Part shown: positions 1-64,000 of the stretch, piece after piece
How positions within the stretch are numbered: the stretch's first letter is position 1
Layout: every line of letters starts with the position of its first letter
From: Candidatus Babeliales bacterium
Lineage (GTDB): Bacteria > Babelota > Babeliae > Babelales > Vermiphilaceae
Reading direction: 5' to 3'
DNA: 64,000 nucleotides
Assembly: GCA_963743635.1 (NCBI GenBank)
Contig: CAVUQO010000002.1
Span: 1-64,000 of the forward strand
The notes under the pieces: model-generated
What the model saw: only the letters and a program-made list of their open reading frames with translations
What the model was told of the DNA's origin: nothing
Databases searched by the model: none
Program-made: the position numbers and the translations under genes

Positions 1-1698
1 GGTTATGACAAAGTATTGGATGTGCCTATCAATCAAGCGCGTTTATTTGATTATTTTAATGCAATGCTGAGTTCGGAGTTTAAGAGAACAGCAACAAAGG
101 GCGGTAAATTTACCTGAAATAAGCAGTGACCTTTTTCAAGAGCTGCTGAACGACCTGGGTTGGGTGGAGCAAGTCGCGCTCAGCAGCAACTAAATGAGAC
201 GGAGCAACAGGCGGTAAGAAGAATAATGCAAACTATGCCGGCAGTTGCGTTTGATAGAGATGCATTAGAGGTATTAATAGCGCAATTACAAGCCGCCGAT
301 TTTTTACAGCAAGCATCATTGCTAGAGCTCTATGCGCATCAGATAGCAGATATGATCATGTCAGATGAATCAATGAGACTGTTAAGTCAAGGCGATCAGG
401 AATATGTGGCATTGATAACTAATTTGTTCCCTCATTTGAAAAAGCAGATTGCGGAAAATATGCCAAGATCAGGAATATGGCTTGAGCAGTATACGATTGA
501 GCATGATGATATAGTTTTGTCAGTAGCGATATCAGCAGATGGCAATAGGGTAGTGACGGGATCTGTTGATAAAACGGCAAAGATAGTTGTATGGAATGGC
601 AATGCATGGCTTGAGCAGTATACGATTCCGCATACTATGATAGTTGATTCAGTAGCGATATCAGCAGATGGCAATACGGTGGTGACGGGATCTTGGGATG
701 ACACGGCAAAGATAGTTGCGTGGAATGGCAATGCATGGCTTGAGCAATATAATATTGCGCATCGTGGGATGGTTAGGTCAGTAGCGATATCAGCAGATGG
801 CAATAAGGTAGTGACGGGATCTGAAGATGATACAGCAAAGATAGTTGCATGGAATGGGGCTGCGTGGGTTGAGCAATATACGATTCGTCATAATGAGGGG
901 AGGGTTTTATCAGTAGCGATAGCAGCAGATGCCAATAGGGTGGTGACGGGATCTATTGATATGACGGCAAAGATAGTTGCGTGGAATGGCAATGCATGGA
1001 TTGAGCAGTATATGATTCCGTATAATCATACGGTTAGTTCAGTAGCGATATCAGCAGATGGTACGAGAGTGGTGACGGGATCTTGGGATTATACGGCGAA
1101 GATAGTTGCATGGAATGGCAATGCATGGATTGAGCAGTATACGATTCGGCATACTATGATAGTTGATTCAGTAGCGATATCAGCAGATGGCAATAGGGTG
1201 GTGACAGGATCTTTAGATAGAACGGCAAAGATAGTTGCATGGAATGGCAATGCATGGGTTGAGCAATATAATATTGCGCATAATAATTCGGTTGCATCAG
1301 TAGCGATATCCGCAGATGGCAATAGGGTGGTGACAGGATCTAAAGATGGTTCGGCAAAGATAGTAGCATGGAATGGCAGTGCATGGATTGAGCAGTATAC
1401 GTTTGCGCATACTGATTCGGTTAATTCAGTAGCGATATCAGCAGATGGCAATAGGGTAGTGACCGGATCTCGAGATGATACGGCAAAAATAGTGGGGCTT
1501 TTGCCAAAATCATTACCAGGAATATCTGATTTTGATACAGCGTTATTTGAACATCTATTACTGTGGGCTCGCGATAAAAAGCAGAAGATAAGTAAAATGG
1601 ATTGGATTAACAATATTTTGAATATGATTCAATGGCAAAAGCTACGGCGCGAAGATCAAGCAGAACTTCAAAAGTTAATTCGAGAAACAATGCAATAG
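1..1698 (+). CDS. BTB/POZ-like + 8x WD40 repeat protein, 5'-truncated by the window edge, apparent frameshifts at about 80-170
   Basis: Bases 1-80 read GYDKVLDVPINQARLFDYFNAMLSSEF, matching the downstream paralog. ORF 160..1698 has LQAADFLQQASLLELYA and eight 43-aa units of the form HxxxVxSVAISADGNRVVTGSxDxTAKIVAW. Confidence 0.85.
475..1500 (+). repeat. Intragenic tandem array of 8 x ~129-bp WD40 units
   Basis: Recurring tcagtagcgatatcagcagatggcaatagggtggtgacgggatct...tggaatggcaatgcatgg. Confidence 0.95.
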
Positions 1699-1721
1699 CA
1701 TAATATTAGAACAAAATGAAA

Positions 1722-1757
1722 TATGGCCCCGGGAGAGGTATACTCCCGGGGCCGTAT
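1722..1757 (+). terminator. Intrinsic terminator-like hairpin
   Basis: ggccccgggag-aggtata-ctcccggggcc after the stop codon. Confidence 0.7.
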
Positions 1758-1851
1758 CATTATTTCATTGTTTTTGCATGGGTAATTCTGCAAGAATAGA
1801 TCATGCAAGATGTGAGATAGGGATTCACATCAGTTCTTAAAAGGGGGAAAA

Positions 1852-3777
1852 ATGGAGAGAAATAAAATCATAGCAGTTGCAGTATTGGCGATTGGAATCG
1901 TTGCATGGCGCATGGGGGCGATGGAGCAAGAGTCTGGCAAAAAACGTGATGCTGGAGAGATGTCCAAGAATATAGGCGGTGCACGGTCTACCAAGAGGCA
2001 GCGACTTCAAGGTGCACACGAGGAAGATATTCCAGTAGGAATGATTAGGGTGATATTGAGTTATGACAAAGTATTGGATGTGCCTATCAATCAAGCGCGT
2101 CTATTTGATTATTTTAATGCAATGCTGAGTTCGGAGTTCAGAGAAGAGCATGTAAGGGCGGTAAATTTACCTGAAATAAGCAGTGGCCTTTTTCAAGAGC
2201 TGCTGAAAGATCTGGATTGGGTGGAGGGAGTGCGCGCTCAGCAACAAGCAAATGAGACGGAGCAACAGGCAGCAAGAAGAAGAATAGTGCAAACTATGCC
2301 AGCAGTTGCGTTTGATAGAGATGCATTAGAGGTATTAATAGCGCAATTACAAGCCGCCGATTATTTACAGCAAGCATCGTTGATAGAGCTCTATGCGCAT
2401 CAGATAGCAGATATGATCATATCTGCTGAATCAATGAGATTGTTGAGTCAAAGTGATAAGGAATACAGTGACTTCATAATAGCCTTAATAACTGCATTGC
2501 CTTCTCATTTGGCGTTGCATATTTTGAAAAGTATGCCAAGAGCAGGAATATGGCTTGAGCAGTATACGATTGCGCATGATGATGGTTTGGTTGACTCAGT
2601 AGCGATATCAGCAGATGGCAATAGGGTGGTGACGGGATCTCAAGATAGTACGGCAAAGATAGTAGCATGGAATGGCAATGCATGGATTGAGGATCATACG
2701 ATTCGGCATGCTGATATAGTTACCTCAGTAGCGATATCAGCAGATGGCAATAGGGTAGTGACGGGATCTGATGATAATACGGCAAAGATAGTTGCGTGGA
2801 ATGGTAATGCATGGGTTGAGCAAGATACGATTAGGCATGCTGGGATGGTTCATTCAGTAGCGATATCAGCAGATGGCAATAGGGTGGTGACGGGATCTCA
2901 AGATAATACGGCAAAAATAGTGGCATGGAATGGCAATGCATGGATTGAGCAGTATACGATTCCGCATAATCATTCGGTTGAATCAGTATCAATATCAGCA
3001 GATGGCAATAGGGTGGTGACGGGATCTCAAGATTACAAGGCAAAGATAGTGGTATGGAATGGCAATGCATGGATTGAGCAGCATACGATTCGGCACAATG
3101 GTGTGGTTAGATCAGTAGCGATATCAGCAGATGGCAATAAGGTGGTGACGGGATCTGGAGATGATAGAGCAAAGATAGTTGCATGGAACGGCAATGCATG
3201 GATTGAGCAGCATACGATTCGGCATACTATTGGGGTTAACTCAGTAGCGATATCAGCAGATGGCAATAGGGTGGTGACGGGATCTGATGATAATACGGCA
3301 AAGATAGTTGCATGGAATGGCAATGCATGGATTGAGCAGCATACGATTCGGGATACTATTGGTGTTAGATCAGTAGCGATATCAGCAGAGGGCAATAGGG
3401 TGGTGACGGGATCTTGGGATGGCACGGCAAGGATAGTGGTATGGAATGGCAATGCATGGGTTGAGCAGCATACGATTCCTCATAATGATTCGGTTGTATC
3501 AGTAGCGATATCAGCAGATGGCAATAGGGTGGTGACGGGATCTTGGGATGATACGGCAAAGATAGTGGGAGTGGGATTTTTGCCAACATCATTACCGGGG
3601 ATATCAGATTTTAATGCCTTGTTATTTGAACATCTATTACTGTGGGCTCGCGATAAAAAGCAGAAGATAAGTAAAATGGATTGGATTAACAATATTTTGA
3701 ATATGATTCAATGGCAAAAGCTACGGCGCGAAGATCAAGCAGAACTTCAAAAGTTAATTCGAGAAACAATGCAATAG
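1852..3777 (+). CDS. Secreted BTB/POZ-like + 8x WD40 protein (putative effector)
   Basis: Signal peptide ending MGA|ME; basic NLS-like KKR...KRQRL; BTB-like YFNAMLSSEFREE...VNLPEIS..LFQELL...LQAADYLQ..L; 8 WD40 units. Confidence 0.9.
   Translation: MERNKIIAVAVLAIGIVAWRMGAMEQESGKKRDAGEMSKNIGGARSTKRQRLQGAHEEDIPVGMIRVILSYDKVLDVPINQARLFDYFNAMLSSEFREEHVRAVNLPEISSGLFQELLKDLDWVEGVRAQQQANETEQQAARRRIVQTMPAVAFDRDALEVLIAQLQAADYLQQASLIELYAHQIADMIISAESMRLLSQSDKEYSDFIIALITALPSHLALHILKSMPRAGIWLEQYTIAHDDGLVDSVAISADGNRVVTGSQDSTAKIVAWNGNAWIEDHTIRHADIVTSVAISADGNRVVTGSDDNTAKIVAWNGNAWVEQDTIRHAGMVHSVAISADGNRVVTGSQDNTAKIVAWNGNAWIEQYTIPHNHSVESVSISADGNRVVTGSQDYKAKIVVWNGNAWIEQHTIRHNGVVRSVAISADGNKVVTGSGDDRAKIVAWNGNAWIEQHTIRHTIGVNSVAISADGNRVVTGSDDNTAKIVAWNGNAWIEQHTIRDTIGVRSVAISAEGNRVVTGSWDGTARIVVWNGNAWVEQHTIPHNDSVVSVAISADGNRVVTGSWDDTAKIVGVGFLPTSLPGISDFNALLFEHLLLWARDKKQKISKMDWINNILNMIQWQKLRREDQAELQKLIRETMQ
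2548..3570 (+). repeat. Intragenic tandem array of 8 x ~129-bp WD40 units
   Basis: Same nucleotide unit as 475-1500. Confidence 0.95.
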
Positions 3778-3790
3778 CATAATATTAGAA

Positions 3791-3845
3791 CAAAATGATA
3801 GCGGCCTCGGGAGAGATGAACTTCCCCGAGGCCGCTATCATTTTG
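3791..3845. terminator. Long hairpin, probably a bidirectional terminator
   Basis: caaaatgatagcggcctcggg...cccgaggccgctatcattttg between convergent genes. Confidence 0.75.
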
Positions 3846-3863
3846 TGATATTGCTTATTCGCC

Positions 3864-4010
3864 GTCGCTGAAAACCGCGTGCTTTAGCTCGTGGATGAAA
3901 GCGACAAGAACCACGACCGTGGTTCGACTCTGCTCTCCATGAACGGGCCCGCTGCTCCTGACCCTGAGCCTGACAAAGGGTCGAATGGGTCGAAGGATAG
4001 CGAAGGAGGG
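3864..4010. repeat. Cluster of short palindromic elements (IS200/IS605-end-like hairpin plus REP-like CCTGAGC..TCGAAGG units)
   Basis: gtcgctgaaaaccgcgtgctttagctcgtggatgaaagcgac resembles 18925-18964; accctgagcctgacaaagggtcgaatgggtcgaagg resembles the reverse complement of 49155-49195. Confidence 0.6.
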
Positions 4011-4047
4011 TTTTTCGCTATGGCGTAATTTCAGCCCGTTGATCGCT

Positions 4048-5064
4048 TCATTTTTTCTTACGTTCGCGTTCTCTCTTGATGAGTGCTTTTTGGTGAGCGC
4101 GTGTCAGCACGCCAAGTAGCCGATCGCTTTTTGATTCGACGTCCTCTTCTTCTTCAAGGTCTAAAAATAAGAGCGATTGATTATTGATATCTTTTTTAAC
4201 GCGATCAAAGAATTCAATCGGAAGATCTTCGCCGGTTATTTCGATAAAGAAGCAGTATCGTTCAATGAGCGTTCTATATAGGTCATTCAAATCATCTTGA
4301 TCGATGATGATACTATGCTCGTAGAGGGCACTTAAATCGTTTGCAATATGTTTAATCGAGAGCCAGGTATCATCCTGATCTTCTGGATTCCAAATCAATT
4401 TGCCTAATCCTACTTCAAGGAATGCAAGCATTGTTTTTCGGAGCTCTTCAATGCTCACGGGATCATTAGTTTGGTGTACTTCTTGTTGGTCTACCGTGGT
4501 CGCGATATCTGCAGAAAGTATCTTTAAAAAATCGTCAGGATTGCTCTTGAATGATTTAAATTGTGATAAAAAGCGGGAATACAGTATTTCATTTATCTGG
4601 GCTTGGATTGCTTCCAAATCTTTTTTCGTTTTGATTGTGAGGAAATAATCACCAATCAGTTTGGGCAATTCTTCAATCACATTAGAGAAAGCATAAGCAT
4701 TAACGTATTGACTTGATTTCAATTTATTCGAAAACAGACGAAACACTGATTGTACATACGCGCGCTTTTGATGCGACTCTTTGCCTTTGCGTAAAAATTG
4801 CAGCAAGTGAGAAAAGTTATTGGGTAAAAAATCCAGACCATATTCGTGATGATTGTAGGTATGACGTAAAAATTTCTTGATACCATCAGGAGTAAGTGTC
4901 ACGGGTTGCGCAAATTGCGTTAAGATATTGGTTTCGAGAGGCAATGGGGCAATAGCCGTCATTTCCTTTTTGGGAGCTCTGCGTATGGTGCGATCAGCGC
5001 TCACATAGCATGGCAAAGCCAATAAAGAAGTAATTATTGCTCTTATTAAGCGACTTCTTTTCAT
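4048..5064 (-). CDS. Hypothetical exported protein
   Basis: 338-aa ORF with signal peptide (YVSA|DR), divergent from the pseudopilin operon. Confidence 0.8.
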   Translation of the reverse strand: MKRSRLIRAIITSLLALPCYVSADRTIRRAPKKEMTAIAPLPLETNILTQFAQPVTLTPDGIKKFLRHTYNHHEYGLDFLPNNFSHLLQFLRKGKESHQKRAYVQSVFRLFSNKLKSSQYVNAYAFSNVIEELPKLIGDYFLTIKTKKDLEAIQAQINEILYSRFLSQFKSFKSNPDDFLKILSADIATTVDQQEVHQTNDPVSIEELRKTMLAFLEVGLGKLIWNPEDQDDTWLSIKHIANDLSALYEHSIIIDQDDLNDLYRTLIERYCFFIEITGEDLPIEFFDRVKKDINNQSLLFLDLEEEEDVESKSDRLLGVLTRAHQKALIKRERERKKK

Positions 5065-5175
5065 AGAGCGATCCTTCTGATAAGGTAGTTATATAATTTT
5101 GAAAAATTATGCTATCACAAGCATGTTTTTGTGTTCAATGGTAGCCTAAAGATAGTATCACAAAAAGGGTTTAAT

Positions 5176-6388
5176 ATGGCCTTATATTTTTACCAAGGCT
5201 TTTCCCGTGATGGCAAAAGGGTCAGTGGTTATCTTGATGCCCCAACGCTTCAGTCGGTCAAAGAACAGCTTATAAAACAACAAATATATCCTACCAGTAT
5301 TGCTTCTGCGCAGCAAGAAGCGCGTATTCCATGGTGGAAACGTCTTTTGGCGGGAAAAGTTACTGTCAAAGAAAAAGTCCTCTTTACCAAACAACTCGCA
5401 GTACTTTTACGCTGGCGTTCCATTACTCCAAGCGCTTGAATTATTGACCGATTATTTTGAAGGTCAATTTCACGCAATACTCATGCTCGTCAAAGATGAC
5501 GTGAAAGAAGGGCGCTCGATGGCGGAGGCGTTAGGAAAATATCCTAAAGTATTTGATACCATCTATGTTCAGTTAGTGCGTGCAGGTGAAGCGAGCGGTA
5601 AACTTGAAGTGATTTTAGAGCGGCTCACCACCTACATGGAGCGGCAAGAAGAGGTCAGAAAAAAGATATCCGGCGCGTTATTCTATCCCATTGTTCAGTT
5701 AGTGGTTGCAGTGATTGTAGTGGGCGTATTGATGATAAACGTAGTTCCTCAGATGGCAGAAAGTTTTGCTGACATGAATAAGGAACTTCCGATATCAACA
5801 GAAATCGTAGTTGGGCTTTCTAATATTTTTGTAAATTACTATCTCTCTTTGATCATAGGGATAGCCATTCTTACTGCAGGATTCTTATACTGGCGTTCGA
5901 CCAAATCAGGCAAACGCAAAATTGATGAACTCAAATTGCGCTTACCAATCATCAAATATTTTGCAAAAACAAGCGCAATTGTTCAATTTACGCAAACGCT
6001 CGGAATTTTAACCGAAGGTGGCGTGAATTTATCTGAATCACTTGATATCGTGTGTAAGATTATCGATAATCAGGTGCTTGCAGATGCATTAAATGAAGCG
6101 CGTGATAAAATAATAAAGCAAGGTAAAATAGCACAATATTTGAAACAAACAGGCATTTTCCCACCGATGGCTATTTACTTAATCAATACGGGGGAGGAAA
6201 GCGGAAAGTTGGATGTAATGCTATTAACGGTTGCTAAAAACTATGAGGATGATTTGACTGAACTTGCAGATGGCTTGACGGCGGCGATTGGGCCGATAAT
6301 GTTAATAGCCATGGGTTTGATTGTTGGATTTATTGTTATGGCGATAGCAGTGCCGATGATGCAAATGGGCGATATGGCCGAAATGTAA
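5176..6388 (+). CDS. gspF: Type II secretion/type IV pilus inner-membrane platform protein (GspF/PilC), one apparent frameshift near 5410
   Basis: MALYFYQGFSRDGKRVSG...FTKQLAVLLR joins AGVPLLQAL...AGEASGKLE...TGEESGKLD in another frame. Confidence 0.9.
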
Positions 6389-6411
6389 TTATAAACGGTA
6401 GGAGTTTTCTT

Positions 6412-6843
6412 ATGACGACGAAACAAACGATGAAAGAAGGATTTTCGCTTGTGGAAATCATGGTTGCTATCGCAATCATTGGTATGATTATGGCGGTTGC
6501 GATACCGAGTTATAATGCATATAAAGCGAAGGCAGCTAAAACGGCAACGATACAAACTTTAAGCAGTATCGTGCGCGGCATTGAAGAATTTAGAGAGGAA
6601 TCAGAAGGAGGACATCTTCCGGAAAGATTGGAAGATTTGGTTATAAAGCCATCTAATCCCGAGTTAGCAAAGAACTGGCGTTCATATCTTGGTGGAAAAA
6701 AGAGTGTACCGAAGGATGGTTGGAATAAATCAATTCAATATAAGGTAAATCCTCCTGGATCTGAAAAAGAGTATGAGCTCTATAGTCTTGGAGCACCAAA
6801 GGGTGAACAAAAGGGTGTAAGAATATATGCGGAACAAGAGTAA
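6412..6843 (+). CDS. gspG: Major pseudopilin (GspG-like)
   Basis: Prepilin motif G|FSLVEIMVAIAII; C-terminal PKDGW..IQY...YELYSLG. Confidence 0.85.
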   Translation: MTTKQTMKEGFSLVEIMVAIAIIGMIMAVAIPSYNAYKAKAAKTATIQTLSSIVRGIEEFREESEGGHLPERLEDLVIKPSNPELAKNWRSYLGGKKSVPKDGWNKSIQYKVNPPGSEKEYELYSLGAPKGEQKGVRIYAEQE

Positions 6844-7387
6844 TCGTTCCGGATTTTCGTTAATAGAAATAATGGTTGCCATTGCCGTCATTGGAATATT
6901 GGCAGCCATTGTTTCTCCGAATCTTCGCAGTCGCCAACCGGAGTATGAACGCAAGCAATTTTTGGGAAGTTTGAATTCCCTTATGCGCCTTGCGAGGCAT
7001 CAAGCGGTGGTGACGCGAAAGCTGCATCGTGTTTATTTTAATCTTCCTAAAGGCAAGGCGGGCAACGTTACGGTGCAGGTAAAGAGTGAGGGCAAAGATC
7101 AAAAAGGTGAACAGAAGTTCGCCACAATCAAGGCTCCTTATTTGCGCAACTCGATGACGTGGCCCAAAGATTTTCAAGTGACGCAATTTAAAATTGAGCG
7201 TCATGATGAAAAGGCAACGGGGGAAGATGAATTTTGGTTTTTTATAGTACCCGAAGGGCTCGCGCAAGACGTTGTTATTAATATTCTTGATAATAATAAA
7301 GCATATCGCGGCAAGCCAAAACAGATTGGATTAGTATTAAACCCTTTTGATGCGCAGTTTAAGATTTATGATAGTCACCAGAAATGA
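6827..7387 (+). CDS. Minor pseudopilin (GspH/FimT-like)
   Basis: G|FSLIEIMVAIAVIGIL; ARHQAV motif. Confidence 0.85.
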   Translation: MRNKSNRSGFSLIEIMVAIAVIGILAAIVSPNLRSRQPEYERKQFLGSLNSLMRLARHQAVVTRKLHRVYFNLPKGKAGNVTVQVKSEGKDQKGEQKFATIKAPYLRNSMTWPKDFQVTQFKIERHDEKATGEDEFWFFIVPEGLAQDVVINILDNNKAYRGKPKQIGLVLNPFDAQFKIYDSHQK

Positions 7388-7937
7388 AGCGCTAACCGGG
7401 TTAAAACCCGGTGTAACACGCAAAATTGATTTGATCCAGTCTACGCTTTTACTTCGAAGTGTTTACTCCACGAAGTGTTTAGCTTCGTCGGATTCTATTT
7501 GCTTCAATCCAAATGCTAAAGCATGTGGATCTTCGCGAAATAGAAATAGAAATGGCTTTACGCTTGGCGAAGTGCTTGTAACGATCGTTATTATTGGTCT
7601 TGTTATGACGCCGGTATTTGTCTTGGAAAGTGCTTCATATCGTTCAATTACTTCATGGTCGGAACGTCTTGATCGCTTTATGGCGGGCACGTTATTTATG
7701 ACGCAGACTGGTATTGCAAAAGAAAAAGAAGCAACGTCTGAGGCGAAAAAAACATCACAAAATCCCAAAATGGATATGCAGTATAAAATGACTGAAATGC
7801 CCAAAGAATCATCCTTAAAAAATACTAAAGATCTCTATCTCGAGCGAGTTACGCTCAAATGGCAAGCGGGTAAGAAAAAAGAAGAAGAAGTTATAGTCAT
7901 GGTGCATCACAGGCCGGACGTAAAGAAAAAAAAGTAA
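7368..7937 (+). CDS. Minor pseudopilin (GspI-like) with an extended leader containing palindromic DNA
   Basis: G|FTLGEVLVTIVII at about 7554; nearest in-frame ATG is 7368, overlapping the end of the upstream gene. Confidence 0.75.
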   Translation: MIVTRNEALTGLKPGVTRKIDLIQSTLLLRSVYSTKCLASSDSICFNPNAKACGSSRNRNRNGFTLGEVLVTIVIIGLVMTPVFVLESASYRSITSWSERLDRFMAGTLFMTQTGIAKEKEATSEAKKTSQNPKMDMQYKMTEMPKESSLKNTKDLYLERVTLKWQAGKKKEEEVIVMVHHRPDVKKKK

Positions 7938-7940
7938 AAA

Positions 7941-9089
7941 ATGAAAACAGGATTCTCGTTAATTGAAGTTATTATTGCAGCAGCGATTGCATCGATGCTC
8001 AGCGCGGTATTATTTTTATCCTGGAGCCAAATTAAGCGCATTGTGGTTCGTGCAGATAATCGGACAAGCATTTATGATCGGATGATGTTGGTGCGCAAAC
8101 AATTCGAGCATGATTTTAGCGGTATGTGCGTACCCGTCAGTCGCCCTTACTTAAAGCCTGAAAGCAAAGAAGAAGAAAAAAAACCATCATTGCAAGCATC
8201 GCTAGAACCCGCAGCGGGGGATGCAAAAAAGGATAAAAAAGAAAAACCAAAGCCCGTTGAACGTGTATTTTATGCGCAAAAGAAGGGCGATATGTTTGAA
8301 AGTTTGACCTGTCTTACCAATAATCCACTGCAAGTATACTGGAGCGAAAAAGCGGGCGAAGCGCGTCCGCGTATTGCGCGTATTCAGTATCGTCTTGAGC
8401 AGGAGCCTAAAACAGAAAAGAAACCGTCCTACACACTCTATCGTCAAGAATTTTACACGCTTGATGTTGAGCCGTTCCAAAAGGGGAATGATACGGTGCG
8501 TTCATATGTGCTCATTAGCGGCATAAAAGATCTCAAGATGACCTATTGGCAAGAATGGCAGGTGCAAAAAGAGGCCAAAGAAAGCGATACAATGAATATC
8601 GGTGATAAAGCGAATGCAAAAGAAGGCGATAAAAAAAATGATGAGCCGGTCAAAGAAATAAAAAAAGTTACCACATGGGATCTTGATAAAGAGCCTGCCC
8701 CTAAAAATACCTTTATTCGTCCCATCCCTACGATGATCGTCATAGAATTAGTGTTGTGGGATTTGGAAAGAAAGAAAACGCGCAGCTTTAATATTATGAT
8801 TCCGATTCCTATCGAAATTGAAAATCCTAAAAAGGAAAAGAAAAAAGCATCACCAGCGGCTCCCGCAGCTCCGGCACAGCCTGCGCTGCCAGCATTACCC
8901 GGATTACCCCTTAAAATGGGACCACAACAAACAGTTACCACCACCGCTGCTCCGCAACCAAAATCAATTATATCGAATCTGCATATGGTGCCGGTTCCTC
9001 AAAATGTAGTGGCAGCGCCATCCAATCAGGCAACACTGTTAAAAGATCTGCTTAAAGACGAGAAGGGAATGAATGGAAAGCATACATAA
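7941..9089 (+). CDS. Minor pseudopilin (GspJ-like) with Pro/Ala-rich tail
   Basis: MKTG|FSLIEVIIAAAI; RIQYRL...LYRQE; operon position. Confidence 0.8.
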   Translation: MKTGFSLIEVIIAAAIASMLSAVLFLSWSQIKRIVVRADNRTSIYDRMMLVRKQFEHDFSGMCVPVSRPYLKPESKEEEKKPSLQASLEPAAGDAKKDKKEKPKPVERVFYAQKKGDMFESLTCLTNNPLQVYWSEKAGEARPRIARIQYRLEQEPKTEKKPSYTLYRQEFYTLDVEPFQKGNDTVRSYVLISGIKDLKMTYWQEWQVQKEAKESDTMNIGDKANAKEGDKKNDEPVKEIKKVTTWDLDKEPAPKNTFIRPIPTMIVIELVLWDLERKKTRSFNIMIPIPIEIENPKKEKKKASPAAPAAPAQPALPALPGLPLKMGPQQTVTTTAAPQPKSIISNLHMVPVPQNVVAAPSNQATLLKDLLKDEKGMNGKHT

Positions 9090-10152
9090 AAAAGGCTTCA
9101 TACTTCCTTTAACCCTCAGCATTATCGCACTGGCAATCATACTGGTGACGTATATGTCCAATAACAGCCGCGTGTTTGCTCCCTCTGCGCGTGCGATGAT
9201 TGAACGTGAAAAAGCGCGCATGCTTGCGCAGAGTGGTATTCAAATCGCAATGAGCCAATTATCATTGCCTGATAAAAATAAAGAAGAAAAAAAAGATGCT
9301 GATGATAAAAGTGCCCCAAAAGAAAAACAGGAAGAGACTTTATTCTCATTCGTAATGCCGCGCCTTAATACGTGGCAAGTTTTTAAACTTACGCCTGCCA
9401 TCGAAGGTATTCAGGGGGAAATTGGTGTTTGTCTGATGAGTGAAGAAGGGAAATTGAATCTGAACGAGTTATTTGATACGGCAACGGGAGAGCTTGCGCA
9501 AGAATTTAAAACGAATGAAGCAGCGCAAAAATGTATACAGGATTTATTTGATCGCATGCAAAAAACAGTCGGTGCTAAAGATATGTTCAAAGGCTTAGAG
9601 CAATTTTTTAAAGCGCGAAAATCAAAGCTAGACGATGTTACTGAACTTTTAAAGCGCGATGAATTCAAATCATTTAAAGATACTATTTTTTACGAACCGC
9701 TTGAAAAAAATGTAAAAAGAGATCCAAAAAAATCATTCTATTTAACCGATATATTCACTACATGGTCTGGAAAAAGCACCATGCAACCATGGCTTTTATC
9801 AGATTCAATGCGGGGTATTTTAGATCTATCGCGCGTCAAAGAAGGTGATCTTGATCAAAAGAAAAAACTAGTCGCGGAAGTTGCAAAAGCAATGCCCGAT
9901 TCACTGACGTGGCCTGAAGGTTGGAACAAAAATTTAAAAGTATTGTACGACAAGGATTTTGCAGCGCTACCAAAAGGTATAGAATTACTGTTCGATACAA
10001 GCTTTGAACCTGTGATATTCTCTGTAATATGTTATGGAAAAGTTGGCAAAACCACGCAAAAAGTGTTTGCTATACTAGAGAGAGTAAAAACATCGACTGA
10101 AAAAGATAAAGAACAGTTGAATGTTATACTCACCAAACTTTACTGGATATAA
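9073..10152 (+). CDS. gspK: Minor pseudopilin GspK-like
   Basis: KG|FILPLTL (no E5); ARMLAQSGIQIA; SEEGKLNLN. Confidence 0.8.
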   Translation: MESIHKKGFILPLTLSIIALAIILVTYMSNNSRVFAPSARAMIEREKARMLAQSGIQIAMSQLSLPDKNKEEKKDADDKSAPKEKQEETLFSFVMPRLNTWQVFKLTPAIEGIQGEIGVCLMSEEGKLNLNELFDTATGELAQEFKTNEAAQKCIQDLFDRMQKTVGAKDMFKGLEQFFKARKSKLDDVTELLKRDEFKSFKDTIFYEPLEKNVKRDPKKSFYLTDIFTTWSGKSTMQPWLLSDSMRGILDLSRVKEGDLDQKKKLVAEVAKAMPDSLTWPEGWNKNLKVLYDKDFAALPKGIELLFDTSFEPVIFSVICYGKVGKTTQKVFAILERVKTSTEKDKEQLNVILTKLYWI

Positions 10153-10171
10153 GGAAAAAAGAGGAACTGCG

Positions 10172-11836
10172 TTGCAGGAAAATATAGAAACCAGAGTTGG
10201 TATATTTGTTTTAGCTGCGCTTGCGATATTTTTTTACATGGGGTTTCGTATTGGGGCGTTTCGTTTTGACCGCAGTCAGTATAGTACATACACCCTGTAT
10301 TTTAAAGATGTATCTGGTCTATCTCGCAAAGCAGAAGTTAAGATTGCCGGCGTCAAAGTTGGTTGGGTTGAGAGCGTAGAGCTTGCATCCACCGATGGAG
10401 ATCGTCAGGCGGTTACGAATGTCATGGTTCGCAATGATTATTCCTTGTACAACAACTCTTATGGTGTCATCAAGCAGGATGGATTACTCGATCCAAAATA
10501 TATTGAGATCGTTCCCGGCGATCCCTTGTTTGCACGTCTGCATTCCGGAGAAACATTAAAAGAACCGAGCGTTGAGCCGGTTACTATTAACGAGCTCTTC
10601 ACCCAATTTAAAAAAATTGCCGTTAATATTGAGTCTGTTACCGATTCCCTTAAAGGTTCCATTGGAGGGTTAGAAGGCCAGCAACGCATGGACTCAATCG
10701 TGCGTAATTTGGATACCACGATGGAACGCATGGCTTCATTCGGGGGCGTGTTGGAACGAACCTTTGTGCAAAATGAGGAAAATGTAGAAGCGTTCATGGA
10801 AATTGGGCAAAACTTTAGAAAGCTTACCAATCGTTTAGATAACGATGTATTGCCATCATTTCAATCAAGTATCGAAAAAATATCCGATGTGTTTGATCGA
10901 GATTTTAATCGTGTGGCATCAAGACTCGATTCAACCGCAGAGATGTTCGAAGATGCGTCAATTCAAGCGCGCGACAGCTTTAAAAATCTAAATTCAGTTG
11001 CTGAAAAAATAGATGGAGGCAAAGGCCTCATCGGAAAACTGATTAACGAAGACGAAACGTATTACGATATCAAAGCCGCTGTGGGGGGCGTTAAAAATTA
11101 TTTTGCACGAACCGAAATGCTTGAAGTTGTGATGGATTCGCATTTTGAAACGATGTATCGCCGTGCGGAAGATTACAAATATGAAGATGCTAAAGGTTTT
11201 TTCGATATCCGCATTCATCCGAGCGAAGATTATTTTTATCTGGCGCAGATTGCGGCTTCTGAGCGGGGTTATATCGATCGCTATGAAACGCGCCATAGAT
11301 ATGCACTCCCGGGAGATTGCAATACCTGCGATAGTGATGATCAGCGACCGGTTTGTATCGGAGATCTGAATTTGACCGACGGTGAAAAACTGGAACACGT
11401 CTTTGATAAATACACTGAAGTGCGCGTGCGTTATCGTTGGAGACTTGGTTTGCAATTTGGTAAGATCTTCGATCGCATCGCATTGCGCGTTGGTTTAATG
11501 GAAGGCACCGCGGGCGTTGGTGTTGATTTTGATATTCCACTCCAGAATGAAAGAGTCCGTTGGTATACCTCATTGGAATTATTTGAAATGACTGGTTGGA
11601 ACCGTATCGATGATCGTCGTCCTCATGTAAAATGGATGAATAAAATGTATTTCTCACGCAATCTCTATCTCACTTTTGGTGCTGACGACTTTGTCAGTAG
11701 ACGAAACGCAAATGCTTTCGTGGGCGCCGGATTTAGATTTAGTGATGACAATCTCAAATACATGTTCTCAAGCTTTGGTGGCGCAGCAACCGGTGGCATT
11801 GCATCAACCAGCAGCAATATTTACGTAGGCACATAA
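10172..11836 (+). CDS. MCE/MlaD-domain protein with long helical stalk and beta-rich C-terminal domain
   Basis: ETRVGIFV TM; FKDVSGL...VKIAGVKVGWVESV; GLLDPKYIEI; GKGLIGKLINE. Start taken as TTG 10172 after a gagga RBS. Confidence 0.85.
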   Translation: MQENIETRVGIFVLAALAIFFYMGFRIGAFRFDRSQYSTYTLYFKDVSGLSRKAEVKIAGVKVGWVESVELASTDGDRQAVTNVMVRNDYSLYNNSYGVIKQDGLLDPKYIEIVPGDPLFARLHSGETLKEPSVEPVTINELFTQFKKIAVNIESVTDSLKGSIGGLEGQQRMDSIVRNLDTTMERMASFGGVLERTFVQNEENVEAFMEIGQNFRKLTNRLDNDVLPSFQSSIEKISDVFDRDFNRVASRLDSTAEMFEDASIQARDSFKNLNSVAEKIDGGKGLIGKLINEDETYYDIKAAVGGVKNYFARTEMLEVVMDSHFETMYRRAEDYKYEDAKGFFDIRIHPSEDYFYLAQIAASERGYIDRYETRHRYALPGDCNTCDSDDQRPVCIGDLNLTDGEKLEHVFDKYTEVRVRYRWRLGLQFGKIFDRIALRVGLMEGTAGVGVDFDIPLQNERVRWYTSLELFEMTGWNRIDDRRPHVKWMNKMYFSRNLYLTFGADDFVSRRNANAFVGAGFRFSDDNLKYMFSSFGGAATGGIASTSSNIYVGT

Positions 11837-11846
11837 GAGTCTTTTA

Positions 11847-11892
11847 TAGCAGAAGGATTATCGATGAAGATAATCCTTCTGCTATTTTTTTT
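11847..11892 (+). terminator. Intrinsic terminator
   Basis: agcagaaggattatc-gatgaa-gataatccttctgct followed by a T tract. Confidence 0.8.
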
Positions 11893-11973
11893 GTGTCAGA
11901 ACTCTTGCATTTACCTTTGTATGTACGGAATTATAACAAGGAGATGATTATTGAGGGTCAAAGGAGGAACGTA

Positions 11974-12876
11974 ATGAAAAAAACATACATAACAAATCTA
12001 ATTTTTGTATTCCTAATTACTTCACATGTCATGCATGCTAGCCTCAGCGCAGAAGATGCGCGTAAAATTGGCAATCTCATTTGGAGCAACGAAGCTGATC
12101 AGCGCGTAGACTTATTAGTATTTTGGAGTCCGTACGCACCATTTCCAGAAATTGGTATCGGGCACTACATTTGGTATCCGCAGGGACAAACGGGGCCATA
12201 TACAGAGCAATTTCCGTCGTTGTGTGCCTACATAGAAGAGCGTGGCGTGCAACCCCCTGATTGGGTGCAGGATGCATTGATCGCAGGCGGGGCGCCATGG
12301 CAATCTCGTGATGAATTTCTAGCGGATAAAACGCGCGTTGGCGAATTGCGCCAATTTTTAGCATCAACTGTTGAGTTGCAAACCGAGTTTATGATCAAAC
12401 GATTAGAAAATGAATGGCCATACATAGTGGATGCTGCGCCAGAAGAAAAAAAAGAACAGGTGCAGATTCAATTTAATCTTATGCGTTGCACCTTATTGGG
12501 CACCTACGCACTGGTTGATTATCTCAATTTTAAAGGTAGTGGATTAAATCCGCATGAAGAGCGCAAAGGTGAACGATGGGGATTATTGCAAGTGCTCATG
12601 GATATGCCCGATGATTTGACTGAAGAAAATGTAACTAAGTCATTTGCTATCTGCGCTGCGCGCAGATTAATTCTACTCATGAGTAACTCGGGTCCGGAAT
12701 ATAAGTCGGTGAAATTTCTTGCGGGATGGATAAAGCGGGTGAGCACTTATGCGCGTCCTACTATTTTTGATTCGGTGGAATCACACAGAGATTATCTGTG
12801 GCGTTCGATTGCTGAGCTTTATGTGGGGTTGAAATCGGTGGGGCAGCGTTTTTTTGATCATATATCCTTGCGATAA
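11974..12876 (+). CDS. Exported hypothetical protein
   Basis: aaggagg RBS; signal peptide (MHA|S); motifs IGIGHYIWYP, DYLNFKGSG, WGLLQVL. Confidence 0.8.
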   Translation: MKKTYITNLIFVFLITSHVMHASLSAEDARKIGNLIWSNEADQRVDLLVFWSPYAPFPEIGIGHYIWYPQGQTGPYTEQFPSLCAYIEERGVQPPDWVQDALIAGGAPWQSRDEFLADKTRVGELRQFLASTVELQTEFMIKRLENEWPYIVDAAPEEKKEQVQIQFNLMRCTLLGTYALVDYLNFKGSGLNPHEERKGERWGLLQVLMDMPDDLTEENVTKSFAICAARRLILLMSNSGPEYKSVKFLAGWIKRVSTYARPTIFDSVESHRDYLWRSIAELYVGLKSVGQRFFDHISLR

Positions 12877-12895
12877 CAATGAGCGCCAGCGGCTA

Positions 12896-14608
12896 TCACA
12901 TTGGCACTGCAACGGGCAACACGCCTTCAGCTTTCAACGTGCCGCGTAACACATCGAGCGTTGCTTCCCAGAGTGCAGGTGTATCTTTATATGCGTATGC
13001 CATGATAATCGCATCAGCATCATTAAAATAACGAATGCTGTAGGGACTTCCAAAGATTACTGCAACAATCTTTTTCCCCTGCCCTTTCAATTGGCGTATC
13101 AGCAGACAAGTGTTTGCAGATACGCCAAAATCTTTATCAGCGAATTTATTCATGCCATTAATCAGCATAACCACCGTATCATTTTGTGATGCAGCATTAA
13201 GACAATGAGCGACATTCGTATCAGACATCGCAGCAGGAACGTGGCGCAATGTAGGCGCATGTTTTTTGAATTGAATATTTGGTGTGCCACCAACTTGAAT
13301 AATGCAGCTGTGTTCAAATAAGCTATCGCTAAACGGTACCTCGAGAGTGTTACGTGCGACGGTTATAGTTTTACGATAAAGTTCGCGTTGTAATGCAAAC
13401 GCTTCGGGCCGCACTAAATACGCATCCGGATCATCACATACATTCTTTTGGTGTTGTTTAAACGCCCATTCTTTTGCTTGTAATATTTTCAGTACACGCT
13501 GATCAAGATCCGCTTCGCTTATCTTTCCATCGCAAATTGCCTGCTCAATCAACTCAACGGCGCGTGGAACATTCAGTGGGCAGAGCAATATATCATTGCC
13601 AGCAAGTAACGCTTCCAGCTCGAGGTCTCCAGGCGCATAATGGTTGGTAATTGCTTTCATGCCCAAGCCATCCGTAATCGCCAATCCCTTAAAATGAAAT
13701 TCATTTTTGAGTAAGTTTGTTACCACATTGTAAGACAAGCTTGAAGGTCTATCGGGCCTTGCATCAAGCGCAGGCACTTGCAGATGCGCAATCATAACGC
13801 CGCCAATGCCAGCATCGATAAGCGCTTGAAAAGGCGGCAATTCAATCTTATTAAGGCGGGCCCTCGTATGTTTTATTTTGGGAAGTGTCTCGTGCGAATC
13901 ATCTTCAGTATCTCCGTGTCCTGGAAGATGTTTGATGACTGCTATAACGCCCGCATCTTGAATTCCACGCGCATATAATGCTGCAAGTCGCGCCACTTTT
14001 TGCGGATCATCGCCAAATGAACGATCATGAATTACGGGGTTTTGGGCATTATTATTAACGTCGACGACGGGTGCAAAATTCATATGTACGCCAATTTGTG
14101 CGCATTGCTTGCCAATCTCTTTGCCTAGTTCATAGATGAGATATTCATTCTCTTTTGATAATGCGCCGAGCGTCATCAAATGCGGATAACGCGTTACTTT
14201 TGAAGGATCGTGATCTAATGATTGACTCAATCCCCATTCTAAATCTTGCCCAACCAGCAGCGGAATTTTTGATTCAGCTTGATACCGCTCAATATATTTG
14301 CGTTGGAGATCTGGTTCACTTTTAAAAAGAAAAATAAGACCGCCAATATGATATTCTTTGATGAGCATTGTTACATAATCTGGATCGACATTATAGGGAG
14401 AATCGCGTTGCGTTGGAGCGAGTGGATCATCCGGCGTGTAAAAAATCGAAGTCGCTGGAACCATAAAAAGTTGGCCAATTTTTTGCCGTAATGTGAGCGT
14501 TTTGAGCAATGCTTCAGTGCTCGCATTTGCTTCTTGCAAGAACGGTGGCTGTATGGCGAATGTATTGATCGTGAAAAATAAGCAGATGAGTGCGCGAGAA
14601 CGTAGCAT
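12896..14608 (-). CDS. nagZ: Glycoside hydrolase family 3, beta-N-acetylglucosaminidase
   Basis: FAPVVDV, DRSFGDDP, KHLPGHGDTEDDSH, ITDGLGM; signal peptide; aaggagg RBS. Confidence 0.9.
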   Translation of the reverse strand: MLRSRALICLFFTINTFAIQPPFLQEANASTEALLKTLTLRQKIGQLFMVPATSIFYTPDDPLAPTQRDSPYNVDPDYVTMLIKEYHIGGLIFLFKSEPDLQRKYIERYQAESKIPLLVGQDLEWGLSQSLDHDPSKVTRYPHLMTLGALSKENEYLIYELGKEIGKQCAQIGVHMNFAPVVDVNNNAQNPVIHDRSFGDDPQKVARLAALYARGIQDAGVIAVIKHLPGHGDTEDDSHETLPKIKHTRARLNKIELPPFQALIDAGIGGVMIAHLQVPALDARPDRPSSLSYNVVTNLLKNEFHFKGLAITDGLGMKAITNHYAPGDLELEALLAGNDILLCPLNVPRAVELIEQAICDGKISEADLDQRVLKILQAKEWAFKQHQKNVCDDPDAYLVRPEAFALQRELYRKTITVARNTLEVPFSDSLFEHSCIIQVGGTPNIQFKKHAPTLRHVPAAMSDTNVAHCLNAASQNDTVVMLINGMNKFADKDFGVSANTCLLIRQLKGQGKKIVAVIFGSPYSIRYFNDADAIIMAYAYKDTPALWEATLDVLRGTLKAEGVLPVAVPM

Positions 14609-14619
14609 GAGTCCCTCCT

Positions 14620-15525
14620 TTATTTTTTGCATGCGCATTGTTCATTAGTTTTTGCTTTATATTGACAGAGTAACGCATCCAAAATTTGGGCGGTTTCTAA
14701 ATCTGTGTTGCCGGAAATATCACGAGCTCTGAAATGCATTTGAAACGTGCGTACGATATCTCGCGCAGAAGCTTGATTGTCTGGTTTTTTGTAACCCCAA
14801 TGATGCAAATGAGGAATGAGCCATGATCCTTCGAGATCATTTGATTTGAGCGCGTCGCGCAGGCATGCGGTATCATCATGGATTGCAAGGTTTGGCCATG
14901 CGCCAACACCTTCCTCATGTAATCGTTTCCATGGAAAGAGTGGGCCTGGATCGACTTTTCTTTTTGGCGCAATATCGCTGTGCCCAACTACATTTTCTGG
15001 CTTGATATTATATTGCGCAACGAGATATTTGCTCAATGCAATGCTGGCCTTGATTTGTTCATCATCAAATGGATACCATTCTTCACTAGATCCCGGTACT
15101 GATGTGCCCTTAGGTTGTGAATCTTTGACTTTGTATCCCATATTGACGTGCTCAATGCCGAGTGAGTTCAAATTAAGATTCCAAGGCCCGTCGTCAGCAG
15201 ATCGGCCGGTTGCGCCATTCCAATAAGAGTCCCCCGCATGATGGGCCGCCTTTTCATCAGCGATGTTGCGAAATATGTGCCCCTCTTCGCTGATGATATA
15301 ATGGGAGGATACAACTTTTTCGTCATCTAAAAATATTGCAAACGTTGTTGCCGTACTTTCAGCGGTGTAATGCATTACGAGAGTATCAATAGCTTTACCG
15401 GCGCGTGCACTATAATGGCCAGACTTTTGCCCAATATCGTATATTTTGGGTTCATCAGGAGGTGCTGAAGTGATGCTGAGCAGGGAATGCGCTAGACAAA
15501 TAATCAAGAATGATATTCTTTTCAT
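14620..15525 (-). CDS. N-acetylmuramoyl-L-alanine amidase (Amidase_2, AmiD-like) with PG-binding tail
   Basis: LVMHYT, SSHY, AHHAG, SLGIE, GHSDIAPKRKVDPGPLFPW, FQMHFR. Confidence 0.9.
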   Translation of the reverse strand: MKRISFLIICLAHSLLSITSAPPDEPKIYDIGQKSGHYSARAGKAIDTLVMHYTAESTATTFAIFLDDEKVVSSHYIISEEGHIFRNIADEKAAHHAGDSYWNGATGRSADDGPWNLNLNSLGIEHVNMGYKVKDSQPKGTSVPGSSEEWYPFDDEQIKASIALSKYLVAQYNIKPENVVGHSDIAPKRKVDPGPLFPWKRLHEEGVGAWPNLAIHDDTACLRDALKSNDLEGSWLIPHLHHWGYKKPDNQASARDIVRTFQMHFRARDISGNTDLETAQILDALLCQYKAKTNEQCACKK

Positions 15526-15757
15526 ATGGGTTCCTTTGGTAGGGCATGGAAGCATAAGATTGTGTTTATCTTAACGCAAATGAAAAAAACAACAAAAAGA
15601 TTGAATATTCATACTTATAGAGTAGTCAGGGGGGCCCTTGGCATGATATAATGGAGATATCAAATCTTATCTCGTTAACGAACCTCCCCTTGCGGCATGA
15701 TTGAACACATACTGTTGTTACGAACGCAAGGGGCATAAAATTGCCCTTCTTGTAGAT

Positions 15758-16360
15758 TTAGCACGTTACTGGGGCATAATTATACTTGCGAGAATATCTC
15801 TGAGCAGCATAGATGATCTTATCTGCAGCATCAGCGCCTGCAACTATAGCATAAGCAGATGCAAAGTTGTTGCATTGAGATATTGTTTCAAGATTCTTCC
15901 TGAGGCAGGTTGTAAGATCTCTCTCAGATATAAGAATATCCCGCTTTTTTTGATATTCCAGTTCTTCGACCGTAGGATTAAAAAATCTATATATGCTGTA
16001 TACTCCTCCGGTAGCAACGACTCCTCCTGCCACGTATGGTGCAGCCGGTGCGCTCGCAATTACAATAATGGCAGCTTTTGCGGTGACCGCTGCTTTTGTT
16101 GCAGCAGCAGCAATAGCAGCACCTGTTTTGGTTGCAGCTGCACCTATCATGGTAAGAGCTCCGGTGCCAAATTGAGCCCCAAATTGATTCCCGAACGCTG
16201 CTGATGTATCTTTTAATGCTGGCATGTTCTTTTCGATAACCTCATCTAGTTTTTCAAGTCCTTTTACCCCCATTGCATCATGCTTTGCAAGGCTATGATT
16301 ATGTGTTGCAATGGCAGAAATGACGATTGCACATAAGGCAATATTTCTAATATTTTTCAT
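15758..16360 (-). CDS. Exported protein with a long Gly/Ala-rich hydrophobic segment
   Basis: Signal peptide (SLA|K); FGAQFGTGALTMIGAAA...YVAGGVVATGGVYSIY. Confidence 0.75.
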   Translation of the reverse strand: MKNIRNIALCAIVISAIATHNHSLAKHDAMGVKGLEKLDEVIEKNMPALKDTSAAFGNQFGAQFGTGALTMIGAAATKTGAAIAAAATKAAVTAKAAIIVIASAPAAPYVAGGVVATGGVYSIYRFFNPTVEELEYQKKRDILISERDLTTCLRKNLETISQCNNFASAYAIVAGADAADKIIYAAQRYSRKYNYAPVTC

Positions 16361-16396
16361 GAATGATACCTATTTAATTATGAGAATTTTATTTGC

Positions 16397-16882
16397 TTAT
16401 ACATTTTTTAACGCAATTTCTAGTGCAAGAAACTCTTGAGCGCATTGCTCATAGCGCTTGACAAGCTTGAATAATAAATGGTATTCGATGCTATATCGAA
16501 TCATCATAGCCTTGGTTCTTTCAAGGACCTCATCAAAATTTTTAGTAACGTTATCGAATCTGGTTGCAAGGAATTTTTGAAGGTCTTCTGCGGCCCATCC
16601 AACGTTATCTAACTCTTCTCCAAAAGGATGTATTTCTTTTTTGAATTGTTCATATTCCTCTTTATTTGATATTCCAAAATGCATTGACAAGAAGTCTTTC
16701 TGCGCTTGGAATGTAGAATCTATCCACTGTTGTTTTTCTTCAATCATTCTAGCAAGCTGAAAAAGCTCAACTTCTTTGGCCTGAAGATCGTTATTTAATT
16801 GTTGTATGCGTGTATCGGCTCTATTGCCAATAAGAGTACATGGTACTAATAACACGCTTAAAATCATGCCTTTATAGGTCAT
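16397..16882 (-). CDS. Exported coiled-coil hypothetical protein
   Basis: Probable start MTYKGMILSVLLV after an aagga RBS; heptad-rich body. Confidence 0.7.
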   Translation of the reverse strand: MTYKGMILSVLLVPCTLIGNRADTRIQQLNNDLQAKEVELFQLARMIEEKQQWIDSTFQAQKDFLSMHFGISNKEEYEQFKKEIHPFGEELDNVGWAAEDLQKFLATRFDNVTKNFDEVLERTKAMMIRYSIEYHLLFKLVKRYEQCAQEFLALEIALKNV

Positions 16883-16924
16883 GGTATTCCTTTGATTATG
16901 AAATGAATGAAATGTTTTTGGTAT

Positions 16925-16944
16925 GGCCCCGGAATTCCGGGGCT
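16925..16944. terminator. GC hairpin downstream of the RLRGG operon
   Basis: ggccccggaattccggggct. Confidence 0.5.
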
Positions 16945-17028
16945 CACTTTTATTTGATCCAATAATATAGGACATTTATTGGGAACAAGATGATAGTTAT
17001 GATCGATGCTTAAATGTGGCTGAAATAG

Positions 17029-17166
17029 CTATTTATTAATCCATTCATTAACTTCATCTTCAATATCTACGAGATTTTTAGGGCTATAGAAATAACGCCA
17101 TATCCATACATTCCATAAGAGAGTCAAGATAAGGCCTCCAAGAAGAGTATGTTGAAACATAGTCAT
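17029..17166 (-). CDS. Small single-TM membrane protein (45 aa), not in the ORF track
   Basis: Hand translation MTMFQHTLLGGLILTLLWNVWIWRYFYSPKNLVDIEDEVNEWINK*; ATGA overlap with the upstream stop. Confidence 0.6.
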   Translation of the reverse strand: MTMFQHTLLGGLILTLLWNVWIWRYFYSPKNLVDIEDEVNEWINK

Positions 17167-17312
17167 TTCTTTTTCCTCAAGTATCGAGAAATAAGCACAA
17201 ATTCATCTTCGCCCTTTAGCACATACCATTTTATGTAATAGAGTACTAACCAGGTGAAAAGACCGATTATGACTATCTCATACCAATACCAATAAAAAAA
17301 CCATGTTCTCAC
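17163..17312 (-). CDS. Small aromatic-rich single-TM protein (49 aa)
   Basis: GTG start overlaps the upstream TGA (GTGA); MRTWFFYWYWYEIVIIGLFTWLVLYYIKWYVLKGEDEFVLISRYLRKKK. Confidence 0.6.
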   Translation of the reverse strand: MRTWFFYWYWYEIVIIGLFTWLVLYYIKWYVLKGEDEFVLISRYLRKKK

Positions 17313-17848
17313 ACAGGGCCTGTCGCAACGGCGCCTGTCATGCCAACAGCTATACCAGCTGCACACGCTGCTTTATGAATAGGTATAGCAAACATTTTTT
17401 CGAGTGTTGTTGAAACTGGACCGTAACCAGGGCCTGTTAAGGCTGCAACGCCATGGATTAATCCATGACCAACTAAAGTAACCGCACCATATCCGAGGTA
17501 AGCTCCGAGCCATGCTCCGAAAGCGCCACCACCTCGTAAACGCTGTTGTATATCAATGTTATAAGTTTCATTCAACGTTTTATTCACTTTTAGGTATGCA
17601 CCTGCAGTGAGCATTTCAGCGAGCTTGCCCGTTGAAATATTTCGTAATTCGGGAGCCATTTGAGCAGCTTGCAATACATGCGCGCCATCTTGGTCTTCAA
17701 TAGTGAATGAGTTGTTTTCGTGGATTATTGAGACGTTCTCGATTGATCGAGGCAATGATAATGATTCTCTATCAATGATCATTGCGTTGCTGAGACTGAT
17801 AGTCATCAGCATAGATAAGGCAATAAAGCCTTTTTTGATTGGTAACAT
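17309..17848 (-). CDS. Secreted precursor: signal peptide + ~85-aa domain ending RLRGG + 72-aa Gly/Ala-rich hydrophobic peptide
   Basis: SNA|MII...IDIQQRLRGG|GAFGAWLGAYLGYGAV...GAVATGPV. Confidence 0.85.
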   Translation of the reverse strand: MLPIKKGFIALSMLMTISLSNAMIIDRESLSLPRSIENVSIIHENNSFTIEDQDGAHVLQAAQMAPELRNISTGKLAEMLTAGAYLKVNKTLNETYNIDIQQRLRGGGAFGAWLGAYLGYGAVTLVGHGLIHGVAALTGPGYGPVSTTLEKMFAIPIHKAACAAGIAVGMTGAVATGPV

Positions 17849-17869
17849 AGAGTTACTCCGTATATGATT

Positions 17870-18013
17870 AAATGTACTGCTAAGTATTCAATTGCTTCAA
17901 TTACGAGATCTCACATACTCTTTTTGACTAATCACACAGGTAACCTTAAGCATTTTCAGCAACTCGAGCCAAAGATTAACGGTGAGAGGAGTCAAATCCT
18001 TCTTATGTTCCAT
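17870..18013 (-). pseudogene. Possible degenerate ribbon-helix-helix DNA-binding gene
   Basis: MEHKKDLTPLTVNLWLELLKMLKVTCVISQ then, after a frame change, KSM*DLVIEAIEYL. Confidence 0.3.
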
Positions 18014-18118
18014 TATTACTTTCCTTTTAGTGTAATTACATGATCAAGTATATAAGCAAAAAAAGAATCTACAACGAGTAAAGCAAGCTGGATTTTTGTA
18101 GTAACTTTCTTGCGATCA

Positions 18119-18886
18119 CTATCTCGTTATTTGTTCCAGCTTGTAATGGGCGAGCCATGATTGAAACAAGGTATGCAAAAACGTAACGCGTTGTTTTCGC
18201 TCCTGCAGTTGGCTCAAAAGTGTGTCTGGGAATGCTATGATTCGCGGTAGTCCAAACTGCATACTCCATGAAATGTAGGCATGATATTGCGTTAAAAGCT
18301 CTTTTTCTTGAGCAATTTCAGCTGAGAATGTAATAAGGGGTGTCAGCGAATCAATGGGATTTTCGGGTGACATGTATCGATCTTGAGCGGCCATAATGAG
18401 ATCGCGCGTGAGCTGGTCTTGCGGAATAGCGAGCAATCTTTCAAAAGAAATATCCTTTTTCCAATTACTCCAGCGTTGCGGATTTTCTACATATGCCTCT
18501 ATTGAGCGTATTTTGTAAAAGAGGTAGCCATACGTTCCTGCAACGGTCAGGGCGGCGATGGAATATTTATTATCGTAGCAGAACTGATACGTGGTGTTTG
18601 CTAGATCGCTGAAACGCACCGTGCCAAAGTTATTTTTATAACGGCCGCTTGAGATTGAGGTTGCGTTCAGATCAAGGGGCGGTATGCCCTCATTCTTAAC
18701 GTATAAATTATAATGTATAGTGGCGTCGTCTCCTTCGCTTATGGTGGTATGGGAGATCATAGTATTCGATGAACTGGTAACGCTCGTTGCTGGCATTGGA
18801 GGTGAGCTTTGGGTTTTTTTTCCAAAGATGGAGTCGTAACCGCCAAGCGCGAATAATGCAAGAAATATTCCTTCTATTACCAACAT
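18119..18886 (-). CDS. Hypothetical membrane protein
   Basis: 255-aa ORF with an N-terminal hydrophobic segment and an internal TM (YSIAALTVAGTYGYLFY). Confidence 0.75.
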   Translation of the reverse strand: MLVIEGIFLALFALGGYDSIFGKKTQSSPPMPATSVTSSSNTMISHTTISEGDDATIHYNLYVKNEGIPPLDLNATSISSGRYKNNFGTVRFSDLANTTYQFCYDNKYSIAALTVAGTYGYLFYKIRSIEAYVENPQRWSNWKKDISFERLLAIPQDQLTRDLIMAAQDRYMSPENPIDSLTPLITFSAEIAQEKELLTQYHAYISWSMQFGLPRIIAFPDTLLSQLQERKQRVTFLHTLFQSWLAHYKLEQITR

Positions 18887-18914
18887 AAACGTATCCCCCC
18901 GTTTGGTAAAATAT

Positions 18915-19080
18915 TTATTCTATCTCGCGAAATACCATGCGTTTCAGCGCATGGATGTAAGCGAATAGAATAACCCGGCGTAGCAAAATACTTCCTGAGG
19001 TTTTACTTCGAAGTATTAGCGAAGCCTGGGTCTTTCAGTAAAACTCAGCGCTCAACTGGGTTTTAACCCTTTGAGCGCCT
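18915..19080. repeat. Mosaic of three palindromic element families
   Basis: IS605-end-like hairpin 18925-18964; cccggcgtagc...gcgaagcctggg 18973-19030 (near reverse complement of 50866-50920); gcgctcaactgggttttaaccctttgagcgc 19048-19078. Confidence 0.75.
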
Positions 19081-19343
19081 CCTATAGAATATCTGAAATG
19101 AATGGAGGAATGCTAGAATAATATGAATTATCTTATTGAAGATCTCTCGCACAATGCTCTCCCTCTCTTTCGTTCAGGATAGCATCACTCGAGACGAACG
19201 GAAGGAGGGGATTTTACTTATTTTTATGATGAAATCGCCATTTAATATTAGTCTGCTTGCATCGAGGTCGCGATTGCAGAATTTTTTTTGTCGAGGTATG
19301 GTCTAATCATATCCAAAGGCACTCTCTATCAAGGTCTATTATT

Positions 19344-19925
19344 ATGGAAAAAACGAATCGCAAGGCAGCCTATCCGATTCATGAGCTTATCTTAAATCGT
19401 TGGTCGCCGCGTGCAATGTCGGGCGAGTCGATTTCGGATGCTGAATTAATGTCTTTATTTGAGGCGGCTCGGTGGGCACCCTCATCATATAATAGTCAGC
19501 CATGGCGCTTCATCTATGCAAAACGAGATACTCCAGCATGGGATCCTTTGTATAATTTAATGGTGCAATTCAACAAGGACTGGACTAAAAATGCGGCCGT
19601 CTTGATGGTGATTGTATCTCGTGATACTTTTGAATATAATGGTAAGCCATCGATCACCCATAGTTTTTGTACTGGTTCGGCATGGGAAAATCTTGCGTTG
19701 CAAGGGACTGCCAACGGGCTTGTAGTACACGGCATGGAAGGATTTGATTACAAAAAAGCAAAAGAAGTTTTACATATTCCCGACGGCTATACCGTTGAAG
19801 CGATGTGTGCAGTGGGTCGCCCGGGAAATAAAGCAGATTTGCCAGAAAAGATGCAACAAGAAGAAATGCCTTCTGATCGTAAACCGATAACAGACTTTAT
19901 ATTTGAAGGTACTTTCAAGGAATAA
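19344..19925 (+). CDS. Nitroreductase family protein
   Basis: RWSPRAM, EAARWAPSSYNSQPWRF, GLVVHGMEGFD. Confidence 0.92.
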   Translation: MEKTNRKAAYPIHELILNRWSPRAMSGESISDAELMSLFEAARWAPSSYNSQPWRFIYAKRDTPAWDPLYNLMVQFNKDWTKNAAVLMVIVSRDTFEYNGKPSITHSFCTGSAWENLALQGTANGLVVHGMEGFDYKKAKEVLHIPDGYTVEAMCAVGRPGNKADLPEKMQQEEMPSDRKPITDFIFEGTFKE

Positions 19926-20019
19926 TAACATTAAGAAACTGCGTGTCGGGCTATTAATAATCACATCAATACTCCTAGTATCAGGCGTATTGATTTTTCA
20001 ACCATCAGTAAGGGAGAAC

Positions 20020-20670
20020 ATGACAAAATATCTTTCATCATTATTGTTACTATCAGGCGTGTGGGCTGCATCAGTAGATGCTAAGGATACGCACCGTAAA
20101 CCAGAATATAAAGTAGATGAAATCTTTCTCAATCGTTGGTCAGCGCGTGCGATGTCGGGCGCATCAATTTCTGATGCTGAACTGATGTCTCTCTTTGATG
20201 CAGCGCGTTGGGCTCCATCAGAATATAATAAGCAACCATGGCATTTTATTTATGTAAAACGTGGGACTAAACATTGGGATACGATGTTTAATCTGTTGGT
20301 TCCATTCAATCAAACATGGTGTAAAAATGCGTCTGCATTAGTACTTATCGTTTCTCTCAATACGAATCAAGACGGCACTCCGCTGCGCAGTCATTCGTTT
20401 GACACCGGCGCTGCATGGGAAAATTTTGCGTTGCAAGGCTCAATGCGTGGGCTGGTAGTCCATGGTATGGCTGGCTTCGATTATGACGGTGCTAAAAAGG
20501 ATCTTAATATTCCTGATAATTACACGGTAGAAGCAATGGCTGCAGTTGGATATCCTGGCAGTGAAGATGTGTTGCCAGAAGGAATGCGTGCCGCTGAAAA
20601 AAACAGATCAGGTCGCAAGCCCATTGTAGAATTTGTATCTGAAGGTTCATTTAATTCTAACGTGAAGTGA
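20020..20670 (+). CDS. Nitroreductase paralog with an N-terminal signal peptide
   Basis: agggag RBS; MTKYLSSLLLLSGVWAASVDA|K; RWSARAM, AARWAPS. Confidence 0.88.
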   Translation: MTKYLSSLLLLSGVWAASVDAKDTHRKPEYKVDEIFLNRWSARAMSGASISDAELMSLFDAARWAPSEYNKQPWHFIYVKRGTKHWDTMFNLLVPFNQTWCKNASALVLIVSLNTNQDGTPLRSHSFDTGAAWENFALQGSMRGLVVHGMAGFDYDGAKKDLNIPDNYTVEAMAAVGYPGSEDVLPEGMRAAEKNRSGRKPIVEFVSEGSFNSNVK

Positions 20671-20677
20671 TCACGCT

Positions 20678-21094
20678 ATGTTAACCTCTTTAAGTCATTA
20701 TTTCTTGTCTGAATGGCTGTGGTCGTTAACGCTTGGTTTATATCATATGCCGATCAATATTTTTATAATGATCGGCTTATCTATTTTTATACTGCGCCAA
20801 AGAACCGTGCCAGCAGTCTTACTTTCGGTATCTGCAAATCTCTTTTCATTCTTGATATTTATCGCAATAGGATACGTTCTGCATATAGACTATGTGCCGG
20901 AACATGACGATATCTATGTCATTACGAATATGGCACTAGGGTGCGGTGCTTTGGGCATAATCTATGCAGTGCTTCAAACGCTCTATGTACAAGGCTTGCG
21001 CTGGTACTATGAACTCAGCTTTAGAGGGTCCATTATCATGATTTGGGTAAGCAACTTAGTCACTGCATTCATTATGTACCGAGTACTTCATTAA
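20678..21094 (+). CDS. Small integral membrane protein (about 4 TM)
   Basis: Hydrophobic 138-aa ORF. Confidence 0.75.
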   Translation: MLTSLSHYFLSEWLWSLTLGLYHMPINIFIMIGLSIFILRQRTVPAVLLSVSANLFSFLIFIAIGYVLHIDYVPEHDDIYVITNMALGCGALGIIYAVLQTLYVQGLRWYYELSFRGSIIMIWVSNLVTAFIMYRVLH

Positions 21095-23309
21095 TTGAAT
21101 TTTTGGCTGTGCTAGGATACGTAACCGCCTCAATAGTACTGCGCGTCGCATGCTCCTCAAAACCAAGCTGAATAATCGTATCGACAAAATCCATCGGCTT
21201 CATGCCAATTTCAGCAGCTTGATGGAAGATGCAGGTTGCGGGCGTCATACCCGGAAGCGAATTGATCTCTAATATGACTACGCGATCTTTGTCTGTTGGA
21301 CTTTGTTCTGCTGTTTGATAGAAACAATCGATACGCGCATACCCTTTGCAGCCAACAGCGGCATACACTTTTTCCATTTCATCTTGCACAAAACGTAATG
21401 TGGCAGCCGGTAGTGGAGCTGGCGTTTGATTTTCACCTGCGCCTGGCAAGAATTTTTCTTCAATCGATAAAATATCTGATGTAGATACCGCTTGGCTTGG
21501 CGGCAATGCGCGTGGCGTTTCGTTGCCAATAACGCCGACGGTCAGTTCCATACCAATGACGCATTCTTCAATAAGTGCATGCCTTTTGCCGTGCGCAAAT
21601 AATGTCTCAACCGCATTTTCCAGCTCTTCAAGGGTGCGTGCCTTTTGAACCATTACGCTGCAGCCATCATCATGTGGTTTGATGATGCACGGCAATCCAA
21701 ATTCTTCAAGCGCCGCATCAAAAATTACTTGCTTATTTGAGTGCCATGTTTCGTGATCCACGAAAATTGCGCCCGGGACTTGAAAGCCACGATGCTTTAA
21801 AAATTGCGTTGTTTTATATTTATCCATGCAGAGTGCGCTGGTGAGTACCGATGATCCGTTATACGGTAAGCCAAGCAATTCAAGCGCTCCTTGCACCGTA
21901 CCATTTTCTCCTTCGCCTCCATGTAGTCCGATAAATACGAAATCGACCATTGAAGGCAAGTCTGACCATAAAAGAGGCGTAGTGCCTTTGATGGCATCTT
22001 CAATTTCTTTGGTAGAGTTGCGCACGAGTAATGATTGATTTAACGGGTAAAGTTTCATCTCATTGCTCACAAATATTGGCACAACTTCATATTTTTGAGG
22101 CGACAATTTATAGGTAATATTGCGTCCAGATTCGAGTGATATTTCCTTTTCATTAGAGCGACCGCCCATAAAAACGGCAACGCGAGTTTTAGTTTGCTGC
22201 ATAACGCGTGATTCTTTCTCTTCTTGCAGGGTAATTGCATCAAGCATACCGTAAGCCTGCAACTCTGTTTCAATTAAATGATTGATTAATGTGGTATGGC
22301 TCATATTGATTTCAGCGGCTTGTCGGAATAAAAAGCTTGAAGGAGCCATGCCCGAAAGTGTGTTCGGATCAATGATGATAACTTTGTTATCCTTGGTTAC
22401 AAAGCCGTCGATACGTGAAATAGTCTTGATTTCAAGAGCAAGCGTGGTATCAATACATGCTTTATGAATTGCCTGTATAACTTCATCAGAACATCGTGGT
22501 GGTGTAAATTTGGTTGCGCGGCCGGGCATATATTTTTGTTCATAGTCAAAGAGATGTGTGTTCTCTTCAGGTACGATTTCAGTTGGCGGGAGTGGCAATA
22601 ATTTATTTTTCTTATAATCAGCGATGGTAATGCATGAAAATTCCATGCCCTCAATCTTTTCTTCAATTAAAATTGCCTGATCTTTTTCTTCATGAATTGT
22701 GGCTGCATGTATCATTGCATCATGTAGTTCGTCTTCTTTAAAAACGATACGAATGCCCAGACTCGAGCCTTCTTTGAATGGCTTGATGATATAGGGAAAA
22801 GCAACTCCCAAAGCTTGCATACGCTGCACGATGGTTGCAGTATCGACGGTTTTAAGTTCATGGGGGTAGAGATGTATGCCGCGCGGCGTGTTAATGCGAT
22901 GCATATTGAGAATCTCTTTTTGCATGATTTTATCCATGGAGAGCGCGCTTGCAAAAACTTTTGAACCAAGATAGGGGATGTTTAAAATTTCGAGCATACC
23001 TTGGAGTGTGCCATCTTCCGCGTAACGTCCGTGGGTTGCGATATAGATGAAATCGATACAAGTTGGTAATGCATCCCAGGTTAATCGCGTGGCTTCTGAT
23101 TCAAGGCGATGTTGAAAATCACTGATTTTACCGCGATGCAAAAAATGCCATGGTAATATAAAAAGTGCGCCATCGTTGCGCTGGAAAATAGGAGTGATGT
23201 CATAGCGCGATGTATCAAGATGATCACATATGGTCCGGCCAGAATTAAATGATACTTCTTTTTCAATTGATTTGCCGCCCATTAAGACGCCAACACGTAA
23301 TTTATTCAT
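21072..23309 (-). CDS. ddl: D-alanine--D-alanine ligase, two full ATP-grasp Ddl units fused
   Basis: GGKSIEKEVSFNSG...HGRYAEDGTLQG...NTLSGM and GGRSNEKEISLESG...HGGEGENGTVQG...EINSLPGMT. Confidence 0.9.
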   Translation of the reverse strand: MNKLRVGVLMGGKSIEKEVSFNSGRTICDHLDTSRYDITPIFQRNDGALFILPWHFLHRGKISDFQHRLESEATRLTWDALPTCIDFIYIATHGRYAEDGTLQGMLEILNIPYLGSKVFASALSMDKIMQKEILNMHRINTPRGIHLYPHELKTVDTATIVQRMQALGVAFPYIIKPFKEGSSLGIRIVFKEDELHDAMIHAATIHEEKDQAILIEEKIEGMEFSCITIADYKKNKLLPLPPTEIVPEENTHLFDYEQKYMPGRATKFTPPRCSDEVIQAIHKACIDTTLALEIKTISRIDGFVTKDNKVIIIDPNTLSGMAPSSFLFRQAAEINMSHTTLINHLIETELQAYGMLDAITLQEEKESRVMQQTKTRVAVFMGGRSNEKEISLESGRNITYKLSPQKYEVVPIFVSNEMKLYPLNQSLLVRNSTKEIEDAIKGTTPLLWSDLPSMVDFVFIGLHGGEGENGTVQGALELLGLPYNGSSVLTSALCMDKYKTTQFLKHRGFQVPGAIFVDHETWHSNKQVIFDAALEEFGLPCIIKPHDDGCSVMVQKARTLEELENAVETLFAHGKRHALIEECVIGMELTVGVIGNETPRALPPSQAVSTSDILSIEEKFLPGAGENQTPAPLPAATLRFVQDEMEKVYAAVGCKGYARIDCFYQTAEQSPTDKDRVVILEINSLPGMTPATCIFHQAAEIGMKPMDFVDTIIQLGFEEHATRSTIEAVTYPSTAKNSINEVLGT

Positions 23310-23500
23310 GAAAAAATCCTGAAGTTTCTGGTGAATTTTTATAATTTAGAGTAATGAATTGCGCCTATTTGTAAAGGAATCATTTTATAGTAGACTTACA
23401 TACTCGCAATGCATTATTTCATTGTATTACAAAGGCTTTACGTACATAATATTCATACATACATTTTTTTTAATTATGATAAAAACTAAAAGGAAAAACT

Positions 23501-24055
23501 ATGGCCCGCAAGAGCACTTTTATATGGATTGATCTTGAAATGACGGGGCTTTTTCCCGAAACCGACCATATTCTTGAGATTGCCTCAATTATTACGGACA
23601 GCGATTTAAATGTTCTTGAGTATGGCCCTGTACTTGTGATTCATCAGCCGGAAGAAATTCTTGATACCATGATTGAGCGTGTGCGCCAATTGCATGAACC
23701 GTCTGGTTTAATTAATGAAGTGCGTGCATCAACAGTTACACTTGAAGAAGCAGAGAGAGAAACACTTGAGGCGATTCAACGCAATTGTGAGCGGCATACG
23801 GGTATTCTTGCCGGTAATTCCGTGTGGCAAGATGCAGCGTTTATGCGCAAATACATGCCGCGCCTTATGAAATATCTTCACTATCGCATTGTGGACGTTT
23901 CGAGCATTAAAGAGGTGGTGAGTTCTTGGTATCCAAAAGATCCGCAGGTATTCTTTGAGAAAAAAACCGCGCATCGCGCGCTGCAGGATATTGAAGAATC
24001 AATCGGCGAGCTTAAGCACTATCGAGAATATTTCTTTAAGCATGAGAGTGAGTGA
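23501..24055 (+). CDS. orn: Oligoribonuclease
   Basis: WIDLEMTGL, GNSVWQD, HYRIVDVSSIKE, HRALQDIEESI. Confidence 0.96.
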   Translation: MARKSTFIWIDLEMTGLFPETDHILEIASIITDSDLNVLEYGPVLVIHQPEEILDTMIERVRQLHEPSGLINEVRASTVTLEEAERETLEAIQRNCERHTGILAGNSVWQDAAFMRKYMPRLMKYLHYRIVDVSSIKEVVSSWYPKDPQVFFEKKTAHRALQDIEESIGELKHYREYFFKHESE

Positions 24056-24061
24056 GTACCC

Positions 24062-25150
24062 TCACAGATCAAGATGCAGGCATTGTTCTTCGGGGCCGAT
24101 TTCAGGAATAAGATCCTTTAAGGGTTTGCCAGTAACAAGGACGTGCCGTTCGCGCACTCGATTATAAAGATTATGCATTGATGGTTTGAAATCTTTGGCC
24201 TTCAAATATGGAAGCCAAAAAGCCGCATCAGCTGCCAATGTTCCATACGATGACGTTATTTTGACGTATGAATTGTCAGCGCCGAAATAGCGAGGGGCAT
24301 TGGGCAATAATTGCCATAATTCTCTCCAATATTTGAGCTGTATTTTTTCAGTGACAATAAGATTGGAATCTTTTTGCTCTACCGTGTAGGTGTATGAATC
24401 TTGAGCAGTATTGTTTTTTCTGTGTTTGATGGTCTGTGTCAACGCTATCAACTGCATTTCTGGATCTTCATCAGTATCAGGATTCCAGAAACGAATAGAT
24501 GTCGCCGGCAATACTGCATTGTTCCCATTTAACGCAATTGCCTGACTGATTGTTCGTATGAGTGTTTCTTTTTCAGTATAATTTCTGCCGAAATTCCCCA
24601 ATGCCTGAGAGCATCGCGTTGCTATGCGTGGCGTAAGTTGATCAACTATCTGCCCAGTAACGTATCCAGAAGCAATGTGCGCACCCAGTGACAGCGCTAC
24701 TTGCGCAACCGCATGCAGCGTTGATTGAGAAGATGAAGGCGAGATAGAAGGGGGTGTTTCTGGAATCAAATCATTGAGCATTTTTTTGAGTGTGTATCGT
24801 GCTGTCAGATTCGCTAAGGCCTGAGCGCCAACATAGGCGGGAAGTGTATCTGAAATCAATCCGGAATGGGTAAAGCTTCTTTCAGTTAAAGATTCTGCGG
24901 CGCCCAGCGTTAAAGCAGTTGTGCAAGGCGCATTCACTGGATCAATTAATCCGTATGATTCGAAAGTGAGGTGCAAGGCAATATTAGATGCTTGGGTGAC
25001 TAAAGCTCTTTGAGCAATGGCATACATTGGACTTTCTCTCTGCGCACGATCATCATCGTCAACCAGGTTGCTATCAGCATCCATGCCTTGTGCGGGCACC
25101 ATGAGACAAAGTGTACAAGCGAATATATAACGGAGAGTGTATGATTTCAT
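24062..25150 (-). CDS. Secreted hypothetical protein
   Basis: Signal peptide AQG|MD. Confidence 0.8.
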   Translation of the reverse strand: MKSYTLRYIFACTLCLMVPAQGMDADSNLVDDDDRAQRESPMYAIAQRALVTQASNIALHLTFESYGLIDPVNAPCTTALTLGAAESLTERSFTHSGLISDTLPAYVGAQALANLTARYTLKKMLNDLIPETPPSISPSSSQSTLHAVAQVALSLGAHIASGYVTGQIVDQLTPRIATRCSQALGNFGRNYTEKETLIRTISQAIALNGNNAVLPATSIRFWNPDTDEDPEMQLIALTQTIKHRKNNTAQDSYTYTVEQKDSNLIVTEKIQLKYWRELWQLLPNAPRYFGADNSYVKITSSYGTLAADAAFWLPYLKAKDFKPSMHNLYNRVRERHVLVTGKPLKDLIPEIGPEEQCLHLDL

Positions 25151-25285
25151 TCGGTAACCTTTATATTGTAATGCGGTGAAGGCATGAATAGGTTATCGAA
25201 TTTAGAATAAAAATATAAGCGTTGTTAAAAAAAATGGGGCCCTCGATGTGAGAGCCCCTTGTAATTTTACGCACTAATTTACGTG

Positions 25286-25660
25286 CTAATTAATGTTTAT
25301 ATCCACAAGCGGAGTGGTATTTGCCTCACCCAATCCAGTTCGAGGATTTTCTAACAATTGTGCTTCGGTAACATTTCCCAAGCCTAGGCGGTTCCGAGTA
25401 ACATTCAGCTGATTAAGTTGACGCTCCCAGCGTGCGCGATCGGCTGCTGAGCCTCCCGACATGAAATTCTGAGGGTCGCCAAAGCTCATGAGAAATTGTC
25501 TGCCGGCTATGCGTTCTTGTTGGATTGCTATGTATATTTGTGGGCGTATTACTCTCAGCATGGCGAGCAAGCCTTCAAGGCATCCCTCTGAACATGCTTT
25601 AATCTGCGCTGCCGATGATAGGCAAATCGCGGCGATTATTGATAAAAGTTGTTTTCTCAT
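25286..25660 (-). CDS. Secreted hypothetical protein
   Basis: MRKQLLSIIAA signal shared with the next gene. Confidence 0.7.
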   Translation of the reverse strand: MRKQLLSIIAAICLSSAAQIKACSEGCLEGLLAMLRVIRPQIYIAIQQERIAGRQFLMSFGDPQNFMSGGSAADRARWERQLNQLNVTRNRLGLGNVTEAQLLENPRTGLGEANTTPLVDININ

Positions 25661-25723
25661 AATGGTCTCCATGTTTTATAGATTAATATATTATTATTAC
25701 TCTAAATTTGGGGTTAAAAAGGA

Positions 25724-26449
25724 CTATCTGATGGCGTTGTCGGTTATCTCAAGAGAGAGTTGCAATAGAGATTTTATAGTCACTCTTTCAATCAATGGCT
25801 GCAATTGCTCGCGCTTGATGCGTTCCGCGTATTGCGTGACGGATTCATCATTGCGTCGATCGAGGAAATCTTCTTCGCGAAAAAGAGCAGGTTGCGGATC
25901 ATTTTTGCTACCATAAAATATTCTGAATTTCAGGTTAAGGTCTCTATCCTGACAAGGTTTGATGCACAACGGCCTGTTATCTGAAGTTGTAACATCGTGT
26001 GACAATATGTTCATTATTGTCCAGTCGTTTTGAGTCATCCTACTGAACAAGGTATGTATATATTGTCTCACACGCGAGTTGTAGGCGATATTTGATTCCG
26101 CATTTTGTTTTTGCGGAAGATCTTCAGTTCTGATAAGAGGTACGGGTTCGTTTCCATAATATACCCCGATTTGAGGAGTTTGATTGTTATCCGAGCCCAG
26201 TAATATACCCATGCTAACGCAATGAAATCCTAGGTGTGTTTCGAAGTATGCATATGGAGGATTATGAGCAAAGAGATCGTCCTCTATGTCTATTTGCTCG
26301 GGTAAAGGAAATAAATCTCGACGCTCATCAAGAGATTCTTCTGCGATTTGCGCATCATTGCTTGAATTCATATTGCCCATCGCCTTAATCTGCGATACTC
26401 CGCCCAGCATTAGGCCTGCGGCGATTATTGATAAAAGTTGTTTTCTCAT
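25724..26449 (-). CDS. Secreted hypothetical protein
   Basis: MRKQLLSIIAAGLMLGGVSQIKA|MG. Confidence 0.78.
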   Translation of the reverse strand: MRKQLLSIIAAGLMLGGVSQIKAMGNMNSSNDAQIAEESLDERRDLFPLPEQIDIEDDLFAHNPPYAYFETHLGFHCVSMGILLGSDNNQTPQIGVYYGNEPVPLIRTEDLPQKQNAESNIAYNSRVRQYIHTLFSRMTQNDWTIMNILSHDVTTSDNRPLCIKPCQDRDLNLKFRIFYGSKNDPQPALFREEDFLDRRNDESVTQYAERIKREQLQPLIERVTIKSLLQLSLEITDNAIR

Positions 26450-26538
26450 TATGGTCTACTTCTGGTTATATTTTAACGATATACTTTTATTTATCATTAC
26501 TAATTGTAACATAATTAAAGGAGTTTGTAAAAAGGGGG

Positions 26539-26575
26539 CCCTTCGATACAGTCGTACCGACTTACTCAGGATGAA
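26539..26575. repeat. REP-like element (CCCTTCGA...CTCAGGATGA family)
   Basis: cccttcgatacagtcgtaccgacttactcaggatgaa. Confidence 0.55.
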
Positions 26576-26600
26576 ATGAGAAAATACAGGTTTGAACGCC

Positions 26601-28574
26601 CTAATTGGTTGGATTTGGCGTAAAATAGAGGGAGCTGCGGTAGGTGCCTTGATCTATGCGGCAAAACAGCCGTGCAAGATCGTTATGATTGTCTGCCTTG
26701 AGGTATATTTTCCGCGAATGCGTGTTTTTGATCTTATGAACGGGCGGTTTTGCGGGGCCCAGGATAATGATATCTTTGGCTATCGCTGGCTGGTGCTGGC
26801 GCAGTTCGCGCATTAAGCGATCCGCTTCATATTCAAGGAGCGTGACATTAGCATGTTTGAGTTCGAGTTCAACAAGCCGTTTGCAGGGCGGATAGCCAAC
26901 CATTTGGCGTGTTTCAATTTCTGCATCGTAAAACTGCAGATAATCAACTTCATTGAGATATTCAAAGATGCGATGATCGCTCATTGATTGGACGATCACG
27001 GTACTATTGTCGCGCTGGCGCCCGGCGCGACCTGCAACTTGAATAAGTTGCTGCAGTGTGGTTTCAGAGGCGTTAAACATTGGAAAATGTAAATTTAAAT
27101 CGGCCCATAGAATGCCGACTAGAGTAACGTTCGGGAAATGATATCCCTTGGTAATCGTTTGGGTTCCCACCAAAATGTCGAGATTGCCATTCTTAAAATC
27201 ATCCATCGTTTGTTGCCACACATTTTTCTTGGTGGTGGTATCCATGTCAGCGCGTGCAATTCGTGCGGTTGGCAGCATTTTTTGCAAAATGGTGACTACT
27301 TGCTGCGTGCCAATTCCCTTCTTTAAAAACTCTGTTTCAGCAACGTTACATTTTGGGCATGCATTGGGCAGCGTGGTGCGATAATCGCAATAATGGCAGG
27401 CGAGCTCGTTATTTTCATGGAGCGTTAAACTCACGGAGCAGCGCTTACATTCAAAAATAAAACTGCAAGCTTTGCACTGCACAAAAAAGCTATAGCCGCG
27501 GCGATTTAAGAAAATAATTGCCTGCTCTTTTCGTTTCAAGCATGCCTTCATCTGATTTTCAAGTTCCTGGCTGACCCAGAAATTGCGGCGCAGTTTCTTA
27601 TCATTGAGAAAGACTGTTTTGATAACGGGAAATGAACCAGCGAATCGTTTTTTAAGTTGAAAAAATAACCAGCCTTTTGTTTTGGCATTATGCAAAGAAC
27701 TGATCGATGGCGTTGCGGAACCGAGTATAATCGGAATTCCTGCCAGCTTTGCGCGCCAGATTGCGGCTTCTTTGGTATTTACTTTTGGATGTTTTTTTTC
27801 CTGATAGCCAGGATCATGCTCTTCATCAACGATAATCACGCCAAGTTTGGCAATGGGCAGCAAGATCGGCAAATGCACGCCAATAATGAGAATTGGCTCT
27901 TCGCGCAATAATGCTTTCCAAAGATCGGTTTTTTCCTTGCCGGTCGATCCTGAGTGGAAGCTGAAAATATGAATGTCGGTACTCAATTGTTGCCGCATGA
28001 GGGATGCAAATTGCAGCGCGAGCGTTACTTCCGGCAGCAAGAGGAGCGCCGTTTTTTGTTGCGCAATACATTCTTGAATCAATCGTTTATAAATTTCTGT
28101 TTTTCCTGATCCGGTAACGCCATGAATAAGCGTCGGTGTGAATTGCGGATTGATGATATGCGGAATAATGCCGGCGCAGATGGTTTGCTGCTCATCGGTG
28201 AGCGTCACCTCTTTGGCGGCATGCTTTGCTTCTTCATCCATGCGCCGATGTTTTACTTCTTTCTCAACTATAAATTGCCGCACGCGCTTGATGTAGTGAA
28301 TCGGGTCGAGCTGATAGTAGCGGCCGAGTTGCGCGATAAAGGGACGATAGTGCGGATCTTGCGGGAACGGTTCATGCGAATGCGCATCTTTAATGCTAAA
28401 AGTACTGCCGCTCGGCGGTGCGTCGAGTTGCTCGATGACCACAGCGGGAGTAATCCGATTTTGAATGGGTACGCGGACGATGCTGCCAATTTGCAGTTCG
28501 TGCGCCCATTCCTCCGGCACTTTATAAAGGAGCGGTTGGTTAAAACCTTTGAGTAATTTTACTTGGATAAACAT
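26601..28574 (-). CDS. priA: Primosomal protein N'
   Basis: GVTGSGKT, DEEH, GSATPS, FLNRRGY, four CxxC motifs, QVAGRAGR. Confidence 0.96.
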   Translation of the reverse strand: MFIQVKLLKGFNQPLLYKVPEEWAHELQIGSIVRVPIQNRITPAVVIEQLDAPPSGSTFSIKDAHSHEPFPQDPHYRPFIAQLGRYYQLDPIHYIKRVRQFIVEKEVKHRRMDEEAKHAAKEVTLTDEQQTICAGIIPHIINPQFTPTLIHGVTGSGKTEIYKRLIQECIAQQKTALLLLPEVTLALQFASLMRQQLSTDIHIFSFHSGSTGKEKTDLWKALLREEPILIIGVHLPILLPIAKLGVIIVDEEHDPGYQEKKHPKVNTKEAAIWRAKLAGIPIILGSATPSISSLHNAKTKGWLFFQLKKRFAGSFPVIKTVFLNDKKLRRNFWVSQELENQMKACLKRKEQAIIFLNRRGYSFFVQCKACSFIFECKRCSVSLTLHENNELACHYCDYRTTLPNACPKCNVAETEFLKKGIGTQQVVTILQKMLPTARIARADMDTTTKKNVWQQTMDDFKNGNLDILVGTQTITKGYHFPNVTLVGILWADLNLHFPMFNASETTLQQLIQVAGRAGRQRDNSTVIVQSMSDHRIFEYLNEVDYLQFYDAEIETRQMVGYPPCKRLVELELKHANVTLLEYEADRLMRELRQHQPAIAKDIIILGPAKPPVHKIKNTHSRKIYLKADNHNDLARLFCRIDQGTYRSSLYFTPNPTN

Positions 28575-28712
28575 ATGAATAGTATAGCGGAAATTTGGTT
28601 GAAACGATATGGATCCGTTCTTCAGACCCTCGCCATCTCTTGTAATCTTTTCTCTCCTTTTTATACAGTGCTGGTGTCCAGATAAATGTTTTCCAAAATA
28701 TTCAGAGGAAGT

Positions 28713-29609
28713 ATGAAAATAATGAAAAATGTGACGTTCTTTTTGTTAGTGGTTTCATATTCTGCATTGCATGCCATGCAAGATGATGCGCAGGAAAAGA
28801 ATAAGCAGGTTGCGCTGGTTTTCGATATTGATGATGTTCTGGTGGGTAAAGGGAAAGTGGGATATGCGGATTATGCATTACTGGTCGGCAGTGTTGCGTA
28901 TCATAATCCGAGCATTCTAAGGGCAGTCGGGCATGTGCCAGTAATAACCGAATATGCCGAGAATCTGGAAAAAACAATAAATGGTGCATCCAATATTGTG
29001 CGTGAAATGCTTTCTTATTTTAAAAAGGAAAGATACGGAGATCTTTCAAAATATGAGTCTAGGATTCTTGAGCTTTCACAAAAACCATATCCTGTCAAAG
29101 CGATGTTTGAGCATATTATACGCTTTAAAAAGGAAGGCCATCCGATTATAGCAGCGACTAATGAAGATTGGCAGCAACTTATAATCTGCATGGCAAAGTT
29201 GAAAGAGCATGGTGTAGACCTTAATATGCACGTTGATGGCATTATAACAACGCGTGTGCATCATATACCGGCCCCAGAGGGCTCTGAACCATTTTATAAA
29301 TTGTATCCACAAAATCCCGATGATAAGACGTATGTAGTCAGAAGTCTTCAAGACTATAAGCCGCGTGAAACATATTTCAAGGTGCTTGGAGCTCTTATTA
29401 AACATCTTGCGCCGATGAGCAACCAAGTTATTCATACCGATGATAAAAATGAGAACGTCCAGGCTGCAAAAAAAGCCGGGCTCGACGGGGTTTGGTTTCA
29501 GTTACCTGCCCCTACGGTGCGTGAAACGCCATCAGAAGATCTGCATCAGACGATTACTCAGTGGGTATCGGATGTTGAAGAAAAGCGTAAAGAGCCGGTT
29601 AAGAAGTAG
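28713..29609 (+). CDS. Secreted HAD-superfamily hydrolase
   Basis: Signal LHA|MQ; FDIDDV motif I; ATN; K; DD..ENVQAAKKAGL motif IV. Confidence 0.8.
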   Translation: MKIMKNVTFFLLVVSYSALHAMQDDAQEKNKQVALVFDIDDVLVGKGKVGYADYALLVGSVAYHNPSILRAVGHVPVITEYAENLEKTINGASNIVREMLSYFKKERYGDLSKYESRILELSQKPYPVKAMFEHIIRFKKEGHPIIAATNEDWQQLIICMAKLKEHGVDLNMHVDGIITTRVHHIPAPEGSEPFYKLYPQNPDDKTYVVRSLQDYKPRETYFKVLGALIKHLAPMSNQVIHTDDKNENVQAAKKAGLDGVWFQLPAPTVRETPSEDLHQTITQWVSDVEEKRKEPVKK

Positions 29610-29611
29610 AT

Positions 29612-29658
29612 CATTTTTCTTTTTTCGGGGGATCCCTTATAATGGATGTAATACTTTA
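29612..29658 (+). repeat. Direct repeat copy 1 (promoter-like, contains TATAAT); copy 2 at 30175-30220
   Basis: catttttct(t)ttttcgggggat(c/g)ccttataatggatgtaatacttta. Confidence 0.9.
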
Positions 29659-29682
29659 AATAATGACCATATATATACCCCT

Positions 29683-29868
29683 TACCCTTCGACACATTCT
29701 TCGCACGTTTCACGTGCTCAGAACACTCAGGGCGAACGGGGATGACAGGCTATCCATTTTATCTTTACATGGAAGTCCTGTGGCATTTGCCAACAACATC
29801 GAAAAAGATATTATCGCCCGTTCGCCCTGAGTGTTTCGACCGTCTAGGGAGAAAAGTGTCGAAGGGTA
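29683..29868. mobile_element. MITE/REPIN-like inverted pair
   Basis: tacccttcgacac...cactcagggcgaacggg, ~70-bp spacer, cccgttcgccctgagtg...gtgtcgaagggta; homologous to 58938-59068. Confidence 0.75.
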
Positions 29869-29910
29869 GGGAGTAAGAAAATATACGCATACCCATAAAA
29901 GGAAGATCTC

Positions 29911-30168
29911 ATGATGAAACGAATGCTATTAGGCTTGTTGTTAATGCCGTGCGCTGCTCATACGATGCAACCTGTTGAAAGGCATGAAAATGATGCATTC
30001 ATTAGCTTTAGCCGGGGCTCGATGAGGGTTCAGTACAATAAAACAAGTCATTCTTGTATATCAATTACGAAACGAGATGGCGGGTGTGATCTGATCATAG
30101 GCGATAATGCTCGTGATATCTTTATGGAACTGGAACAGGCTTATTTCAATCAAACACTCAATAGATAA
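29911..30168 (+). CDS. Small secreted hypothetical protein
   Basis: aagga RBS; signal AHT|MQ. Confidence 0.7.
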   Translation: MMKRMLLGLLLMPCAAHTMQPVERHENDAFISFSRGSMRVQYNKTSHSCISITKRDGGCDLIIGDNARDIFMELEQAYFNQTLNR

Positions 30169-30256
30169 GCAGGCCATTTTTCTTTTTCGGGGGATGCCTT
30201 ATAATGGATGTAATACTTTATCCTTCGTCAGGCTCAGGACGAGCAAAGGTTTCCCT

Positions 30257-33019
30257 ATGACTATAGATCCAAAAAAATTTGATCCCAAAAAGACCGTTTT
30301 TCTCATAGACGGCTCATCATTCCTCTATCGCGCCTACTATGGCTTACGGCCCATGCACACACCGCAAGGTGCCCCCGTTCAGGCAGTATTTGGCTTTTGC
30401 CGGATGATTAAGAAATTGATCGATACCTTCAAACCAGAATATTGCGCACTCGTGTGGGATAGCAAAGGCAAGACCACGCGCCATGAAGTGTACGAAGCCT
30501 ATAAAGCAACGCGCCAAGCGCCACCGAGCGATCTCTTTGAGCAAAAAGAACTGATTACTGAATTTGCCGATGCGATCGGTTTAAAGCAGGTCAGTAAAGC
30601 TGGCATCGAAGCGGATGATTTGATGTTTTCCCTTGCAAAAGAGGCGCGAGAACGGGGCGAGAACGTCGTGTTCGTGACGTCCGATAAAGATATGGGCCAG
30701 GCGCTCGATGCGCAGACCGTCATCTACGATACGTTCAAAGATATCGTTATGGATATTCCTGCATTTGAAGAAAAAATGGGCTTTTCCGTCGAGAAATTGC
30801 CGTTCTATTTTGCGATCGTGGGCGATACCTCAGATAACATACCAGGTGTGCGCGGGATTGGGGAGAAGGGTGCAACAGAGTTGGTTCAAAAGTTCGCGTC
30901 CCTTGAAGATCTTTACGAAAACTTGGATAAAGTTTCAAAGCCGCGTATGAAAAGTGCGCTTGAAGAAAATAAGAAAAATGCATTTCTGAGCTTGCAGCTT
31001 TTTTTGCTGCAGTATTATCCGAGTGAGCTGCAAAAGACTAACCTTGCCTTTAATCCTAATGATTGGAACAAGGCGCACAAACTATTTGAAGATCTTAATT
31101 TCAAGAGTTTGCTCAAAGATATGGGCGAGCCAGAACGGGCGGGAAAACCGCTTCATGAGCTCTATACATTCAAGAAAGTGACCACTCAGAAGCAACTTGA
31201 TGAACTTTGCGCCGCACTTAAAGCGAGCAAAATATTCGCGCTCGATACCGAAGGCAAAGATTTGAAACCCATGCAGGGCATGATGGTTGGATTATCGTTT
31301 TGCGTTGCTGAAGGCACCGCATATTACGTGCCATTCGGGCACACCGGGCCAGAAGCGCAATTATCGATTGTTGCCCAGCCAATGCCATTAAAAGAAGAAC
31401 AGTTAACGCGTGAGCAGGTATTTGCGGCCTTGAAACCAATCTTGGAAGATGCGCAATATAAGAAGGTTTTGCAGAACGCAAAATTTGATATGCACGTGCT
31501 ATATCATGAAGGGATTGTGCTGCGTGGCGTGGTATTCGATACGATGATTGCTGCATATCTTTTGAGCAAGGATGATCAGCGCGTGGGGCTTAAAGATCTT
31601 TCGATGAGTTATTTTGGCGAGCAGATGCTCAGTTTTGCCGATGTAGTGAAGGATAATAAGTATAAAAATTTCTCTCACGTGCCGCTCGATTTAGCCACTG
31701 ATTACTCTGCGGCTGATGCGCATCAGACTTTGAAATTATATCATGTGTTTGTTGCTGCATTTGAGAAAGAAACAGATCTTGCGATGCAGTTTAATGATAT
31801 TGAAATGCCGATGTTGCATGTTCTTTTTGAAATGGAAGTGCAGGGGATTATCCTCGATGAGGCAGTGTTAAAAGAGCTTGATGTACGCGTATCGCGCCGT
31901 TTGGTAGAAATAGAAGATCAGATTATTCAGGCGGCTGGCGAAGAACATGCGGGCATTAATTTAAATTCGCCACGGCAAATTGAAGCGCTGCTTTTTGAAC
32001 ATCTTAAATTACCAACGCAAAAAAAGAGCGCCAAAGGCACCAGTTATTCAACCGATCAGGAAGTGCTCATGGCGCTTTCGGACATGCATATTGTGCCGGC
32101 GCTCATTGTGCAGCATCGTGAATTATCGAAACTAAAAAGTACCTATATTGATGCGCTGCCAACCTACGTCAATCCCGTTACCAAGCGCATTCATACCACA
32201 TTCCGCCAAACGGGTGTAGCAACTGGACGACTTGCAAGTAGTGATCCGAATTTGCAAAACATTCCTGCGGATGTATCTGGTTTTGGCATTGAAGTGCGCG
32301 CTGCATTCGTTCCAGAAAAGGGACACGTATTTCTTTCGGCCGATTATTCGCAAATCGAGTTGCGCGTTCTTGCATACTTTTCAAAAGATACCGCACTGGT
32401 AAACGCTTTTTTGAATGGTCATGATATTCACGCCGAAACGGCATCACGTCTTTTCGACGTTGCGCTCGACCAAGTGACGCAAGATCAGCGGCAAATTGGT
32501 AAGCGCATTAACTTTAGTATTTTATACGGACTCACACCGTACGGACTTTCAAAAGATTTGGGCATTCCGTTTAAAGATGCAAAAATCTATATCGATAAAT
32601 ATTTTGCACAATATCCGAGCGTTTCAGCGTGGATGGAATCGGTAATCGAAGAAACGAAAACGCATGGCTACGTTGAAACCTTATGGGGCAGGCGTCGTTA
32701 TATTCCGGCGATTTATGAAAAAAATAAACCGCTCTATGAAGAAGCGCGCCGCGTTGCGATCAATACCAAAGCGCAAGGAACGGCCGCTGAATTGATGAAA
32801 CGCGGTATGTTAGCGCTTGATGCGGCATTCAAAAGCAAGAAATTAGATGGACACATATTGCTGCAAATTCATGACGAACTTTTAATCTCCGTTCCTGAAA
32901 ATGAAAAAACTATCGTTGAAGCAATTGTAAAAAAAGAGCTTGAGTCGGTCGTTGATTGGGAGGTGCCGTTGGTGGTCACCACACGCTTTGGCGCAAACTG
33001 GAAAGAGGTTACGAAGTGA
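30257..33019 (+). CDS. polA: DNA polymerase I
   Basis: LIDGSSFLYRAY, EADD, GDTSDNIPGV, TGRLASSDPNLQNIP, DYSQIELR, QIHDEL. Confidence 0.98.
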   Translation: MTIDPKKFDPKKTVFLIDGSSFLYRAYYGLRPMHTPQGAPVQAVFGFCRMIKKLIDTFKPEYCALVWDSKGKTTRHEVYEAYKATRQAPPSDLFEQKELITEFADAIGLKQVSKAGIEADDLMFSLAKEARERGENVVFVTSDKDMGQALDAQTVIYDTFKDIVMDIPAFEEKMGFSVEKLPFYFAIVGDTSDNIPGVRGIGEKGATELVQKFASLEDLYENLDKVSKPRMKSALEENKKNAFLSLQLFLLQYYPSELQKTNLAFNPNDWNKAHKLFEDLNFKSLLKDMGEPERAGKPLHELYTFKKVTTQKQLDELCAALKASKIFALDTEGKDLKPMQGMMVGLSFCVAEGTAYYVPFGHTGPEAQLSIVAQPMPLKEEQLTREQVFAALKPILEDAQYKKVLQNAKFDMHVLYHEGIVLRGVVFDTMIAAYLLSKDDQRVGLKDLSMSYFGEQMLSFADVVKDNKYKNFSHVPLDLATDYSAADAHQTLKLYHVFVAAFEKETDLAMQFNDIEMPMLHVLFEMEVQGIILDEAVLKELDVRVSRRLVEIEDQIIQAAGEEHAGINLNSPRQIEALLFEHLKLPTQKKSAKGTSYSTDQEVLMALSDMHIVPALIVQHRELSKLKSTYIDALPTYVNPVTKRIHTTFRQTGVATGRLASSDPNLQNIPADVSGFGIEVRAAFVPEKGHVFLSADYSQIELRVLAYFSKDTALVNAFLNGHDIHAETASRLFDVALDQVTQDQRQIGKRINFSILYGLTPYGLSKDLGIPFKDAKIYIDKYFAQYPSVSAWMESVIEETKTHGYVETLWGRRRYIPAIYEKNKPLYEEARRVAINTKAQGTAAELMKRGMLALDAAFKSKKLDGHILLQIHDELLISVPENEKTIVEAIVKKELESVVDWEVPLVVTTRFGANWKEVTK

Positions 33020-33123
33020 GCAGTGCGTTACGATAGACAAGTTAAAACTTTAGATTATAATTGTGCGTGCTTGCAAGTAGTACATATGAAAAATAACAAA
33101 CCTCATTGTTCAGAAGGATTATT

Positions 33124-33612
33124 ATGAACACAATGACACATCGTATAACAAAAGCATCATTCGTTTTGAGTTTACTGGTTTCTACAACAATCTACTCAAT
33201 GGATCTTAGTGACGAACTACATACAGTTCGTTCAAGACGCAATTCTAATACCGTTCCTGTCGTGCTATTGCATTCACCATATGAACCGTTTGTTGAGAGC
33301 TATACAGCGAAAGAAAAAATAGAAAACAGTTTGATTTCCTTTGCCTTGGGTGCTGGTATTGCAGCGGCTGCTAATCAAGTCGGAGTACTAAAACCGCTTA
33401 TTTCCGATGGTAAAGACGGATATGGCACTATGGGTAAATTAGCAGGATTAGCTGTGGCTAGTTCAGCAATTTGTTTTGGCCGTGTAGTTCGCGAATCTCT
33501 CGTGGGCAAAAAACCAGAGGATCCTTTGGATGTTGCACTGAATGTAGGCTCAGGTTTGGGTGGAGTATACACCTTCGTGAAAGCATTTGTTGAAAAAGAG
33601 GCAACGAAATAA
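33124..33612 (+). CDS. Secreted hydrophobic hypothetical protein
   Basis: Signal IYS|MD; Gly/Ala-rich helices. Confidence 0.75.
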   Translation: MNTMTHRITKASFVLSLLVSTTIYSMDLSDELHTVRSRRNSNTVPVVLLHSPYEPFVESYTAKEKIENSLISFALGAGIAAAANQVGVLKPLISDGKDGYGTMGKLAGLAVASSAICFGRVVRESLVGKKPEDPLDVALNVGSGLGGVYTFVKAFVEKEATK

Positions 33613-33772
33613 TCAGAAGATTATTTTCTATAATGTGTGTGAGTTGGGGCATTACAATATTGCTCCAACTCATTTTTTTTAACTTCTTTTGTCAATACTA
33701 GTAAAAAAGAGAATTGCTCCGATACACTATGCCACTGGTAATAATACATATTTTTTTTCCGGGAGGAATATT

Positions 33773-34264
33773 ATGAAAACACTGCTTCTCGCCAGCTTAT
33801 TGGCGTTGCCTGCATATGCTGATGGGGTGCATCGCGATCAAGGATCTGTTGATGCCACAGCGGCGAACGAATCATCTCAATCTGCAGCGTCAACACCTGT
33901 TGAGACAACAACACCATCGGTAACCGCTCCATCAAATGGATGTCCATTCTTGCCTGCATGCGCTAACTCATGCCTAACGAGCATTACCGATTGTGCGCAG
34001 CCATTAGTAGCGCACACAAGCCCATTCGTACGCGGCATGGTGGGCGGCCTTGCGCTTGCGTGTCTTCAAACAAAAGTAGTGGATCCATTATTTGCATTGT
34101 GCAGCGATGAATTTGTAGTGAGTTTAGAAGCTCTTGGTTTTGCGAGCGCGTTGACAGCAGCATATGTGCATCGCGAAACATCAACAGTAGGCGAGCTTAA
34201 AAAACCAGCAACACTCGTTGGGGTGCTTGCAGGATTAGTGGCGTGGTACAGCTTTTGTGGATGA
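33773..34264 (+). CDS. Secreted hydrophobic hypothetical protein
   Basis: ggagg RBS; AYA|D; S/T-rich linker; three hydrophobic helices. Confidence 0.75.
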   Translation: MKTLLLASLLALPAYADGVHRDQGSVDATAANESSQSAASTPVETTTPSVTAPSNGCPFLPACANSCLTSITDCAQPLVAHTSPFVRGMVGGLALACLQTKVVDPLFALCSDEFVVSLEALGFASALTAAYVHRETSTVGELKKPATLVGVLAGLVAWYSFCG

Positions 34265-34430
34265 AGGGTTAGGAATACGGAGTTGTCCGAAGTGTCTTTA
34301 GAGCGTAACAGAATTAACTCTCGCCAATTTCATATGATTCAGGGATATCAAGGGGCTCTTGCTTGCAAGGGCCCTTAATAGTCATTAAACTTTATACACG
34401 TTATTTATATTACCAGTAAGGGATTATCAT

Positions 34431-34892
34431 ATGTACTCATTTAAAAAATCATTCATGGCTCTAGCGTGCGGACTTTTAATGGCCACCATGCCGGCAGCGC
34501 ATGCCAATGCGAATAATGTGCAAATGGTGCTTGTGCCCTCAGTAACAGGACTTACATCCGGATATATTTACGGCTCTCTCATAAAGAGTAATAAATGGTT
34601 GGCACTTGTGCTTTCTAACTTGTTAATAAGCCGCTGCAAGGATTATATTTTCAAAAATTTTGATACCAAGCATGGCGCAAATGCTAAAGGTTCTGCGAAT
34701 GATAATGGACTGCTTTCCGGTTTATCATTAACGTGCGAATCACAAACTGATAATGGCGGTGTCCAGCGATTGACCTACGCGCTCAATGTGCGTGACGACA
34801 ATAAAGAAGATACTGAAAATCAGTATAATAAGATGTCTGAATATGATGATTTGGTGACTATCGCTACTGTTTTGGTAATGCTCACCTGTTAA
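34431..34892 (+). CDS. Secreted hypothetical protein
   Basis: MYSFKKSFMA signal; paralogous to 35185. Confidence 0.75.
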   Translation: MYSFKKSFMALACGLLMATMPAAHANANNVQMVLVPSVTGLTSGYIYGSLIKSNKWLALVLSNLLISRCKDYIFKNFDTKHGANAKGSANDNGLLSGLSLTCESQTDNGGVQRLTYALNVRDDNKEDTENQYNKMSEYDDLVTIATVLVMLTC

Positions 34893-35184
34893 CCATACGT
34901 AATGCGAATTCGATATCCCTTCACTATAGTTCCCTGCTACGCTATTCAGAGCGCCCTATAGATTTTGATACGCCCACTCTATAAAAATAAAAAAACATAA
35001 GGGTCCCTGGTTTCAGGGGCCCTTTGTCATGTCAAAATTAAGAGCCAGCGGGGGTATTTGGCGTAAATAAAGGCTTTTTTGGCCTATTGTATGATGAAAA
35101 TAATTGTGCATCCTTGAAAAGCATGTTACTATTATTCTGATAATTTTCATCCATTCAGTATTATTACATAAGGGTAATAGGGAT

Positions 35185-35673
35185 ATGTACTCATACAAAA
35201 AATCAATTATGGCTGTTATTGCGGCCTATTCATTAGTGACTCTTTCAGCGGTTTACGCTGCTCCAGAACCAAAATCAGCCTCAGCGACCCCTGCCTCGTC
35301 AACATCTTCTTCTAGCCAAGCTGCGGCTCAAAAAGCATCAAGAGAGCAGTATTTGCCCGTTCTTACCGGGGTTGCTTCCGCGATCATTTATAGCGCGACG
35401 CTCAAAAAACCATTGGATCTTTTCTGTGATAATTTTACGAAAGAAAAGATTGCACAGGACGGCTATAGCAAGCCTTTAATGTATGGAGCGGTTGCTGCAG
35501 TAGTTTTTGGTGTTGTTCAATCAATAATCGCTCCGGTTAAGAAAACTATTTTTGACAATGAATGTTCTCCAACGCTTGAGCGTAAAAAGAATGAAAACAT
35601 GACATCTATCGATACCTTGGTAACGTTGGCTGGTTCAGTTCTTTTGATATATGGCTCAGCTCTCTTATCATAA
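35185..35673 (+). CDS. Secreted hypothetical protein
   Basis: MYSYKKSIMA signal; shares LP-V/LTG..S..IY and D.LVT(I/L)A with 34431. Confidence 0.75.
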   Translation: MYSYKKSIMAVIAAYSLVTLSAVYAAPEPKSASATPASSTSSSSQAAAQKASREQYLPVLTGVASAIIYSATLKKPLDLFCDNFTKEKIAQDGYSKPLMYGAVAAVVFGVVQSIIAPVKKTIFDNECSPTLERKKNENMTSIDTLVTLAGSVLLIYGSALLS

Positions 35674-35757
35674 ATTGTTTGTATTCAAAATAAAACTCGC
35701 GGCATTATTGAGCGAGTCTCTGTTTTTCCTCCTATTTTATTCAAGGGAATATAATCC

Positions 35758-36552
35758 ATGCTAAAAAAAACAAATCTGATTTCTGTATTATTAGTATCGC
35801 TTTGTGCGCAATCTGTTTCTGCAAAACTGTCATCGTTTGAAGAAGGTATGATAGATGCATTGAGAGCTGTTTTGCCAGTTCGTCGCGCACAAAAAGAACA
35901 GAGTGCAGAGCTCAATAAAACTCAAACTAATAATGCGACAGCACAAACACCTGCCCTATTAATCAAAAAGCCATCTTTGTCGCTTGCATCTTTGTCGCTT
36001 GCGTCTTTGTTCAGTGGAGAAATCAATCGTACTGGAAGCGATCGTATTATTCATATCGATCCTTCATATAATTTTTCAAAGTTTGTAAAAAATTATAATT
36101 TTACTTCAAAAGAGCAGTTAGAAGTGATCAATAACGCGAAGCTATACGCCGAGCATGAGGGATCTTCGTCTATTGAGGCAGAGCATTATGAGCGCGCAGC
36201 CGAAAGCATGCAGCGAAAAAAAGAGAGAGAAAAAGAAAATGAAAAGCATAAATCTGTAATCAATAATGAAAAAAAGAGCTACTTTGGCGGGTTTAAGGCT
36301 CCAATTCTTGATATATTCTCGGGCAGGGGTGGCGAAACGCCGTCAAATAATGCGGGGGCTCAGGTTAAGAAGCAAGATTCGGCAGAAAAAATCGAAGAGG
36401 ATTCTTTTGCGAAAGGCAAGAAGATGATCGCCACTCAGGCTGCACGTGCTTCAGCTCTGATCGCTGTTCAGGCCTCACGCCTAGGGAAATACGCAAAAGA
36501 TAATATAAAGGATACGAACATTAGCTTTGGGGATATTGTTCCAGGCTACTGA
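35758..36552 (+). CDS. Secreted protein with an isolated AAA+ lid-like segment
   Basis: Signal VSA|K; NFTSKEQLEVINNAKLYAEHEGSSSIEAEHYERA. Confidence 0.7.
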   Translation: MLKKTNLISVLLVSLCAQSVSAKLSSFEEGMIDALRAVLPVRRAQKEQSAELNKTQTNNATAQTPALLIKKPSLSLASLSLASLFSGEINRTGSDRIIHIDPSYNFSKFVKNYNFTSKEQLEVINNAKLYAEHEGSSSIEAEHYERAAESMQRKKEREKENEKHKSVINNEKKSYFGGFKAPILDIFSGRGGETPSNNAGAQVKKQDSAEKIEEDSFAKGKKMIATQAARASALIAVQASRLGKYAKDNIKDTNISFGDIVPGY

Positions 36553-36750
36553 TTTATAAGATTTTGGCCCTGAAAGGCCCTTGCCAGCGAGGCAGGGGGG
36601 ATAATCAGCTTTTATAGCTGTAGTTATTGACTTTTGAGGCTGATATCGCCATAATAATAAATGTGCCGTATAGTTCTTATACGGCTTCAATCAGGTCTAA
36701 AAAATAAGTAAAATATAGTCACAATATCGATCTTTTCTTAAAGGATAACG

Positions 36751-37008
36751 ATGGCAACGAGTAAAACCGGTGGGTCCACAAGTAACGGCCGTGATAGTCA
36801 TAGTAAGCGGCTTGGTGTAAAAATTTTTGATGGTCATAAGGTAACTGGCGGCGAAATTATTGTTCGTCAACGCGGGAACCGTGTATATCCAGGGACTTTG
36901 GTGGGTCAAGGTACCGATCATACACTCTATGCAAAGGGTGTAGGCGTGATCAAGTTTCACTATGGAGCTAAGGGTCGTAAGTACGTCTCTGTTGTTCAAC
37001 CTTCATAA
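36751..37008 (+). CDS. rpmA: 50S ribosomal protein L27
   Basis: [31 protein letters not shown]. Confidence 0.97.
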
Positions 37009-37019
37009 ATTGAAATACC

Positions 37020-37175
37020 CAGACTTGCGTCTGTGCTCCGGTCTGCCGTCACTTCGTTATGGCGTGACAGGTCATCCTGAGCGTCAGGAAAGGACGTTGT
37101 ACAGGTCGCTTTATAGCCTTTAGTCCTGAGCGAGCATAGCTTAGCGAGGGGCGGTCGGGTTATTCTATTCGTCTA
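37020..37175. repeat. Cluster of degenerate palindromic elements
   Basis: gtcatcctgagc, gtcctgagcgag, ttagcgaggggcggtcgggttattctattcg (last part is the reverse complement of 18962-18976). Confidence 0.5.
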
Positions 37176-37310
37176 TGTTGGCACTAAAGCAAGTGTGATT
37201 TTACGAAAAAGAATAAAAAAACTTGCTCAATAGCTCAAATCTTGTTACAAAATCTCTATAAATTATGTCACAAACCCTTTTCATGCAGCTAATGGCTCGG
37301 AGAGTATACT

Positions 37311-38269
37311 ATGGTTGAGTATTCACAATATCCTCAATATCGTTTTGATTTTCTAAAATATCGTCTTTTCGTGGCATTGTTTACTGTGGGATTCGTGGTC
37401 GCGTTCATCGGTATTTATGTGTATCGCAGTGAATCGAGCGTGGGAGAAGCATTTAGTTATAGCGTAGATTTTACGGGCGGAACGCAAGTTCTTTTTAAAT
37501 TTCAGAAGCCAGTATCGGGATCTCAAGTTCGTGAAGTATCTTGAACGCAATGGCTGGAAGAATCCGGTCATGCGAGAATTTACAGCAGGAGAACGAAATT
37601 ATCGTCCGCGTGAAAGAATTTGACAATAATGCGCAAGGGGTCGGCGAACGTATGCAAAAGGCATTCAATGCTGAATTTCCATGATACCGAATTGCTCAGC
37701 ATTGAAGGCGTAGGGGCGGGTGTGGGACGTGAATTGCGCTCAAAATCAATTCGTGCAGTATTGATTGCGCTTCATTATGTTGCTTTACATCGCATTTACC
37801 TTTTGGTCAGCTGCATTTGCAGTTGGTGCAGTTGTAGCATTGTGTCATGATGCATTCTGTAATGGTTGCGCGTAATTCTGTTTCTTGATCACTGAAATTT
37901 CAATCGATGTAATTGGTGCAATTTTGGCGGTTCTCGGTTATTCGATTAACGATACCATCGTGATTTTTGCCCAGATTAGAGATAATTTGGCAAAAATGCG
38001 GGGCAAATCGATGGCAAGAAATAGTAAACGCAAGTTTGAATCAAACGCTTCGTCGCACTTTTTTAACCAGCTTTTCAACGGCGTTAACGGTTGGTGCAAT
38101 GTTTTTCTTTGGTGGCGAAGGATTAAGAGATTTCTCCCTCACCTTGTTGGTAGGTATCATATTTGGTACATACTCATCAATTTACATCGCAAGCCCTATT
38201 ATGATGATGCTCTATAAAGAGCGGCATAAGAATCACATATATAAGCATTTAAATGCATGGTGCAGATAA
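37311..38269 (+). CDS. secF: Protein translocase subunit SecF, multiple apparent frameshifts
   Basis: VDFTGGTQV; VGAGVGREL; GAILAVLGYSINDTIVIF; SLNQTLRRT; GTYSSIYIASP spread over several frames. Confidence 0.9.
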
Positions 38270-38479
38270 TGCTTCATAAACAAATATCAGTATTCCATTC
38301 TGAAGATGTTGAGTCAGTAGATCAAATAATCTATGAGACCTGTGGAAACATCTGAAGGAGCATGAGAGTTCTATAGTTTGCATTATGAAGTCTACTCTTT
38401 AAGGGAATATGCGATACGCATGTTAATTCCATGCTATCATTCTCATATAATTATTTCTGTTCGTAGGAGGAAATGAACG

Positions 38480-40174
38480 ATGGCTCAAGATAAGCCAGTA
38501 AAGCAAACGAATACTCGTTCGTTGCAAGAAAATGAATCTCAAGATATCGAACGATTTGAGGCACATACCGATACCATGTCTGAGAATTAATGGATCAGCC
38601 AGGTTTTATCGCTCAAGAACAATCGGGTCCTGAGCAACGAGATCACCGACAACAACGTGATCGTCATCAAGATTATAAGTCCCGCGCTCGGGGCCAAGGT
38701 CAACAACGCCAGATCGTCAAGATCGTCAAGCCCAAAGACGAAACGAGAACTCATGAACAAAAACGTCAGTCAAGTACGCGTATTAAATCTATGGGCAATG
38801 GTGATGGCGAGATGAATCACGGCCGGCTGTAGAATTTCAAAAAATACCCGTCGACGAAATGTCGTTGACTGAATTAAATATGTATGCACGTCGCTTGGGT
38901 ATTATTGGCGCAAGTCTGATGAATAAAACAAGAGTTATTGAGCGTATTAAATATGTTGAAGCTCATCCTGAACTTGAAAATGAAGTTGAAGGGGTACTTG
39001 AAAAATTGCCTGATGGATTTGGATTCTTGCGTTCAGCAAAATATGATTATGTTTCTGGCCCGGATGATGTCTATGTTTCGCCATCGCAAATTCGACGATT
39101 TAATTTACGAACTGGTGATATTGGTTACCGGCGTAATTCGTAAACCAAAAGAAGGTGAAAAATATTTTGCGTTGCTTAAAGTTACCAAAGTTAATTATGA
39201 AGATCCGGCTTTCTATGCAGCTGATCGTCATCATTTTGATCGTCTTATCACCATTACATCCAAATAAAAAATTTAATCTTGAATATGATCCTACGCGTGT
39301 ATTTCAACGCGTATCATGGATCTGTTTACACCAGTTGGTAAAGGGCAACGTGGATTAATTGTTGCGCCACCAAAAGTGGGTAAAACAATGCTTGCTTAAA
39401 GAGATTACGCAAGCAATTATTGCCAATCATCCTGAAGCGATCTTATTATTTTGCTGGTTGATGAGCGGCCTGAAGAAGTTGCTGATATGAAGCGTACAGT
39501 GCGAGGTTCATCTGCTGAAGTGATCAGTTCAACTTTTGATGAATCGGCTGATCGGCATGTGCAAGTTGCTGAAATTGTTCTTGAAAAAGCAAAACGATTG
39601 GTTGAAGCGGGCAAGGATGTGGTTATTATTCTTGATTCTATTACTCGTTTTGCTCGTGCATATAATACGATTGCTCCAGCATCAGGTAAAATCTTAACCG
39701 GTGGTATTGATGCGAATGCATTGACAGCGTCCAAAACGATTCTTTGGTGCTGCGCGTAATACTGAAGAAGGTGGTTCATTAACTATTATTGCATCTGCGT
39801 TGGTTGAAACCGGTTCTCGTATGGATGAAGTGATTTACGAAGAATTTAAAGGTACGGGTAATATGGAAATGCATATGACGCGTAAACTTTCAAATCGTCG
39901 TATTTATCCATCATTTGATCTATTAATGTCCGGTACTCGCCGTGAAGATCTCTTGCTTCCTGAAGAAGATTTGAATAAAGTTTGGGTATTGCAGAAATTC
40001 TTGGCTACCATGAATACCATTGAAGGTATGGAATTCTTGATTGATAAGATGAAGAAATCCAAAACCAATCGTGAATTCTTGGAATCAATCAATAAGAAAA
40101 CAACGGCGACCGTCAGCAATGGCAATGGTCACGGTAGTGATAGTGGTAGCCACAGCAGAAGTTCTCACGAGTAA
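38480..40174 (+). CDS. rho: Transcription termination factor Rho with a Q/R/D-rich N-terminal extension, multiple apparent frameshifts
   Basis: [61 protein letters not shown]. Confidence 0.93.
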
Positions 40175-40213
40175 TTCCTCGAGACGTTCATCATTCCGCT
40201 AATTTGATATAAC

Positions 40214-40251
40214 AAAAAGCGCCTGTGTATTTGTTTACACAGGCGCTTTTT
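40214..40251. terminator. Intrinsic terminator after rho
   Basis: aaaaagcgcctgtgta-tttgtt-tacacaggcgcttttt. Confidence 0.85.
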
Positions 40252-40453
40252 ACTTTAAAATAATGCGAACTCCATCTAAGGAGTTCATATTACTATTTAA
40301 AATTAGCTTCGCTTAGATCGAGTTCGCGTTATTTAGTATAATATTAGCTTTCTTAGATCGGGTTCGCGTTAAAATATGGAAATTGTCCGCGCGTCTGTGT
40401 ATCTTCAGAGTCTGTGTGAAAAAAGAATATTTACTATCAGGGGAGCAAGAATA

Positions 40454-40861
40454 ATGAAGATGAGATGTTTGGTCCTACTTTTAACAAGCGCGGCAAGCTC
40501 AGTGTATGGCATGCAAGGTGAGCCCAAGAAGGCCTTAGAAATGTGGACTCAAAATGGTTATATCAAAGTGCCTCAGTCGGTAGTAAAAGCGTCGCCAATA
40601 TTAACTAATATTCAAAACATGGACAAGAATGATTTCTTTAGAAAGTCATTATTGAGCGACCAACAGAGGATTGTTGTTGAAAGCCTTATTAATGATCAAG
40701 AATGGATTCTGGCAGGAAGTTCGGGCAATAATGAAGATGAAAAATCTAATCCCTATAGAAGCATGGCAGACATGCATCACTATCTTGCGGTAGCAAAAAG
40801 GCTCAAGTTATGCAGGCTTTATGAGGCCTATGTAGCTATTGTGAATAACACCAAGCACTAA
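40454..40861 (+). CDS. Secreted small protein, possible Skp1/BTB-like fold
   Basis: Signal VYG|MQ; TQNGYIKVPQSVVKASPIL...YLAVAKRLKLCRLYE. Confidence 0.7.
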   Translation: MKMRCLVLLLTSAASSVYGMQGEPKKALEMWTQNGYIKVPQSVVKASPILTNIQNMDKNDFFRKSLLSDQQRIVVESLINDQEWILAGSSGNNEDEKSNPYRSMADMHHYLAVAKRLKLCRLYEAYVAIVNNTKH

Positions 40862-41884
40862 TTACTCAAATACATCAAGCTCGAGCGTCGAGAATTTCCC
40901 TTGCTGAGCCTTATAATTGCCGACCAGGGCGATCATGGCGGCATTATCGGTGCAATATTGCGGTGCCGGAGAAAAGAAAGCCTTGCCTCGTTTTTCAGCA
41001 AGAGTGCGCAGGCGTTCTTTGATGTATTTATTGCAGGCAACGCCACCAACGAAGGTAAATGCTTTAATCTCAGGATACTGCGCGAGTGCGCGCGTTAATT
41101 TTTGTTCGAAAATATCGGCAATACAAACGAGTAATGAACTAGAGACTTCTTTTTTGAGTTGTTCATTATGTGGTTGCGTGAATTTCTTTTCTTCCATTGA
41201 ATAGGCATTGCGTTTGACTAAATCGTACAGTACTGCCGTTTTCAGACCAGAAAAACTGAAATCAAGACCGATATCTTTATTGCGCGGATAATTGAAGAAA
41301 TCTTTAAAATCCATTTCACGCGCCAATTTTTCAATCACTGGGCCGCCGGGATAGGGCAGCTTAATTAATTTAGCCACCTTATCAAATGCTTCGCCAGCAG
41401 CATCATCGAGCGTTTGGCCAATCACTTCATAATCCCCAAAACCACGCACCAAATATAATGCGGTGTGTCCGCCTGATGCCGTTAAACAAATATGAGGAAA
41501 GGGAATATCATTTTCAAGAAATGCAGAAAATGCATGACCTTCAAGATGATTGATGCCAATCAGTTTCTTGCCTTGCGCATATGCAATGCCTTTAGCAAAA
41601 CATAATCCGACCAAAAGTGAGCCCGCGAGGCCAGGATTGCTCGTGACGGCGATAACATCGATATCCGCGAGCGTTACCTGCGCAGCTTCGAGTGCTTCCT
41701 GCACGATGAGATTAATTTTTTCCAGATGTGATCGGGATGCCACTTCGGGGACTACGCCGCCATAGACTCGATGGAGATCGATTTGAGAAAACAATTTATT
41801 AGAAAGGATGCCGCGCTCTGAATGGTATACGGCCGCTGCGGTTTCGTCGCATGAGGTTTCGATGCCAAGAGTGAGGTAGGCCAT
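40862..41884 (-). CDS. tsaD: tRNA threonylcarbamoyltransferase
   Basis: GIETSCDET, GGVVPEVASRSH, NHLEGH, SGGHT, DDAAGEAFDK, CTDNAAMI. Confidence 0.98.
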   Translation of the reverse strand: MAYLTLGIETSCDETAAAVYHSERGILSNKLFSQIDLHRVYGGVVPEVASRSHLEKINLIVQEALEAAQVTLADIDVIAVTSNPGLAGSLLVGLCFAKGIAYAQGKKLIGINHLEGHAFSAFLENDIPFPHICLTASGGHTALYLVRGFGDYEVIGQTLDDAAGEAFDKVAKLIKLPYPGGPVIEKLAREMDFKDFFNYPRNKDIGLDFSFSGLKTAVLYDLVKRNAYSMEEKKFTQPHNEQLKKEVSSSLLVCIADIFEQKLTRALAQYPEIKAFTFVGGVACNKYIKERLRTLAEKRGKAFFSPAPQYCTDNAAMIALVGNYKAQQGKFSTLELDVFE

Positions 41885-41897
41885 GATTATTTCCGAG

Positions 41898-42620
41898 TTA
41901 CGTTGTGGTAATAGTTAAACGGCTTGCATCAGGATGCCGTGTAACAACACATTCGCAGCTTGCATGAATTGTGCGGCAATCAAGAGCAGAAAGAATATAA
42001 CGCGTTGAAATATCTTGGAGATTTTGTTCTGACCCGACAAGCTGCAAAATGTTAGGAGATATGACCATTTTTGGAAGTTCTACACTTGAACCGCCTTCCA
42101 AGTGATCAATAAATTTTGGATCATAGATCACAACCAGCGTGTTGTCCGGAATTTTTCCGGTTACCTCATCGACCGTTTCTTCATGAATGATCCAGAAGTA
42201 GGGAGATTTTTCTTCGCTATTGAACTTAATGCCACCAACTGTTTTTGATTCCATCAGCGGAGTGTTATTTTTATGCATTAATTCTAAAGACCAGAGCTTA
42301 TAGCTATCGGTCGGTTTGATTTTAAGATACTTAATCGTATTGTCTTCAGATTCAAATGAATTTTTTTCTACCACCAGGAGATACAATTTGCGCATGCTGC
42401 GTTCGGTAGAAATAGTGAAAAGCACGCGATGCAAATCATTATCTTCTTCACCGCTTATTTTGTATCCGCCAAAAAAACCTTGGATATTGGGTACTTGCTG
42501 AATATCGTTAGGAAATTGAATGCTTGCTACATAGATGGTGCTACTTCGTGGGCGTTCGGCTAAAGCGGGGCTCGCCAGAGTGATCATAAGGAGGGCGGCG
42601 TGAAGTGTTTTTTTGAACAT
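41898..42620 (-). CDS. Exported hypothetical protein
   Basis: Signal ALA|E; 240-aa ORF. Confidence 0.75.
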   Translation of the reverse strand: MFKKTLHAALLMITLASPALAERPRSSTIYVASIQFPNDIQQVPNIQGFFGGYKISGEEDNDLHRVLFTISTERSMRKLYLLVVEKNSFESEDNTIKYLKIKPTDSYKLWSLELMHKNNTPLMESKTVGGIKFNSEEKSPYFWIIHEETVDEVTGKIPDNTLVVIYDPKFIDHLEGGSSVELPKMVISPNILQLVGSEQNLQDISTRYILSALDCRTIHASCECVVTRHPDASRLTITTT

Positions 42621-42790
42621 ATTTAACCCTTATATACACTGAAAAACAGTATTTTACATCACACCAATAATAGCGTAGAGTGATATAAATAGCAAAAGTC
42701 AGTAGATAAAAGGGGTTAAGGTTAAAAACCTCAGTTATTCACGTCCGATTTCAATTATTAAGAACCATATCCAACGGTGATACCAAGACG

Positions 42791-43240
42791 ATGATAAATC
42801 GATTTAAGGCGGCATGCCTCCGTATTTTAAAAACCGAGCGTTCTCTTGGCACGCTGACGGCTTCATGCTGTGTTGGTATTTTTATGGCATTTTGCCCTTT
42901 TTTGGGCAAAACCTTGCTCATTCTTGGGGCGTCTCCCTTATTGGGCTTGAATGCGCCGGTTGTCCTTATTACCTGCACGTTCATTTATAATCCTTGGAGT
43001 GCAGTTCCTGTGTATCTTTTTGGGTATTGGTTTGGCCAATGGCTGCTGACTGGCATGGATGTGGCTGCGTGGGATCCGTCCTGGTTGAGTTCATTTACGC
43101 AATCTTTAGGTCTGAGCAACGTCAACTTGCTGCCCTTATTGGTTGGCTGCAATGGGTTAGGCATCTTGTTAGCCTGTGCCTTTTACCCCCTCATTCGCTG
43201 GGGCTTTGGGCGTTATTTCGAACGCGATAGCGCGCTATAG
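42791..43240 (+). CDS. Membrane protein, DUF2062-like
   Basis: ASCCVGIFMAFCPFLG...NPWSAVPVYLFGYWFG...LLVG. Confidence 0.75.
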   Translation: MINRFKAACLRILKTERSLGTLTASCCVGIFMAFCPFLGKTLLILGASPLLGLNAPVVLITCTFIYNPWSAVPVYLFGYWFGQWLLTGMDVAAWDPSWLSSFTQSLGLSNVNLLPLLVGCNGLGILLACAFYPLIRWGFGRYFERDSAL

Positions 43241-43330
43241 TCTGCGCAGCAATCTAGGCGTTCGCGATGTTTTTTGATACACTAGATTAGTGCTATTGAG
43301 TTACTAAGTGCGGTTAATTCCTAATTAAGA

Positions 43331-43792
43331 GTGTGCGATATCGTGAAGATTTTGGCCCAAAATAAAAAAGCTTTTCATGACTACGAAATCCTTGAGAAAC
43401 TCGAGGTAGGAATTGTGTTGCGTGGGGATGAGGTTAAATCTCTTCGTGCCGGCAGCGCATCCCTTATTGGCGCTTTTGCAACCATTCATAACGGCGAACT
43501 CTTTATGATTAATGCCAATGTTCCCGTCTATGAACGCGCATATTCCAAAGATGCTGATCCTACGCGTACCCGTAAATTATTATTGCATAAGCGGCAGTTG
43601 AACCGCTTAATTGGCGACATTTCCCGCAAAGGCATTACGGTCGTACCATTACGCATGTATCTCAATGATAAGGGTAAAATCAAGGTAGAGCTTGGCATCT
43701 GTAAAGCCAAAAAAGCAGCAGGTAAAAAGCAGGAATTGCGCGAACGGGATATCAATCGCCAAACGCAACGGGAGCTCAAAGGGGGCTATTAG
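43331..43792 (+). CDS. smpB: SsrA-binding protein
   Basis: NKKAFHDY, GIVLRGDEVKSLR, RTRKLLLHK. Confidence 0.97.
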   Translation: MCDIVKILAQNKKAFHDYEILEKLEVGIVLRGDEVKSLRAGSASLIGAFATIHNGELFMINANVPVYERAYSKDADPTRTRKLLLHKRQLNRLIGDISRKGITVVPLRMYLNDKGKIKVELGICKAKKAAGKKQELRERDINRQTQRELKGGY

Positions 43793-43899
43793 AGGTGTAA
43801 CCTGCTCTTATTTAGCGCCTTATTGATCGATCTCAACCCGAATGGTTACAAATAATGAGATTTCTGGTACAATAAGGTTACTTATCTTTGAAGTTTTAC

Positions 43900-44261
43900 G
43901 GGGGCGTACTGGTTTCGACGTGTTAAAGAGAGCACGGAGAGCATGCCGAGCGTTGATTGAGTGCTCGTTAAACAATCTATCAAAAACAATAAGTGCAAAC
44001 GATACGTTTGTACCAGCTTTCGCGTAAGCGCTAGCTAGTCTTGTTTAGCACAACGTTTCTATCCGTTAGCTAAACTCGTATTACCCTAGATAGACCTGCC
44101 GTTGCCAGGATTTTTGGTAGCGTAGCGCGGCAGTATTACGAAACTGACCTATTGATAACGTTGGGTTTCCGGAGCAGTCAATTTGTATAAACGGAAAATA
44201 AGCGTGTAGTTGCTTTGTGCCTGCTATAATGCGGACATGGGTTCGATTCCCATCGCCTCCA
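43900..44261 (+). ncRNA. ssrA: tmRNA; tag peptide ANDTFVPAFA* at 43995-44027
   Basis: 5' GGGGGCGtactggtttcgac; 3' T-arm atgggttcgattcccat and acceptor cgcctcca; adjacent to smpB. Confidence 0.95.
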
Positions 44262-44438
44262 TTCATTTTTCAATCCTCGTAAGTTGAGAGCTTTCGTCGC
44301 AGCCGATAAAAATGAATGGCTGCGCCGCTTCTGATCAGAAAAACTTTAATAGTAAAAAAGACAGATCGGTGCCTGTTCTTCGTAGAACGAAGAGCCTAGT
44401 AGAACCACCTCTTCCAAAGAATTTACATGAATAAAATA

Positions 44439-44485
44439 CCTGCAGTAGGCGCGCAAGCCTGATGTAGCTGGAAGCGTAGACAGGT
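44439..44485. repeat. REP-like element (CGTAGC...GCGTAGAC family)
   Basis: cctgcagtagg...gcctgatgtagctggaagcgtagacagg. Confidence 0.45.
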
Positions 44486-44610
44486 AAATAAACCTTCTCT
44501 GGATCCAGCTTTTATCTGTTTGTTACGCGATTTGTCCTATTTCCTTAAAGTTCATTTTCTAGTATTATTGATACATGCATGGTTGTAAGACAAATGAATA
44601 AGGTATATCG

Positions 44611-45732
44611 ATGAATTTTGGCAAAAAGCTCCTGCTTTTTGGATTGCTTTTCTCTTCTATTGCGGCGGATCATGATTGGGTTGTACCCGATATCGAGGTG
44701 CCGACGGTGCCTATGGCGGCTCATGAGTGGGTATTGCCTGAAAATATCGATGTGCCGACTGTCTACTTCCCTGGTATTTCCTCTTCCTTTTTTACCCAAA
44801 TCGCGCGCTATACCGGAAAAGAAGGGTTTGTAACCCTCAATGGTGAGCATGTCTACTGCACAAAAGGCATTCACACAATCAAAAATCCTTGTCTTCTTGA
44901 GGCTGAGCCGGATGATGTAGAGCATCTCAAGCCCCTGAGGCTTTCTTGGTTTGCATTCTGTGATCCTCGAGTGAGTCTCAAGGTTTTGTGGAAGAAGCTC
45001 TATTTTCTGTCAACCGATTTAGATCGACGGAAATATGGCGTTAAGGTTGAAAACATATCGCCAGAAGAAAGTGTTCGCGCCCATTATGCCTCTTTTGCGA
45101 CGGTCAATTTTGCTCAAGATCGAGACATTCAAAATCATAAACGTAAATTTGATGTATGCGCTGAAGCTCATCCAGACGCCCCCAAGATTCTTTATGGGGT
45201 ATCGCGTGGTGCAGCCACTACGTTCCGCGCCTGCGCTCAGCATGCCGATGCATATCAAAATGTGCGGCTTGTAATTCTGGAAGGGTGTTTTGATGATATT
45301 CCGCATACCTTAAAAGCCCGCTTTCCAAACTTCTGTTCATTGCCGGGGATGCATAGCCTTTTGCATAATGTTCTTACCACAATAACCAGCTATAAAAAGA
45401 ATCACGGTTCTCCATTGGGTGACGTGGATCGTTTCCCCAAAGATTTGCCGGTCGTCTTTATCACCTCCGAGGCGGATGCAGTGGTGCCCTCAGAATGCAC
45501 CAAAAAATTGGTCACAGCGCTCGTTAATGCCGGCCACAAGCAAGTCTATCTCTTGACCTTGAAAGCTTCGTCTCATTCGAAATATATGATGGATAATGGG
45601 GAAGATGCTACCGCCTATCAAAATTTCATTCATGCCTTATATAAAAAGTATGATTTGCCCTATATTGCGGCTCATGCTGAGCAGGGCGAGGGGCTCGTCG
45701 AAGCCGCCTTGGTAATCGCGCCCGCAGCATAA
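44611..45732 (+). CDS. Exported alpha/beta hydrolase
   Basis: Signal peptide; nucleophile elbow GVSRG; D (ADAVVP) and H (SSHS). Confidence 0.85.
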   Translation: MNFGKKLLLFGLLFSSIAADHDWVVPDIEVPTVPMAAHEWVLPENIDVPTVYFPGISSSFFTQIARYTGKEGFVTLNGEHVYCTKGIHTIKNPCLLEAEPDDVEHLKPLRLSWFAFCDPRVSLKVLWKKLYFLSTDLDRRKYGVKVENISPEESVRAHYASFATVNFAQDRDIQNHKRKFDVCAEAHPDAPKILYGVSRGAATTFRACAQHADAYQNVRLVILEGCFDDIPHTLKARFPNFCSLPGMHSLLHNVLTTITSYKKNHGSPLGDVDRFPKDLPVVFITSEADAVVPSECTKKLVTALVNAGHKQVYLLTLKASSHSKYMMDNGEDATAYQNFIHALYKKYDLPYIAAHAEQGEGLVEAALVIAPAA

Positions 45733-45857
45733 TCATTTCACTGGGAGTGATTCCACCTCGAATTGTTTACGTCTTCAAAACTATGGACATACGTGTTCCG
45801 CTTGCGGCATAGTCTTGAAAAGTATGAATGTAAAAAATAGTGAAAAGGAAAGAAAGT

Positions 45858-46418
45858 ATGATCAAAAAAATAATAATTATAATCATCATTCTGGTTTGTA
45901 TTGCGGGCGTATTGTGGTTCGTGCGTAAACATACTGGTCTGCGAGGGTTGGCGCCAAAAGCAGTAGCTACTACGAGCACCACATTGAGTAATTTACCTCA
46001 CTTTGCACCCTTAAATGCGGGGCGCATGGGGCGATCTGCTCAGCGCACACCGAGTAAATGTGGTTGGGGTACTTTGACGGTATATGTTAACGGGGCTCCC
46101 ACAGAATTTAAAGATGTTAAAATATGGGTTGGGCATAAGGACGCGCAGGTCAAGACATGGGATTGGGGGCTGACCAACACGCGTCATGTACCAGGGATTC
46201 AGATCGCTGATTTGCAGGAATTCATTGACCAGGTGGACGAAGTGATTCTTACTCGTGGGGTTGAATCAGTTTTGCAGGTTCCTCAAGAAACGATCGACTA
46301 TGTGCAGTCTCAGGGGAAGATATGCCATGTGGGCACAACCCCGGAGATGGTCGAGCTCTATAATCAGCTCGTGGATGCAGGCAAAAAGGTGGGTGGCGTA
46401 TTTCACTCTACCTGTTAA
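45858..46418 (+). CDS. Membrane-anchored Mth938/AAMDC-like protein
   Basis: N-terminal TM; WDW..TNTRHVPGIQ.AD; C-terminal KVGGVFHSTC. Confidence 0.85.
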   Translation: MIKKIIIIIIILVCIAGVLWFVRKHTGLRGLAPKAVATTSTTLSNLPHFAPLNAGRMGRSAQRTPSKCGWGTLTVYVNGAPTEFKDVKIWVGHKDAQVKTWDWGLTNTRHVPGIQIADLQEFIDQVDEVILTRGVESVLQVPQETIDYVQSQGKICHVGTTPEMVELYNQLVDAGKKVGGVFHSTC

Positions 46419-46675
46419 ATCAGGGTAAAATTCAGGTCATAAGGGGCTGAAAAAATAGCTATAGCTCAGAGTAATTACGGGCGAGGAAATACACATTTTC
46501 CTCGCCCATACGTTTTTTAAGGCCACTTTTATAGCTTCATTGTCGCAATAGCACGTCTGAATGCGGGCGTTTGTGGCTACTACTGTTTTAAGGCATACTT
46601 AAAGCTATATATGAATATTTTAATAAAAATAGCTCTAATATGTGTTTGAAGTGTCATAAAATGGAAGGAATTATT

Positions 46676-48142
46676 ATGAAACGTATATTTTTAAAAATTA
46701 TTGCCCTGATAGCCACTTTGGCTGTAGGGAATGCGCAGGCTATGGATATTTCTGGCTGGTATGCTCGGACATCGCAAGCGGTTGTTGATACCTATAATCA
46801 CTATCGATATGGCAGCGAAATATATCAAGATGCTGAAAAAAGACGCGAGGACTCAATGTGGCTTTTAGATCGGTCTTATGCCAAGATTAAAATGCAATAC
46901 TGGAATAATCAGATTACATTAGCTGATCAGGCCATTGCGATTCAGGAGCTCGATCAAAAAAGAATTGATTCATTTAATAAGAACCGTAATGGAATAGGAC
47001 TATCACCTAATGCCGTTATTACTGACGAGCAATATAGGGTCCTTACTAGAAGTAAAGCAGCATCAGAGCAGGAAATTGAGCGTTTAAAAAAAGAAAAAAG
47101 AAATGCAGAGGCGGGAAAGAAATCGTTAAAAGTAGATTTGCTAAAGAAAGATCCTGCGTTCCTTGCATTACATTTAAATGAAAATCAAAAATTATTTTCA
47201 TGGAACAACCTTAGATATACAGTTGCTGCGCAATGGGAATCACTTTTCGGATGGTTTACCACTGATATAGTCGCCTTAGCTACTCAGTATAATCAAGATA
47301 AGCTTAAGTATAACAACCACGCCCTACGCGTTGAACGAAGCTACTACAATGGACTTACTGCGGCTTATGATGAAATGCATCGAGAATTAAGCAAAAAAAT
47401 GATACATTCTCTTGCCATTTGTCATCAAATATCTCAACAATCAAAAGGTACATGTGTAGATGAGATAACACACCTCAACCAATTTTTACACAATGATGTT
47501 AGTAAGTATGCCAATAAATATGCTCAAGAGATTGATCAAGCCAAACAGAGAGTTAATGCGATTACCGCAGAGCGTGAGAAGGATATTGAAATAATAAAAA
47601 CATTAAGAGGCGATGAAGAACCGACTATTTTTGGGGATACTTTTTTGACGACTGGCGATAAAACTGCCATTGCAACTGGTTTGGCGTTGGCCGCGTGTGT
47701 TGTATATCGTCGAAATATAATAAATGCCTTTACAAGATACCTGCCAAAAAGAGGGTTTAAGGGTACTGGAAAGCAAGAATCCGAACCAAAATCGGGTAAA
47801 AAAAACCAGGAAGGATCCAATAATGAAGCGCGCCAAGAGCGTGAACGTGAGCATCAACGTCAGTCAGATGCGTTTCAGGGAGCGCAGAAACAACAGAGCA
47901 GACACAATATGAGTGCTGAGGCTGTGAGTAAACTCGATACTAATGGGTTGTATGAATTATTTGAACTAAACCCTTCCGCAAGTAGCGCGGAGATACGGGC
48001 AAATAAGGAAAGAATTCATACTTTATTTCGTGAATTGTCCAAGCAGTATCATCCAGATGTGAATAACGATGGACACGCGCATGGCGCGATGAAGAAGATC
48101 AATGGTTTTTACCAAGATCTTAAGTCAAGAATGGATAACTAA
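46676..48142 (+). CDS. Secreted coiled-coil protein with a TM segment and C-terminal J-domain
   Basis: AQA|MD; TM TAIATGLALAACVVYRR; LYELFEL...FRELSKQYHPD...MKKINGFYQDL. Confidence 0.85.
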   Translation: MKRIFLKIIALIATLAVGNAQAMDISGWYARTSQAVVDTYNHYRYGSEIYQDAEKRREDSMWLLDRSYAKIKMQYWNNQITLADQAIAIQELDQKRIDSFNKNRNGIGLSPNAVITDEQYRVLTRSKAASEQEIERLKKEKRNAEAGKKSLKVDLLKKDPAFLALHLNENQKLFSWNNLRYTVAAQWESLFGWFTTDIVALATQYNQDKLKYNNHALRVERSYYNGLTAAYDEMHRELSKKMIHSLAICHQISQQSKGTCVDEITHLNQFLHNDVSKYANKYAQEIDQAKQRVNAITAEREKDIEIIKTLRGDEEPTIFGDTFLTTGDKTAIATGLALAACVVYRRNIINAFTRYLPKRGFKGTGKQESEPKSGKKNQEGSNNEARQEREREHQRQSDAFQGAQKQQSRHNMSAEAVSKLDTNGLYELFELNPSASSAEIRANKERIHTLFRELSKQYHPDVNNDGHAHGAMKKINGFYQDLKSRMDN

Positions 48143-48166
48143 GATCTATTCAGCAAAACAAATTTT

Positions 48167-48196
48167 AGGCGAGGGGCAATGCTTCTCGCCTTTTTT
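48167..48196 (+). terminator. Intrinsic terminator
   Basis: aggcgaggggc-aat-gcttctcgcct followed by a T tract. Confidence 0.7.
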
Positions 48197-48279
48197 ATTT
48201 TGTTCGCCAGAGGCCATATGGTTGAGCAGAGAGAGTTAGGCGAATAAAATAATCCGAAGGAGCTGCGAGCGTAGACGGA

Positions 48280-48531
48280 TTATTGCGCTGAGTGATCATC
48301 TACCGGGCATCCGCAATAAAAACAAGTCTGGTTTTCGCAGTTCTTACAATATCGTTCTTTATTTTCTGTCATAATTCGCTTTAAGTCTTTTTGTGAATAG
48401 GTGCAATTGATCGCTTGCCGATTTACATGTTTGTGGTGCGGGTTATTGCAAGTCGCATGAATTTTGTGTGCTACGTACGGGCTCACCACGAACGAGATAG
48501 TAATGATTGTCCATATATAGAGGTTCTTCAT
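48280..48531 (-). CDS. Small Cys/His-rich exported protein
   Basis: Hydrophobic N-terminus; CxxC...CxxCGC..H. Confidence 0.6.
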   Translation of the reverse strand: MKNLYIWTIITISFVVSPYVAHKIHATCNNPHHKHVNRQAINCTYSQKDLKRIMTENKERYCKNCENQTCFYCGCPVDDHSAQ

Positions 48532-48887
48532 TTTGCTTCCTTTGTCATATTTTGCACTTTAAACTTTTCCCTTTTTATTATTGTATTTCATGATACATGT
48601 TTCAATTTGAATAAGTAAAGAGTTTCATATGATGATATGTTTAAATATTTTTAATACAGCGTTTGTTGCAGTATAATTTCTGCGATTGTCATTTCGCTTG
48701 ATGAAAAAATGACGTAAATCTCATCAATTAAATTAGTTTTTAAATGATATTTTTAATGCTGCAAATATACGCAGTATATGTTTTTAATTTATGCCCGATT
48801 GGGAGCCGCTGTTCTATTTCGTCGAGTTCTATTTTGTCGAGTAGAATAAAAAATAAATAAACTATTGCTTTTTGTATAATGCGGGCG

Positions 48888-49026
48888 CTACAGTGGTGGC
48901 GTCTATCTGATCTTTGATTGATCCAAAGCGCGGGAGTAAACCTTGAGGGGTTGGTGGGGTTTTTAGGGACAAATGGAGGTTCCACGCTCCCGCGCGTCTA
49001 TTCACCTGAGATTATGCACCATAGTT
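48888..49026 (+). ncRNA. Candidate structured RNA (6S-like long hairpin)
   Basis: TATAAT just upstream; gcgcgggag/ctcccgcgc inner stem, aacct/aggtt, outer tggtg/cacca; in a long non-coding gap. Confidence 0.3.
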
Positions 49027-49154
49027 AATAGACATAACTGAATAAGAAAGTCCGGCGTAATTTACCGAGCCGGAAGGCCCGGAACAAATGAAGCCTGGGC
49101 GCGTCTATTCACCTGAGATTATGCCCCATAGTTACTAGACATAACTGAATAAGA
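48992..49154 (+). repeat. 56-bp direct repeat (48992-49047 and 49099-49154, 2 mismatches) flanking a palindromic element
   Basis: gcgcgtctattcacctgagattatgc(a/c)ccatagtta(a/c)tagacataactgaataaga twice. Confidence 0.92.
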
Positions 49155-49365
49155 CCCTTCGGCCCATTCGCCTCCTTCGTCAGGCTCAGGATGAGCGCCT
49201 TTAGCGCCTTTAGTTCTGAGCGAGTCGAAGAATCAGGGGCAGGATTAACGGGCCTGTCGGCCTAAAATGGCTTAGATAAGACGTTTTTTCATATAATGGA
49301 AATCATAAGCAGGCCTGCCCGACGTAGTTTGCCGAGCCTGAAGGCCCGGACAAACGTAGACGGGT
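49155..49365. repeat. Further REP-like elements
   Basis: tccttcgtcaggctcaggatgagc (as at 30221-30244); cctgcccgacgtagtttgccgagcctgaaggcccggacaaacgtagacggg (near copy of 49050-49098). Confidence 0.75.
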
Positions 49366-49441
49366 TGACTATTTTGATCAGTGTGATATCGTTTTTTTTA
49401 GTTAGATTCATCATTTTTCTATCATGTAAAGGGCACTCCTC

Positions 49442-50068
49442 ATGAATAAAAATATCAAAGCGTTATCACTCGCTCTTCTACTCAGTAATGCGGTTTTAGT
49501 GACTGTGGTTACTCGTGCAGATGCGCCAAAGCAAGTAGATAGTTTCAAAAAAAGTGATGTTAGTAAGCCAGTTGATGCCATCAAAGTTGGCGTAGTATCA
49601 GCAACAGAAATTATGATGGACACTGAAATAGGCAAAAAAGCTTCAGCAGACATTGATGCAACCCGTCAAAAGTACGCACAAGAAATACAGGCTGATGCGC
49701 AAAAGATCGAGAAGAAAGATAAAGATCTTATCGCTAAAGCGCCAACCATGAGCGAATCTTCAAAGCGCACAGCATCATTGGAAATTGAAAACGACAAAAA
49801 AGCTCTTGAACTCAAGAATCAAAATTTGATGAAAGCGTTACAAGCGGATGCTCAAACTGCAATGGAAGATCTGGGCAAAAACTTTGATAAAGCGGTCACC
49901 AAAATTGCTCAAGAAACAAAAACTGATATGATTTTCGAAAAAGAATCAGGACGTATTGTTTATGCAAATCCTGAGTTGGACTTGACTAAAAACGTTAAAG
50001 TTTCAATGAACGCTGATTTTAAAGCAACGCAAGTCGCTGCAGCTAAGAAAGATAAAGCAACTGCTTAA
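49442..50068 (+). CDS. skp: OmpH/Skp family periplasmic chaperone
   Basis: Signal peptide; IKVGVVS...; long coiled coil; IVYANPELDLT. Confidence 0.8.
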   Translation: MNKNIKALSLALLLSNAVLVTVVTRADAPKQVDSFKKSDVSKPVDAIKVGVVSATEIMMDTEIGKKASADIDATRQKYAQEIQADAQKIEKKDKDLIAKAPTMSESSKRTASLEIENDKKALELKNQNLMKALQADAQTAMEDLGKNFDKAVTKIAQETKTDMIFEKESGRIVYANPELDLTKNVKVSMNADFKATQVAAAKKDKATA

Positions 50069-50101
50069 TTCAGTCCTTTATCCATAAGACAAGACAAGAA
50101 A

Positions 50102-50137
50102 TAAAATAGGGTTGGCTTAATGCCAGCCCTGTTTTAT
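50102..50137 (+). terminator. Intrinsic terminator
   Basis: aaaatagggttggc-ttaat-gccagccctgtttt. Confidence 0.7.
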
Positions 50138-50164
50138 TATGGGTTAAAAATCTAGATCGAGCGT

Positions 50165-50725
50165 ATGGGGAATTTCATGAAACCCGTTCCATTATCACCA
50201 CTAACCATCAAAGCAATCATTGGTCTGGGTAATCCCGGACCCAAATATCACAATCATCGGCACAATATTGGTTTTCGCGTTCTTGATGCGCTTGCCGAAC
50301 GCCATGGCGGTTCGTGGCAGACGAAAGATAATGCGGAAATTGCGCAGGTGATGATCAATAATCAGCGCGTCTTGCTGATAAAGCCACTAACTTTTATGAA
50401 TGATTCAGGAAGAGTCATTCCCCCACTTTTAAAACAGGGAATTAAAGCCGAAAATATTTTGGTAGTTCACGATGAGCTTGAAAAGCCATTTGGCAACATT
50501 GGCATCCGCATTGGCGGGAGTGCTAAGGGCCATAATGGGCTACGTTCAATTATTGGAGCATGCGGCCCCGATTTTGCCCGCTTGCGATTCGGCATCGGCC
50601 GACCAGACCATAAAGAGGATGTGCCGAATTATGTGCTTTCTAATTTTGTTGAACCGCAGGCAAACCAGGTGCAACACATTCAAGCAGCAGTGGATATGAT
50701 TGACCAGCTATTTGAGAATTTATAA
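50165..50725 (+). CDS. pth: Peptidyl-tRNA hydrolase
   Basis: IIGLGNPG, RHNIGF, KPLTFMN.SG, VHDEL, GHNGLRS. Confidence 0.97.
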   Translation: MGNFMKPVPLSPLTIKAIIGLGNPGPKYHNHRHNIGFRVLDALAERHGGSWQTKDNAEIAQVMINNQRVLLIKPLTFMNDSGRVIPPLLKQGIKAENILVVHDELEKPFGNIGIRIGGSAKGHNGLRSIIGACGPDFARLRFGIGRPDHKEDVPNYVLSNFVEPQANQVQHIQAAVDMIDQLFENL

Positions 50726-50740
50726 TTCAATGATTCACAC

Positions 50741-50778
50741 AAAAAGAGCGATGTTTTTTAGGACGCCGCTCTTTTTTT
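50741..50778. terminator. Bidirectional terminator between pth and alaS
   Basis: aaaagagcg...cgctcttttttt. Confidence 0.7.
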
Positions 50779-50810
50779 ACTCTAAATGTCTGTTTTACTT
50801 TACCTGATTG

Positions 50811-51003
50811 TTTTTTACCCACTCGAGAATCTCATCTTTCAAACGAGGCTCAATTTTAGGGCCGCCAGTCTTCGCTAATACTTCGAAGTGCAGCCTCAGG
50901 GAGTGTTTTGCTTCGTCGGGCAGGCTTATCATTTTTTCTCTTGATGTTTTTTTACCCACTCGAGAATCTCATCTTTCAAACGAGGCTCAATTTTAGGGCC
51001 GCC
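50811..51003 (-). repeat. Exact 56-bp duplication of the alaS 3' end (50811-50866 and 50948-51003) flanking a palindromic element
   Basis: ttttttacccactcgagaatctcatctttcaaacgaggctcaattttagggccgcc twice. Confidence 0.95.
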
Positions 51004-53548
51004 GCCTTGTAAGAAGAGCGGGCTGCCTCCACCTCGCAATTTATGCTCCTCGTTCAACCATGCCCCAAAATTTTTTAAATTTAAGGCATCCTTGAACTCA
51101 GGTGCGAGTGATGTGAAGAACGTGGTCCCATGATCGGTCGAAGGATTTGCACTCACCAAGAAGTAAAATCCTGGTTTTTTAGTTTGCAGTTGTGCTGCGA
51201 TGTCGCGTAGCTCATCATTGGCGAACCCATCAAGTTGTACAAAAAGGGTTGGAAGTGCGCCAATAGTGCTTACTTCTTTTTCCAATTGCGGCAGTTGAGA
51301 TTGCCAGAATTGTTTCTTGAGTTGCTTGATCTGAAGTTGTAAATCTTTGATCGATTCTTGTTGTTTGTGTATTGCATGAACAACTTCGTTGCGTTTAACT
51401 TTAAACTCTTGGCTTAAGTTTTTAACCGTCTCAAAAGTTTCTTGGAAAAGGTCGACTGCGCGGGACCGGTTACCGCCACAATGCGGCGATGGCCTGCAGA
51501 GAGTGCCGAAATTTCCGTAATTTTAAAGACGCCGATATCGCCCGTTGCGCGCACGTGGGTGCCGCCGCAAAGCTCGGCTGAGAATCCAGGAATTTCAACG
51601 ATACGTACTTGTTCAGGATTATATTTATCGCCAAAAAATGCGATGACGCCTTTGCTGAGTGCGTTTTTCAATGTGGTGTGTTCGATGTTGACCGGAATAT
51701 TTTCTGAATTTTTTCATTGACCAGATCTTCAACCTGTTTGATTTGGGCATGGCGAAAGGTTTTCATGGTAGGTGAAATCGAAGCGTAAATAATCAGGATC
51801 AACGAGCGAGCCTGATTGTTTGATCTGTTTGCCAAAAAGATGAATGAGTGCCGCTTGCAATAAGTGAGTTGCGGTATGATTTTTCATGGCATTGATGCGG
51901 CGTTCTTTGTTGACTATAGATATCACCGGATCGCCGAGCGTGAGATCAACTGGGGTTTCAATCTTAGCGCCGATTGCTTTATTGAAATAGCGCACGTCAT
52001 GTATTGGCTTTTTATCACCGCCAACCGTGAGCCAACCTTGATCAGGAACTTGTCCACCGCCAACGATAAAGAATGGAGACTCTTTGACGATGACCCAACA
52101 TTCTGATCCTGCGGGGACCTCTTCAACCGGTTCGCCATTATTGATAAGACCGATAATGAGCGATGGGTTTCGAGTGATTCATAGCCGGTGAAAATGGTGC
52201 TGACATCATCGCCAAAATCGATATGCATCAATTCATCAGCTGCTTTTTTGCCAGATTGTTCTTTTTGCTGCGCCATTTCTTGTTCAAAGCCACCATATCG
52301 ACGATATAATCACGTTCATGGGCCATGACGTTAATCAGTTCGATCGGAAATCCAAAGGTATCATACAATTTGAATGCTTGTTCACCATTGATGCGTTTAG
52401 TTTCTTTTTGTTCGGTGAAATATTTTTCTAAGATTGCAGTGCCGCGGACAAGATTATCAGCAAATTTTTGAATTTCGCTCTCAAGAATGGATACGATCTG
52501 GTTTTCTTGTTCTTTAAGTGCAGGATAATATTCCCCTAGCTCGGCAACAACCGTACGTGAAAGTTCAGGGAAAATATTTTTATCGGTGAGTTTTTGGGCG
52601 AAAAGTGCTGCGCGGCGAATAATTTTACGCAACACATATCCGCGGCCTTCATTTGAAGGTGCGCCGCCATCGGCGATAATCATAGTTGATGATCGAATAT
52701 GATCGGCAAGTACATGAAATGCTGCCTTTAATGAGCATCTGATTGTTCTGCATATTTTTTGCCGGTTAGTTTTTCAATGCGCGCAATAAGACCGGTGAAA
52801 ATATCAGTTTGATAGACTGAATCTTTATTTTGAACGATGCAAGCAAGGCGCTCAAGGCCCATGCCGGTATCAACCCCGCTATGTTTGAGCGGTTTATCAG
52901 TGCCATCTGGTTGACGATCAAATTGCATGAATACGAAGTTCCAAATTTCTAAAAAGCGATCGCAATCGCATGCAGGGCCGCACGGCTGATCGTCTGCGCA
53001 GCCAAATGCAGCGCCACGATCAATGTGAATTTCGGTGCATGGGCCGCAGGGGCCAGTTTCGCCCATTTGCCAGAAGTTTTCTTCTTCGCCAAGGCGATGA
53101 ATGCGTTCTTTGGGCACTTTAATAGATCGTGCCAAATATCATATGCTTCATCATCCGTTTCATAGACACTGACGTGGAGATTTTCGGTGGGTATATTGAG
53201 TTCTTTGGTCAAAAAATCCCAGGCAAACTGAATAGCTTCTTTTTTGAAATAATCACCGAAGGAGAAGTTGCCCATCATCTCAAAAAAGGTCAGATGGCGT
53301 TTGGTAAAGCCGACGTTATCAAGATCGTTATGCTTACCGCCTGCGCGTACGCATTTTTGGATGCTGACCGCGCGGGTATAACTGCGCTTTTCTTTGCCCA
53401 AGAAATAATCTTTGAATTGATTCATTCCGGCATTGGCAAAAAGGAGCGTTGGATCTTGGGCGGGAATGAGGGATGAGCTTGCAACCTGTTCATGTCCGTT
53501 TTTAATGAAAAAATCAAAAAATTTCTTACGCAGTTCCTGTGATTTCAT
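50929..53548 (-). CDS. alaS: Alanine--tRNA ligase, multiple apparent frameshifts
   Basis: [66 protein letters not shown] in successive frames. Confidence 0.95.
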
Positions 53549-53687
53549 TGCCTGTAACCTTACGCTAAAAATGATGGCATGTGTTTAAAAATGCTCATCG
53601 AGCCGGAATAATCATTGCAGTAAAGCATACTCAGATTTTTAAGGTGAGGCAAACAGACTCAAAAAACATGAGGGGCATTAGAAAAAT

Positions 53688-54143
53688 TTAGTAGTCGAGG
53701 TATTGTTTATGAGCATAGTCAGGATTGCAGGCGTGGAAAGTGACTGGATTAGCAAACCCGGGACAGTATTCATCGTCAGCAGGCGGAGCCCACTTGACAT
53801 ATGCCTCAAGATCTTTGCGGTAGTTTTTGTTTTGAGGAGGCGTTTGCTTATTGCACTCATCTTGCGGAGTTTCGTCTGGATTTTGGATTGTAGGTGCAGC
53901 TGGTATGTTCTGTGCTGCGGTCACTGGCCATTGACTGGAGGTCTCTGGTTTAACGAGGGGTAGCGCGAGCGTCTTTGCGAATGCAACGGGTGACTCAGCG
54001 GGTGAAGTTTTTCTGCTATTTGGAAAGAAGAGTGTCCTTAATGATGCAATAGGTGAGCAATCGGGCGATTTTTTTTCCATAGCGTTGAGGTTCATTGAGA
54101 TTATTAACAGGCATGCCAGAGTAGTGTATGTAACAGATTTCAT
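53688..54143 (-). CDS. Secreted Pro/Ser/Thr-rich hypothetical protein
   Basis: LNA|ME; SP-rich. Confidence 0.75.
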   Translation of the reverse strand: MKSVTYTTLACLLIISMNLNAMEKKSPDCSPIASLRTLFFPNSRKTSPAESPVAFAKTLALPLVKPETSSQWPVTAAQNIPAAPTIQNPDETPQDECNKQTPPQNKNYRKDLEAYVKWAPPADDEYCPGFANPVTFHACNPDYAHKQYLDY

Positions 54144-54213
54144 CTGAAATCCTTTCGTATTGTAAAACGGGTATGTGGTGAATGAGTAATTAATTATAAC
54201 GGATTATAAGATT

Positions 54214-54705
54214 TTATGAATATTTTGGATCTTCACTAAAACGAACACGCATTGCAGTACGTGCGGTGCTTTCGTTGTTACCATACTTCTTATAGCGTAT
54301 CACGTCAGAATCCTCAGAATCATCTGAAGAAGAGTCGCTATCATCGTTGTTGGAGGAAGGGATTTTTTTAATGTTTACCTTGCGCGTTGATGCCGTACTC
54401 GATTCGGATGATGATGATTCGTCTGATGAAGAATCGTCAAGTGGATTATCCGCTAAATCTCTGAGGTATGCATTATAGTTGAATTTTACTCTTTTATTTG
54501 GATTTTGAGGTGATTTCAGACTAGTGGTTGCCTTTTGTGCTACAAAAAGAGGCGAAGCGATGTTTTTTGTAGGAGCAATTGGTGAAACGTTAGCCGATTC
54601 AGTTTGTTCCTGAGTGTTTTGCTTAATGGGCGCTTTCTCCATGCCGAAAGCGGTGATCGTGCTCAGCAATAGGGAAAAAAGGGGTATTAGGGTGATAAAT
54701 GGCAT
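54214..54705 (-). CDS. Secreted low-complexity Ser/Asp-rich protein with two RVxF motifs
   Basis: AFG|ME; KRVKF; RVRFS. Confidence 0.75.
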   Translation of the reverse strand: MPFITLIPLFSLLLSTITAFGMEKAPIKQNTQEQTESANVSPIAPTKNIASPLFVAQKATTSLKSPQNPNKRVKFNYNAYLRDLADNPLDDSSSDESSSSESSTASTRKVNIKKIPSSNNDDSDSSSDDSEDSDVIRYKKYGNNESTARTAMRVRFSEDPKYS

Positions 54706-54929
54706 CAATGTAACCTTTATTAAAGATAGTTTTTTATTGATATGATTATTATTTATAATATGCAAAAATGAAGATTTTCTCAACAACTTATTGAGTAATT
54801 TAGCTAAAAATGTTGGCATAATATGCTTATTGGCTATTTTTTGGATTAAGCCTTGCGCTTGGACAAGCAAAATGTGCCCAGTTTTGATAGGCGCATTGTG
54901 ATGTACTATGAAAAACGTGATGGGCGAAT

Positions 54930-55232
54930 TTAGTATCTACAGTTTTCGCCGGGATAGTAGTTCTCATGATTAATAGGAGAAGTCCATGATTGATCCTGGG
55001 ACTGTTCAGGATATTGGTGAAGGTAGTTACCACAAGGAAAGTATTCACAGTTAGCAGGAAAAGTTGGAGTGTGAGTGGGCGTGCGCAGTCCGTTTAATGC
55101 AGTGGTTACGACACCGATTGATGGGGTAATAGATTTACCAGGCGTTGAGCTTTCTGTTGGTTGTGGCTGCATAGCATGCATGTTCATCGAAGTCATGAAG
55201 ATATATGCAAGAATATATTTAATAGATTTCAT
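54930..55232 (-). CDS. Secreted Pro/Thr-rich small protein
   Basis: MHA|MQ; shares its RBS/start context with the gene starting at 54143. Confidence 0.7.
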   Translation of the reverse strand: MKSIKYILAYIFMTSMNMHAMQPQPTESSTPGKSITPSIGVVTTALNGLRTPTHTPTFPANCEYFPCGNYLHQYPEQSQDQSWTSPINHENYYPGENCRY

Positions 55233-55371
55233 CTGAAAACCCTTTCATGGAATGATTTTTGGGGGGATTTTTCTATTTATGATAGAGGGTTTTAGCGTAT
55301 ATTGCAATTTCCCTCACTATGTTTCTTAGCTTTTTGCTCTAAGATGCTTATCTTAAGTATTTTTAATGTCC

Positions 55372-56277
55372 CTATAATATATGTTTGAGTCTCTCCCAAG
55401 AATAGATTTCTCGCCTTCTTTCCTTTGCACTTGGCACATAATTCGCTTTTTGCAGATACTCCTGGAGGGCCTTTTTAGCAAAGTAATTTGCTGAGGGGCG
55501 TTGTGCTGTAATGGATCGAGCGATAGCACGGGGTAAGGTGCGTGTTTTTTCCTTTTCCCAGTAACGCATATATTCCGCGATATGTTCTTGGGTGCAGGTA
55601 GCTATCAGCTTAGAGACATTATCGGGAAGTTGATATCGTTGGTTCACCGCAGCGATGATACTTGGTGTGTAATGTGAGGAAAGGTTCCGGCTATACAGTG
55701 TTTCGTCAGAGCCCCAAATCGTGAGAAGCGATTTTATAAGCTTATATGCATCCGCATTGAGGATTTCAATAACTTCCATATCTATGGTGAGAGCTCTGAG
55801 CGTAGCCTTGTGGACCTCGCGCTCAATTTCGGAAATACAATGTTTTTTTTGTGCTTCCAATATTTGTGCGGTTTCAGGATTATTTTGCGTTAGTTTCGGT
55901 GGGGTCGGCTTTGCATCCCGTGCGGAAAGAACATCATCGTCATCATCATCATTATCATCATTATCAAGATCAAAAATGGAAGGCGCTGACTTTTTAGGTA
56001 TGGAAGGGGCAGGATAGGTCAATTTTCTTCTTTTTGCTGGCCGTTCGGATTCATTTTTTTGGGAAATTTCTTGTTGAGTAATATCCTGTTTTAGTGTGTC
56101 AGAGATTTTATTGAGTCGTTCGCCGTTCACGGTAACAACAACTTTAGGAAGTGGTGGCGGTGGTACCACTCCTTGAATAGTAGGTTTATTTGCACCCATG
56201 CCGTACATGAAAGTCGACGTTACAAGGAGGCTGAGTATGAACAGAGAACGTGAATATTTCCGCTGATTACGCATCAT
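55372..56277 (-). CDS. Secreted protein with poly-Pro, NLS-like PAKRRKL and an acidic tract
   Basis: MYG|MG; PPPPLP; RPAKRRKL; DNDDNDDDDDD. Confidence 0.8.
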   Translation of the reverse strand: MMRNQRKYSRSLFILSLLVTSTFMYGMGANKPTIQGVVPPPPLPKVVVTVNGERLNKISDTLKQDITQQEISQKNESERPAKRRKLTYPAPSIPKKSAPSIFDLDNDDNDDDDDDVLSARDAKPTPPKLTQNNPETAQILEAQKKHCISEIEREVHKATLRALTIDMEVIEILNADAYKLIKSLLTIWGSDETLYSRNLSSHYTPSIIAAVNQRYQLPDNVSKLIATCTQEHIAEYMRYWEKEKTRTLPRAIARSITAQRPSANYFAKKALQEYLQKANYVPSAKERRREIYSWERLKHIL

Positions 56278-56765
56278 TTGCCATCCTCATGTGCGGCGCC
56301 AGTTACTGCGAACCTTTCCAACATTTGGGCAAGTTCTTGATCGATCGCTTTGGCAAGTGCTTTTTCTGCCTCCAACAGCTCTGGCGTGGGTTCTTGTGGA
56401 TTTTCTTGCGATTTTTGCGAGGAAATTGTTGTATTCTGCGATACAGCGGATGTTGTGATGGCTGCACTCGGTTGTATGCGCACACATGGCTGTCGCCAGA
56501 GTTGCTCAGTAAGTTCCATGCACCTTTTATCAATAGTTGCATCTTGCGCATATTGCGTCCAGCGTGCATATGCTGCTCTCGTTTCACTTTTTTCTTCTTG
56601 AGATCTCTCCTTTATTGTTGCAATAATAAAGGCATTGCTGGGTCTTTCTTTGTTGTGGACTTTTATTTTTTGTTCTGGTGTCGATGAGGATTCGTTTTGC
56701 ATTGCATCTATGGTGCATATGCTTACTATAGAGCTGAGGACGAGAAGAGTGTAGAGCGATTTCAT
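56274..56765 (-). CDS. Secreted hypothetical protein
   Basis: IDA|MQ; ATGA overlap with the next gene. Confidence 0.75.
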   Translation of the reverse strand: MKSLYTLLVLSSIVSICTIDAMQNESSSTPEQKIKVHNKERPSNAFIIATIKERSQEEKSETRAAYARWTQYAQDATIDKRCMELTEQLWRQPCVRIQPSAAITTSAVSQNTTISSQKSQENPQEPTPELLEAEKALAKAIDQELAQMLERFAVTGAAHEDGK

Positions 56766-56779
56766 GGATACCCCTAACG

Positions 56780-57295
56780 TTAGGAAATTTTGAGCTTTTT
56801 AAACGGTTCAGCAAGCTGCTTATACATTACATTCAAATCGTAGGATACTGCTTTTGTATCTGCAAGGAGGGGCAAAAAGTTGGTGTCTCCAATCCAGCGA
56901 GGCAATACATGCCAGTGAAGATGCGAGGGGATGCCCGCGCCTGCGGCTTTGCCGAGATTGACTCCGACGTTTACGCCATCAGCTTTGAGTGTTTCTTTGA
57001 GAATATCGATACTCTGAGTGATCAATTCCATTAACTCAATGCGCGCTTCAGGAGAAAGATCATGCATATGTTTAACGTGCGCATAGGGAATGATCAACAA
57101 ATGCCCGGCACTATACGGATACAGATTCAGAAGGACGGCATGATGCTGAAAGCGGGCGATTATATAGCTTTTTTCATCATCCTGCGCCGCAAATTTCGCA
57201 CAAAAAACGCATTCATCTGGTTTTGTATCGTCATGTTTGCCGCGTGTAGTATCAGTAGTGTAGTTACTACGCCATGGCGCATATAATTTGTCCAT
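56780..57295 (-). CDS. HIT-family hydrolase (Ap4A phosphorylase-like)
   Basis: LYAPWR, CVFC, LNLYPY..GHLLIIP, GAGIPSHLHWHVLPRW. Confidence 0.92.
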   Translation of the reverse strand: MDKLYAPWRSNYTTDTTRGKHDDTKPDECVFCAKFAAQDDEKSYIIARFQHHAVLLNLYPYSAGHLLIIPYAHVKHMHDLSPEARIELMELITQSIDILKETLKADGVNVGVNLGKAAGAGIPSHLHWHVLPRWIGDTNFLPLLADTKAVSYDLNVMYKQLAEPFKKLKIS

Positions 57296-57322
57296 AATTA
57301 TGTCCGTATAATGGGGGATTAT

Positions 57323-58795
57323 TTATCTATTTTTAGGTTGTTCTATAGTATACTGCGTCGGAATTGGTTTTGATAGATGTTTAAAGTGCCAATCTTTCCA
57401 TTGAGATGCCGTGGTAATCTTCATCATTGAGTCGTACGGACATGGCGGCAGGAGTGGAACCGCAGGCGCAGAAAGAACCGTGAATACCATGTTATCCCAC
57501 AATGAGTAATAGCCTTTGTTTTCAACCATATGCTCTTGCATAACGCCATGATGTTGATGTGCACGCACTATTGATTTGATGCGATGTTCTGGGCCTCCAT
57601 CACGATCAAGCAGATGTCGGGTTAATGCTTTGCCATATTTCCAACCTTTGTGCGGCTGGTAGCGCACTATTTCTTGCGGATCTTCAATTAAAAATTCGCC
57701 CCACATATATCCAAAATAATGAGCGGTGGGAGATTTGATTGGGGTGTTAGCGCGTGCTGCTGGAGGCACAATATATGAAACCGCTTCTCTCATCTCATGA
57801 GGGAGCGCATTGATCATTTCGGCACGATTTAATCCTTTAATGGCCATGAATGTTACGTCATCAGATGCGGTAATGAGTGAAGCAGGCGAGACGCCAATTT
57901 CAAGGCCGCCATGGCAACACATGATATATGAACGATTATTACCGCTTCCCGAACCAATGTAGAGTACGGGAATAAAGAGGTCATAAAGGCGATAGAGTTC
58001 TTTTTTGTGACGGAATTGCTTGTAGTTAAGTTCCGCATCAAAACGTATCGTTGAGGTATTTCTATTGATGTATGCGTCTTCATGATTGCCGCGTATCAGA
58101 AATACGTTATCGGGATTTGCCACTTTAAGTCTCATGAGTGTGTAGAGCACCTCGAGCCCATAGCAGCCACGATCTACGCAATCTCCGAGATATACCAGAT
58201 AGGTATTTGGTTTTATTATCTTAAAATTGTCATCGAGATACCCCCATTTTTGTAGTTGCTGTAATGTACGCACGAGCGACTGAATGCAACCATGAGTGTC
58301 GCCCCATGCAAATAGAGTGCTGCCGGTTGGTATGATTACCTTTTGCATGAATGGTTTGAAGGTGGCGGGCGCTGAGATGTTGAAAAAGTGAGCCGTATAT
58401 TCAGATTTGCCGCCCACCCAGCGATCAGCGTGCAGGAACTCTTCTTTTGCGCGGGCAACGAGCTTTTCCAAGTAATACATAATATCATTTTCCTGAATCA
58501 TGCTCGGGTAAAAGGTTGTTGTGTGTTCCGGGCGTGATTCTGCTAAATCGCCGAGTAGGGAAAGTGTGAGCGATTCGGGAGCGCAGTCTTTTTCGGGCAT
58601 GCGCTTAAGGTTGTTATTTTTATACTCACGCTTAAGGCACGTATATTCATGTGCAATTTCAGCATCTTTTTGCTGATAGGTGCGCATAATCTTTTTTATT
58701 TTTTTCTGGTTTGCTTTGCGATCGGTTTCTGCACTGATCAGGGGATGTGTACAGAGGGCAGCGATAATCGATAACATGCATAAATACTGTTGCAT
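57323..58795 (-). CDS. Exported PPP-family Ser/Thr protein phosphatase
   Basis: Signal ISA|E; GDTHG, GDCVDRG, RGNHE, HGG, RAHQ, TVLSAP. Confidence 0.9.
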   Translation of the reverse strand: MQQYLCMLSIIAALCTHPLISAETDRKANQKKIKKIMRTYQQKDAEIAHEYTCLKREYKNNNLKRMPEKDCAPESLTLSLLGDLAESRPEHTTTFYPSMIQENDIMYYLEKLVARAKEEFLHADRWVGGKSEYTAHFFNISAPATFKPFMQKVIIPTGSTLFAWGDTHGCIQSLVRTLQQLQKWGYLDDNFKIIKPNTYLVYLGDCVDRGCYGLEVLYTLMRLKVANPDNVFLIRGNHEDAYINRNTSTIRFDAELNYKQFRHKKELYRLYDLFIPVLYIGSGSGNNRSYIMCCHGGLEIGVSPASLITASDDVTFMAIKGLNRAEMINALPHEMREAVSYIVPPAARANTPIKSPTAHYFGYMWGEFLIEDPQEIVRYQPHKGWKYGKALTRHLLDRDGGPEHRIKSIVRAHQHHGVMQEHMVENKGYYSLWDNMVFTVLSAPAVPLLPPCPYDSMMKITTASQWKDWHFKHLSKPIPTQYTIEQPKNR

Positions 58796-58937
58796 TAAAG
58801 TTCCTTTTTTTGCTGAAAATATTTTAACACAGAAAGTGTATGAAGATAGTACGCTTTTGGGCAAGAAAAAGAATGAAAGTTGGGAGTTGTGAAATCAAGA
58901 ATTATCTAAAGATAGTGTATAGTATTGTGTTTCCGTT

Positions 58938-59068
58938 ACCCATTCGAGACGTTCTTCGTCCCGTTTCACTTGCCTCAGAACCCTCAGGGCGAACGGAAAT
59001 GACATTTTTCCCCGTTCGCCCTGAGGATTTTTCATGAGTGAAGCGAATGAAAAATGTCTCGAATGGGT
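58938..59068. mobile_element. MITE/REPIN-like inverted pair
   Basis: acccattcgagac...cctcagggcgaacgg, short loop, ccgttcgccctgagg...gtctcgaatgggt; homolog of 29683-29868. Confidence 0.75.
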
Positions 59069-59114
59069 GCGGGGACTGTAGTAATGAGTGATTAATCATA
59101 AAAAGGAGACGGAT

Positions 59115-60068
59115 ATGTATCCAGCTACTCAGGGACGATGGCTAAGCATAATGAGCATAGCATGCATATTGTTATGCAGCATGAATGGAGCGCAGGCAGC
59201 AAAAAACAGAGCGGCAAAGCGCAACCCCGCACAGCGCAGCGCAGCGGTTCTCGCCATGCAGCGTGCGAGAAAGAATGCCGAGAACGGGAAAGAAAGCGCT
59301 CAAAGTAATAGCAGCCCAAAACGATGTGCAGAAGTGCCAGCTACGATAGTCATTTCTATACCAAAAAGTGGCACAACGCTCATGAGAAAGCTTTTGACCG
59401 ATCTGACCGATAAACAGTGTTTAAGCAGATCAGAGTGTCCCGAATTATATTTGGTGACGCCAAGAGATTTTGAACGAGTTATAAAGCTGCCGGCTGAAAA
59501 ATTTTGGTCAGTTCATCTTTTTTATAATGCCAATTATGCCAAACGATTAAAAGAAGATAAATGCGCTTGCCTCTTTATTTACAGAGATCCGCGTGATCAG
59601 CTTGTTTCATTCATGTATTACATGCTCAAACACAATAAATCATGGCCTGGTGTTAATGGGCATTCGCACGCGGAGATTATTAACGATTTGATCGATACCT
59701 GCGCATTCCAGCGCAATAGTCCGCCGGTAAAGAGTATATTGCAGCTGTATGAATCGTATCTACCATGGCTCAATGAGGAGCATGTGCTCGCGATTCGCTT
59801 TGAAGATATCGTGGGCGAAAAAGGAGGCGGATCCGATGAGACTCAGCTTGCTACGATACGCGCTATAGCGCATCACATGCAGCTGGCGCTTTCAGATGAG
59901 GAGATTGAAGAGATAGCGCGCAATCTCTTTGGCGGCACCGAGACCTTTAGAAAAGGCCAAATCGGCTCTTGGAAAGATCACTTCACGCCACAGCAAAAAG
60001 AACGATTCAAGCAAGTCGCCGGCCAATTGCTGATCGACTTGGGCTATGAAAGCGATTTTAATTGGTGA
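59115..60068 (+). CDS. Sulfotransferase-domain protein with signal peptide
   Basis: aaggag RBS; PKSGTT 5'-PSB; YRDPRDQLVS 3'-PB; FRKGQIGSWK. Confidence 0.88.
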   Translation: MYPATQGRWLSIMSIACILLCSMNGAQAAKNRAAKRNPAQRSAAVLAMQRARKNAENGKESAQSNSSPKRCAEVPATIVISIPKSGTTLMRKLLTDLTDKQCLSRSECPELYLVTPRDFERVIKLPAEKFWSVHLFYNANYAKRLKEDKCACLFIYRDPRDQLVSFMYYMLKHNKSWPGVNGHSHAEIINDLIDTCAFQRNSPPVKSILQLYESYLPWLNEEHVLAIRFEDIVGEKGGGSDETQLATIRAIAHHMQLALSDEEIEEIARNLFGGTETFRKGQIGSWKDHFTPQQKERFKQVAGQLLIDLGYESDFNW

Positions 60069-60090
60069 CTCTATGAGGCGATATGAGGGC

Positions 60091-60894
60091 TCAGTCTTTC
60101 CGTGGATAGAATATGTTTAATAGTTGAGTCTGAATATAAATATCATCGCTGAGGCGGAGATTACAAGGATTTTTTATTCTAAAATGAAAGGCATTTAGGT
60201 TCTTTTTTTGCCTATGCCATTCTTGTAAGTTTAGAAAATTAATTCTTGTGTGAAGACTTAAAGGTATTCCTTGCTGTTTTAGAAATTCTCCTATGGCTAC
60301 ATCATCAGGAGTGGTGTTATTGATAAAATGATCTTTATGCTGCACTAAGAGCTCTGCTATATCAGGGGAAATGAGAAAGCCGCAACCAGACCCAATAAAA
60401 CAATTGGGTCCAATGTCTGATCCACAATAAAAATTTTTCTTAGGACATGTTTTTAAAAAATTTAAGAGCCTTGGAAACACATAAAATGAAGATAGGTTAG
60501 TTCTTAATATATAATCAAATTCCTGCTGTATTCGTGGTAAAAAGGCCTCTAGCGATAAAATCGTTTTATTTAATATGCCGGGGGCAAGGCTTTCGGGAGT
60601 CCGTGACCATATTATATCGCCATTAATTTCACAGAGAGATGATAAATCCGGGTCCCCCTTAATAAAATAGGCTTCAATGTGTTCAGGATCATTATGCATA
60701 TAAGAGCGCCATATTTTCTGTAGTTCTGAATAAACTGGCAGATCTTCTGAAGCGATGATAAGCACGAGAACTTTTGGTCTATCTTTTTTAATCTGTTCTA
60801 TGTCTGTTCGAGTATGATGAAGGGGCCTTGCGTTAAGATAGAACGTAGCGTTGAGCATTAACAGTATATTCATGATCAAAATAGTAGTTTTCAT
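60091..60894 (-). CDS. Putative glycosyltransferase (GT-A, GT31/Fringe-like) with N-terminal signal
   Basis: ILNKT, FDYILRTNLSSF, GSGCGFLISPD, DDVAIG. Confidence 0.65.
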   Translation of the reverse strand: MKTTILIMNILLMLNATFYLNARPLHHTRTDIEQIKKDRPKVLVLIIASEDLPVYSELQKIWRSYMHNDPEHIEAYFIKGDPDLSSLCEINGDIIWSRTPESLAPGILNKTILSLEAFLPRIQQEFDYILRTNLSSFYVFPRLLNFLKTCPKKNFYCGSDIGPNCFIGSGCGFLISPDIAELLVQHKDHFINNTTPDDVAIGEFLKQQGIPLSLHTRINFLNLQEWHRQKKNLNAFHFRIKNPCNLRLSDDIYIQTQLLNIFYPRKD

Positions 60895-61132
60895 TACATC
60901 CCCTTTTTTTAGTATAGGATTGTTTTAACGGATAGGCTCTACAATGAAAGCTCATGAGTCGAAGAAACTCTTGGACATTGTAATCATAAAAATAACCTAC
61001 GGTCAATCGCGTGTTTGGTACTAATTTTGCATATATCGCTTTTATGCCTTTCAAATATTTGATCTTTATATAGGATTTCTAAAAATAGCAGAACACATTA
61101 AAAAAGGGATGGTAGCAATGAAAGATAGGTAT

Positions 61133-62251
61133 ATGAAAACCTTATTTAAGGGATTAATATTTTTTACTTTGTGCCTTCAGTATTTTGATGCGGTGAGTGT
61201 CGCGCAACAAGATAGGTTAAAAGAAAAAACAGTATTGCTGACGGGAGCTGCCGGTTTTATCGGTAGTAACTTTTTGAAATATATGTTTGATAAATATCCA
61301 TCATATCAATTCTTGGTCTTGGATTCTCTTACGTATGCGGGAAATTTAGATAATATTCCTGATTATATCCATGCATCTTCTCGTTTTAAATTTTTCTATG
61401 GATCGGTGACTAACACGCGCTTAGTAGATTTTTTGATGAAACAATCCCATTTAGTAGTCCATTTTGCCGCAGAATCACACGTTGCACGCAGTATCTATGA
61501 TTCTGCGGTTTTTTTTGAAACGGACGTAATAGGCACACGAGTATTAATGGATTCTTTGGTCATACATAAAAATGTGGAACGGTTTATTCATATTTCTACC
61601 TCCGAAGTATGTGGAACGGCAGAAATGGTGCCCATGGATGAAGAGCATCCTATCAAGCCTCGCTCTCCCTATGCTGCGGCAAAGGCCGGCGCTGATAGAT
61701 TAGTATATGCCTATCAATGTACCTATGATATTCCTACTATCATTATCCGACCATTCAATAACTATGGTCCGCGCCAACATTTAGAAAAATTAATTCCTCG
61801 GTTTATTACGAGCGCTTTAAAGCAAGAGTCTTTAACTATTCATGGAAACGGTTTACAAACAAGGGACTGGCTGCATGTAGATGATACCTGCCGTGCTTTG
61901 GATATGGTTTTGCATCACAAACATTTTGAGAATATAAAAAATCAAGTTATCAATATCGGGAGCGGCAAGGAAACCTCAGTTCTAGAGATTGCTCAGCAAG
62001 TACGTGATATTTTTGAACTACCTGATACTGCATTGGAATTTGTTGCTGATAGACCAGGGCAAGTTGCATGTCATATTGCATCGATAACAAAGGCAAAAAT
62101 ATTGTTGGGTTGGGAACCAACTATTTCACTTAAAGAAGGATTACTATCAGTTGCAGATTGGTATAGTATTCATAAAAAATGGTGGAAAAAAAGAGAATTT
62201 ATGCAATATGTTCCCATTGTGTTATCAGATCAAACGGTGGCCTTGCAATAA
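61133..62251 (+). CDS. rfbB: NDP-sugar 4,6-dehydratase (RmlB/RfbB-like SDR) with N-terminal signal-like extension
   Basis: TGAAGFIGSNF, DSLTYAGNL, HFAAESHV, SPYAAAK, NNYGPRQ..EKLIP, RDWLHV.D. Confidence 0.85.
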   Translation: MKTLFKGLIFFTLCLQYFDAVSVAQQDRLKEKTVLLTGAAGFIGSNFLKYMFDKYPSYQFLVLDSLTYAGNLDNIPDYIHASSRFKFFYGSVTNTRLVDFLMKQSHLVVHFAAESHVARSIYDSAVFFETDVIGTRVLMDSLVIHKNVERFIHISTSEVCGTAEMVPMDEEHPIKPRSPYAAAKAGADRLVYAYQCTYDIPTIIIRPFNNYGPRQHLEKLIPRFITSALKQESLTIHGNGLQTRDWLHVDDTCRALDMVLHHKHFENIKNQVINIGSGKETSVLEIAQQVRDIFELPDTALEFVADRPGQVACHIASITKAKILLGWEPTISLKEGLLSVADWYSIHKKWWKKREFMQYVPIVLSDQTVALQ

Positions 62252-62341
62252 ATTTAGCCCTTGTGGATACAATACATTCAACAATTGGGTATGAGGATAG
62301 ATATCATCATTTGAGATGTAAATGTTCAGGATTTTTTATTA

Positions 62342-63172
62342 TTACCACTCAAAGTCTTTTTCATATCCAAGATCTATGAGGAGTTGCCCTGCATGTTCCT
62401 TAAAGAGTGCTATTTGAGCTGGGGTAAAATACTGTTTCCATGATCCAATTTGGCCTTTGTTGAATGAATAGCTTTTGCCGAAAATACTGCTTCCATAAGC
62501 TATCGCTTCTTCATTATTGATTGATTGGCCTATATGCTTGGCAATTGCAGTTATGGTGCGTAGCTGAGCATCGAGATTTCCGCCACCTTTTGGCCCAATC
62601 AAATCTTCAAAGTGAATAGATAAGACATTAGGAAGCTTTTGCCATGGTAAATAGGCATCGAATACTTTTTTAATACCAAGCGTGCTGATGTGATGGGATG
62701 TTACATGCATACTTTCTCCGCCTTCTATCAAGCGAGTTATGGTCTCTTCCAGTGAAAGTGTTTGAGCGCCGGGCCAGAATTTCTTATCTTTATCTCGTAT
62801 GTACAGTGCGAACGAGACAACCACGTCTCTTGGGTCACGATAAATAAAAATGATGCGATATTTAGGATCTGCTAAGACCAGAGCATATTCTTCAACGTAG
62901 GGAGAATGAGTTGCCCAAAAACTTTTATCTGATAAAGAGCTAAACCTTTTAAAATCGTTAGGAGTTAGATTGATGACATCCTGTTCTCCTGCTTTGGTTT
63001 TGGCAGCTGCATCAGACCCTATAAATGAGAGACCTTTTTTAGTCATTGTTTTTAGAAGTGTGATACCTAAGAATGTTCCTGCTTTCATCATCGATATTTG
63101 CACAACGAGACAAGAGGTATATGGTGCTGATAAAGCAATGATTAATGCAGTGATGAGATATGTTTTTTTCAT
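62342..63172 (-). CDS. Sulfotransferase-domain protein with signal peptide (paralog of 59115)
   Basis: MKAGT; YRDPRDVVVS; FNKGQIGSWK; AGQLLIDLGYE.DF.W shared with the paralog. Confidence 0.85.
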   Translation of the reverse strand: MKKTYLITALIIALSAPYTSCLVVQISMMKAGTFLGITLLKTMTKKGLSFIGSDAAAKTKAGEQDVINLTPNDFKRFSSLSDKSFWATHSPYVEEYALVLADPKYRIIFIYRDPRDVVVSFALYIRDKDKKFWPGAQTLSLEETITRLIEGGESMHVTSHHISTLGIKKVFDAYLPWQKLPNVLSIHFEDLIGPKGGGNLDAQLRTITAIAKHIGQSINNEEAIAYGSSIFGKSYSFNKGQIGSWKQYFTPAQIALFKEHAGQLLIDLGYEKDFEW

Positions 63173-63368
63173 GCCGTTTTTCCTCCTTTTTGATTTTTTG
63201 GTTCTTTTATCTGAAGCAGTATATTTTTTTTTTATATTAATTGAAGAAGCAATTAATTTAAAAGGGTTAATATCTTGGTGACTAAAACTATAGTTTTTTT
63301 TTACTTTATGGTAGGTATATCAGGGTAGGAATGAGGAAAAAGGTAGCCATATAAAAAGGGTTTCGGTA

Positions 63369-64000
63369 ATGAAAAAGTGTCGATTTTTGGAGAAATATGT
63401 ATGGCTTGTTGTTATCGCCATAGCATTCGCAGGTACGCTTTATTCGCAACCTATAGAAAAAAAGAAATATAGCGTTTCCATCATCACCTCTCTTTATAAA
63501 GGCGATAAATTTATCGGTGGATTCATGAAGGATATCGTTCAGCAAACTATTTTTGATCAATGCGAGTTGATTTTAATTAATGCCAATTCTCCCGGCAATG
63601 AAGAGCAAGTAATACTGCCATATCTAACTAAATATCCGAACATTAAGTATATAAAATTATCCTCTGATCCCGGTTTGTATGCCGTATGGAATATGGCTAT
63701 CAAGATGGCGAAAGCGCCATTTATTACGAATGCAAACGTGGATGATAGGCTTGCCTTTGATTGTCATGAGGTCCATAAAAAAGCATTAGAAGCGAATCCG
63801 CATATTGATCTTGTGTATTCCGATATGTATGTAACGCACGTTCCCAACGAAACTTTTTTGACTACGACTTCAAAAAGGGTGTATGGATTACCTCAGTTTT
63901 CTAAAAAAAATATGCGCATGTGTATTATGGGAAATCATCCAATGTGGCGCAAATCAATACATCAAAAATATGGTTATTTTGATGAAACATATAAATCTTC
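63369..64000 (+). CDS. GT2-family glycosyltransferase with N-terminal signal, truncated by the window end
   Basis: Hand translation MKKCRFLEKYVWLVVIAIAFAGTLYS|QP...VSIITSLYKG...ELILINANS...GLYAVWN...NANVDDR. Confidence 0.85.
   Translation, partial: MKKCRFLEKYVWLVVIAIAFAGTLYSQPIEKKKYSVSIITSLYKGDKFIGGFMKDIVQQTIFDQCELILINANSPGNEEQVILPYLTKYPNIKYIKLSSDPGLYAVWNMAIKMAKAPFITNANVDDRLAFDCHEVHKKALEANPHIDLVYSDMYVTHVPNETFLTTTSKRVYGLPQFSKKNMRMCIMGNHPMWRKSIHQKYGYFDETYKS

Follow-up and report, generated by a model that had tools for sequence, protein, structure and literature searches.

In bacterial lipoproteins, the residues following the +1 Cys decide the destination of the mature protein, as is known for the Lol-avoidance "+2 rule" in E. 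coli and for the lipoprotein export signal of Bacteroidota. In eukaryotes, proteins beginning with Met-Asp, Met-Glu, Met-Asn or Met-Gln are substrates of NatB, and such Met-acidic/amide ends are neither trimmed by Met-aminopeptidase nor part of the type-1 or type-2 Arg/N-degrons or the Met-hydrophobic degrons. In Plasmodium, processing of the PEXEL/HT motif (RxLxE/Q/D) is reported to expose an x-E/Q/D N-terminus needed for host-cell delivery (bioRxiv 10.1101/2023.07.12.548774), and a Y/F/WxC motif has been described in effector candidates of powdery mildew (PMC2886064). Among the T2SS substrates of amoeba-associated bacteria, at least one is described to reach the host cytosol (PMC5478897). 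Within the Dependentiae, the T2SS is the sole secretion system of one member, for which entry into the cytoplasm of the amoeba is assumed for ankyrins with a signal peptide (PMC4378268), and in another, cultured member 44% of the CDS were assigned a signal peptide by Phobius (PMC6561590).

The motif described here belongs to the predicted secretome of a Candidatus Babeliales bacterium, a small organism of the amoeba-parasite type, and is built from a signal peptide ending in a small residue (about 90% Ala), followed by Met and then mostly by Glu, Gln, Asp or Asn. It was noticed in a window of 64,000 nucleotides (GCA_963743635.1, CAVUQO010000002.1:1-64000), the whole stretch of DNA under study. 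In the complete genome (G000), Met occupies the predicted +1 position in 104/409 signal-peptide proteins (25.4%, by a crude predictor), with Gly (36) and Ala (34) being the next commonest residues. Like PEXEL/HT, this is a short motif located just past the signal sequence, which is of the ER type in Plasmodium, and the predicted new N-terminus is M-E/Q/D. In contrast, PEXEL is eukaryotic and cut by plasmepsin V instead of signal peptidase, RxL is missing here and the role in export is putative. When the region up to about 40 residues from the signal peptide was searched for RxLxE/Q/D, 4/104 proteins with and 7/305 without the junction Met gave a match, which speaks against a PEXEL-like class. 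The lipoprotein sorting residues provide a bacterial precedent for a fate signal placed directly after the signal-peptide cut and often acidic; lipoproteins, however, are cut by SPase II and carry a lipidated Cys, whereas Met stands at +1 here and lipobox-like matches occur in 2/104 proteins, so that the lipoprotein class does not apply. With the effectors of filamentous pathogens (RxLR, Y/F/WxC), the motif has in common that a short conserved post-signal element is found in unrelated, fast-evolving candidates, although those elements lie several to tens of residues past the cleavage site and occur in eukaryotic pathogens. Finally, Sec/T2SS-dependent host-acting proteins such as the Dependentiae ankyrins and the Legionella T2SS substrates likewise feature a signal peptide and the T2SS as route, but no N-terminal Met motif has been described for them. 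In the literature searched, no description of the junction-Met motif was found, and the word "methionine" occurs 0 times in the available text of PMC6561590, PMC4378268 and PMC4776705.

The genome shows the features of Babeliales/Dependentiae, namely relatives in conserved genes, a small size (1.45 Mb), a very large predicted secretome (742/1501 genes are signal-like) and a T2SS. Five PolA relatives were found at 53-57% identity (L177-L180 and L184), two of which are assigned to Candidatus Babeliales (L177, 57%; L179, 53%) and the remaining three carry labels other than Babeliales; the phylum is represented in the collection by 261 genomes, and 261/261 belong to a single order. The first-pass annotation had pointed to a pseudopilus system in the window, which proved to be a T2SS operon on the plus strand (5300..9089) with a GspF-like protein (T2SSF, 7.4e-52), a GspG-like major pseudopilin (T2SSG, 7.7e-11) and three N_methyl minor pseudopilins, the N_methyl domain being detected four times in total. 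This operon is a candidate export route across the outer membrane.

In 14 window ORFs, a Met had been proposed to follow the signal peptide, and all of them translate accordingly: in 14/14, the ORF opens with a Sec-type signal peptide, 18-26 residues long, and an ATG/Met comes next. The positions first listed mark the ATG with which each signal peptide begins; the Met codons lie 18-26 codons further downstream. On the plus strand, a WD40-repeat protein (1852..3777, WD40 E 6.5e-49) features a signal peptide of 23 aa and the junction MGA-MEQE (the hyphen marks the predicted cleavage site; Met codon 1921), and its paralogs elsewhere in the genome have MERNKIIAVAVLAIGI...GA-M(E/Q)Q in common. A HAD-like protein (28713..29609, LHA-MQDD, Met codon 28776) has a weak HAD match below the curated cut-off and homologues in 9/261 genomes, about half of them with a small residue and Met at the junction. 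The same strand encodes an orphan of 85 aa (29911..30168, AHT-MQPV, Met codon 29965), the 3' end of which overlaps the polA ORF, two further orphans (33124..33612, IYS-MDLS, Met codon 33199; 40454..40861, VYG-MQGE, Met codon 40511) and a protein with a C-terminal DnaJ domain (46676..48142, E 4.4e-8, AQA-MDIS, Met codon 46742). All carriers on the minus strand are orphans. The one of 179 aa (17309..17848, SNA-MIID, Met codon 17782) has a homologue in the related genome G017 with the junction VHA-MELV, while the one of 362 aa (24062..25150, AQG-MDAD, Met codon 25084) matched nothing but itself among 5.8 billion proteins. The others comprise 241 aa (25724..26449, IKA-MGNM, Met codon 26380), 151 aa (53688..54143, LNA-MEKK, Met codon 54080), 100 aa (54930..55232, MHA-MQPQ, Met codon 55172), 301 aa (55372..56277, MYG-MGAN, Met codon 56199) and 163 aa (56274..56765, IDA-MQNE, Met codon 56702), complemented by the ORF 54214..54705 (AFG-MEKA, Met codon 54642). 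As originally counted, 11/14 continue as M-D/E/Q. The assumption that cleavage falls before the Met fared less uniformly under -3/-1 scoring, a crude home-made heuristic instead of a trained predictor: the junction was the best site in 7/14 and an alternative site in 1/14 (the ORF 40454..40861), whereas 6/14 are less canonical, with Met at -3 or Thr, Ser or Gly at -1. One of these six is the ORF 54214..54705, whose signal peptide also lacks a basic n-region.

Beyond the window, the signal peptides of the 104 Met carriers average 23 residues and a net n-charge of +2.1, and 94/104 end in Ala at -1, which by the heuristic corresponds to Sec-type leaders with predicted SPase I cleavage at that bond. 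Neither the Tat pattern S/T-R-R-x-F-L nor any RR was found in the 104 proteins (0/104), which speaks against the Tat class, and a type IV prepilin leader does not fit either, as the hydrophobic core lies N-terminal of the Met in 14/14 window ORFs; the true N_methyl pseudopilins are encoded by other genes, located at 6412-9089. In an 800-kb sample of E. coli K-12, the same pipeline yielded Met at +1 in 1/96 proteins (Fisher p = 8e-10), with Ala as the top residue, in agreement with the earlier statement that Met is not favoured at the +1 position of SPase I. In five other genomes of the phylum, the rate ranged from 7 to 27% (G017 27/101, G010 16/84, G009 8/70, G028 9/89, G058 5/76). Counted independently of any cleavage prediction, [AGS]-M-[DEQN] just past the h-core occurred in 140/742 signal-like N-termini of G000, with 7.0 expected, and in 0/186 of E. 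coli, with 2.1 expected; four relatives showed a 15-24x enrichment and G058 one of 3x. The description of the carriers as unrelated largely holds, since the mature parts of the 104 proteins form 83 BLAST clusters with 68 singletons, and 66/272 clusters still contain a Met carrier after merging also on 5' similarity. It does not extend to all signal peptides of the window, some of which are paralogous, as in the MKS... trio (54143, 55232 and 56765). Moreover, a HAD-like protein family and the RBR ligases show the junction Met repeatedly, at non-homologous N-termini and across several taxonomic families within the phylum. A lineage-wide motif at the predicted cleavage junction of the Babeliales/Dependentiae secretome is thus well supported.

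Regarding its function, we tentatively favour a selected mature N-terminus, Met-Glu/Gln/Asp, which would set the fate of the exported protein, the host cytosol being the most likely place. The Met is translated as an internal residue and would only come to stand first in the mature protein once signal peptidase I cuts. Selection would act on the identity of the mature N-terminus rather than on initiation. The residue following the Met was Glu, Gln, Asp or Asn in 126/169 carriers from six genomes (73/104 in G000), and Leu, Ile, Phe, Trp or Tyr in 7/169. The motif hence agrees in sequence with the NatB class and, like eukaryotic NatB substrates, avoids Met-hydrophobic starts; the eukaryotic rules, however, were set for products of host ribosomes, in contrast to imported bacterial proteins. 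The acidic +2 residue could also merely reflect the usual preference of Sec for a non-basic early mature region.

The main rival to this selected N-terminus is the survival of an old start codon. Cytosolic proteins, or proteins acquired from eukaryotes, other bacteria or viruses, would have obtained a signal peptide when their reading frame was extended at the 5' end, and the former initiator Met would persist at the junction, now serving hardly any function or none. This is unlikely, even though it agrees with the HAD-like family, in which the Met lies 7-13 residues ahead of the DxDD motif I and thus presumably where a cytosolic HAD protein would start. It is also in line with the carriers being mostly young orphans and proteins with eukaryote-like domains, and with the higher rate in the larger of the sampled genomes (19-27% in G000, G017 and G010 with 1.45-1.7 Mb; 7-11% in G009, G028 and G058 with about 1.2 Mb). 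A neutral relic would, however, decay like its flanks, whereas 82-89% of the comparisons between diverged paralogs retained the Met. In G000 pairs of at most 50% identity, the +1 Met was retained in 82% and the -1 Ala in 85%, as opposed to 13-47% for the other positions from -8 to +16 and 16% for other Mets, one large family supplying 74/93 directed pairs of this statistic. Calculated per family (10 clusters), retention was 0.89 for the Met and 0.40 for its neighbours (Wilcoxon p = 0.008). Across genera, the Met was kept in only 1/5 homologous pairs with alignable N-termini, which counts against the selected N-terminus. As regards the relic, the Met coincides exactly with a -3/-1 cleavage context, for which a 5' extension would have no need, and Asp, Glu, Gln or Asn follows it in 70% of the cases, compared to 21% (47/223) of the SD-supported native N-termini of non-secreted G000 genes. 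SD remnants of at least 4 bases were less frequent before the junction Met (7.7%) than before 537 other internal ATGs (13.6%). Out of 25 carriers with a homologue lacking the signal peptide, two aligned near the N-terminus, and the start codon matched the Met in 0/2.

Alternatively, Met-Glu/Gln/Asp at +1/+2 might be read on the bacterial side, either in the periplasm or at the level of the inner membrane. Candidate readers are a signal peptidase I (one of two paralogs), the T2SS and vesicle loading, and the signal would part release cargo from resident periplasmic proteins much as the residues after the lipoprotein Cys do for lipoproteins. We regard this as rather improbable, with several observations in its favour. 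The motif falls precisely on the processing site, where it is retained about as well as the -1 Ala. The genome also has a T2SS operon, and LepB occurs as two tandem paralogs, each of which features the catalytic Ser and Lys motifs. Besides, the Met is frequent in accessory proteins and nearly absent from resident envelope proteins. As previously stated for the window, Skp (OmpH; 49442..50068, plus strand), a NagZ-like GH3 protein (12896-14638, minus strand, TFA-IQPP) and Amidase_2 (14620-15555, minus strand) lack it, and the anticipated contrast between orphan or eukaryote-like and housekeeping proteins was recovered in a 464-kb sample, in which envelope and housekeeping families made up 1/32 Met carriers versus 20/87 other signal-peptide proteins (p = 0.013, by a post hoc grouping of our own). 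The carriers include two WD40 proteins, a DnaJ and a RING-IBR protein as well as one Peptidase_M15, while the proteins without the Met include NagZ, Skp, the amidase, SpoIID, an OMP, M48 and transporters; this bias in gene class equally favours the selected N-terminus. Nevertheless, the rate of the motif does not follow the number of LepB copies (one match and 27% in G017, two and 11% in G009), and signal peptides with and without the Met were alike in length, hydrophobicity and charge. The T2SS recognises its known substrates in folded form without a linear N-terminal motif, which likewise speaks against such a reader. Many likely effectors also lack the motif, as the Met was found in 8-10/29 RBR ubiquitin-ligase-like homologues across the phylum and in about 4/13 Ank proteins of G000.

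The use of the ATG as a second start, giving a cytosolic isoform without signal peptide beside the exported form, is very improbable. Initiation would be chemically possible, since 104/104 junction codons are ATG. However, an SD match of at least 4 bases precedes 73% of the signal-peptide starts genome-wide, in contrast to the above-mentioned share of the junction ATGs, which falls to 1% for at least 5 bases and stays under that of other internal ATGs. In the window, 12/14 signal-peptide starts and 1/14 Met codons showed such a match, and no -10-like A/T pattern of a leaderless transcript was found in the 12 bases upstream of the +1 ATGs. The refuting case named in the first-pass annotation, that the Mets are internal translation starts, therefore does not apply. 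Least probable of all is an artefact of over-extended ORFs or misplaced cleavage sites, for although gene caller and predictor were home-made, about half of the genes appear signal-like and some cytoplasmic enzymes were caught by the predictor, the same code leaves Met rare in E. coli, the upstream starts carry SD matches nearly as often as the best genes (77%), the cleavage-independent count is still 20x enriched and the Phobius share published for the cultured member is similarly a large one.

Returning to the favoured mature N-terminus with a fate in the host, the accessory, orphan or eukaryote-like carriers would be exported by Sec and the type II system, the only route to the host described for the phylum, and would present a free Met-acidic/amide end resembling the NatB-class N-terminus of a eukaryotic cytosolic protein that has not been processed. 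As such an end escapes both trimming and the degron classes, a long life in the host cytosol would be expected, possibly with acetylation. Since nascent chains are the main targets of NatB and Met-aminopeptidase, an action on an imported protein is speculative. A general avoidance of N-degrons was not seen, since orphans carry N-degron-type +1 residues in 37% and Pfam-annotated proteins in 39% of the cases. Moreover, the Met is not universal, with about a third of the RBR ligases and Ank proteins carrying it, which counts against an obligatory signal for host delivery. The first-pass reading as a sorting or host-mimicry signal is partly supported overall, with sorting, N-degron avoidance and NatB acetylation as putative roles. 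The tag would rather be facultative and mark a subset of the effectors. Accordingly worded, the junction Met has the appearance of a so far undescribed tag carried by that portion of the Babeliales/Dependentiae secretome which is directed at the host.

In each of the 14 open reading frames (ORFs) that the first-pass annotation had named as secreted proteins of the window, an ATG codon places methionine directly after a small residue. The translations match its description, with 11 of the 14 continuing as Met-Asp/Glu/Gln, and every ORF was placed correctly at the ATG start of an N-terminal peptide of 18-26 residues featuring a hydrophobic core. Pfam matches above the curated cut-off were obtained for two of them (WD40; a C-terminal DnaJ), ten have no Pfam match at E <= 0.01, and a comparison of an orphan at 24062-25150 with 5.8 billion proteins matched only that protein. 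Soon past the Met junction, clusters of basic residues similar to nuclear localisation signals (…AKRRKL…, …TKRQRL…) occur in the ORFs at 55372-56277 (minus strand) and 1852-3777 (plus strand). For window 53600-56800, near-identical DNA is present in metagenome runs of two separate studies, one on peat (0.99 of the words shared) and one on soil (0.80), with no RNA run among the sequencing runs listed as matching. The window further holds a 745-residue ORF (21072-23309, minus strand) in which the N and C domains of D-Ala-D-Ala ligase both occur twice, i.e., a tandem-fused Ddl, as well as a eukaryote-type Sulfotransfer_1 protein (59088-60068, plus strand) and a GDP-mannose-dehydratase/epimerase-type protein (61109-62251, plus strand), both with a hydrophobic signal-like N-terminus.

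The whole genome (1.45 Mb in three contigs, 42% G+C) was processed with a crude, home-made codon-usage caller, which yielded 1501 genes covering 84% of it. Signal peptides (SPs) were predicted by a likewise crude, home-made heuristic that asks for an n-region with basic residues, a hydrophobic core lacking charges and the top-scoring -3/-1 site, and which is blind to the first mature residue (+1) apart from a proline penalty there. Signal-like N-termini were found on 742 of the 1501 genes, 409 of them with a good -3/-1 site; this share of about half matches the 44% of coding sequences given in the genome paper on one member that has been cultured (PMC6561590). An apparently good signal peptide (MKKSLSILVLALAISANAYA, followed by AEV) was also seen on a PRPP synthetase (ribose-phosphate pyrophosphokinase; G000:C2:400391-401431, corresponding to L102:16391-17431), which may be an exported enzyme of nucleotide metabolism or a false call.

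At the predicted cleavage sites, Met occupies +1 in 104 of the 409 proteins (25.4%), followed by Gly (36) and Ala (34). The identical code applied to 800 kb of Escherichia coli K-12 returned 96 sites with Ala as the top +1 residue (31) and a single Met (1%; Fisher p = 8e-10 for the two Met rates). The number of 104 is an underestimate, and several proteins assigned another +1 residue feature an equally plausible site of a small residue followed by Met a few residues further, e.g., LNA followed by MQD or MHA followed by MED. With the end of the hydrophobic core taken as alignment point, the Met frequency reached 8-9% at +4 to +6 past it, compared with about 2% further downstream. Likewise, without any cleavage prediction, [AGS]-M-[DEQN] was found just past the core in 140 of the 742 signal-like N-termini, where the remainder of the proteome would predict 7.0, and in none of the 186 signal-like N-termini of E. 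coli K-12. All 104 junction codons are ATG, the preceding residue (-1) is Ala in 94 cases, and the most frequent +2 residues are Gln (25), Asp (24), Glu (16), Ser (8) and Asn (8). A distinct class of signal peptide was rejected, as those of Met-carrying proteins do not differ from the others in length, hydrophobicity or charge; among the 104, no Tat motif and only two lipobox-like matches were seen.

The possibility, raised in the first-pass annotation, that these Mets are simply internal translation starts is excluded by the counts of Shine-Dalgarno (SD) matches, both genome-wide and in the window. Matches of at least four bases precede 73% of the SP starts of the Met-carrying set and 77% of the 400 best-scoring genes, compared with 7.7% of the +1 ATGs and 13.6% of 537 other internal ATGs in the same genes; for at least five bases, the respective values are 52, 41, 1 and 2%. 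Within the window, SD matches were found at 12 of 14 SP starts and at one of 14 junction Mets, and no -10-like pattern indicating a leaderless transcript was seen in the 12 bases upstream of the Met. The Met is neither a start codon nor the result of an over-extended ORF. A Kozak-like nucleotide context (GCC ATG G) was rejected because of the spread of -1 codons (GCA 46, GCG 32, GCC 13, GCT 13) and of the initial base in the +2 codon (G 47, C 29, A 22, T 6), and this mixed usage places the signal at the amino-acid level.

The claim that the carriers are unrelated was checked by clustering and largely upheld. BLAST of the mature parts (residue +4 onward) gave 319 clusters, 83 of which hold a Met-carrying protein, 68 as singletons; further merging wherever the 5' region plus signal peptide were similar at all still left such a protein in 66 of 272. 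In proteins with similar 5' ends but unrelated mature parts, identity amounts to 0.6-0.8 within the SP coding stretch only and drops to about 0.3 upstream of the start codon and past the Met. Since the similarity stops at these two points, nothing points to a mobile cassette of promoter plus signal peptide, and spread of the signal peptide by recombination is unsupported. Constraint was assessed on 93 directed comparisons of paralogs at no more than 50% identity within the genome, 74 of them from one family. The +1 Met was kept in 82% and the -1 Ala in 85%, the other positions from -8 to +16 in 13-47% and other Mets within the first 60 mature residues in 16%; averaged per family (10 clusters), the Met was kept in 0.89 and the neighbouring positions in 0.40 (Wilcoxon p = 0.008). 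Across genera, only five homologous N-termini could be aligned within the DNA sampled, one of them sharing the Met; most carriers are lineage-specific. Six small tandem paralogs at G000:C3:458341-461528 combine a conserved signal peptide (MNYKTIM.CAV.G..MQ.AW[GA]) and +1 Met with mature parts that cannot be aligned.

The phylum collection comprises 261 genomes, all in one order, and 400 kb from each of five were analyzed in the same way. Met was found at +1 in 27 of 101 signal-peptide proteins of G017 (27%; 21 of the 27 being Met-Glu), in 16 of 84 of G010 (19%) and in 8 of 70 of G009 (11%), with tripeptide enrichments of 23-, 22- and 15-fold, respectively. G028 and G058, each from another family, gave 9 of 89 (10%; 15-fold) and 5 of 76 (7%; 3-fold), the rate of the latter not differing significantly from that of E. 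coli (p = 0.09). The occurrence of Met at the predicted SP junction, as originally observed in the window, is confirmed, and the rates of 25.4% in the source genome and 7-27% in the five others extend it to the phylum. Over all six genomes, Glu, Gln, Asp or Asn follow at +2 in 126 of 169 Met-carrying proteins and Leu, Ile, Phe, Trp or Tyr in seven. Of the nearest relatives by PolA, the top one (57% identity) and one at 53% are titled Candidatus Babeliales, with others at 54-55% being otherwise labelled.

All 131 proteins with a predicted signal peptide in an unselected 464-kb sample of the genome were searched against Pfam. The 32 Met-carrying proteins gave five matches (two WD40, DnaJ, RING-IBR, Peptidase_M15). 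The 87 proteins without a nearby Met gave 26, mostly envelope and membrane housekeeping families (GH3/NagZ, OmpH/Skp, Amidase_2, SpoIID, a Legionella_OMP-type porin, M48, MscS, transporters) together with two Ank proteins and three lactonase-type propellers. The proportion with any Pfam match does not differ significantly (5 of 32 versus 26 of 87; p = 0.16). The suggested bias of the Met towards orphan and eukaryote-like proteins and away from envelope proteins was borne out for bacterial housekeeping families, with 1 of 32 versus 20 of 87 (p = 0.013) in a grouping that is our own and post hoc. General N-degron avoidance by orphans was not seen. Among the 13 Ank proteins of the genome, two have Met at the best site and possibly two more. 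RBR ubiquitin-ligase-like (RING-IBR) proteins occur, in multiple copies and with non-conserved N-terminal halves, in 36 of the 261 genomes; 27 of 29 loci read have a signal-like N-terminus, with Met at the best site in eight, or ten counting alternatives. Moreover, in RBR and HAD-like families the Met recurs at junctions with unalignable flanks in several families of the phylum. The Met tag is facultative and not universal on likely effectors. A search of the genome for BTB (PF00651) and F-box-like (PF12937) domains gave no match, and the search controls were likewise without match.

It is safe to conclude that a large portion of the Dependentiae Sec secretome, accessory for the most part, has as a conserved trait a junction at which a small residue is followed by Met-Glu/Gln/Asp/Asn. 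As the Met is constrained, is no start and lies exactly at the predicted processing site, it is read as a trace of selection on the mature N-terminus, whose identity after cleavage of the signal peptide would be the selected trait. Textbook N-terminal rules suggest the host cytosol as the most likely place of use. Met-Glu/Gln/Asp/Asn termini are not trimmed by Met-aminopeptidase, carry no Arg/N-degron, avoid the Met-hydrophobic degron and belong to the NatB acetylation class. A function of the Met-Glu/Gln/Asp tag in the host cytosol is plausible. In its logic, the motif comes closest to the Plasmodium PEXEL, which upon processing reportedly leaves an x-E/Q/D N-terminus needed for export (bioRxiv 10.1101/2023.07.12.548774). 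That the free Met-Glu/Gln/Asp tag made by SP cleavage is a bacterial equivalent of the N-terminus left by PEXEL processing, deciding release to, survival in or modification in the eukaryotic host cytosol, is a tentative and rather doubtful proposal. The first-pass interpretation as a sorting or host-mimicry signal stands in part: the class bias and the exclusion of start codons support it and the proposed function is plausible, the tag being facultative.

A serious alternative is sorting on the bacterial side, with the Met tag being read by one of two signal peptidase I (LepB) paralogs, the T2SS (type II secretion system) or vesicles. The genome does hold two tandem LepB paralogs, and a T2SS pseudopilus operon lies within the window. 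Both paralogs (G000:C3:523052-525004; loci L001 and L002) feature the catalytic motifs SGSME and K-R-(V/I)-IG, the first with an insertion of about 40 residues, and tandem or duplicate LepB also occurs in some relatives (G010, G013, G019, G009). LepB duplication as the determinant was rejected, since copy number does not follow the +1 Met rate. Less well fitting is a relic, in which the Met would be the remnant of an old start codon after 5' extension. This accounts well for its origin, but leaves unexplained its conservation, the exact coincidence with the -3/-1 site and the lack of SD remnants. In addition, Asp, Glu, Gln or Asn take +2 in 70% of the junctions versus 21% (47 of 223) of native starts of non-secreted genes, and no SP-less homologue starting at the Met was found in the genome and the five 400-kb samples. 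All observations would agree with a Met that arose through 5' extension and was then retained by selection. The PEXEL sequence itself, Tat and the lipobox were rejected, as their patterns are not enriched, a PEXEL-like one included, among the Met-carrying proteins of the genome.

No description of a +1 Met motif was found in a broader full-text literature search, and the term methionine has no occurrence in the main text of the Dependentiae genome papers PMC6561590, PMC4378268 and PMC4776705. The latter two give the T2SS as the sole secretion system in published Dependentiae genomes and predict that SP-bearing ankyrins reach the host cytoplasm (PMC4378268, PMC4776705). Met at +1 is a rarity for gene callers and SP predictors that were trained on Proteobacteria, so that these tools may mis-set start codons or cleavage positions in Dependentiae. 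Bacterial precedents for fate signals directly past the cleavage site exist among lipoproteins; the junction could be the first at +1/+2 of signal peptidase I substrates, and it would offer a concrete, cheap experiment in the form of a one-residue change. Parasites of protists, the Dependentiae form a widespread phylum with signal peptides on almost half of the proteome. Because the Met marks 7-27% of these proteins and avoids envelope housekeeping proteins, the motif would provide a sequence handle, the first of its kind, by which this secretome could be divided into classes. Should the proposed counterpart of the processed PEXEL N-terminus hold true, a whole effector class could be readable directly from sequence in a phylum without type III, IV or VI secretion systems.

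What the first reader, a model, noticed from the sequence alone, without database searches (positions are those of the whole stretch)
17029..17848. Ubiquitin-tail (RLRGG) precursor of a hydrophobic peptide, coupled to two small membrane proteins: candidate host-activated peptide toxin system
Seen: a signal peptide, an ~85-aa domain starting with Met and ending RLRGG (aa 103-107, nt 17528-17542), then a 72-aa Gly/Ala-rich, almost uncharged hydrophobic tail. Two tiny single-TM ORFs follow with 4-nt start/stop overlaps (17163-17312 GTGA; 17029-17166 ATGA), then a hairpin. Established: RLRGG is the ubiquitin C-terminus cut by deubiquitinases; double-Gly leaders release bacteriocins; bacteriocin immunity genes are often small coupled membrane ORFs. 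Inference: a Sec-exported pro-peptide that is unmasked by host DUBs (or a dedicated GG protease) to release a membrane-active peptide, with immunity or accessory peptides. No peptidase-ABC transporter is nearby.
Basis: partly seen in the sequence, partly recalled or inferred. Interest (0 to 1): 0.85.

Follow-up and report, generated by a model that had tools for sequence, protein, structure and literature searches.

The report
Exported glycine-zipper hairpin protein operon
A three-gene operon, probably from a protist-dependent bacterium of the phylum Dependentiae, encodes an exported protein of a large unstudied family plus two tiny membrane partners; its ubiquitin-like RLRGG looks like a conserved hinge before a membrane hairpin, and nothing found supports a host-activated toxin.

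Summary
A 179-aa ORF (17848..17309, minus strand) has a signal-like N-terminus, an ~80-aa beta-rich domain, RLRGG at aa 103-107 and a 72-aa Gly/Ala tail. Two 4-nt-overlapping small ORFs and a hairpin follow.

The protein belongs to a large unannotated family: 1162 cluster representatives at E<=1e-3. It has no Pfam, NCBIfam, PHROG, PADLOC, PDB-sequence or Foldseek match.

The family motif is R-L-x-G-G-G. GG is near-invariant, but the ubiquitin R74 position is variable: exact RLRGG occurs in 6 of 157. R103 covaries with Y85 inside the N-domain. The tail is more conserved than the N-domain (40% vs 26% pairwise identity) and ends in TGPV. Covariation and AlphaFold (pLDDT 92) both show an antiparallel helical hairpin with buried polar pairs. 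The N-domain runs beta-beta-beta-alpha-beta-beta, not beta-grasp.

Both small ORFs, their 4-nt overlap and a terminator recur in a Dependentiae genome whose main protein is 32% identical.

Best reading (0.5): an uncleaved envelope protein anchored by a glycine-zipper hairpin, working with two single-pass partners. Rivals: glycine-zipper toxin with immunity (0.2); GG-cleaved pro-protein (0.1).

The parts
17856..17859 (-). GGAG ribosome-binding site, 7 nt before the ATG of the main gene
   Evidence: Read directly.
17309..17848 (-). Main gene, 179 aa plus stop: member of a large unannotated family with signal peptide, beta-rich domain, R-L-x-G-G-G, a 72-aa helical hairpin and a TGPV C-terminus
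17783..17848 (-). Signal-peptide-like N-terminus (aa 1-22, S-N-A before Met23)
   Evidence: Sequence. By a crude rule of my own, 135 of 157 family members have a signal-like N-terminus. No SignalP was available.
17543..17782 (-). N-domain (aa 23-102): strands 40-44, 47-52, 55-58, helix 73-81, strands 84-90, 96-102
   Evidence: AlphaFold2 model with 114-row alignment; pLDDT 95-97 over this part. No Foldseek match at E<=1e-3.
17525..17542 (-). R-L-R-G-G-G (aa 103-108): hinge between the last strand of the N-domain and helix 1
   Evidence: Of 157: R103 111, L104 105, position 105 variable, G106 155, G107 157, G108 151. R103 covaries with Y85. pLDDT dips here (85 for the block 101-110).
17312..17527 (-). 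Gly/Ala-rich tail (aa 108-179): antiparallel helical hairpin (helices 109-136 and 139-176, turn at G139-P140) ending in T-G-P-V
   Evidence: AlphaFold pLDDT 96-98. Covarying pairs 120-158, 128-150, 124-154 and 111-177 share one antiparallel register. Tail length is 72 in 75, 77 in 30 and 76 in 24 of 157; TGPV in 100 of 157.
17163..17312 (-). Small ORF 1 (49 aa, GTG start overlapping the main gene's stop as GTGA): aromatic N-terminus (F-Y-W-Y-W-Y-E invariant), one hydrophobic segment, basic C-terminus
   Evidence: Homologues P0159-P0161 at 77-90% identity. L001 6444-6584 at 52% identity, E 3e-15. Alignment; hydropathy.
17029..17166 (-). Small ORF 2 (45 aa, ATGA overlap with small ORF 1; GAGGA 7 nt upstream): M-T-x-F-Q-H start, one hydrophobic segment, acidic C-terminus
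   Evidence: Homologues P0163 and P0164 at 78-80% identity. L001 6581-6721 at 42% identity over 31 aa, E 1e-8. Alignment.
16925..16944 (.). Palindromic G+C-rich hairpin 85 nt after the operon's last stop; possible operon end
   Evidence: 7-bp stem within the minimum-energy fold; z -2.8 for the 136-nt stretch. No U tract on the minus strand. The L001 operon ends in a canonical stem plus T-run.
16397..16882 (-). Possibly linked neighbour: exported coiled-coil-like protein. The likely start is the ATG at 16882, not 16975
   Evidence: Weak evidence only. BLASTP E 4e-4 over 53 aa to the L002 protein two genes upstream of that locus's family member. Not found by phmmer.
15758..16360 (-). Possibly linked neighbour: exported Ala-rich protein with a hydrophobic segment
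   Evidence: Weak evidence only. phmmer E 1.7e-4 with high bias to L002 713-1498, which directly precedes that locus's family member. BLASTP is significant only without composition correction.

Best explanation
The three genes form one operon for a small envelope membrane assembly. It is not a ubiquitin-mimicking pro-toxin.

The main protein is exported by Sec. Its ~80-aa beta-rich domain stays on the periplasmic side. The R-L-x-G-G-G stretch is the end of that domain's last strand plus a flexible triple-glycine hinge. The 72-aa Gly/Ala tail is an antiparallel helical hairpin held together by buried polar pairs: K-E in most members, Y-H here. The hairpin presents glycine-zipper faces for packing with further copies or with partner helices. 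The two translationally coupled single-pass proteins are its membrane partners.

Shown here: the anatomy, the family, the conservation pattern, the hairpin, and the conserved operon. Inferred: that the protein is not cleaved, that the hairpin sits in a membrane, that it oligomerises, and that the small proteins bind it. The biochemical role (envelope stabiliser or small channel) is a guess by analogy with other glycine-zipper hairpins.
For: Family size and copy number:
- 1162 cluster representatives at E<=1e-3, 692 at <=1e-10 and 126 at <=1e-30.
- One copy in each of the three DNA stretches held.

Conservation:
- The tail is better conserved than the N-domain: 40.0% vs 25.9% mean pairwise identity over 157 sequences.
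- Tail length is nearly fixed: 72, 77 or 76 aa in 129 of 157. The C-terminus is TGPx in 137 of 157.

Hairpin:
- AlphaFold2 with 114 rows gives pLDDT 92.0, pTM 0.68, and helices 109-136 and 139-176.
- Independent covariation gives the same antiparallel register. Pair 120-158 is K-E in 93, R-E in 8 and Y-H in 23; pair 128-150 is H-E in 82. Of the 60 strongest MI-APC pairs, 35 lie within the tail.
- Gly at 111, 115 and 119 occurs in 147-153 of 157.
- The tail carries about 1.3 K/R and 1.4 D/E per 72 aa. The 19-residue hydropathy maxima are 1.3-1.6, which is marginal.

Hinge:
- R103 covaries with Y85 of the N-domain. This is the second strongest pair, with Y-R in 101 of 157.
- Position 105 is variable.
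- pLDDT dips at 101-110.

Operon:
- Both small ORFs recur in L001 behind a main protein only 32% identical (28% in the best tblastn segment), with the same 4-nt overlap between them and a canonical terminator.
- Closer homologues of both exist.
- Each small protein has one hydrophobic segment.

Context is chromosomal. L002 lies beside the ribosomal S6 and S18 genes and typA. There is no match in 50,697 phage or 72,556 plasmid records.
Against: - Nothing here shows that the protein stays uncleaved. The near-invariant GG after a hydrophobic residue at -4 is also what LxGG- and double-glycine-specific proteases cut.
- None of the 60 strongest covarying pairs links the N-domain to the tail, so the two modules may act separately.
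- The hairpin turn carries no basic residues and the helices are only marginally hydrophobic. That fits a hairpin that inserts after export (outer membrane, or another cell's membrane) as well as an inner-membrane anchor.
- The small ORFs are absent behind the L002 homologue, where unrelated small ORFs follow.
- In L001 the operon lies between an integrase gene and a Gp49/HTH pair, a setting typical of accessory genes.
- The family's spread across genomes is unknown. The single genome scan used two narrow peptide patterns and found 2 loci.
Confidence: 0.5

Rival explanations
1. Glycine-zipper pore-forming toxin with immunity. The exported protein, whole or processed, inserts its Gly/Ala hairpin into a target membrane, either the host's or a competitor's, and depolarises or permeabilises it. 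The two small membrane proteins protect the producer.
For: - A C-terminal glycine-zipper region next to small membrane-protein genes is the layout of known membrane-depolarising toxins with membrane-bound immunity: EsxX with ExiC/ExiD, TspA with TsaI, Tse5 with Tsi5 (PMC12744356, passages read).
- The helices are marginally hydrophobic and the turn is charge-free, so the tail could cross Sec and insert later.
- In L001 the operon lies between an integrase gene and a Gp49/HTH pair.
- The small ORFs differ or are missing in L002, as immunity genes often do.
- The likely hosts of these bacteria are protists. This rests on the two Dependentiae loci and on my recall of the phylum's biology.
Against: - The putative toxic part is the most conserved part of a very large family. 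Toxin cores and their immunity genes usually diversify.
- There is one copy per locus.
- L002 has a housekeeping neighbourhood.
- No T6SS/T7SS, Rhs, LXG, C39 or ABC-exporter hit appears among the 52 window ORFs scanned.
- No PADLOC or PHROG match.
- No phage or plasmid copies.
- The buried K-E and H-E pairs suggest a stably folded hairpin rather than a promiscuous inserter.
Confidence: 0.2
2. GG-cleaved pro-protein. The N-domain is a carrier or pro-domain that ends in an LxGG site. A protease cuts after G107 and frees the 72-aa hairpin. The protease could be a host deubiquitinase-like or LxGG-specific enzyme, or a bacterial double-glycine peptidase encoded elsewhere.
For: - [LIVM]-x-G-G is present in 125 of 157, and [RK]-[LIVM]-x-G-G in 91 of 157.
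- The motif directly follows a beta-strand, as in ubiquitin (recalled).
- One member, P0010 (with P0158), carries two N-domain units joined immediately after R-L-Q-G-G. The second unit restarts with the motif seen at mature N-termini. This is formally like a polyubiquitin or ubiquitin-fusion layout.
- No N-domain-to-tail covariation among the top 60 pairs.
- pLDDT dips at the junction.
- The fixed tail length and conserved ends would suit a defined released product.
Against: - The N-domain is not a beta-grasp, either by strand order or by Foldseek. From my own knowledge, most deubiquitinases need the ubiquitin body, not only the tail.
- The R74-equivalent position is variable, and exact RLRGG is found in 6 of 157.
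- R103 is explained by an intradomain contact with Y85.
- The third Gly (151 of 157) belongs to the zipper's start.
- The Sec signal places the site in the periplasm. No route to host cytosol is known here.
- No C39 peptidase appears among the window ORFs scanned.
- Two literature searches found no precedent.
Confidence: 0.1

Closest known systems
Glycine-zipper 2TM outer-membrane lipoproteins (SlyB, YfgH; Pfam PF05433-type)
   Same: Exported envelope proteins that combine a Gly-rich helical hairpin with a beta-rich periplasmic domain. They are reported to stabilise the envelope (search listing and abstract starts only).
   Different: The domain order is reversed here and there is no lipobox. 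hhalign of the 114-row family profile against E. coli SlyB gives 9.4% probability over 24 columns. No glycine-zipper Pfam family appears among the 25 families listed (of 38 matched) for the 114 members at E<=1. This family also has dedicated small partner genes.
Glycine-zipper membrane-depolarising toxins with membrane immunity proteins (EsxX/ExiCD, TelE/TipE, TspA/TsaI, Tse5/Tsi5)
   Same: A C-terminal glycine-zipper segment in an exported protein, with adjacent genes for small membrane proteins (PMC12744356, passages read).
   Different: Those toxins carry LXG or Rhs delivery domains and use T7SS or T6SS. This protein has a Sec-type signal and an unrelated N-domain. Its tail is a conserved two-helix hairpin with buried polar pairs. 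No sequence similarity was tested or found. Toxicity is untested.
Ubiquitin and ubiquitin-fusion or polyubiquitin precursors
   Same: A beta-strand followed by R-L-R-G-G and then directly by another polypeptide. One family member has tandem units joined after R-L-Q-G-G.
   Different: The strand order is beta-beta-beta-alpha-beta-beta, not beta-grasp. No ubiquitin-like hit appears in Foldseek. Position 105 is variable. The protein is Sec-exported, and a third Gly is conserved.
Double-glycine leader peptides (class II bacteriocins and microcins, NHLP/Nif11 long leaders) cut by C39 peptidase-ABC exporters
   Same: A GG directly before a Gly-rich hydrophobic peptide, and small membrane-protein genes downstream (family features recalled, not from a call).
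   Different: This protein has a Sec signal peptide and a folded 80-aa domain in place of a leader. No C39/ABC gene appears among the ORFs scanned in the window. The 'core' is more conserved than the 'leader'.

Membership tests
Ubiquitin-like (beta-grasp) proteins with a C-terminal LRGG tail | Beta-grasp fold (beta-beta-alpha-beta-beta with the helix across a mixed sheet) | tested here: not met
   The model (pLDDT 92) has order beta-beta-beta-alpha-beta-beta. There are 0 Foldseek hits at E<=1e-3 in PDB or BFVD, and no ubiquitin-like protein in the 50 rows listed by either search.
Ubiquitin-like (beta-grasp) proteins with a C-terminal LRGG tail | Conserved L-R-G-G tail | tested here: inconclusive
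   GG is near-invariant and L104 occurs in 105 of 157, but the residue before GG is variable (R in 12 of 157). Exact RLRGG occurs in 6 of 157.
Ubiquitin-like (beta-grasp) proteins with a C-terminal LRGG tail | Cleavage after GG by a deubiquitinase-type protease | not testable with these tools
   Needs protein biochemistry.
Double-glycine leader bacteriocin / PCAT substrate | C39 peptidase-ABC exporter encoded nearby | tested here: not met
   No Peptidase_C39 or ABC hit among the 52 window ORFs scanned, nor among the L001/L002 ORFs scanned. The rest of the genome was not seen.
Double-glycine leader bacteriocin / PCAT substrate | Short cytoplasmic leader without a Sec signal; variable core peptide | tested here: not met
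   The N-terminus is signal-like in 135 of 157 by a crude rule. The tail is more conserved than the N-part.
Glycine zipper 2TM lipoproteins (SlyB type) | Sequence or profile match to the family | tested here: not met
   hhalign probability 9.4%. No such Pfam family appears among those listed for the 114 members (25 of 38 families shown).
Glycine zipper 2TM lipoproteins (SlyB type) | Lipobox signal peptide | tested here: not met
   No Cys at the predicted cleavage site in the window protein (S-N-A before Met). N-termini of the first 60 family rows were printed, with no regular lipobox seen by eye.
Glycine zipper 2TM lipoproteins (SlyB type) | Gly-zipper helical hairpin | tested here: met
   G111/G115/G119 occur in 147-153 of 157. 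The hairpin is shown by AlphaFold and by covariation.
Glycine-zipper membrane-depolarising toxin with immunity | Toxicity to membranes, relieved by the neighbouring membrane proteins | not testable with these tools
   Needs expression assays.
Glycine-zipper membrane-depolarising toxin with immunity | Delivery domain or secretion system (LXG/T7SS, Rhs/T6SS) | tested here: not met
   No such Pfam hit in the protein or in the window ORFs scanned.

The most novel reading that the evidence does not exclude
The R-L-x-G-G junction is a true processing site, kept in more than a thousand lineages of obligate protist-associated bacteria. An LxGG-specific protease, from the host or the bacterium, would cut the exported carrier domain from a fixed-length 72-aa glycine-zipper hairpin. 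The hairpin would then assemble into a channel in a host or bacterial membrane. The two small membrane proteins would guard the producer. On this reading, the tandem N-domain member joined after R-L-Q-G-G (P0010) would be a bacterial counterpart of a polyubiquitin-type precursor built on a non-ubiquitin fold.
Probability: 0.08. Interest if true: 0.85.

Novelty: new variant of a known kind. Interest (0 to 1): 0.42.

Why it matters
Dependentiae are a widespread and almost unstudied phylum of host-dependent bacteria with small genomes. A gene family kept in over a thousand sequence clusters, yet matching no library, is likely to mark something basic about their envelope or their dealings with the host cell.

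The work gives that family a defined anatomy: exported beta domain, R-L-x-G-G-G hinge, polar-zipped glycine-zipper hairpin and TGPV end. It also gives it a confident model, two dedicated small partners and three concrete hypotheses to test.

It removes a tempting but unsupported ubiquitin reading of a five-residue string.

Tried and rejected
Library searches with no usable result:
- Pfam, NCBIfam, PHROGs and PADLOC on the three proteins and their neighbours: no hit above noise.
- Pfam on 114 family members: no family matched by more than 3 members, best E 0.0082.
- PDB sequence profile search: best E 0.17, photosynthetic reaction-centre L chain, compositional.
- ESM Atlas, whole protein: best score 0.77. 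N-domain alone: no usable hit.
- Foldseek with both models against PDB, and with the second model against BFVD: nothing at E<=1e-3.
- tblastn against phages and plasmids: no match.
- Cluster look-up of 10 members: no names or taxa.

OB-fold lead. The strand order equals that of an OB fold (recalled). Weak hits include staphylococcal exotoxin-like chains (E 2.3-2.6), an RPA chain (rank 28) and phage ssDNA-binding proteins (ranks 3, 8 and 50). All are far from significance. This is kept as a lead only.

Ideas rejected:
- Head-to-tail cyclised peptide or conjugative-pilin-like product. I considered this because both tail ends are conserved. I rejected it because no cyclase, peptidase, DUF95 or type IV secretion gene is nearby among the ORFs scanned, and the ends are explained by the hairpin bringing G111 and G177 together.
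- Phage lysis cassette, with the neighbouring Amidase_2 as endolysin. I rejected it because the amidase is not linked to the family in L001 or L002.
- C-terminal sorting signal (GlyGly-CTERM and the like, recalled). I rejected it because the tail is 72 aa, has two helices and lacks a basic end.

Complex prediction of the tail with the two small proteins. The queue was full on five hand-ins, then the tool was declared unavailable. It was never run, so binding is untested.

Literature:
- 'Dependentiae' with 'glycine zipper': 0 papers.
- 'RLRGG' with 'bacterial' and 'signal peptide': 0 papers.
- A broader Dependentiae search gave only general papers, seen as a listing and not read.
Full report
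**1.

On the minus strand, 17848..17309 encodes 179 aa. It has four parts:
- A signal-like N-terminus: two Lys, a hydrophobic run, then S-N-A before a Met.
- A polar stretch of about 80 aa.
- R-L-R-G-G at aa 103-107 (nt 17528-17542).
- A 72-aa tail with 15 Gly, 14 Ala, 2 K/R, 1 D/E and 3 His.

The next ORF starts at a GTG that overlaps the stop as GTGA (17312..17163, 49 aa). The third starts at an ATG overlapping as ATGA (17166..17029, 45 aa). A G+C-rich palindromic hairpin lies at 16925-16944. On the minus strand it has no U tract.

RLRGG occurs once in the six-frame translation of the window, against 0.115 expected.

**2. The protein belongs to a large, unnamed family**

- A word-indexed search gave 9 relatives at 39-64% identity, none with a useful name or a Pfam domain.
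- A profile of 11 sequences, searched against 1.84 billion cluster representatives, gave 1162 proteins at E<=1e-3, 692 at <=1e-10 and 126 at <=1e-30.
- The window protein gave no significant match in Pfam, NCBIfam, PHROGs or PADLOC. The same holds for Pfam on 114 members, PDB sequences and the ESM Atlas.
It returned 2 confirmed loci from 367 pattern matches, both in Candidatus Dependentiae assemblies.
- The window's own genome was not among the species representatives. Its content is a chromosomal mix of housekeeping genes, WD40 proteins and type IV pilus-like genes at about 42% G+C. Together with the family's relatives, this makes a Dependentiae origin likely but not proven.

**3. What is conserved**

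I aligned the window protein with all 156 proteins then in hand, dropping no rows, fragments included.

| Position | Count of 157 |
|---|---|
| R103 | 111 |
| L104 | 105 |
| 105 | variable: K48, N32, L28, R12, P10 |
| G106 | 155 |
| G107 | 157 |
| G108 | 151 |

- Exact RLRGG occurs in 6 of 157, [RK]-[LIVM]-x-G-G in 91, [LIVM]-x-G-G in 125 and GGG in 149.
- So the double glycine is a family feature, but the ubiquitin-like wording of the window's copy is one variant among many.
- The tail is the better conserved half: 40.0% against 25.9% mean pairwise identity.
- Counted from the GG, tail length is 72 in 75, 77 in 30 and 76 in 24 of 157.
- The protein ends in TGPV in 100 of 157 and in TGPx in 137 of 157.

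**4. Structure**

With the 11-row alignment AlphaFold2 gave pLDDT 76. I then built a 114-row alignment: the window protein, the two locus proteins and 111 of the 156 database proteins. I left out fragments, two-stretch or long forms and some near-duplicates by eye. This gave pLDDT 92.0 and pTM 0.68.

- N-domain: strands 40-44, 47-52 and 55-58, helix 73-81, strands 84-90 and 96-102.
- Then a dip in confidence at 101-110.
- Then two long helices, 109-136 and 139-176.

The N-domain's order, beta-beta-beta-alpha-beta-beta, is not that of a beta-grasp. Foldseek found nothing at E<=1e-3 in the PDB or BFVD, and no ubiquitin-like protein appears among the 50 rows listed by either search. The order equals that of an OB fold (recalled). 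A few insignificant hits are OB-fold proteins. I keep that only as a lead, because I could not inspect coordinates.

**5. The hairpin is confirmed without AlphaFold**

- Positions 120 and 158 covary: K-E in 93, R-E in 8, Y-H in 23 of 157. The window has Y-H.
- Positions 128 and 150 covary: H-E in 82.
- In an MI-APC scan the strongest tail pairs are 120-158, 128-150, 124-154, 138-145, 135-146 and 111-177. All fall on one antiparallel register around G139-P140.
- Of the top 60 pairs, 35 are tail-tail, 25 are within the N-domain and none links the two.
- Positions 120, 124 and 128 are polar in nearly all members and lie on one helix face. Gly 111, 115 and 119 form a classical zipper.
- The tail has too few charges to be a soluble surface (about 1.3 K/R and 1.4 D/E per tail). 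Its hydropathy is marginal for a membrane span (maxima 1.3-1.6), and the turn has no basic residues.

It is therefore a membrane or oligomer-buried hairpin. I cannot say which membrane it sits in.

**6. The arginine of the motif has a structural explanation**

The second strongest covarying pair in the whole protein is Y85-R103. Y-R occurs in 101 of 157. Where position 85 is K or R, position 103 is mostly G, E, P, Q or N: 20 of the 26 K/R85 rows. R103 thus belongs to the fold of the N-domain, at the end of its last hairpin.

**7. The small ORFs are genes**

In L001 the family member is 32% identical to the window's in the multiple alignment, and 28% in the best tblastn segment. Two ORFs of 46 aa follow it:
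- The first is 52% identical to small ORF 1 (E 3e-15). It keeps the invariant F-Y-W-Y-W-Y-E.
- The second is 42% identical over 31 aa to small ORF 2 (E 1e-8). It keeps M-T-x-F-Q-H.
- The two overlap by 4 nt as in the window. A canonical stem plus T-run follows.

Database homologues exist for both. Small ORF 1 has three at 77-90% identity. Small ORF 2 has two at 78-80% identity, apart from the window's own protein. One small-ORF-2 homologue shares contig length (2629) and sources with the closest main-protein homologue, so they probably lie together.

Each small protein has one hydrophobic segment. Small ORF 1 has a basic C-flank in 4 of 5 sequences.

In L002 the family member is followed by unrelated small ORFs. 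Profiles of the two small proteins find nothing there.

Two exported neighbours of the window operon, a coiled-coil-like protein and an Ala-rich protein, may have counterparts just upstream of the L002 gene. The similarity is weak and composition-biased.

**8. Settings differ**

- Window: between hypothetical exported proteins, near an Amidase_2 and a GH3 gene.
- L001: between an integrase gene and a Gp49/HTH pair.
- L002: next to the ribosomal S6 and S18 genes and typA.
- Each stretch holds one family member.
- No copy in the phage or plasmid collections.

**9. Interpretation**

Best reading (0.5). This is an uncleaved, Sec-exported envelope protein. Its beta domain faces the periplasm, and its tail is a polar-zipped glycine-zipper hairpin in a membrane. 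It works with two single-pass partners. The RLRGG is the strand end plus a triple-glycine hinge.

Rival 1 (0.2): a glycine-zipper pore-former with two immunity proteins. This layout is known from EsxX/ExiCD, TspA/TsaI and Tse5/Tsi5 (PMC12744356, passages read).
- For it: the marginal hydrophobicity, the island-like setting in L001 and the variable small ORFs.
- Against it: the strong conservation of the supposed toxic part, one copy per locus, and the absence of any delivery system among the ORFs scanned.

Rival 2 (0.1): a GG-cleaved pro-protein.
- For it: the near-invariant [LIVM]-x-G-G, the lack of N-domain-to-tail covariation, and one member (P0010/P0158) with two N-domain units joined right after R-L-Q-G-G.
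- Against it: the non-ubiquitin fold, the variable position 105, the structural role of R103, the periplasmic location and the absence of a C39 peptidase in the window.

Cleavage itself is untested.

**10. Comparison with known kinds**

The family works most like glycine-zipper hairpin envelope proteins such as SlyB and YfgH (listing and abstract starts only). It is not a member of that family: hhalign gives 9.4% probability, there is no lipobox, and the domain order is reversed. It fails the fold test for ubiquitin-like proteins and the context tests for double-glycine bacteriocins. I file it as a new variant of a known kind.

**11. Limits**

- No signal-peptide or transmembrane predictor was available, and I had no access to model coordinates.
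- The complex prediction was never run.
- Only one narrow genome scan was possible.
- The window's sequence seems to carry many frameshifts in essential genes. The three ORFs studied are nonetheless intact and match homologues end to end.

Noticed in passing
window 50929-53584 (-): The alanyl-tRNA synthetase gene is split over at least five reading-frame pieces. Pfam tRNA-synt_2c matches profile positions 1-153, 139-266, 268-428 and 465-552, and a further piece matches tRNA_SAD. Either it is a pseudogene or, more likely for an essential gene, the assembly carries indel errors.
   Followed up: partly
window 37293-40174 (+): secD/secF and rho are likewise broken into several frames (Sec_GG, SecD_SecF_C x2, Rho_RNA_bind x2, ATP-synt_ab x2 on separate pieces). 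Together with alaS, this suggests frequent frameshift errors in this sequence.
   Followed up: partly
window 21072-23309 (-): A 745-aa protein made of two complete D-alanine--D-alanine ligase units in tandem. The NCBIfam Ddl models match residues 4-351 and 372-726.
   Followed up: no
window 160-1698 and 1852-3777 (+): Two adjacent WD40 beta-propeller proteins (512 and 641 aa). These are eukaryote-like repeat proteins of the kind often seen in host-associated bacteria.
   Followed up: no
window 19257-19925 and 19903-20670 (+): Two adjacent paralogous nitroreductase-family genes. The second carries a long hydrophobic N-terminal extension, as if exported or membrane-anchored.
   Followed up: no
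window 59088-60068 (+) and 62342-63172 (-): Two Sulfotransfer_1-domain proteins flank a GDP-mannose 4,6-dehydratase-type gene, in a lower-G+C stretch (36-37%). This may be a sulfated-glycan locus.
   Followed up: no
protein P0010 (and P0158), from the representative search: A 288-aa family member has two N-domain units in tandem. The first ends R-L-Q-G-G and is followed at once by a repeat of the motif seen at mature N-termini. Only the second unit carries the hairpin tail.
   Followed up: partly
L001 4060-5274 (-) and 6853-7588 (+): In this Dependentiae assembly the three-gene operon lies between a tyrosine-recombinase (Phage_integrase) gene and a Gp49-like/HTH_3 pair that looks like a toxin-antitoxin module.
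   Followed up: partly
window 17897-18013 (-): A 38-aa ORF with a good AAGGAAAG ribosome-binding site lies in the 270-nt gap upstream of the main gene. I did not check whether it is conserved.
   Followed up: no
window 43331-44264 (+): smpB is followed directly by a tmRNA gene (Rfam 143.6 bits) with the tag peptide ANDTFVPAFA.
   Followed up: no
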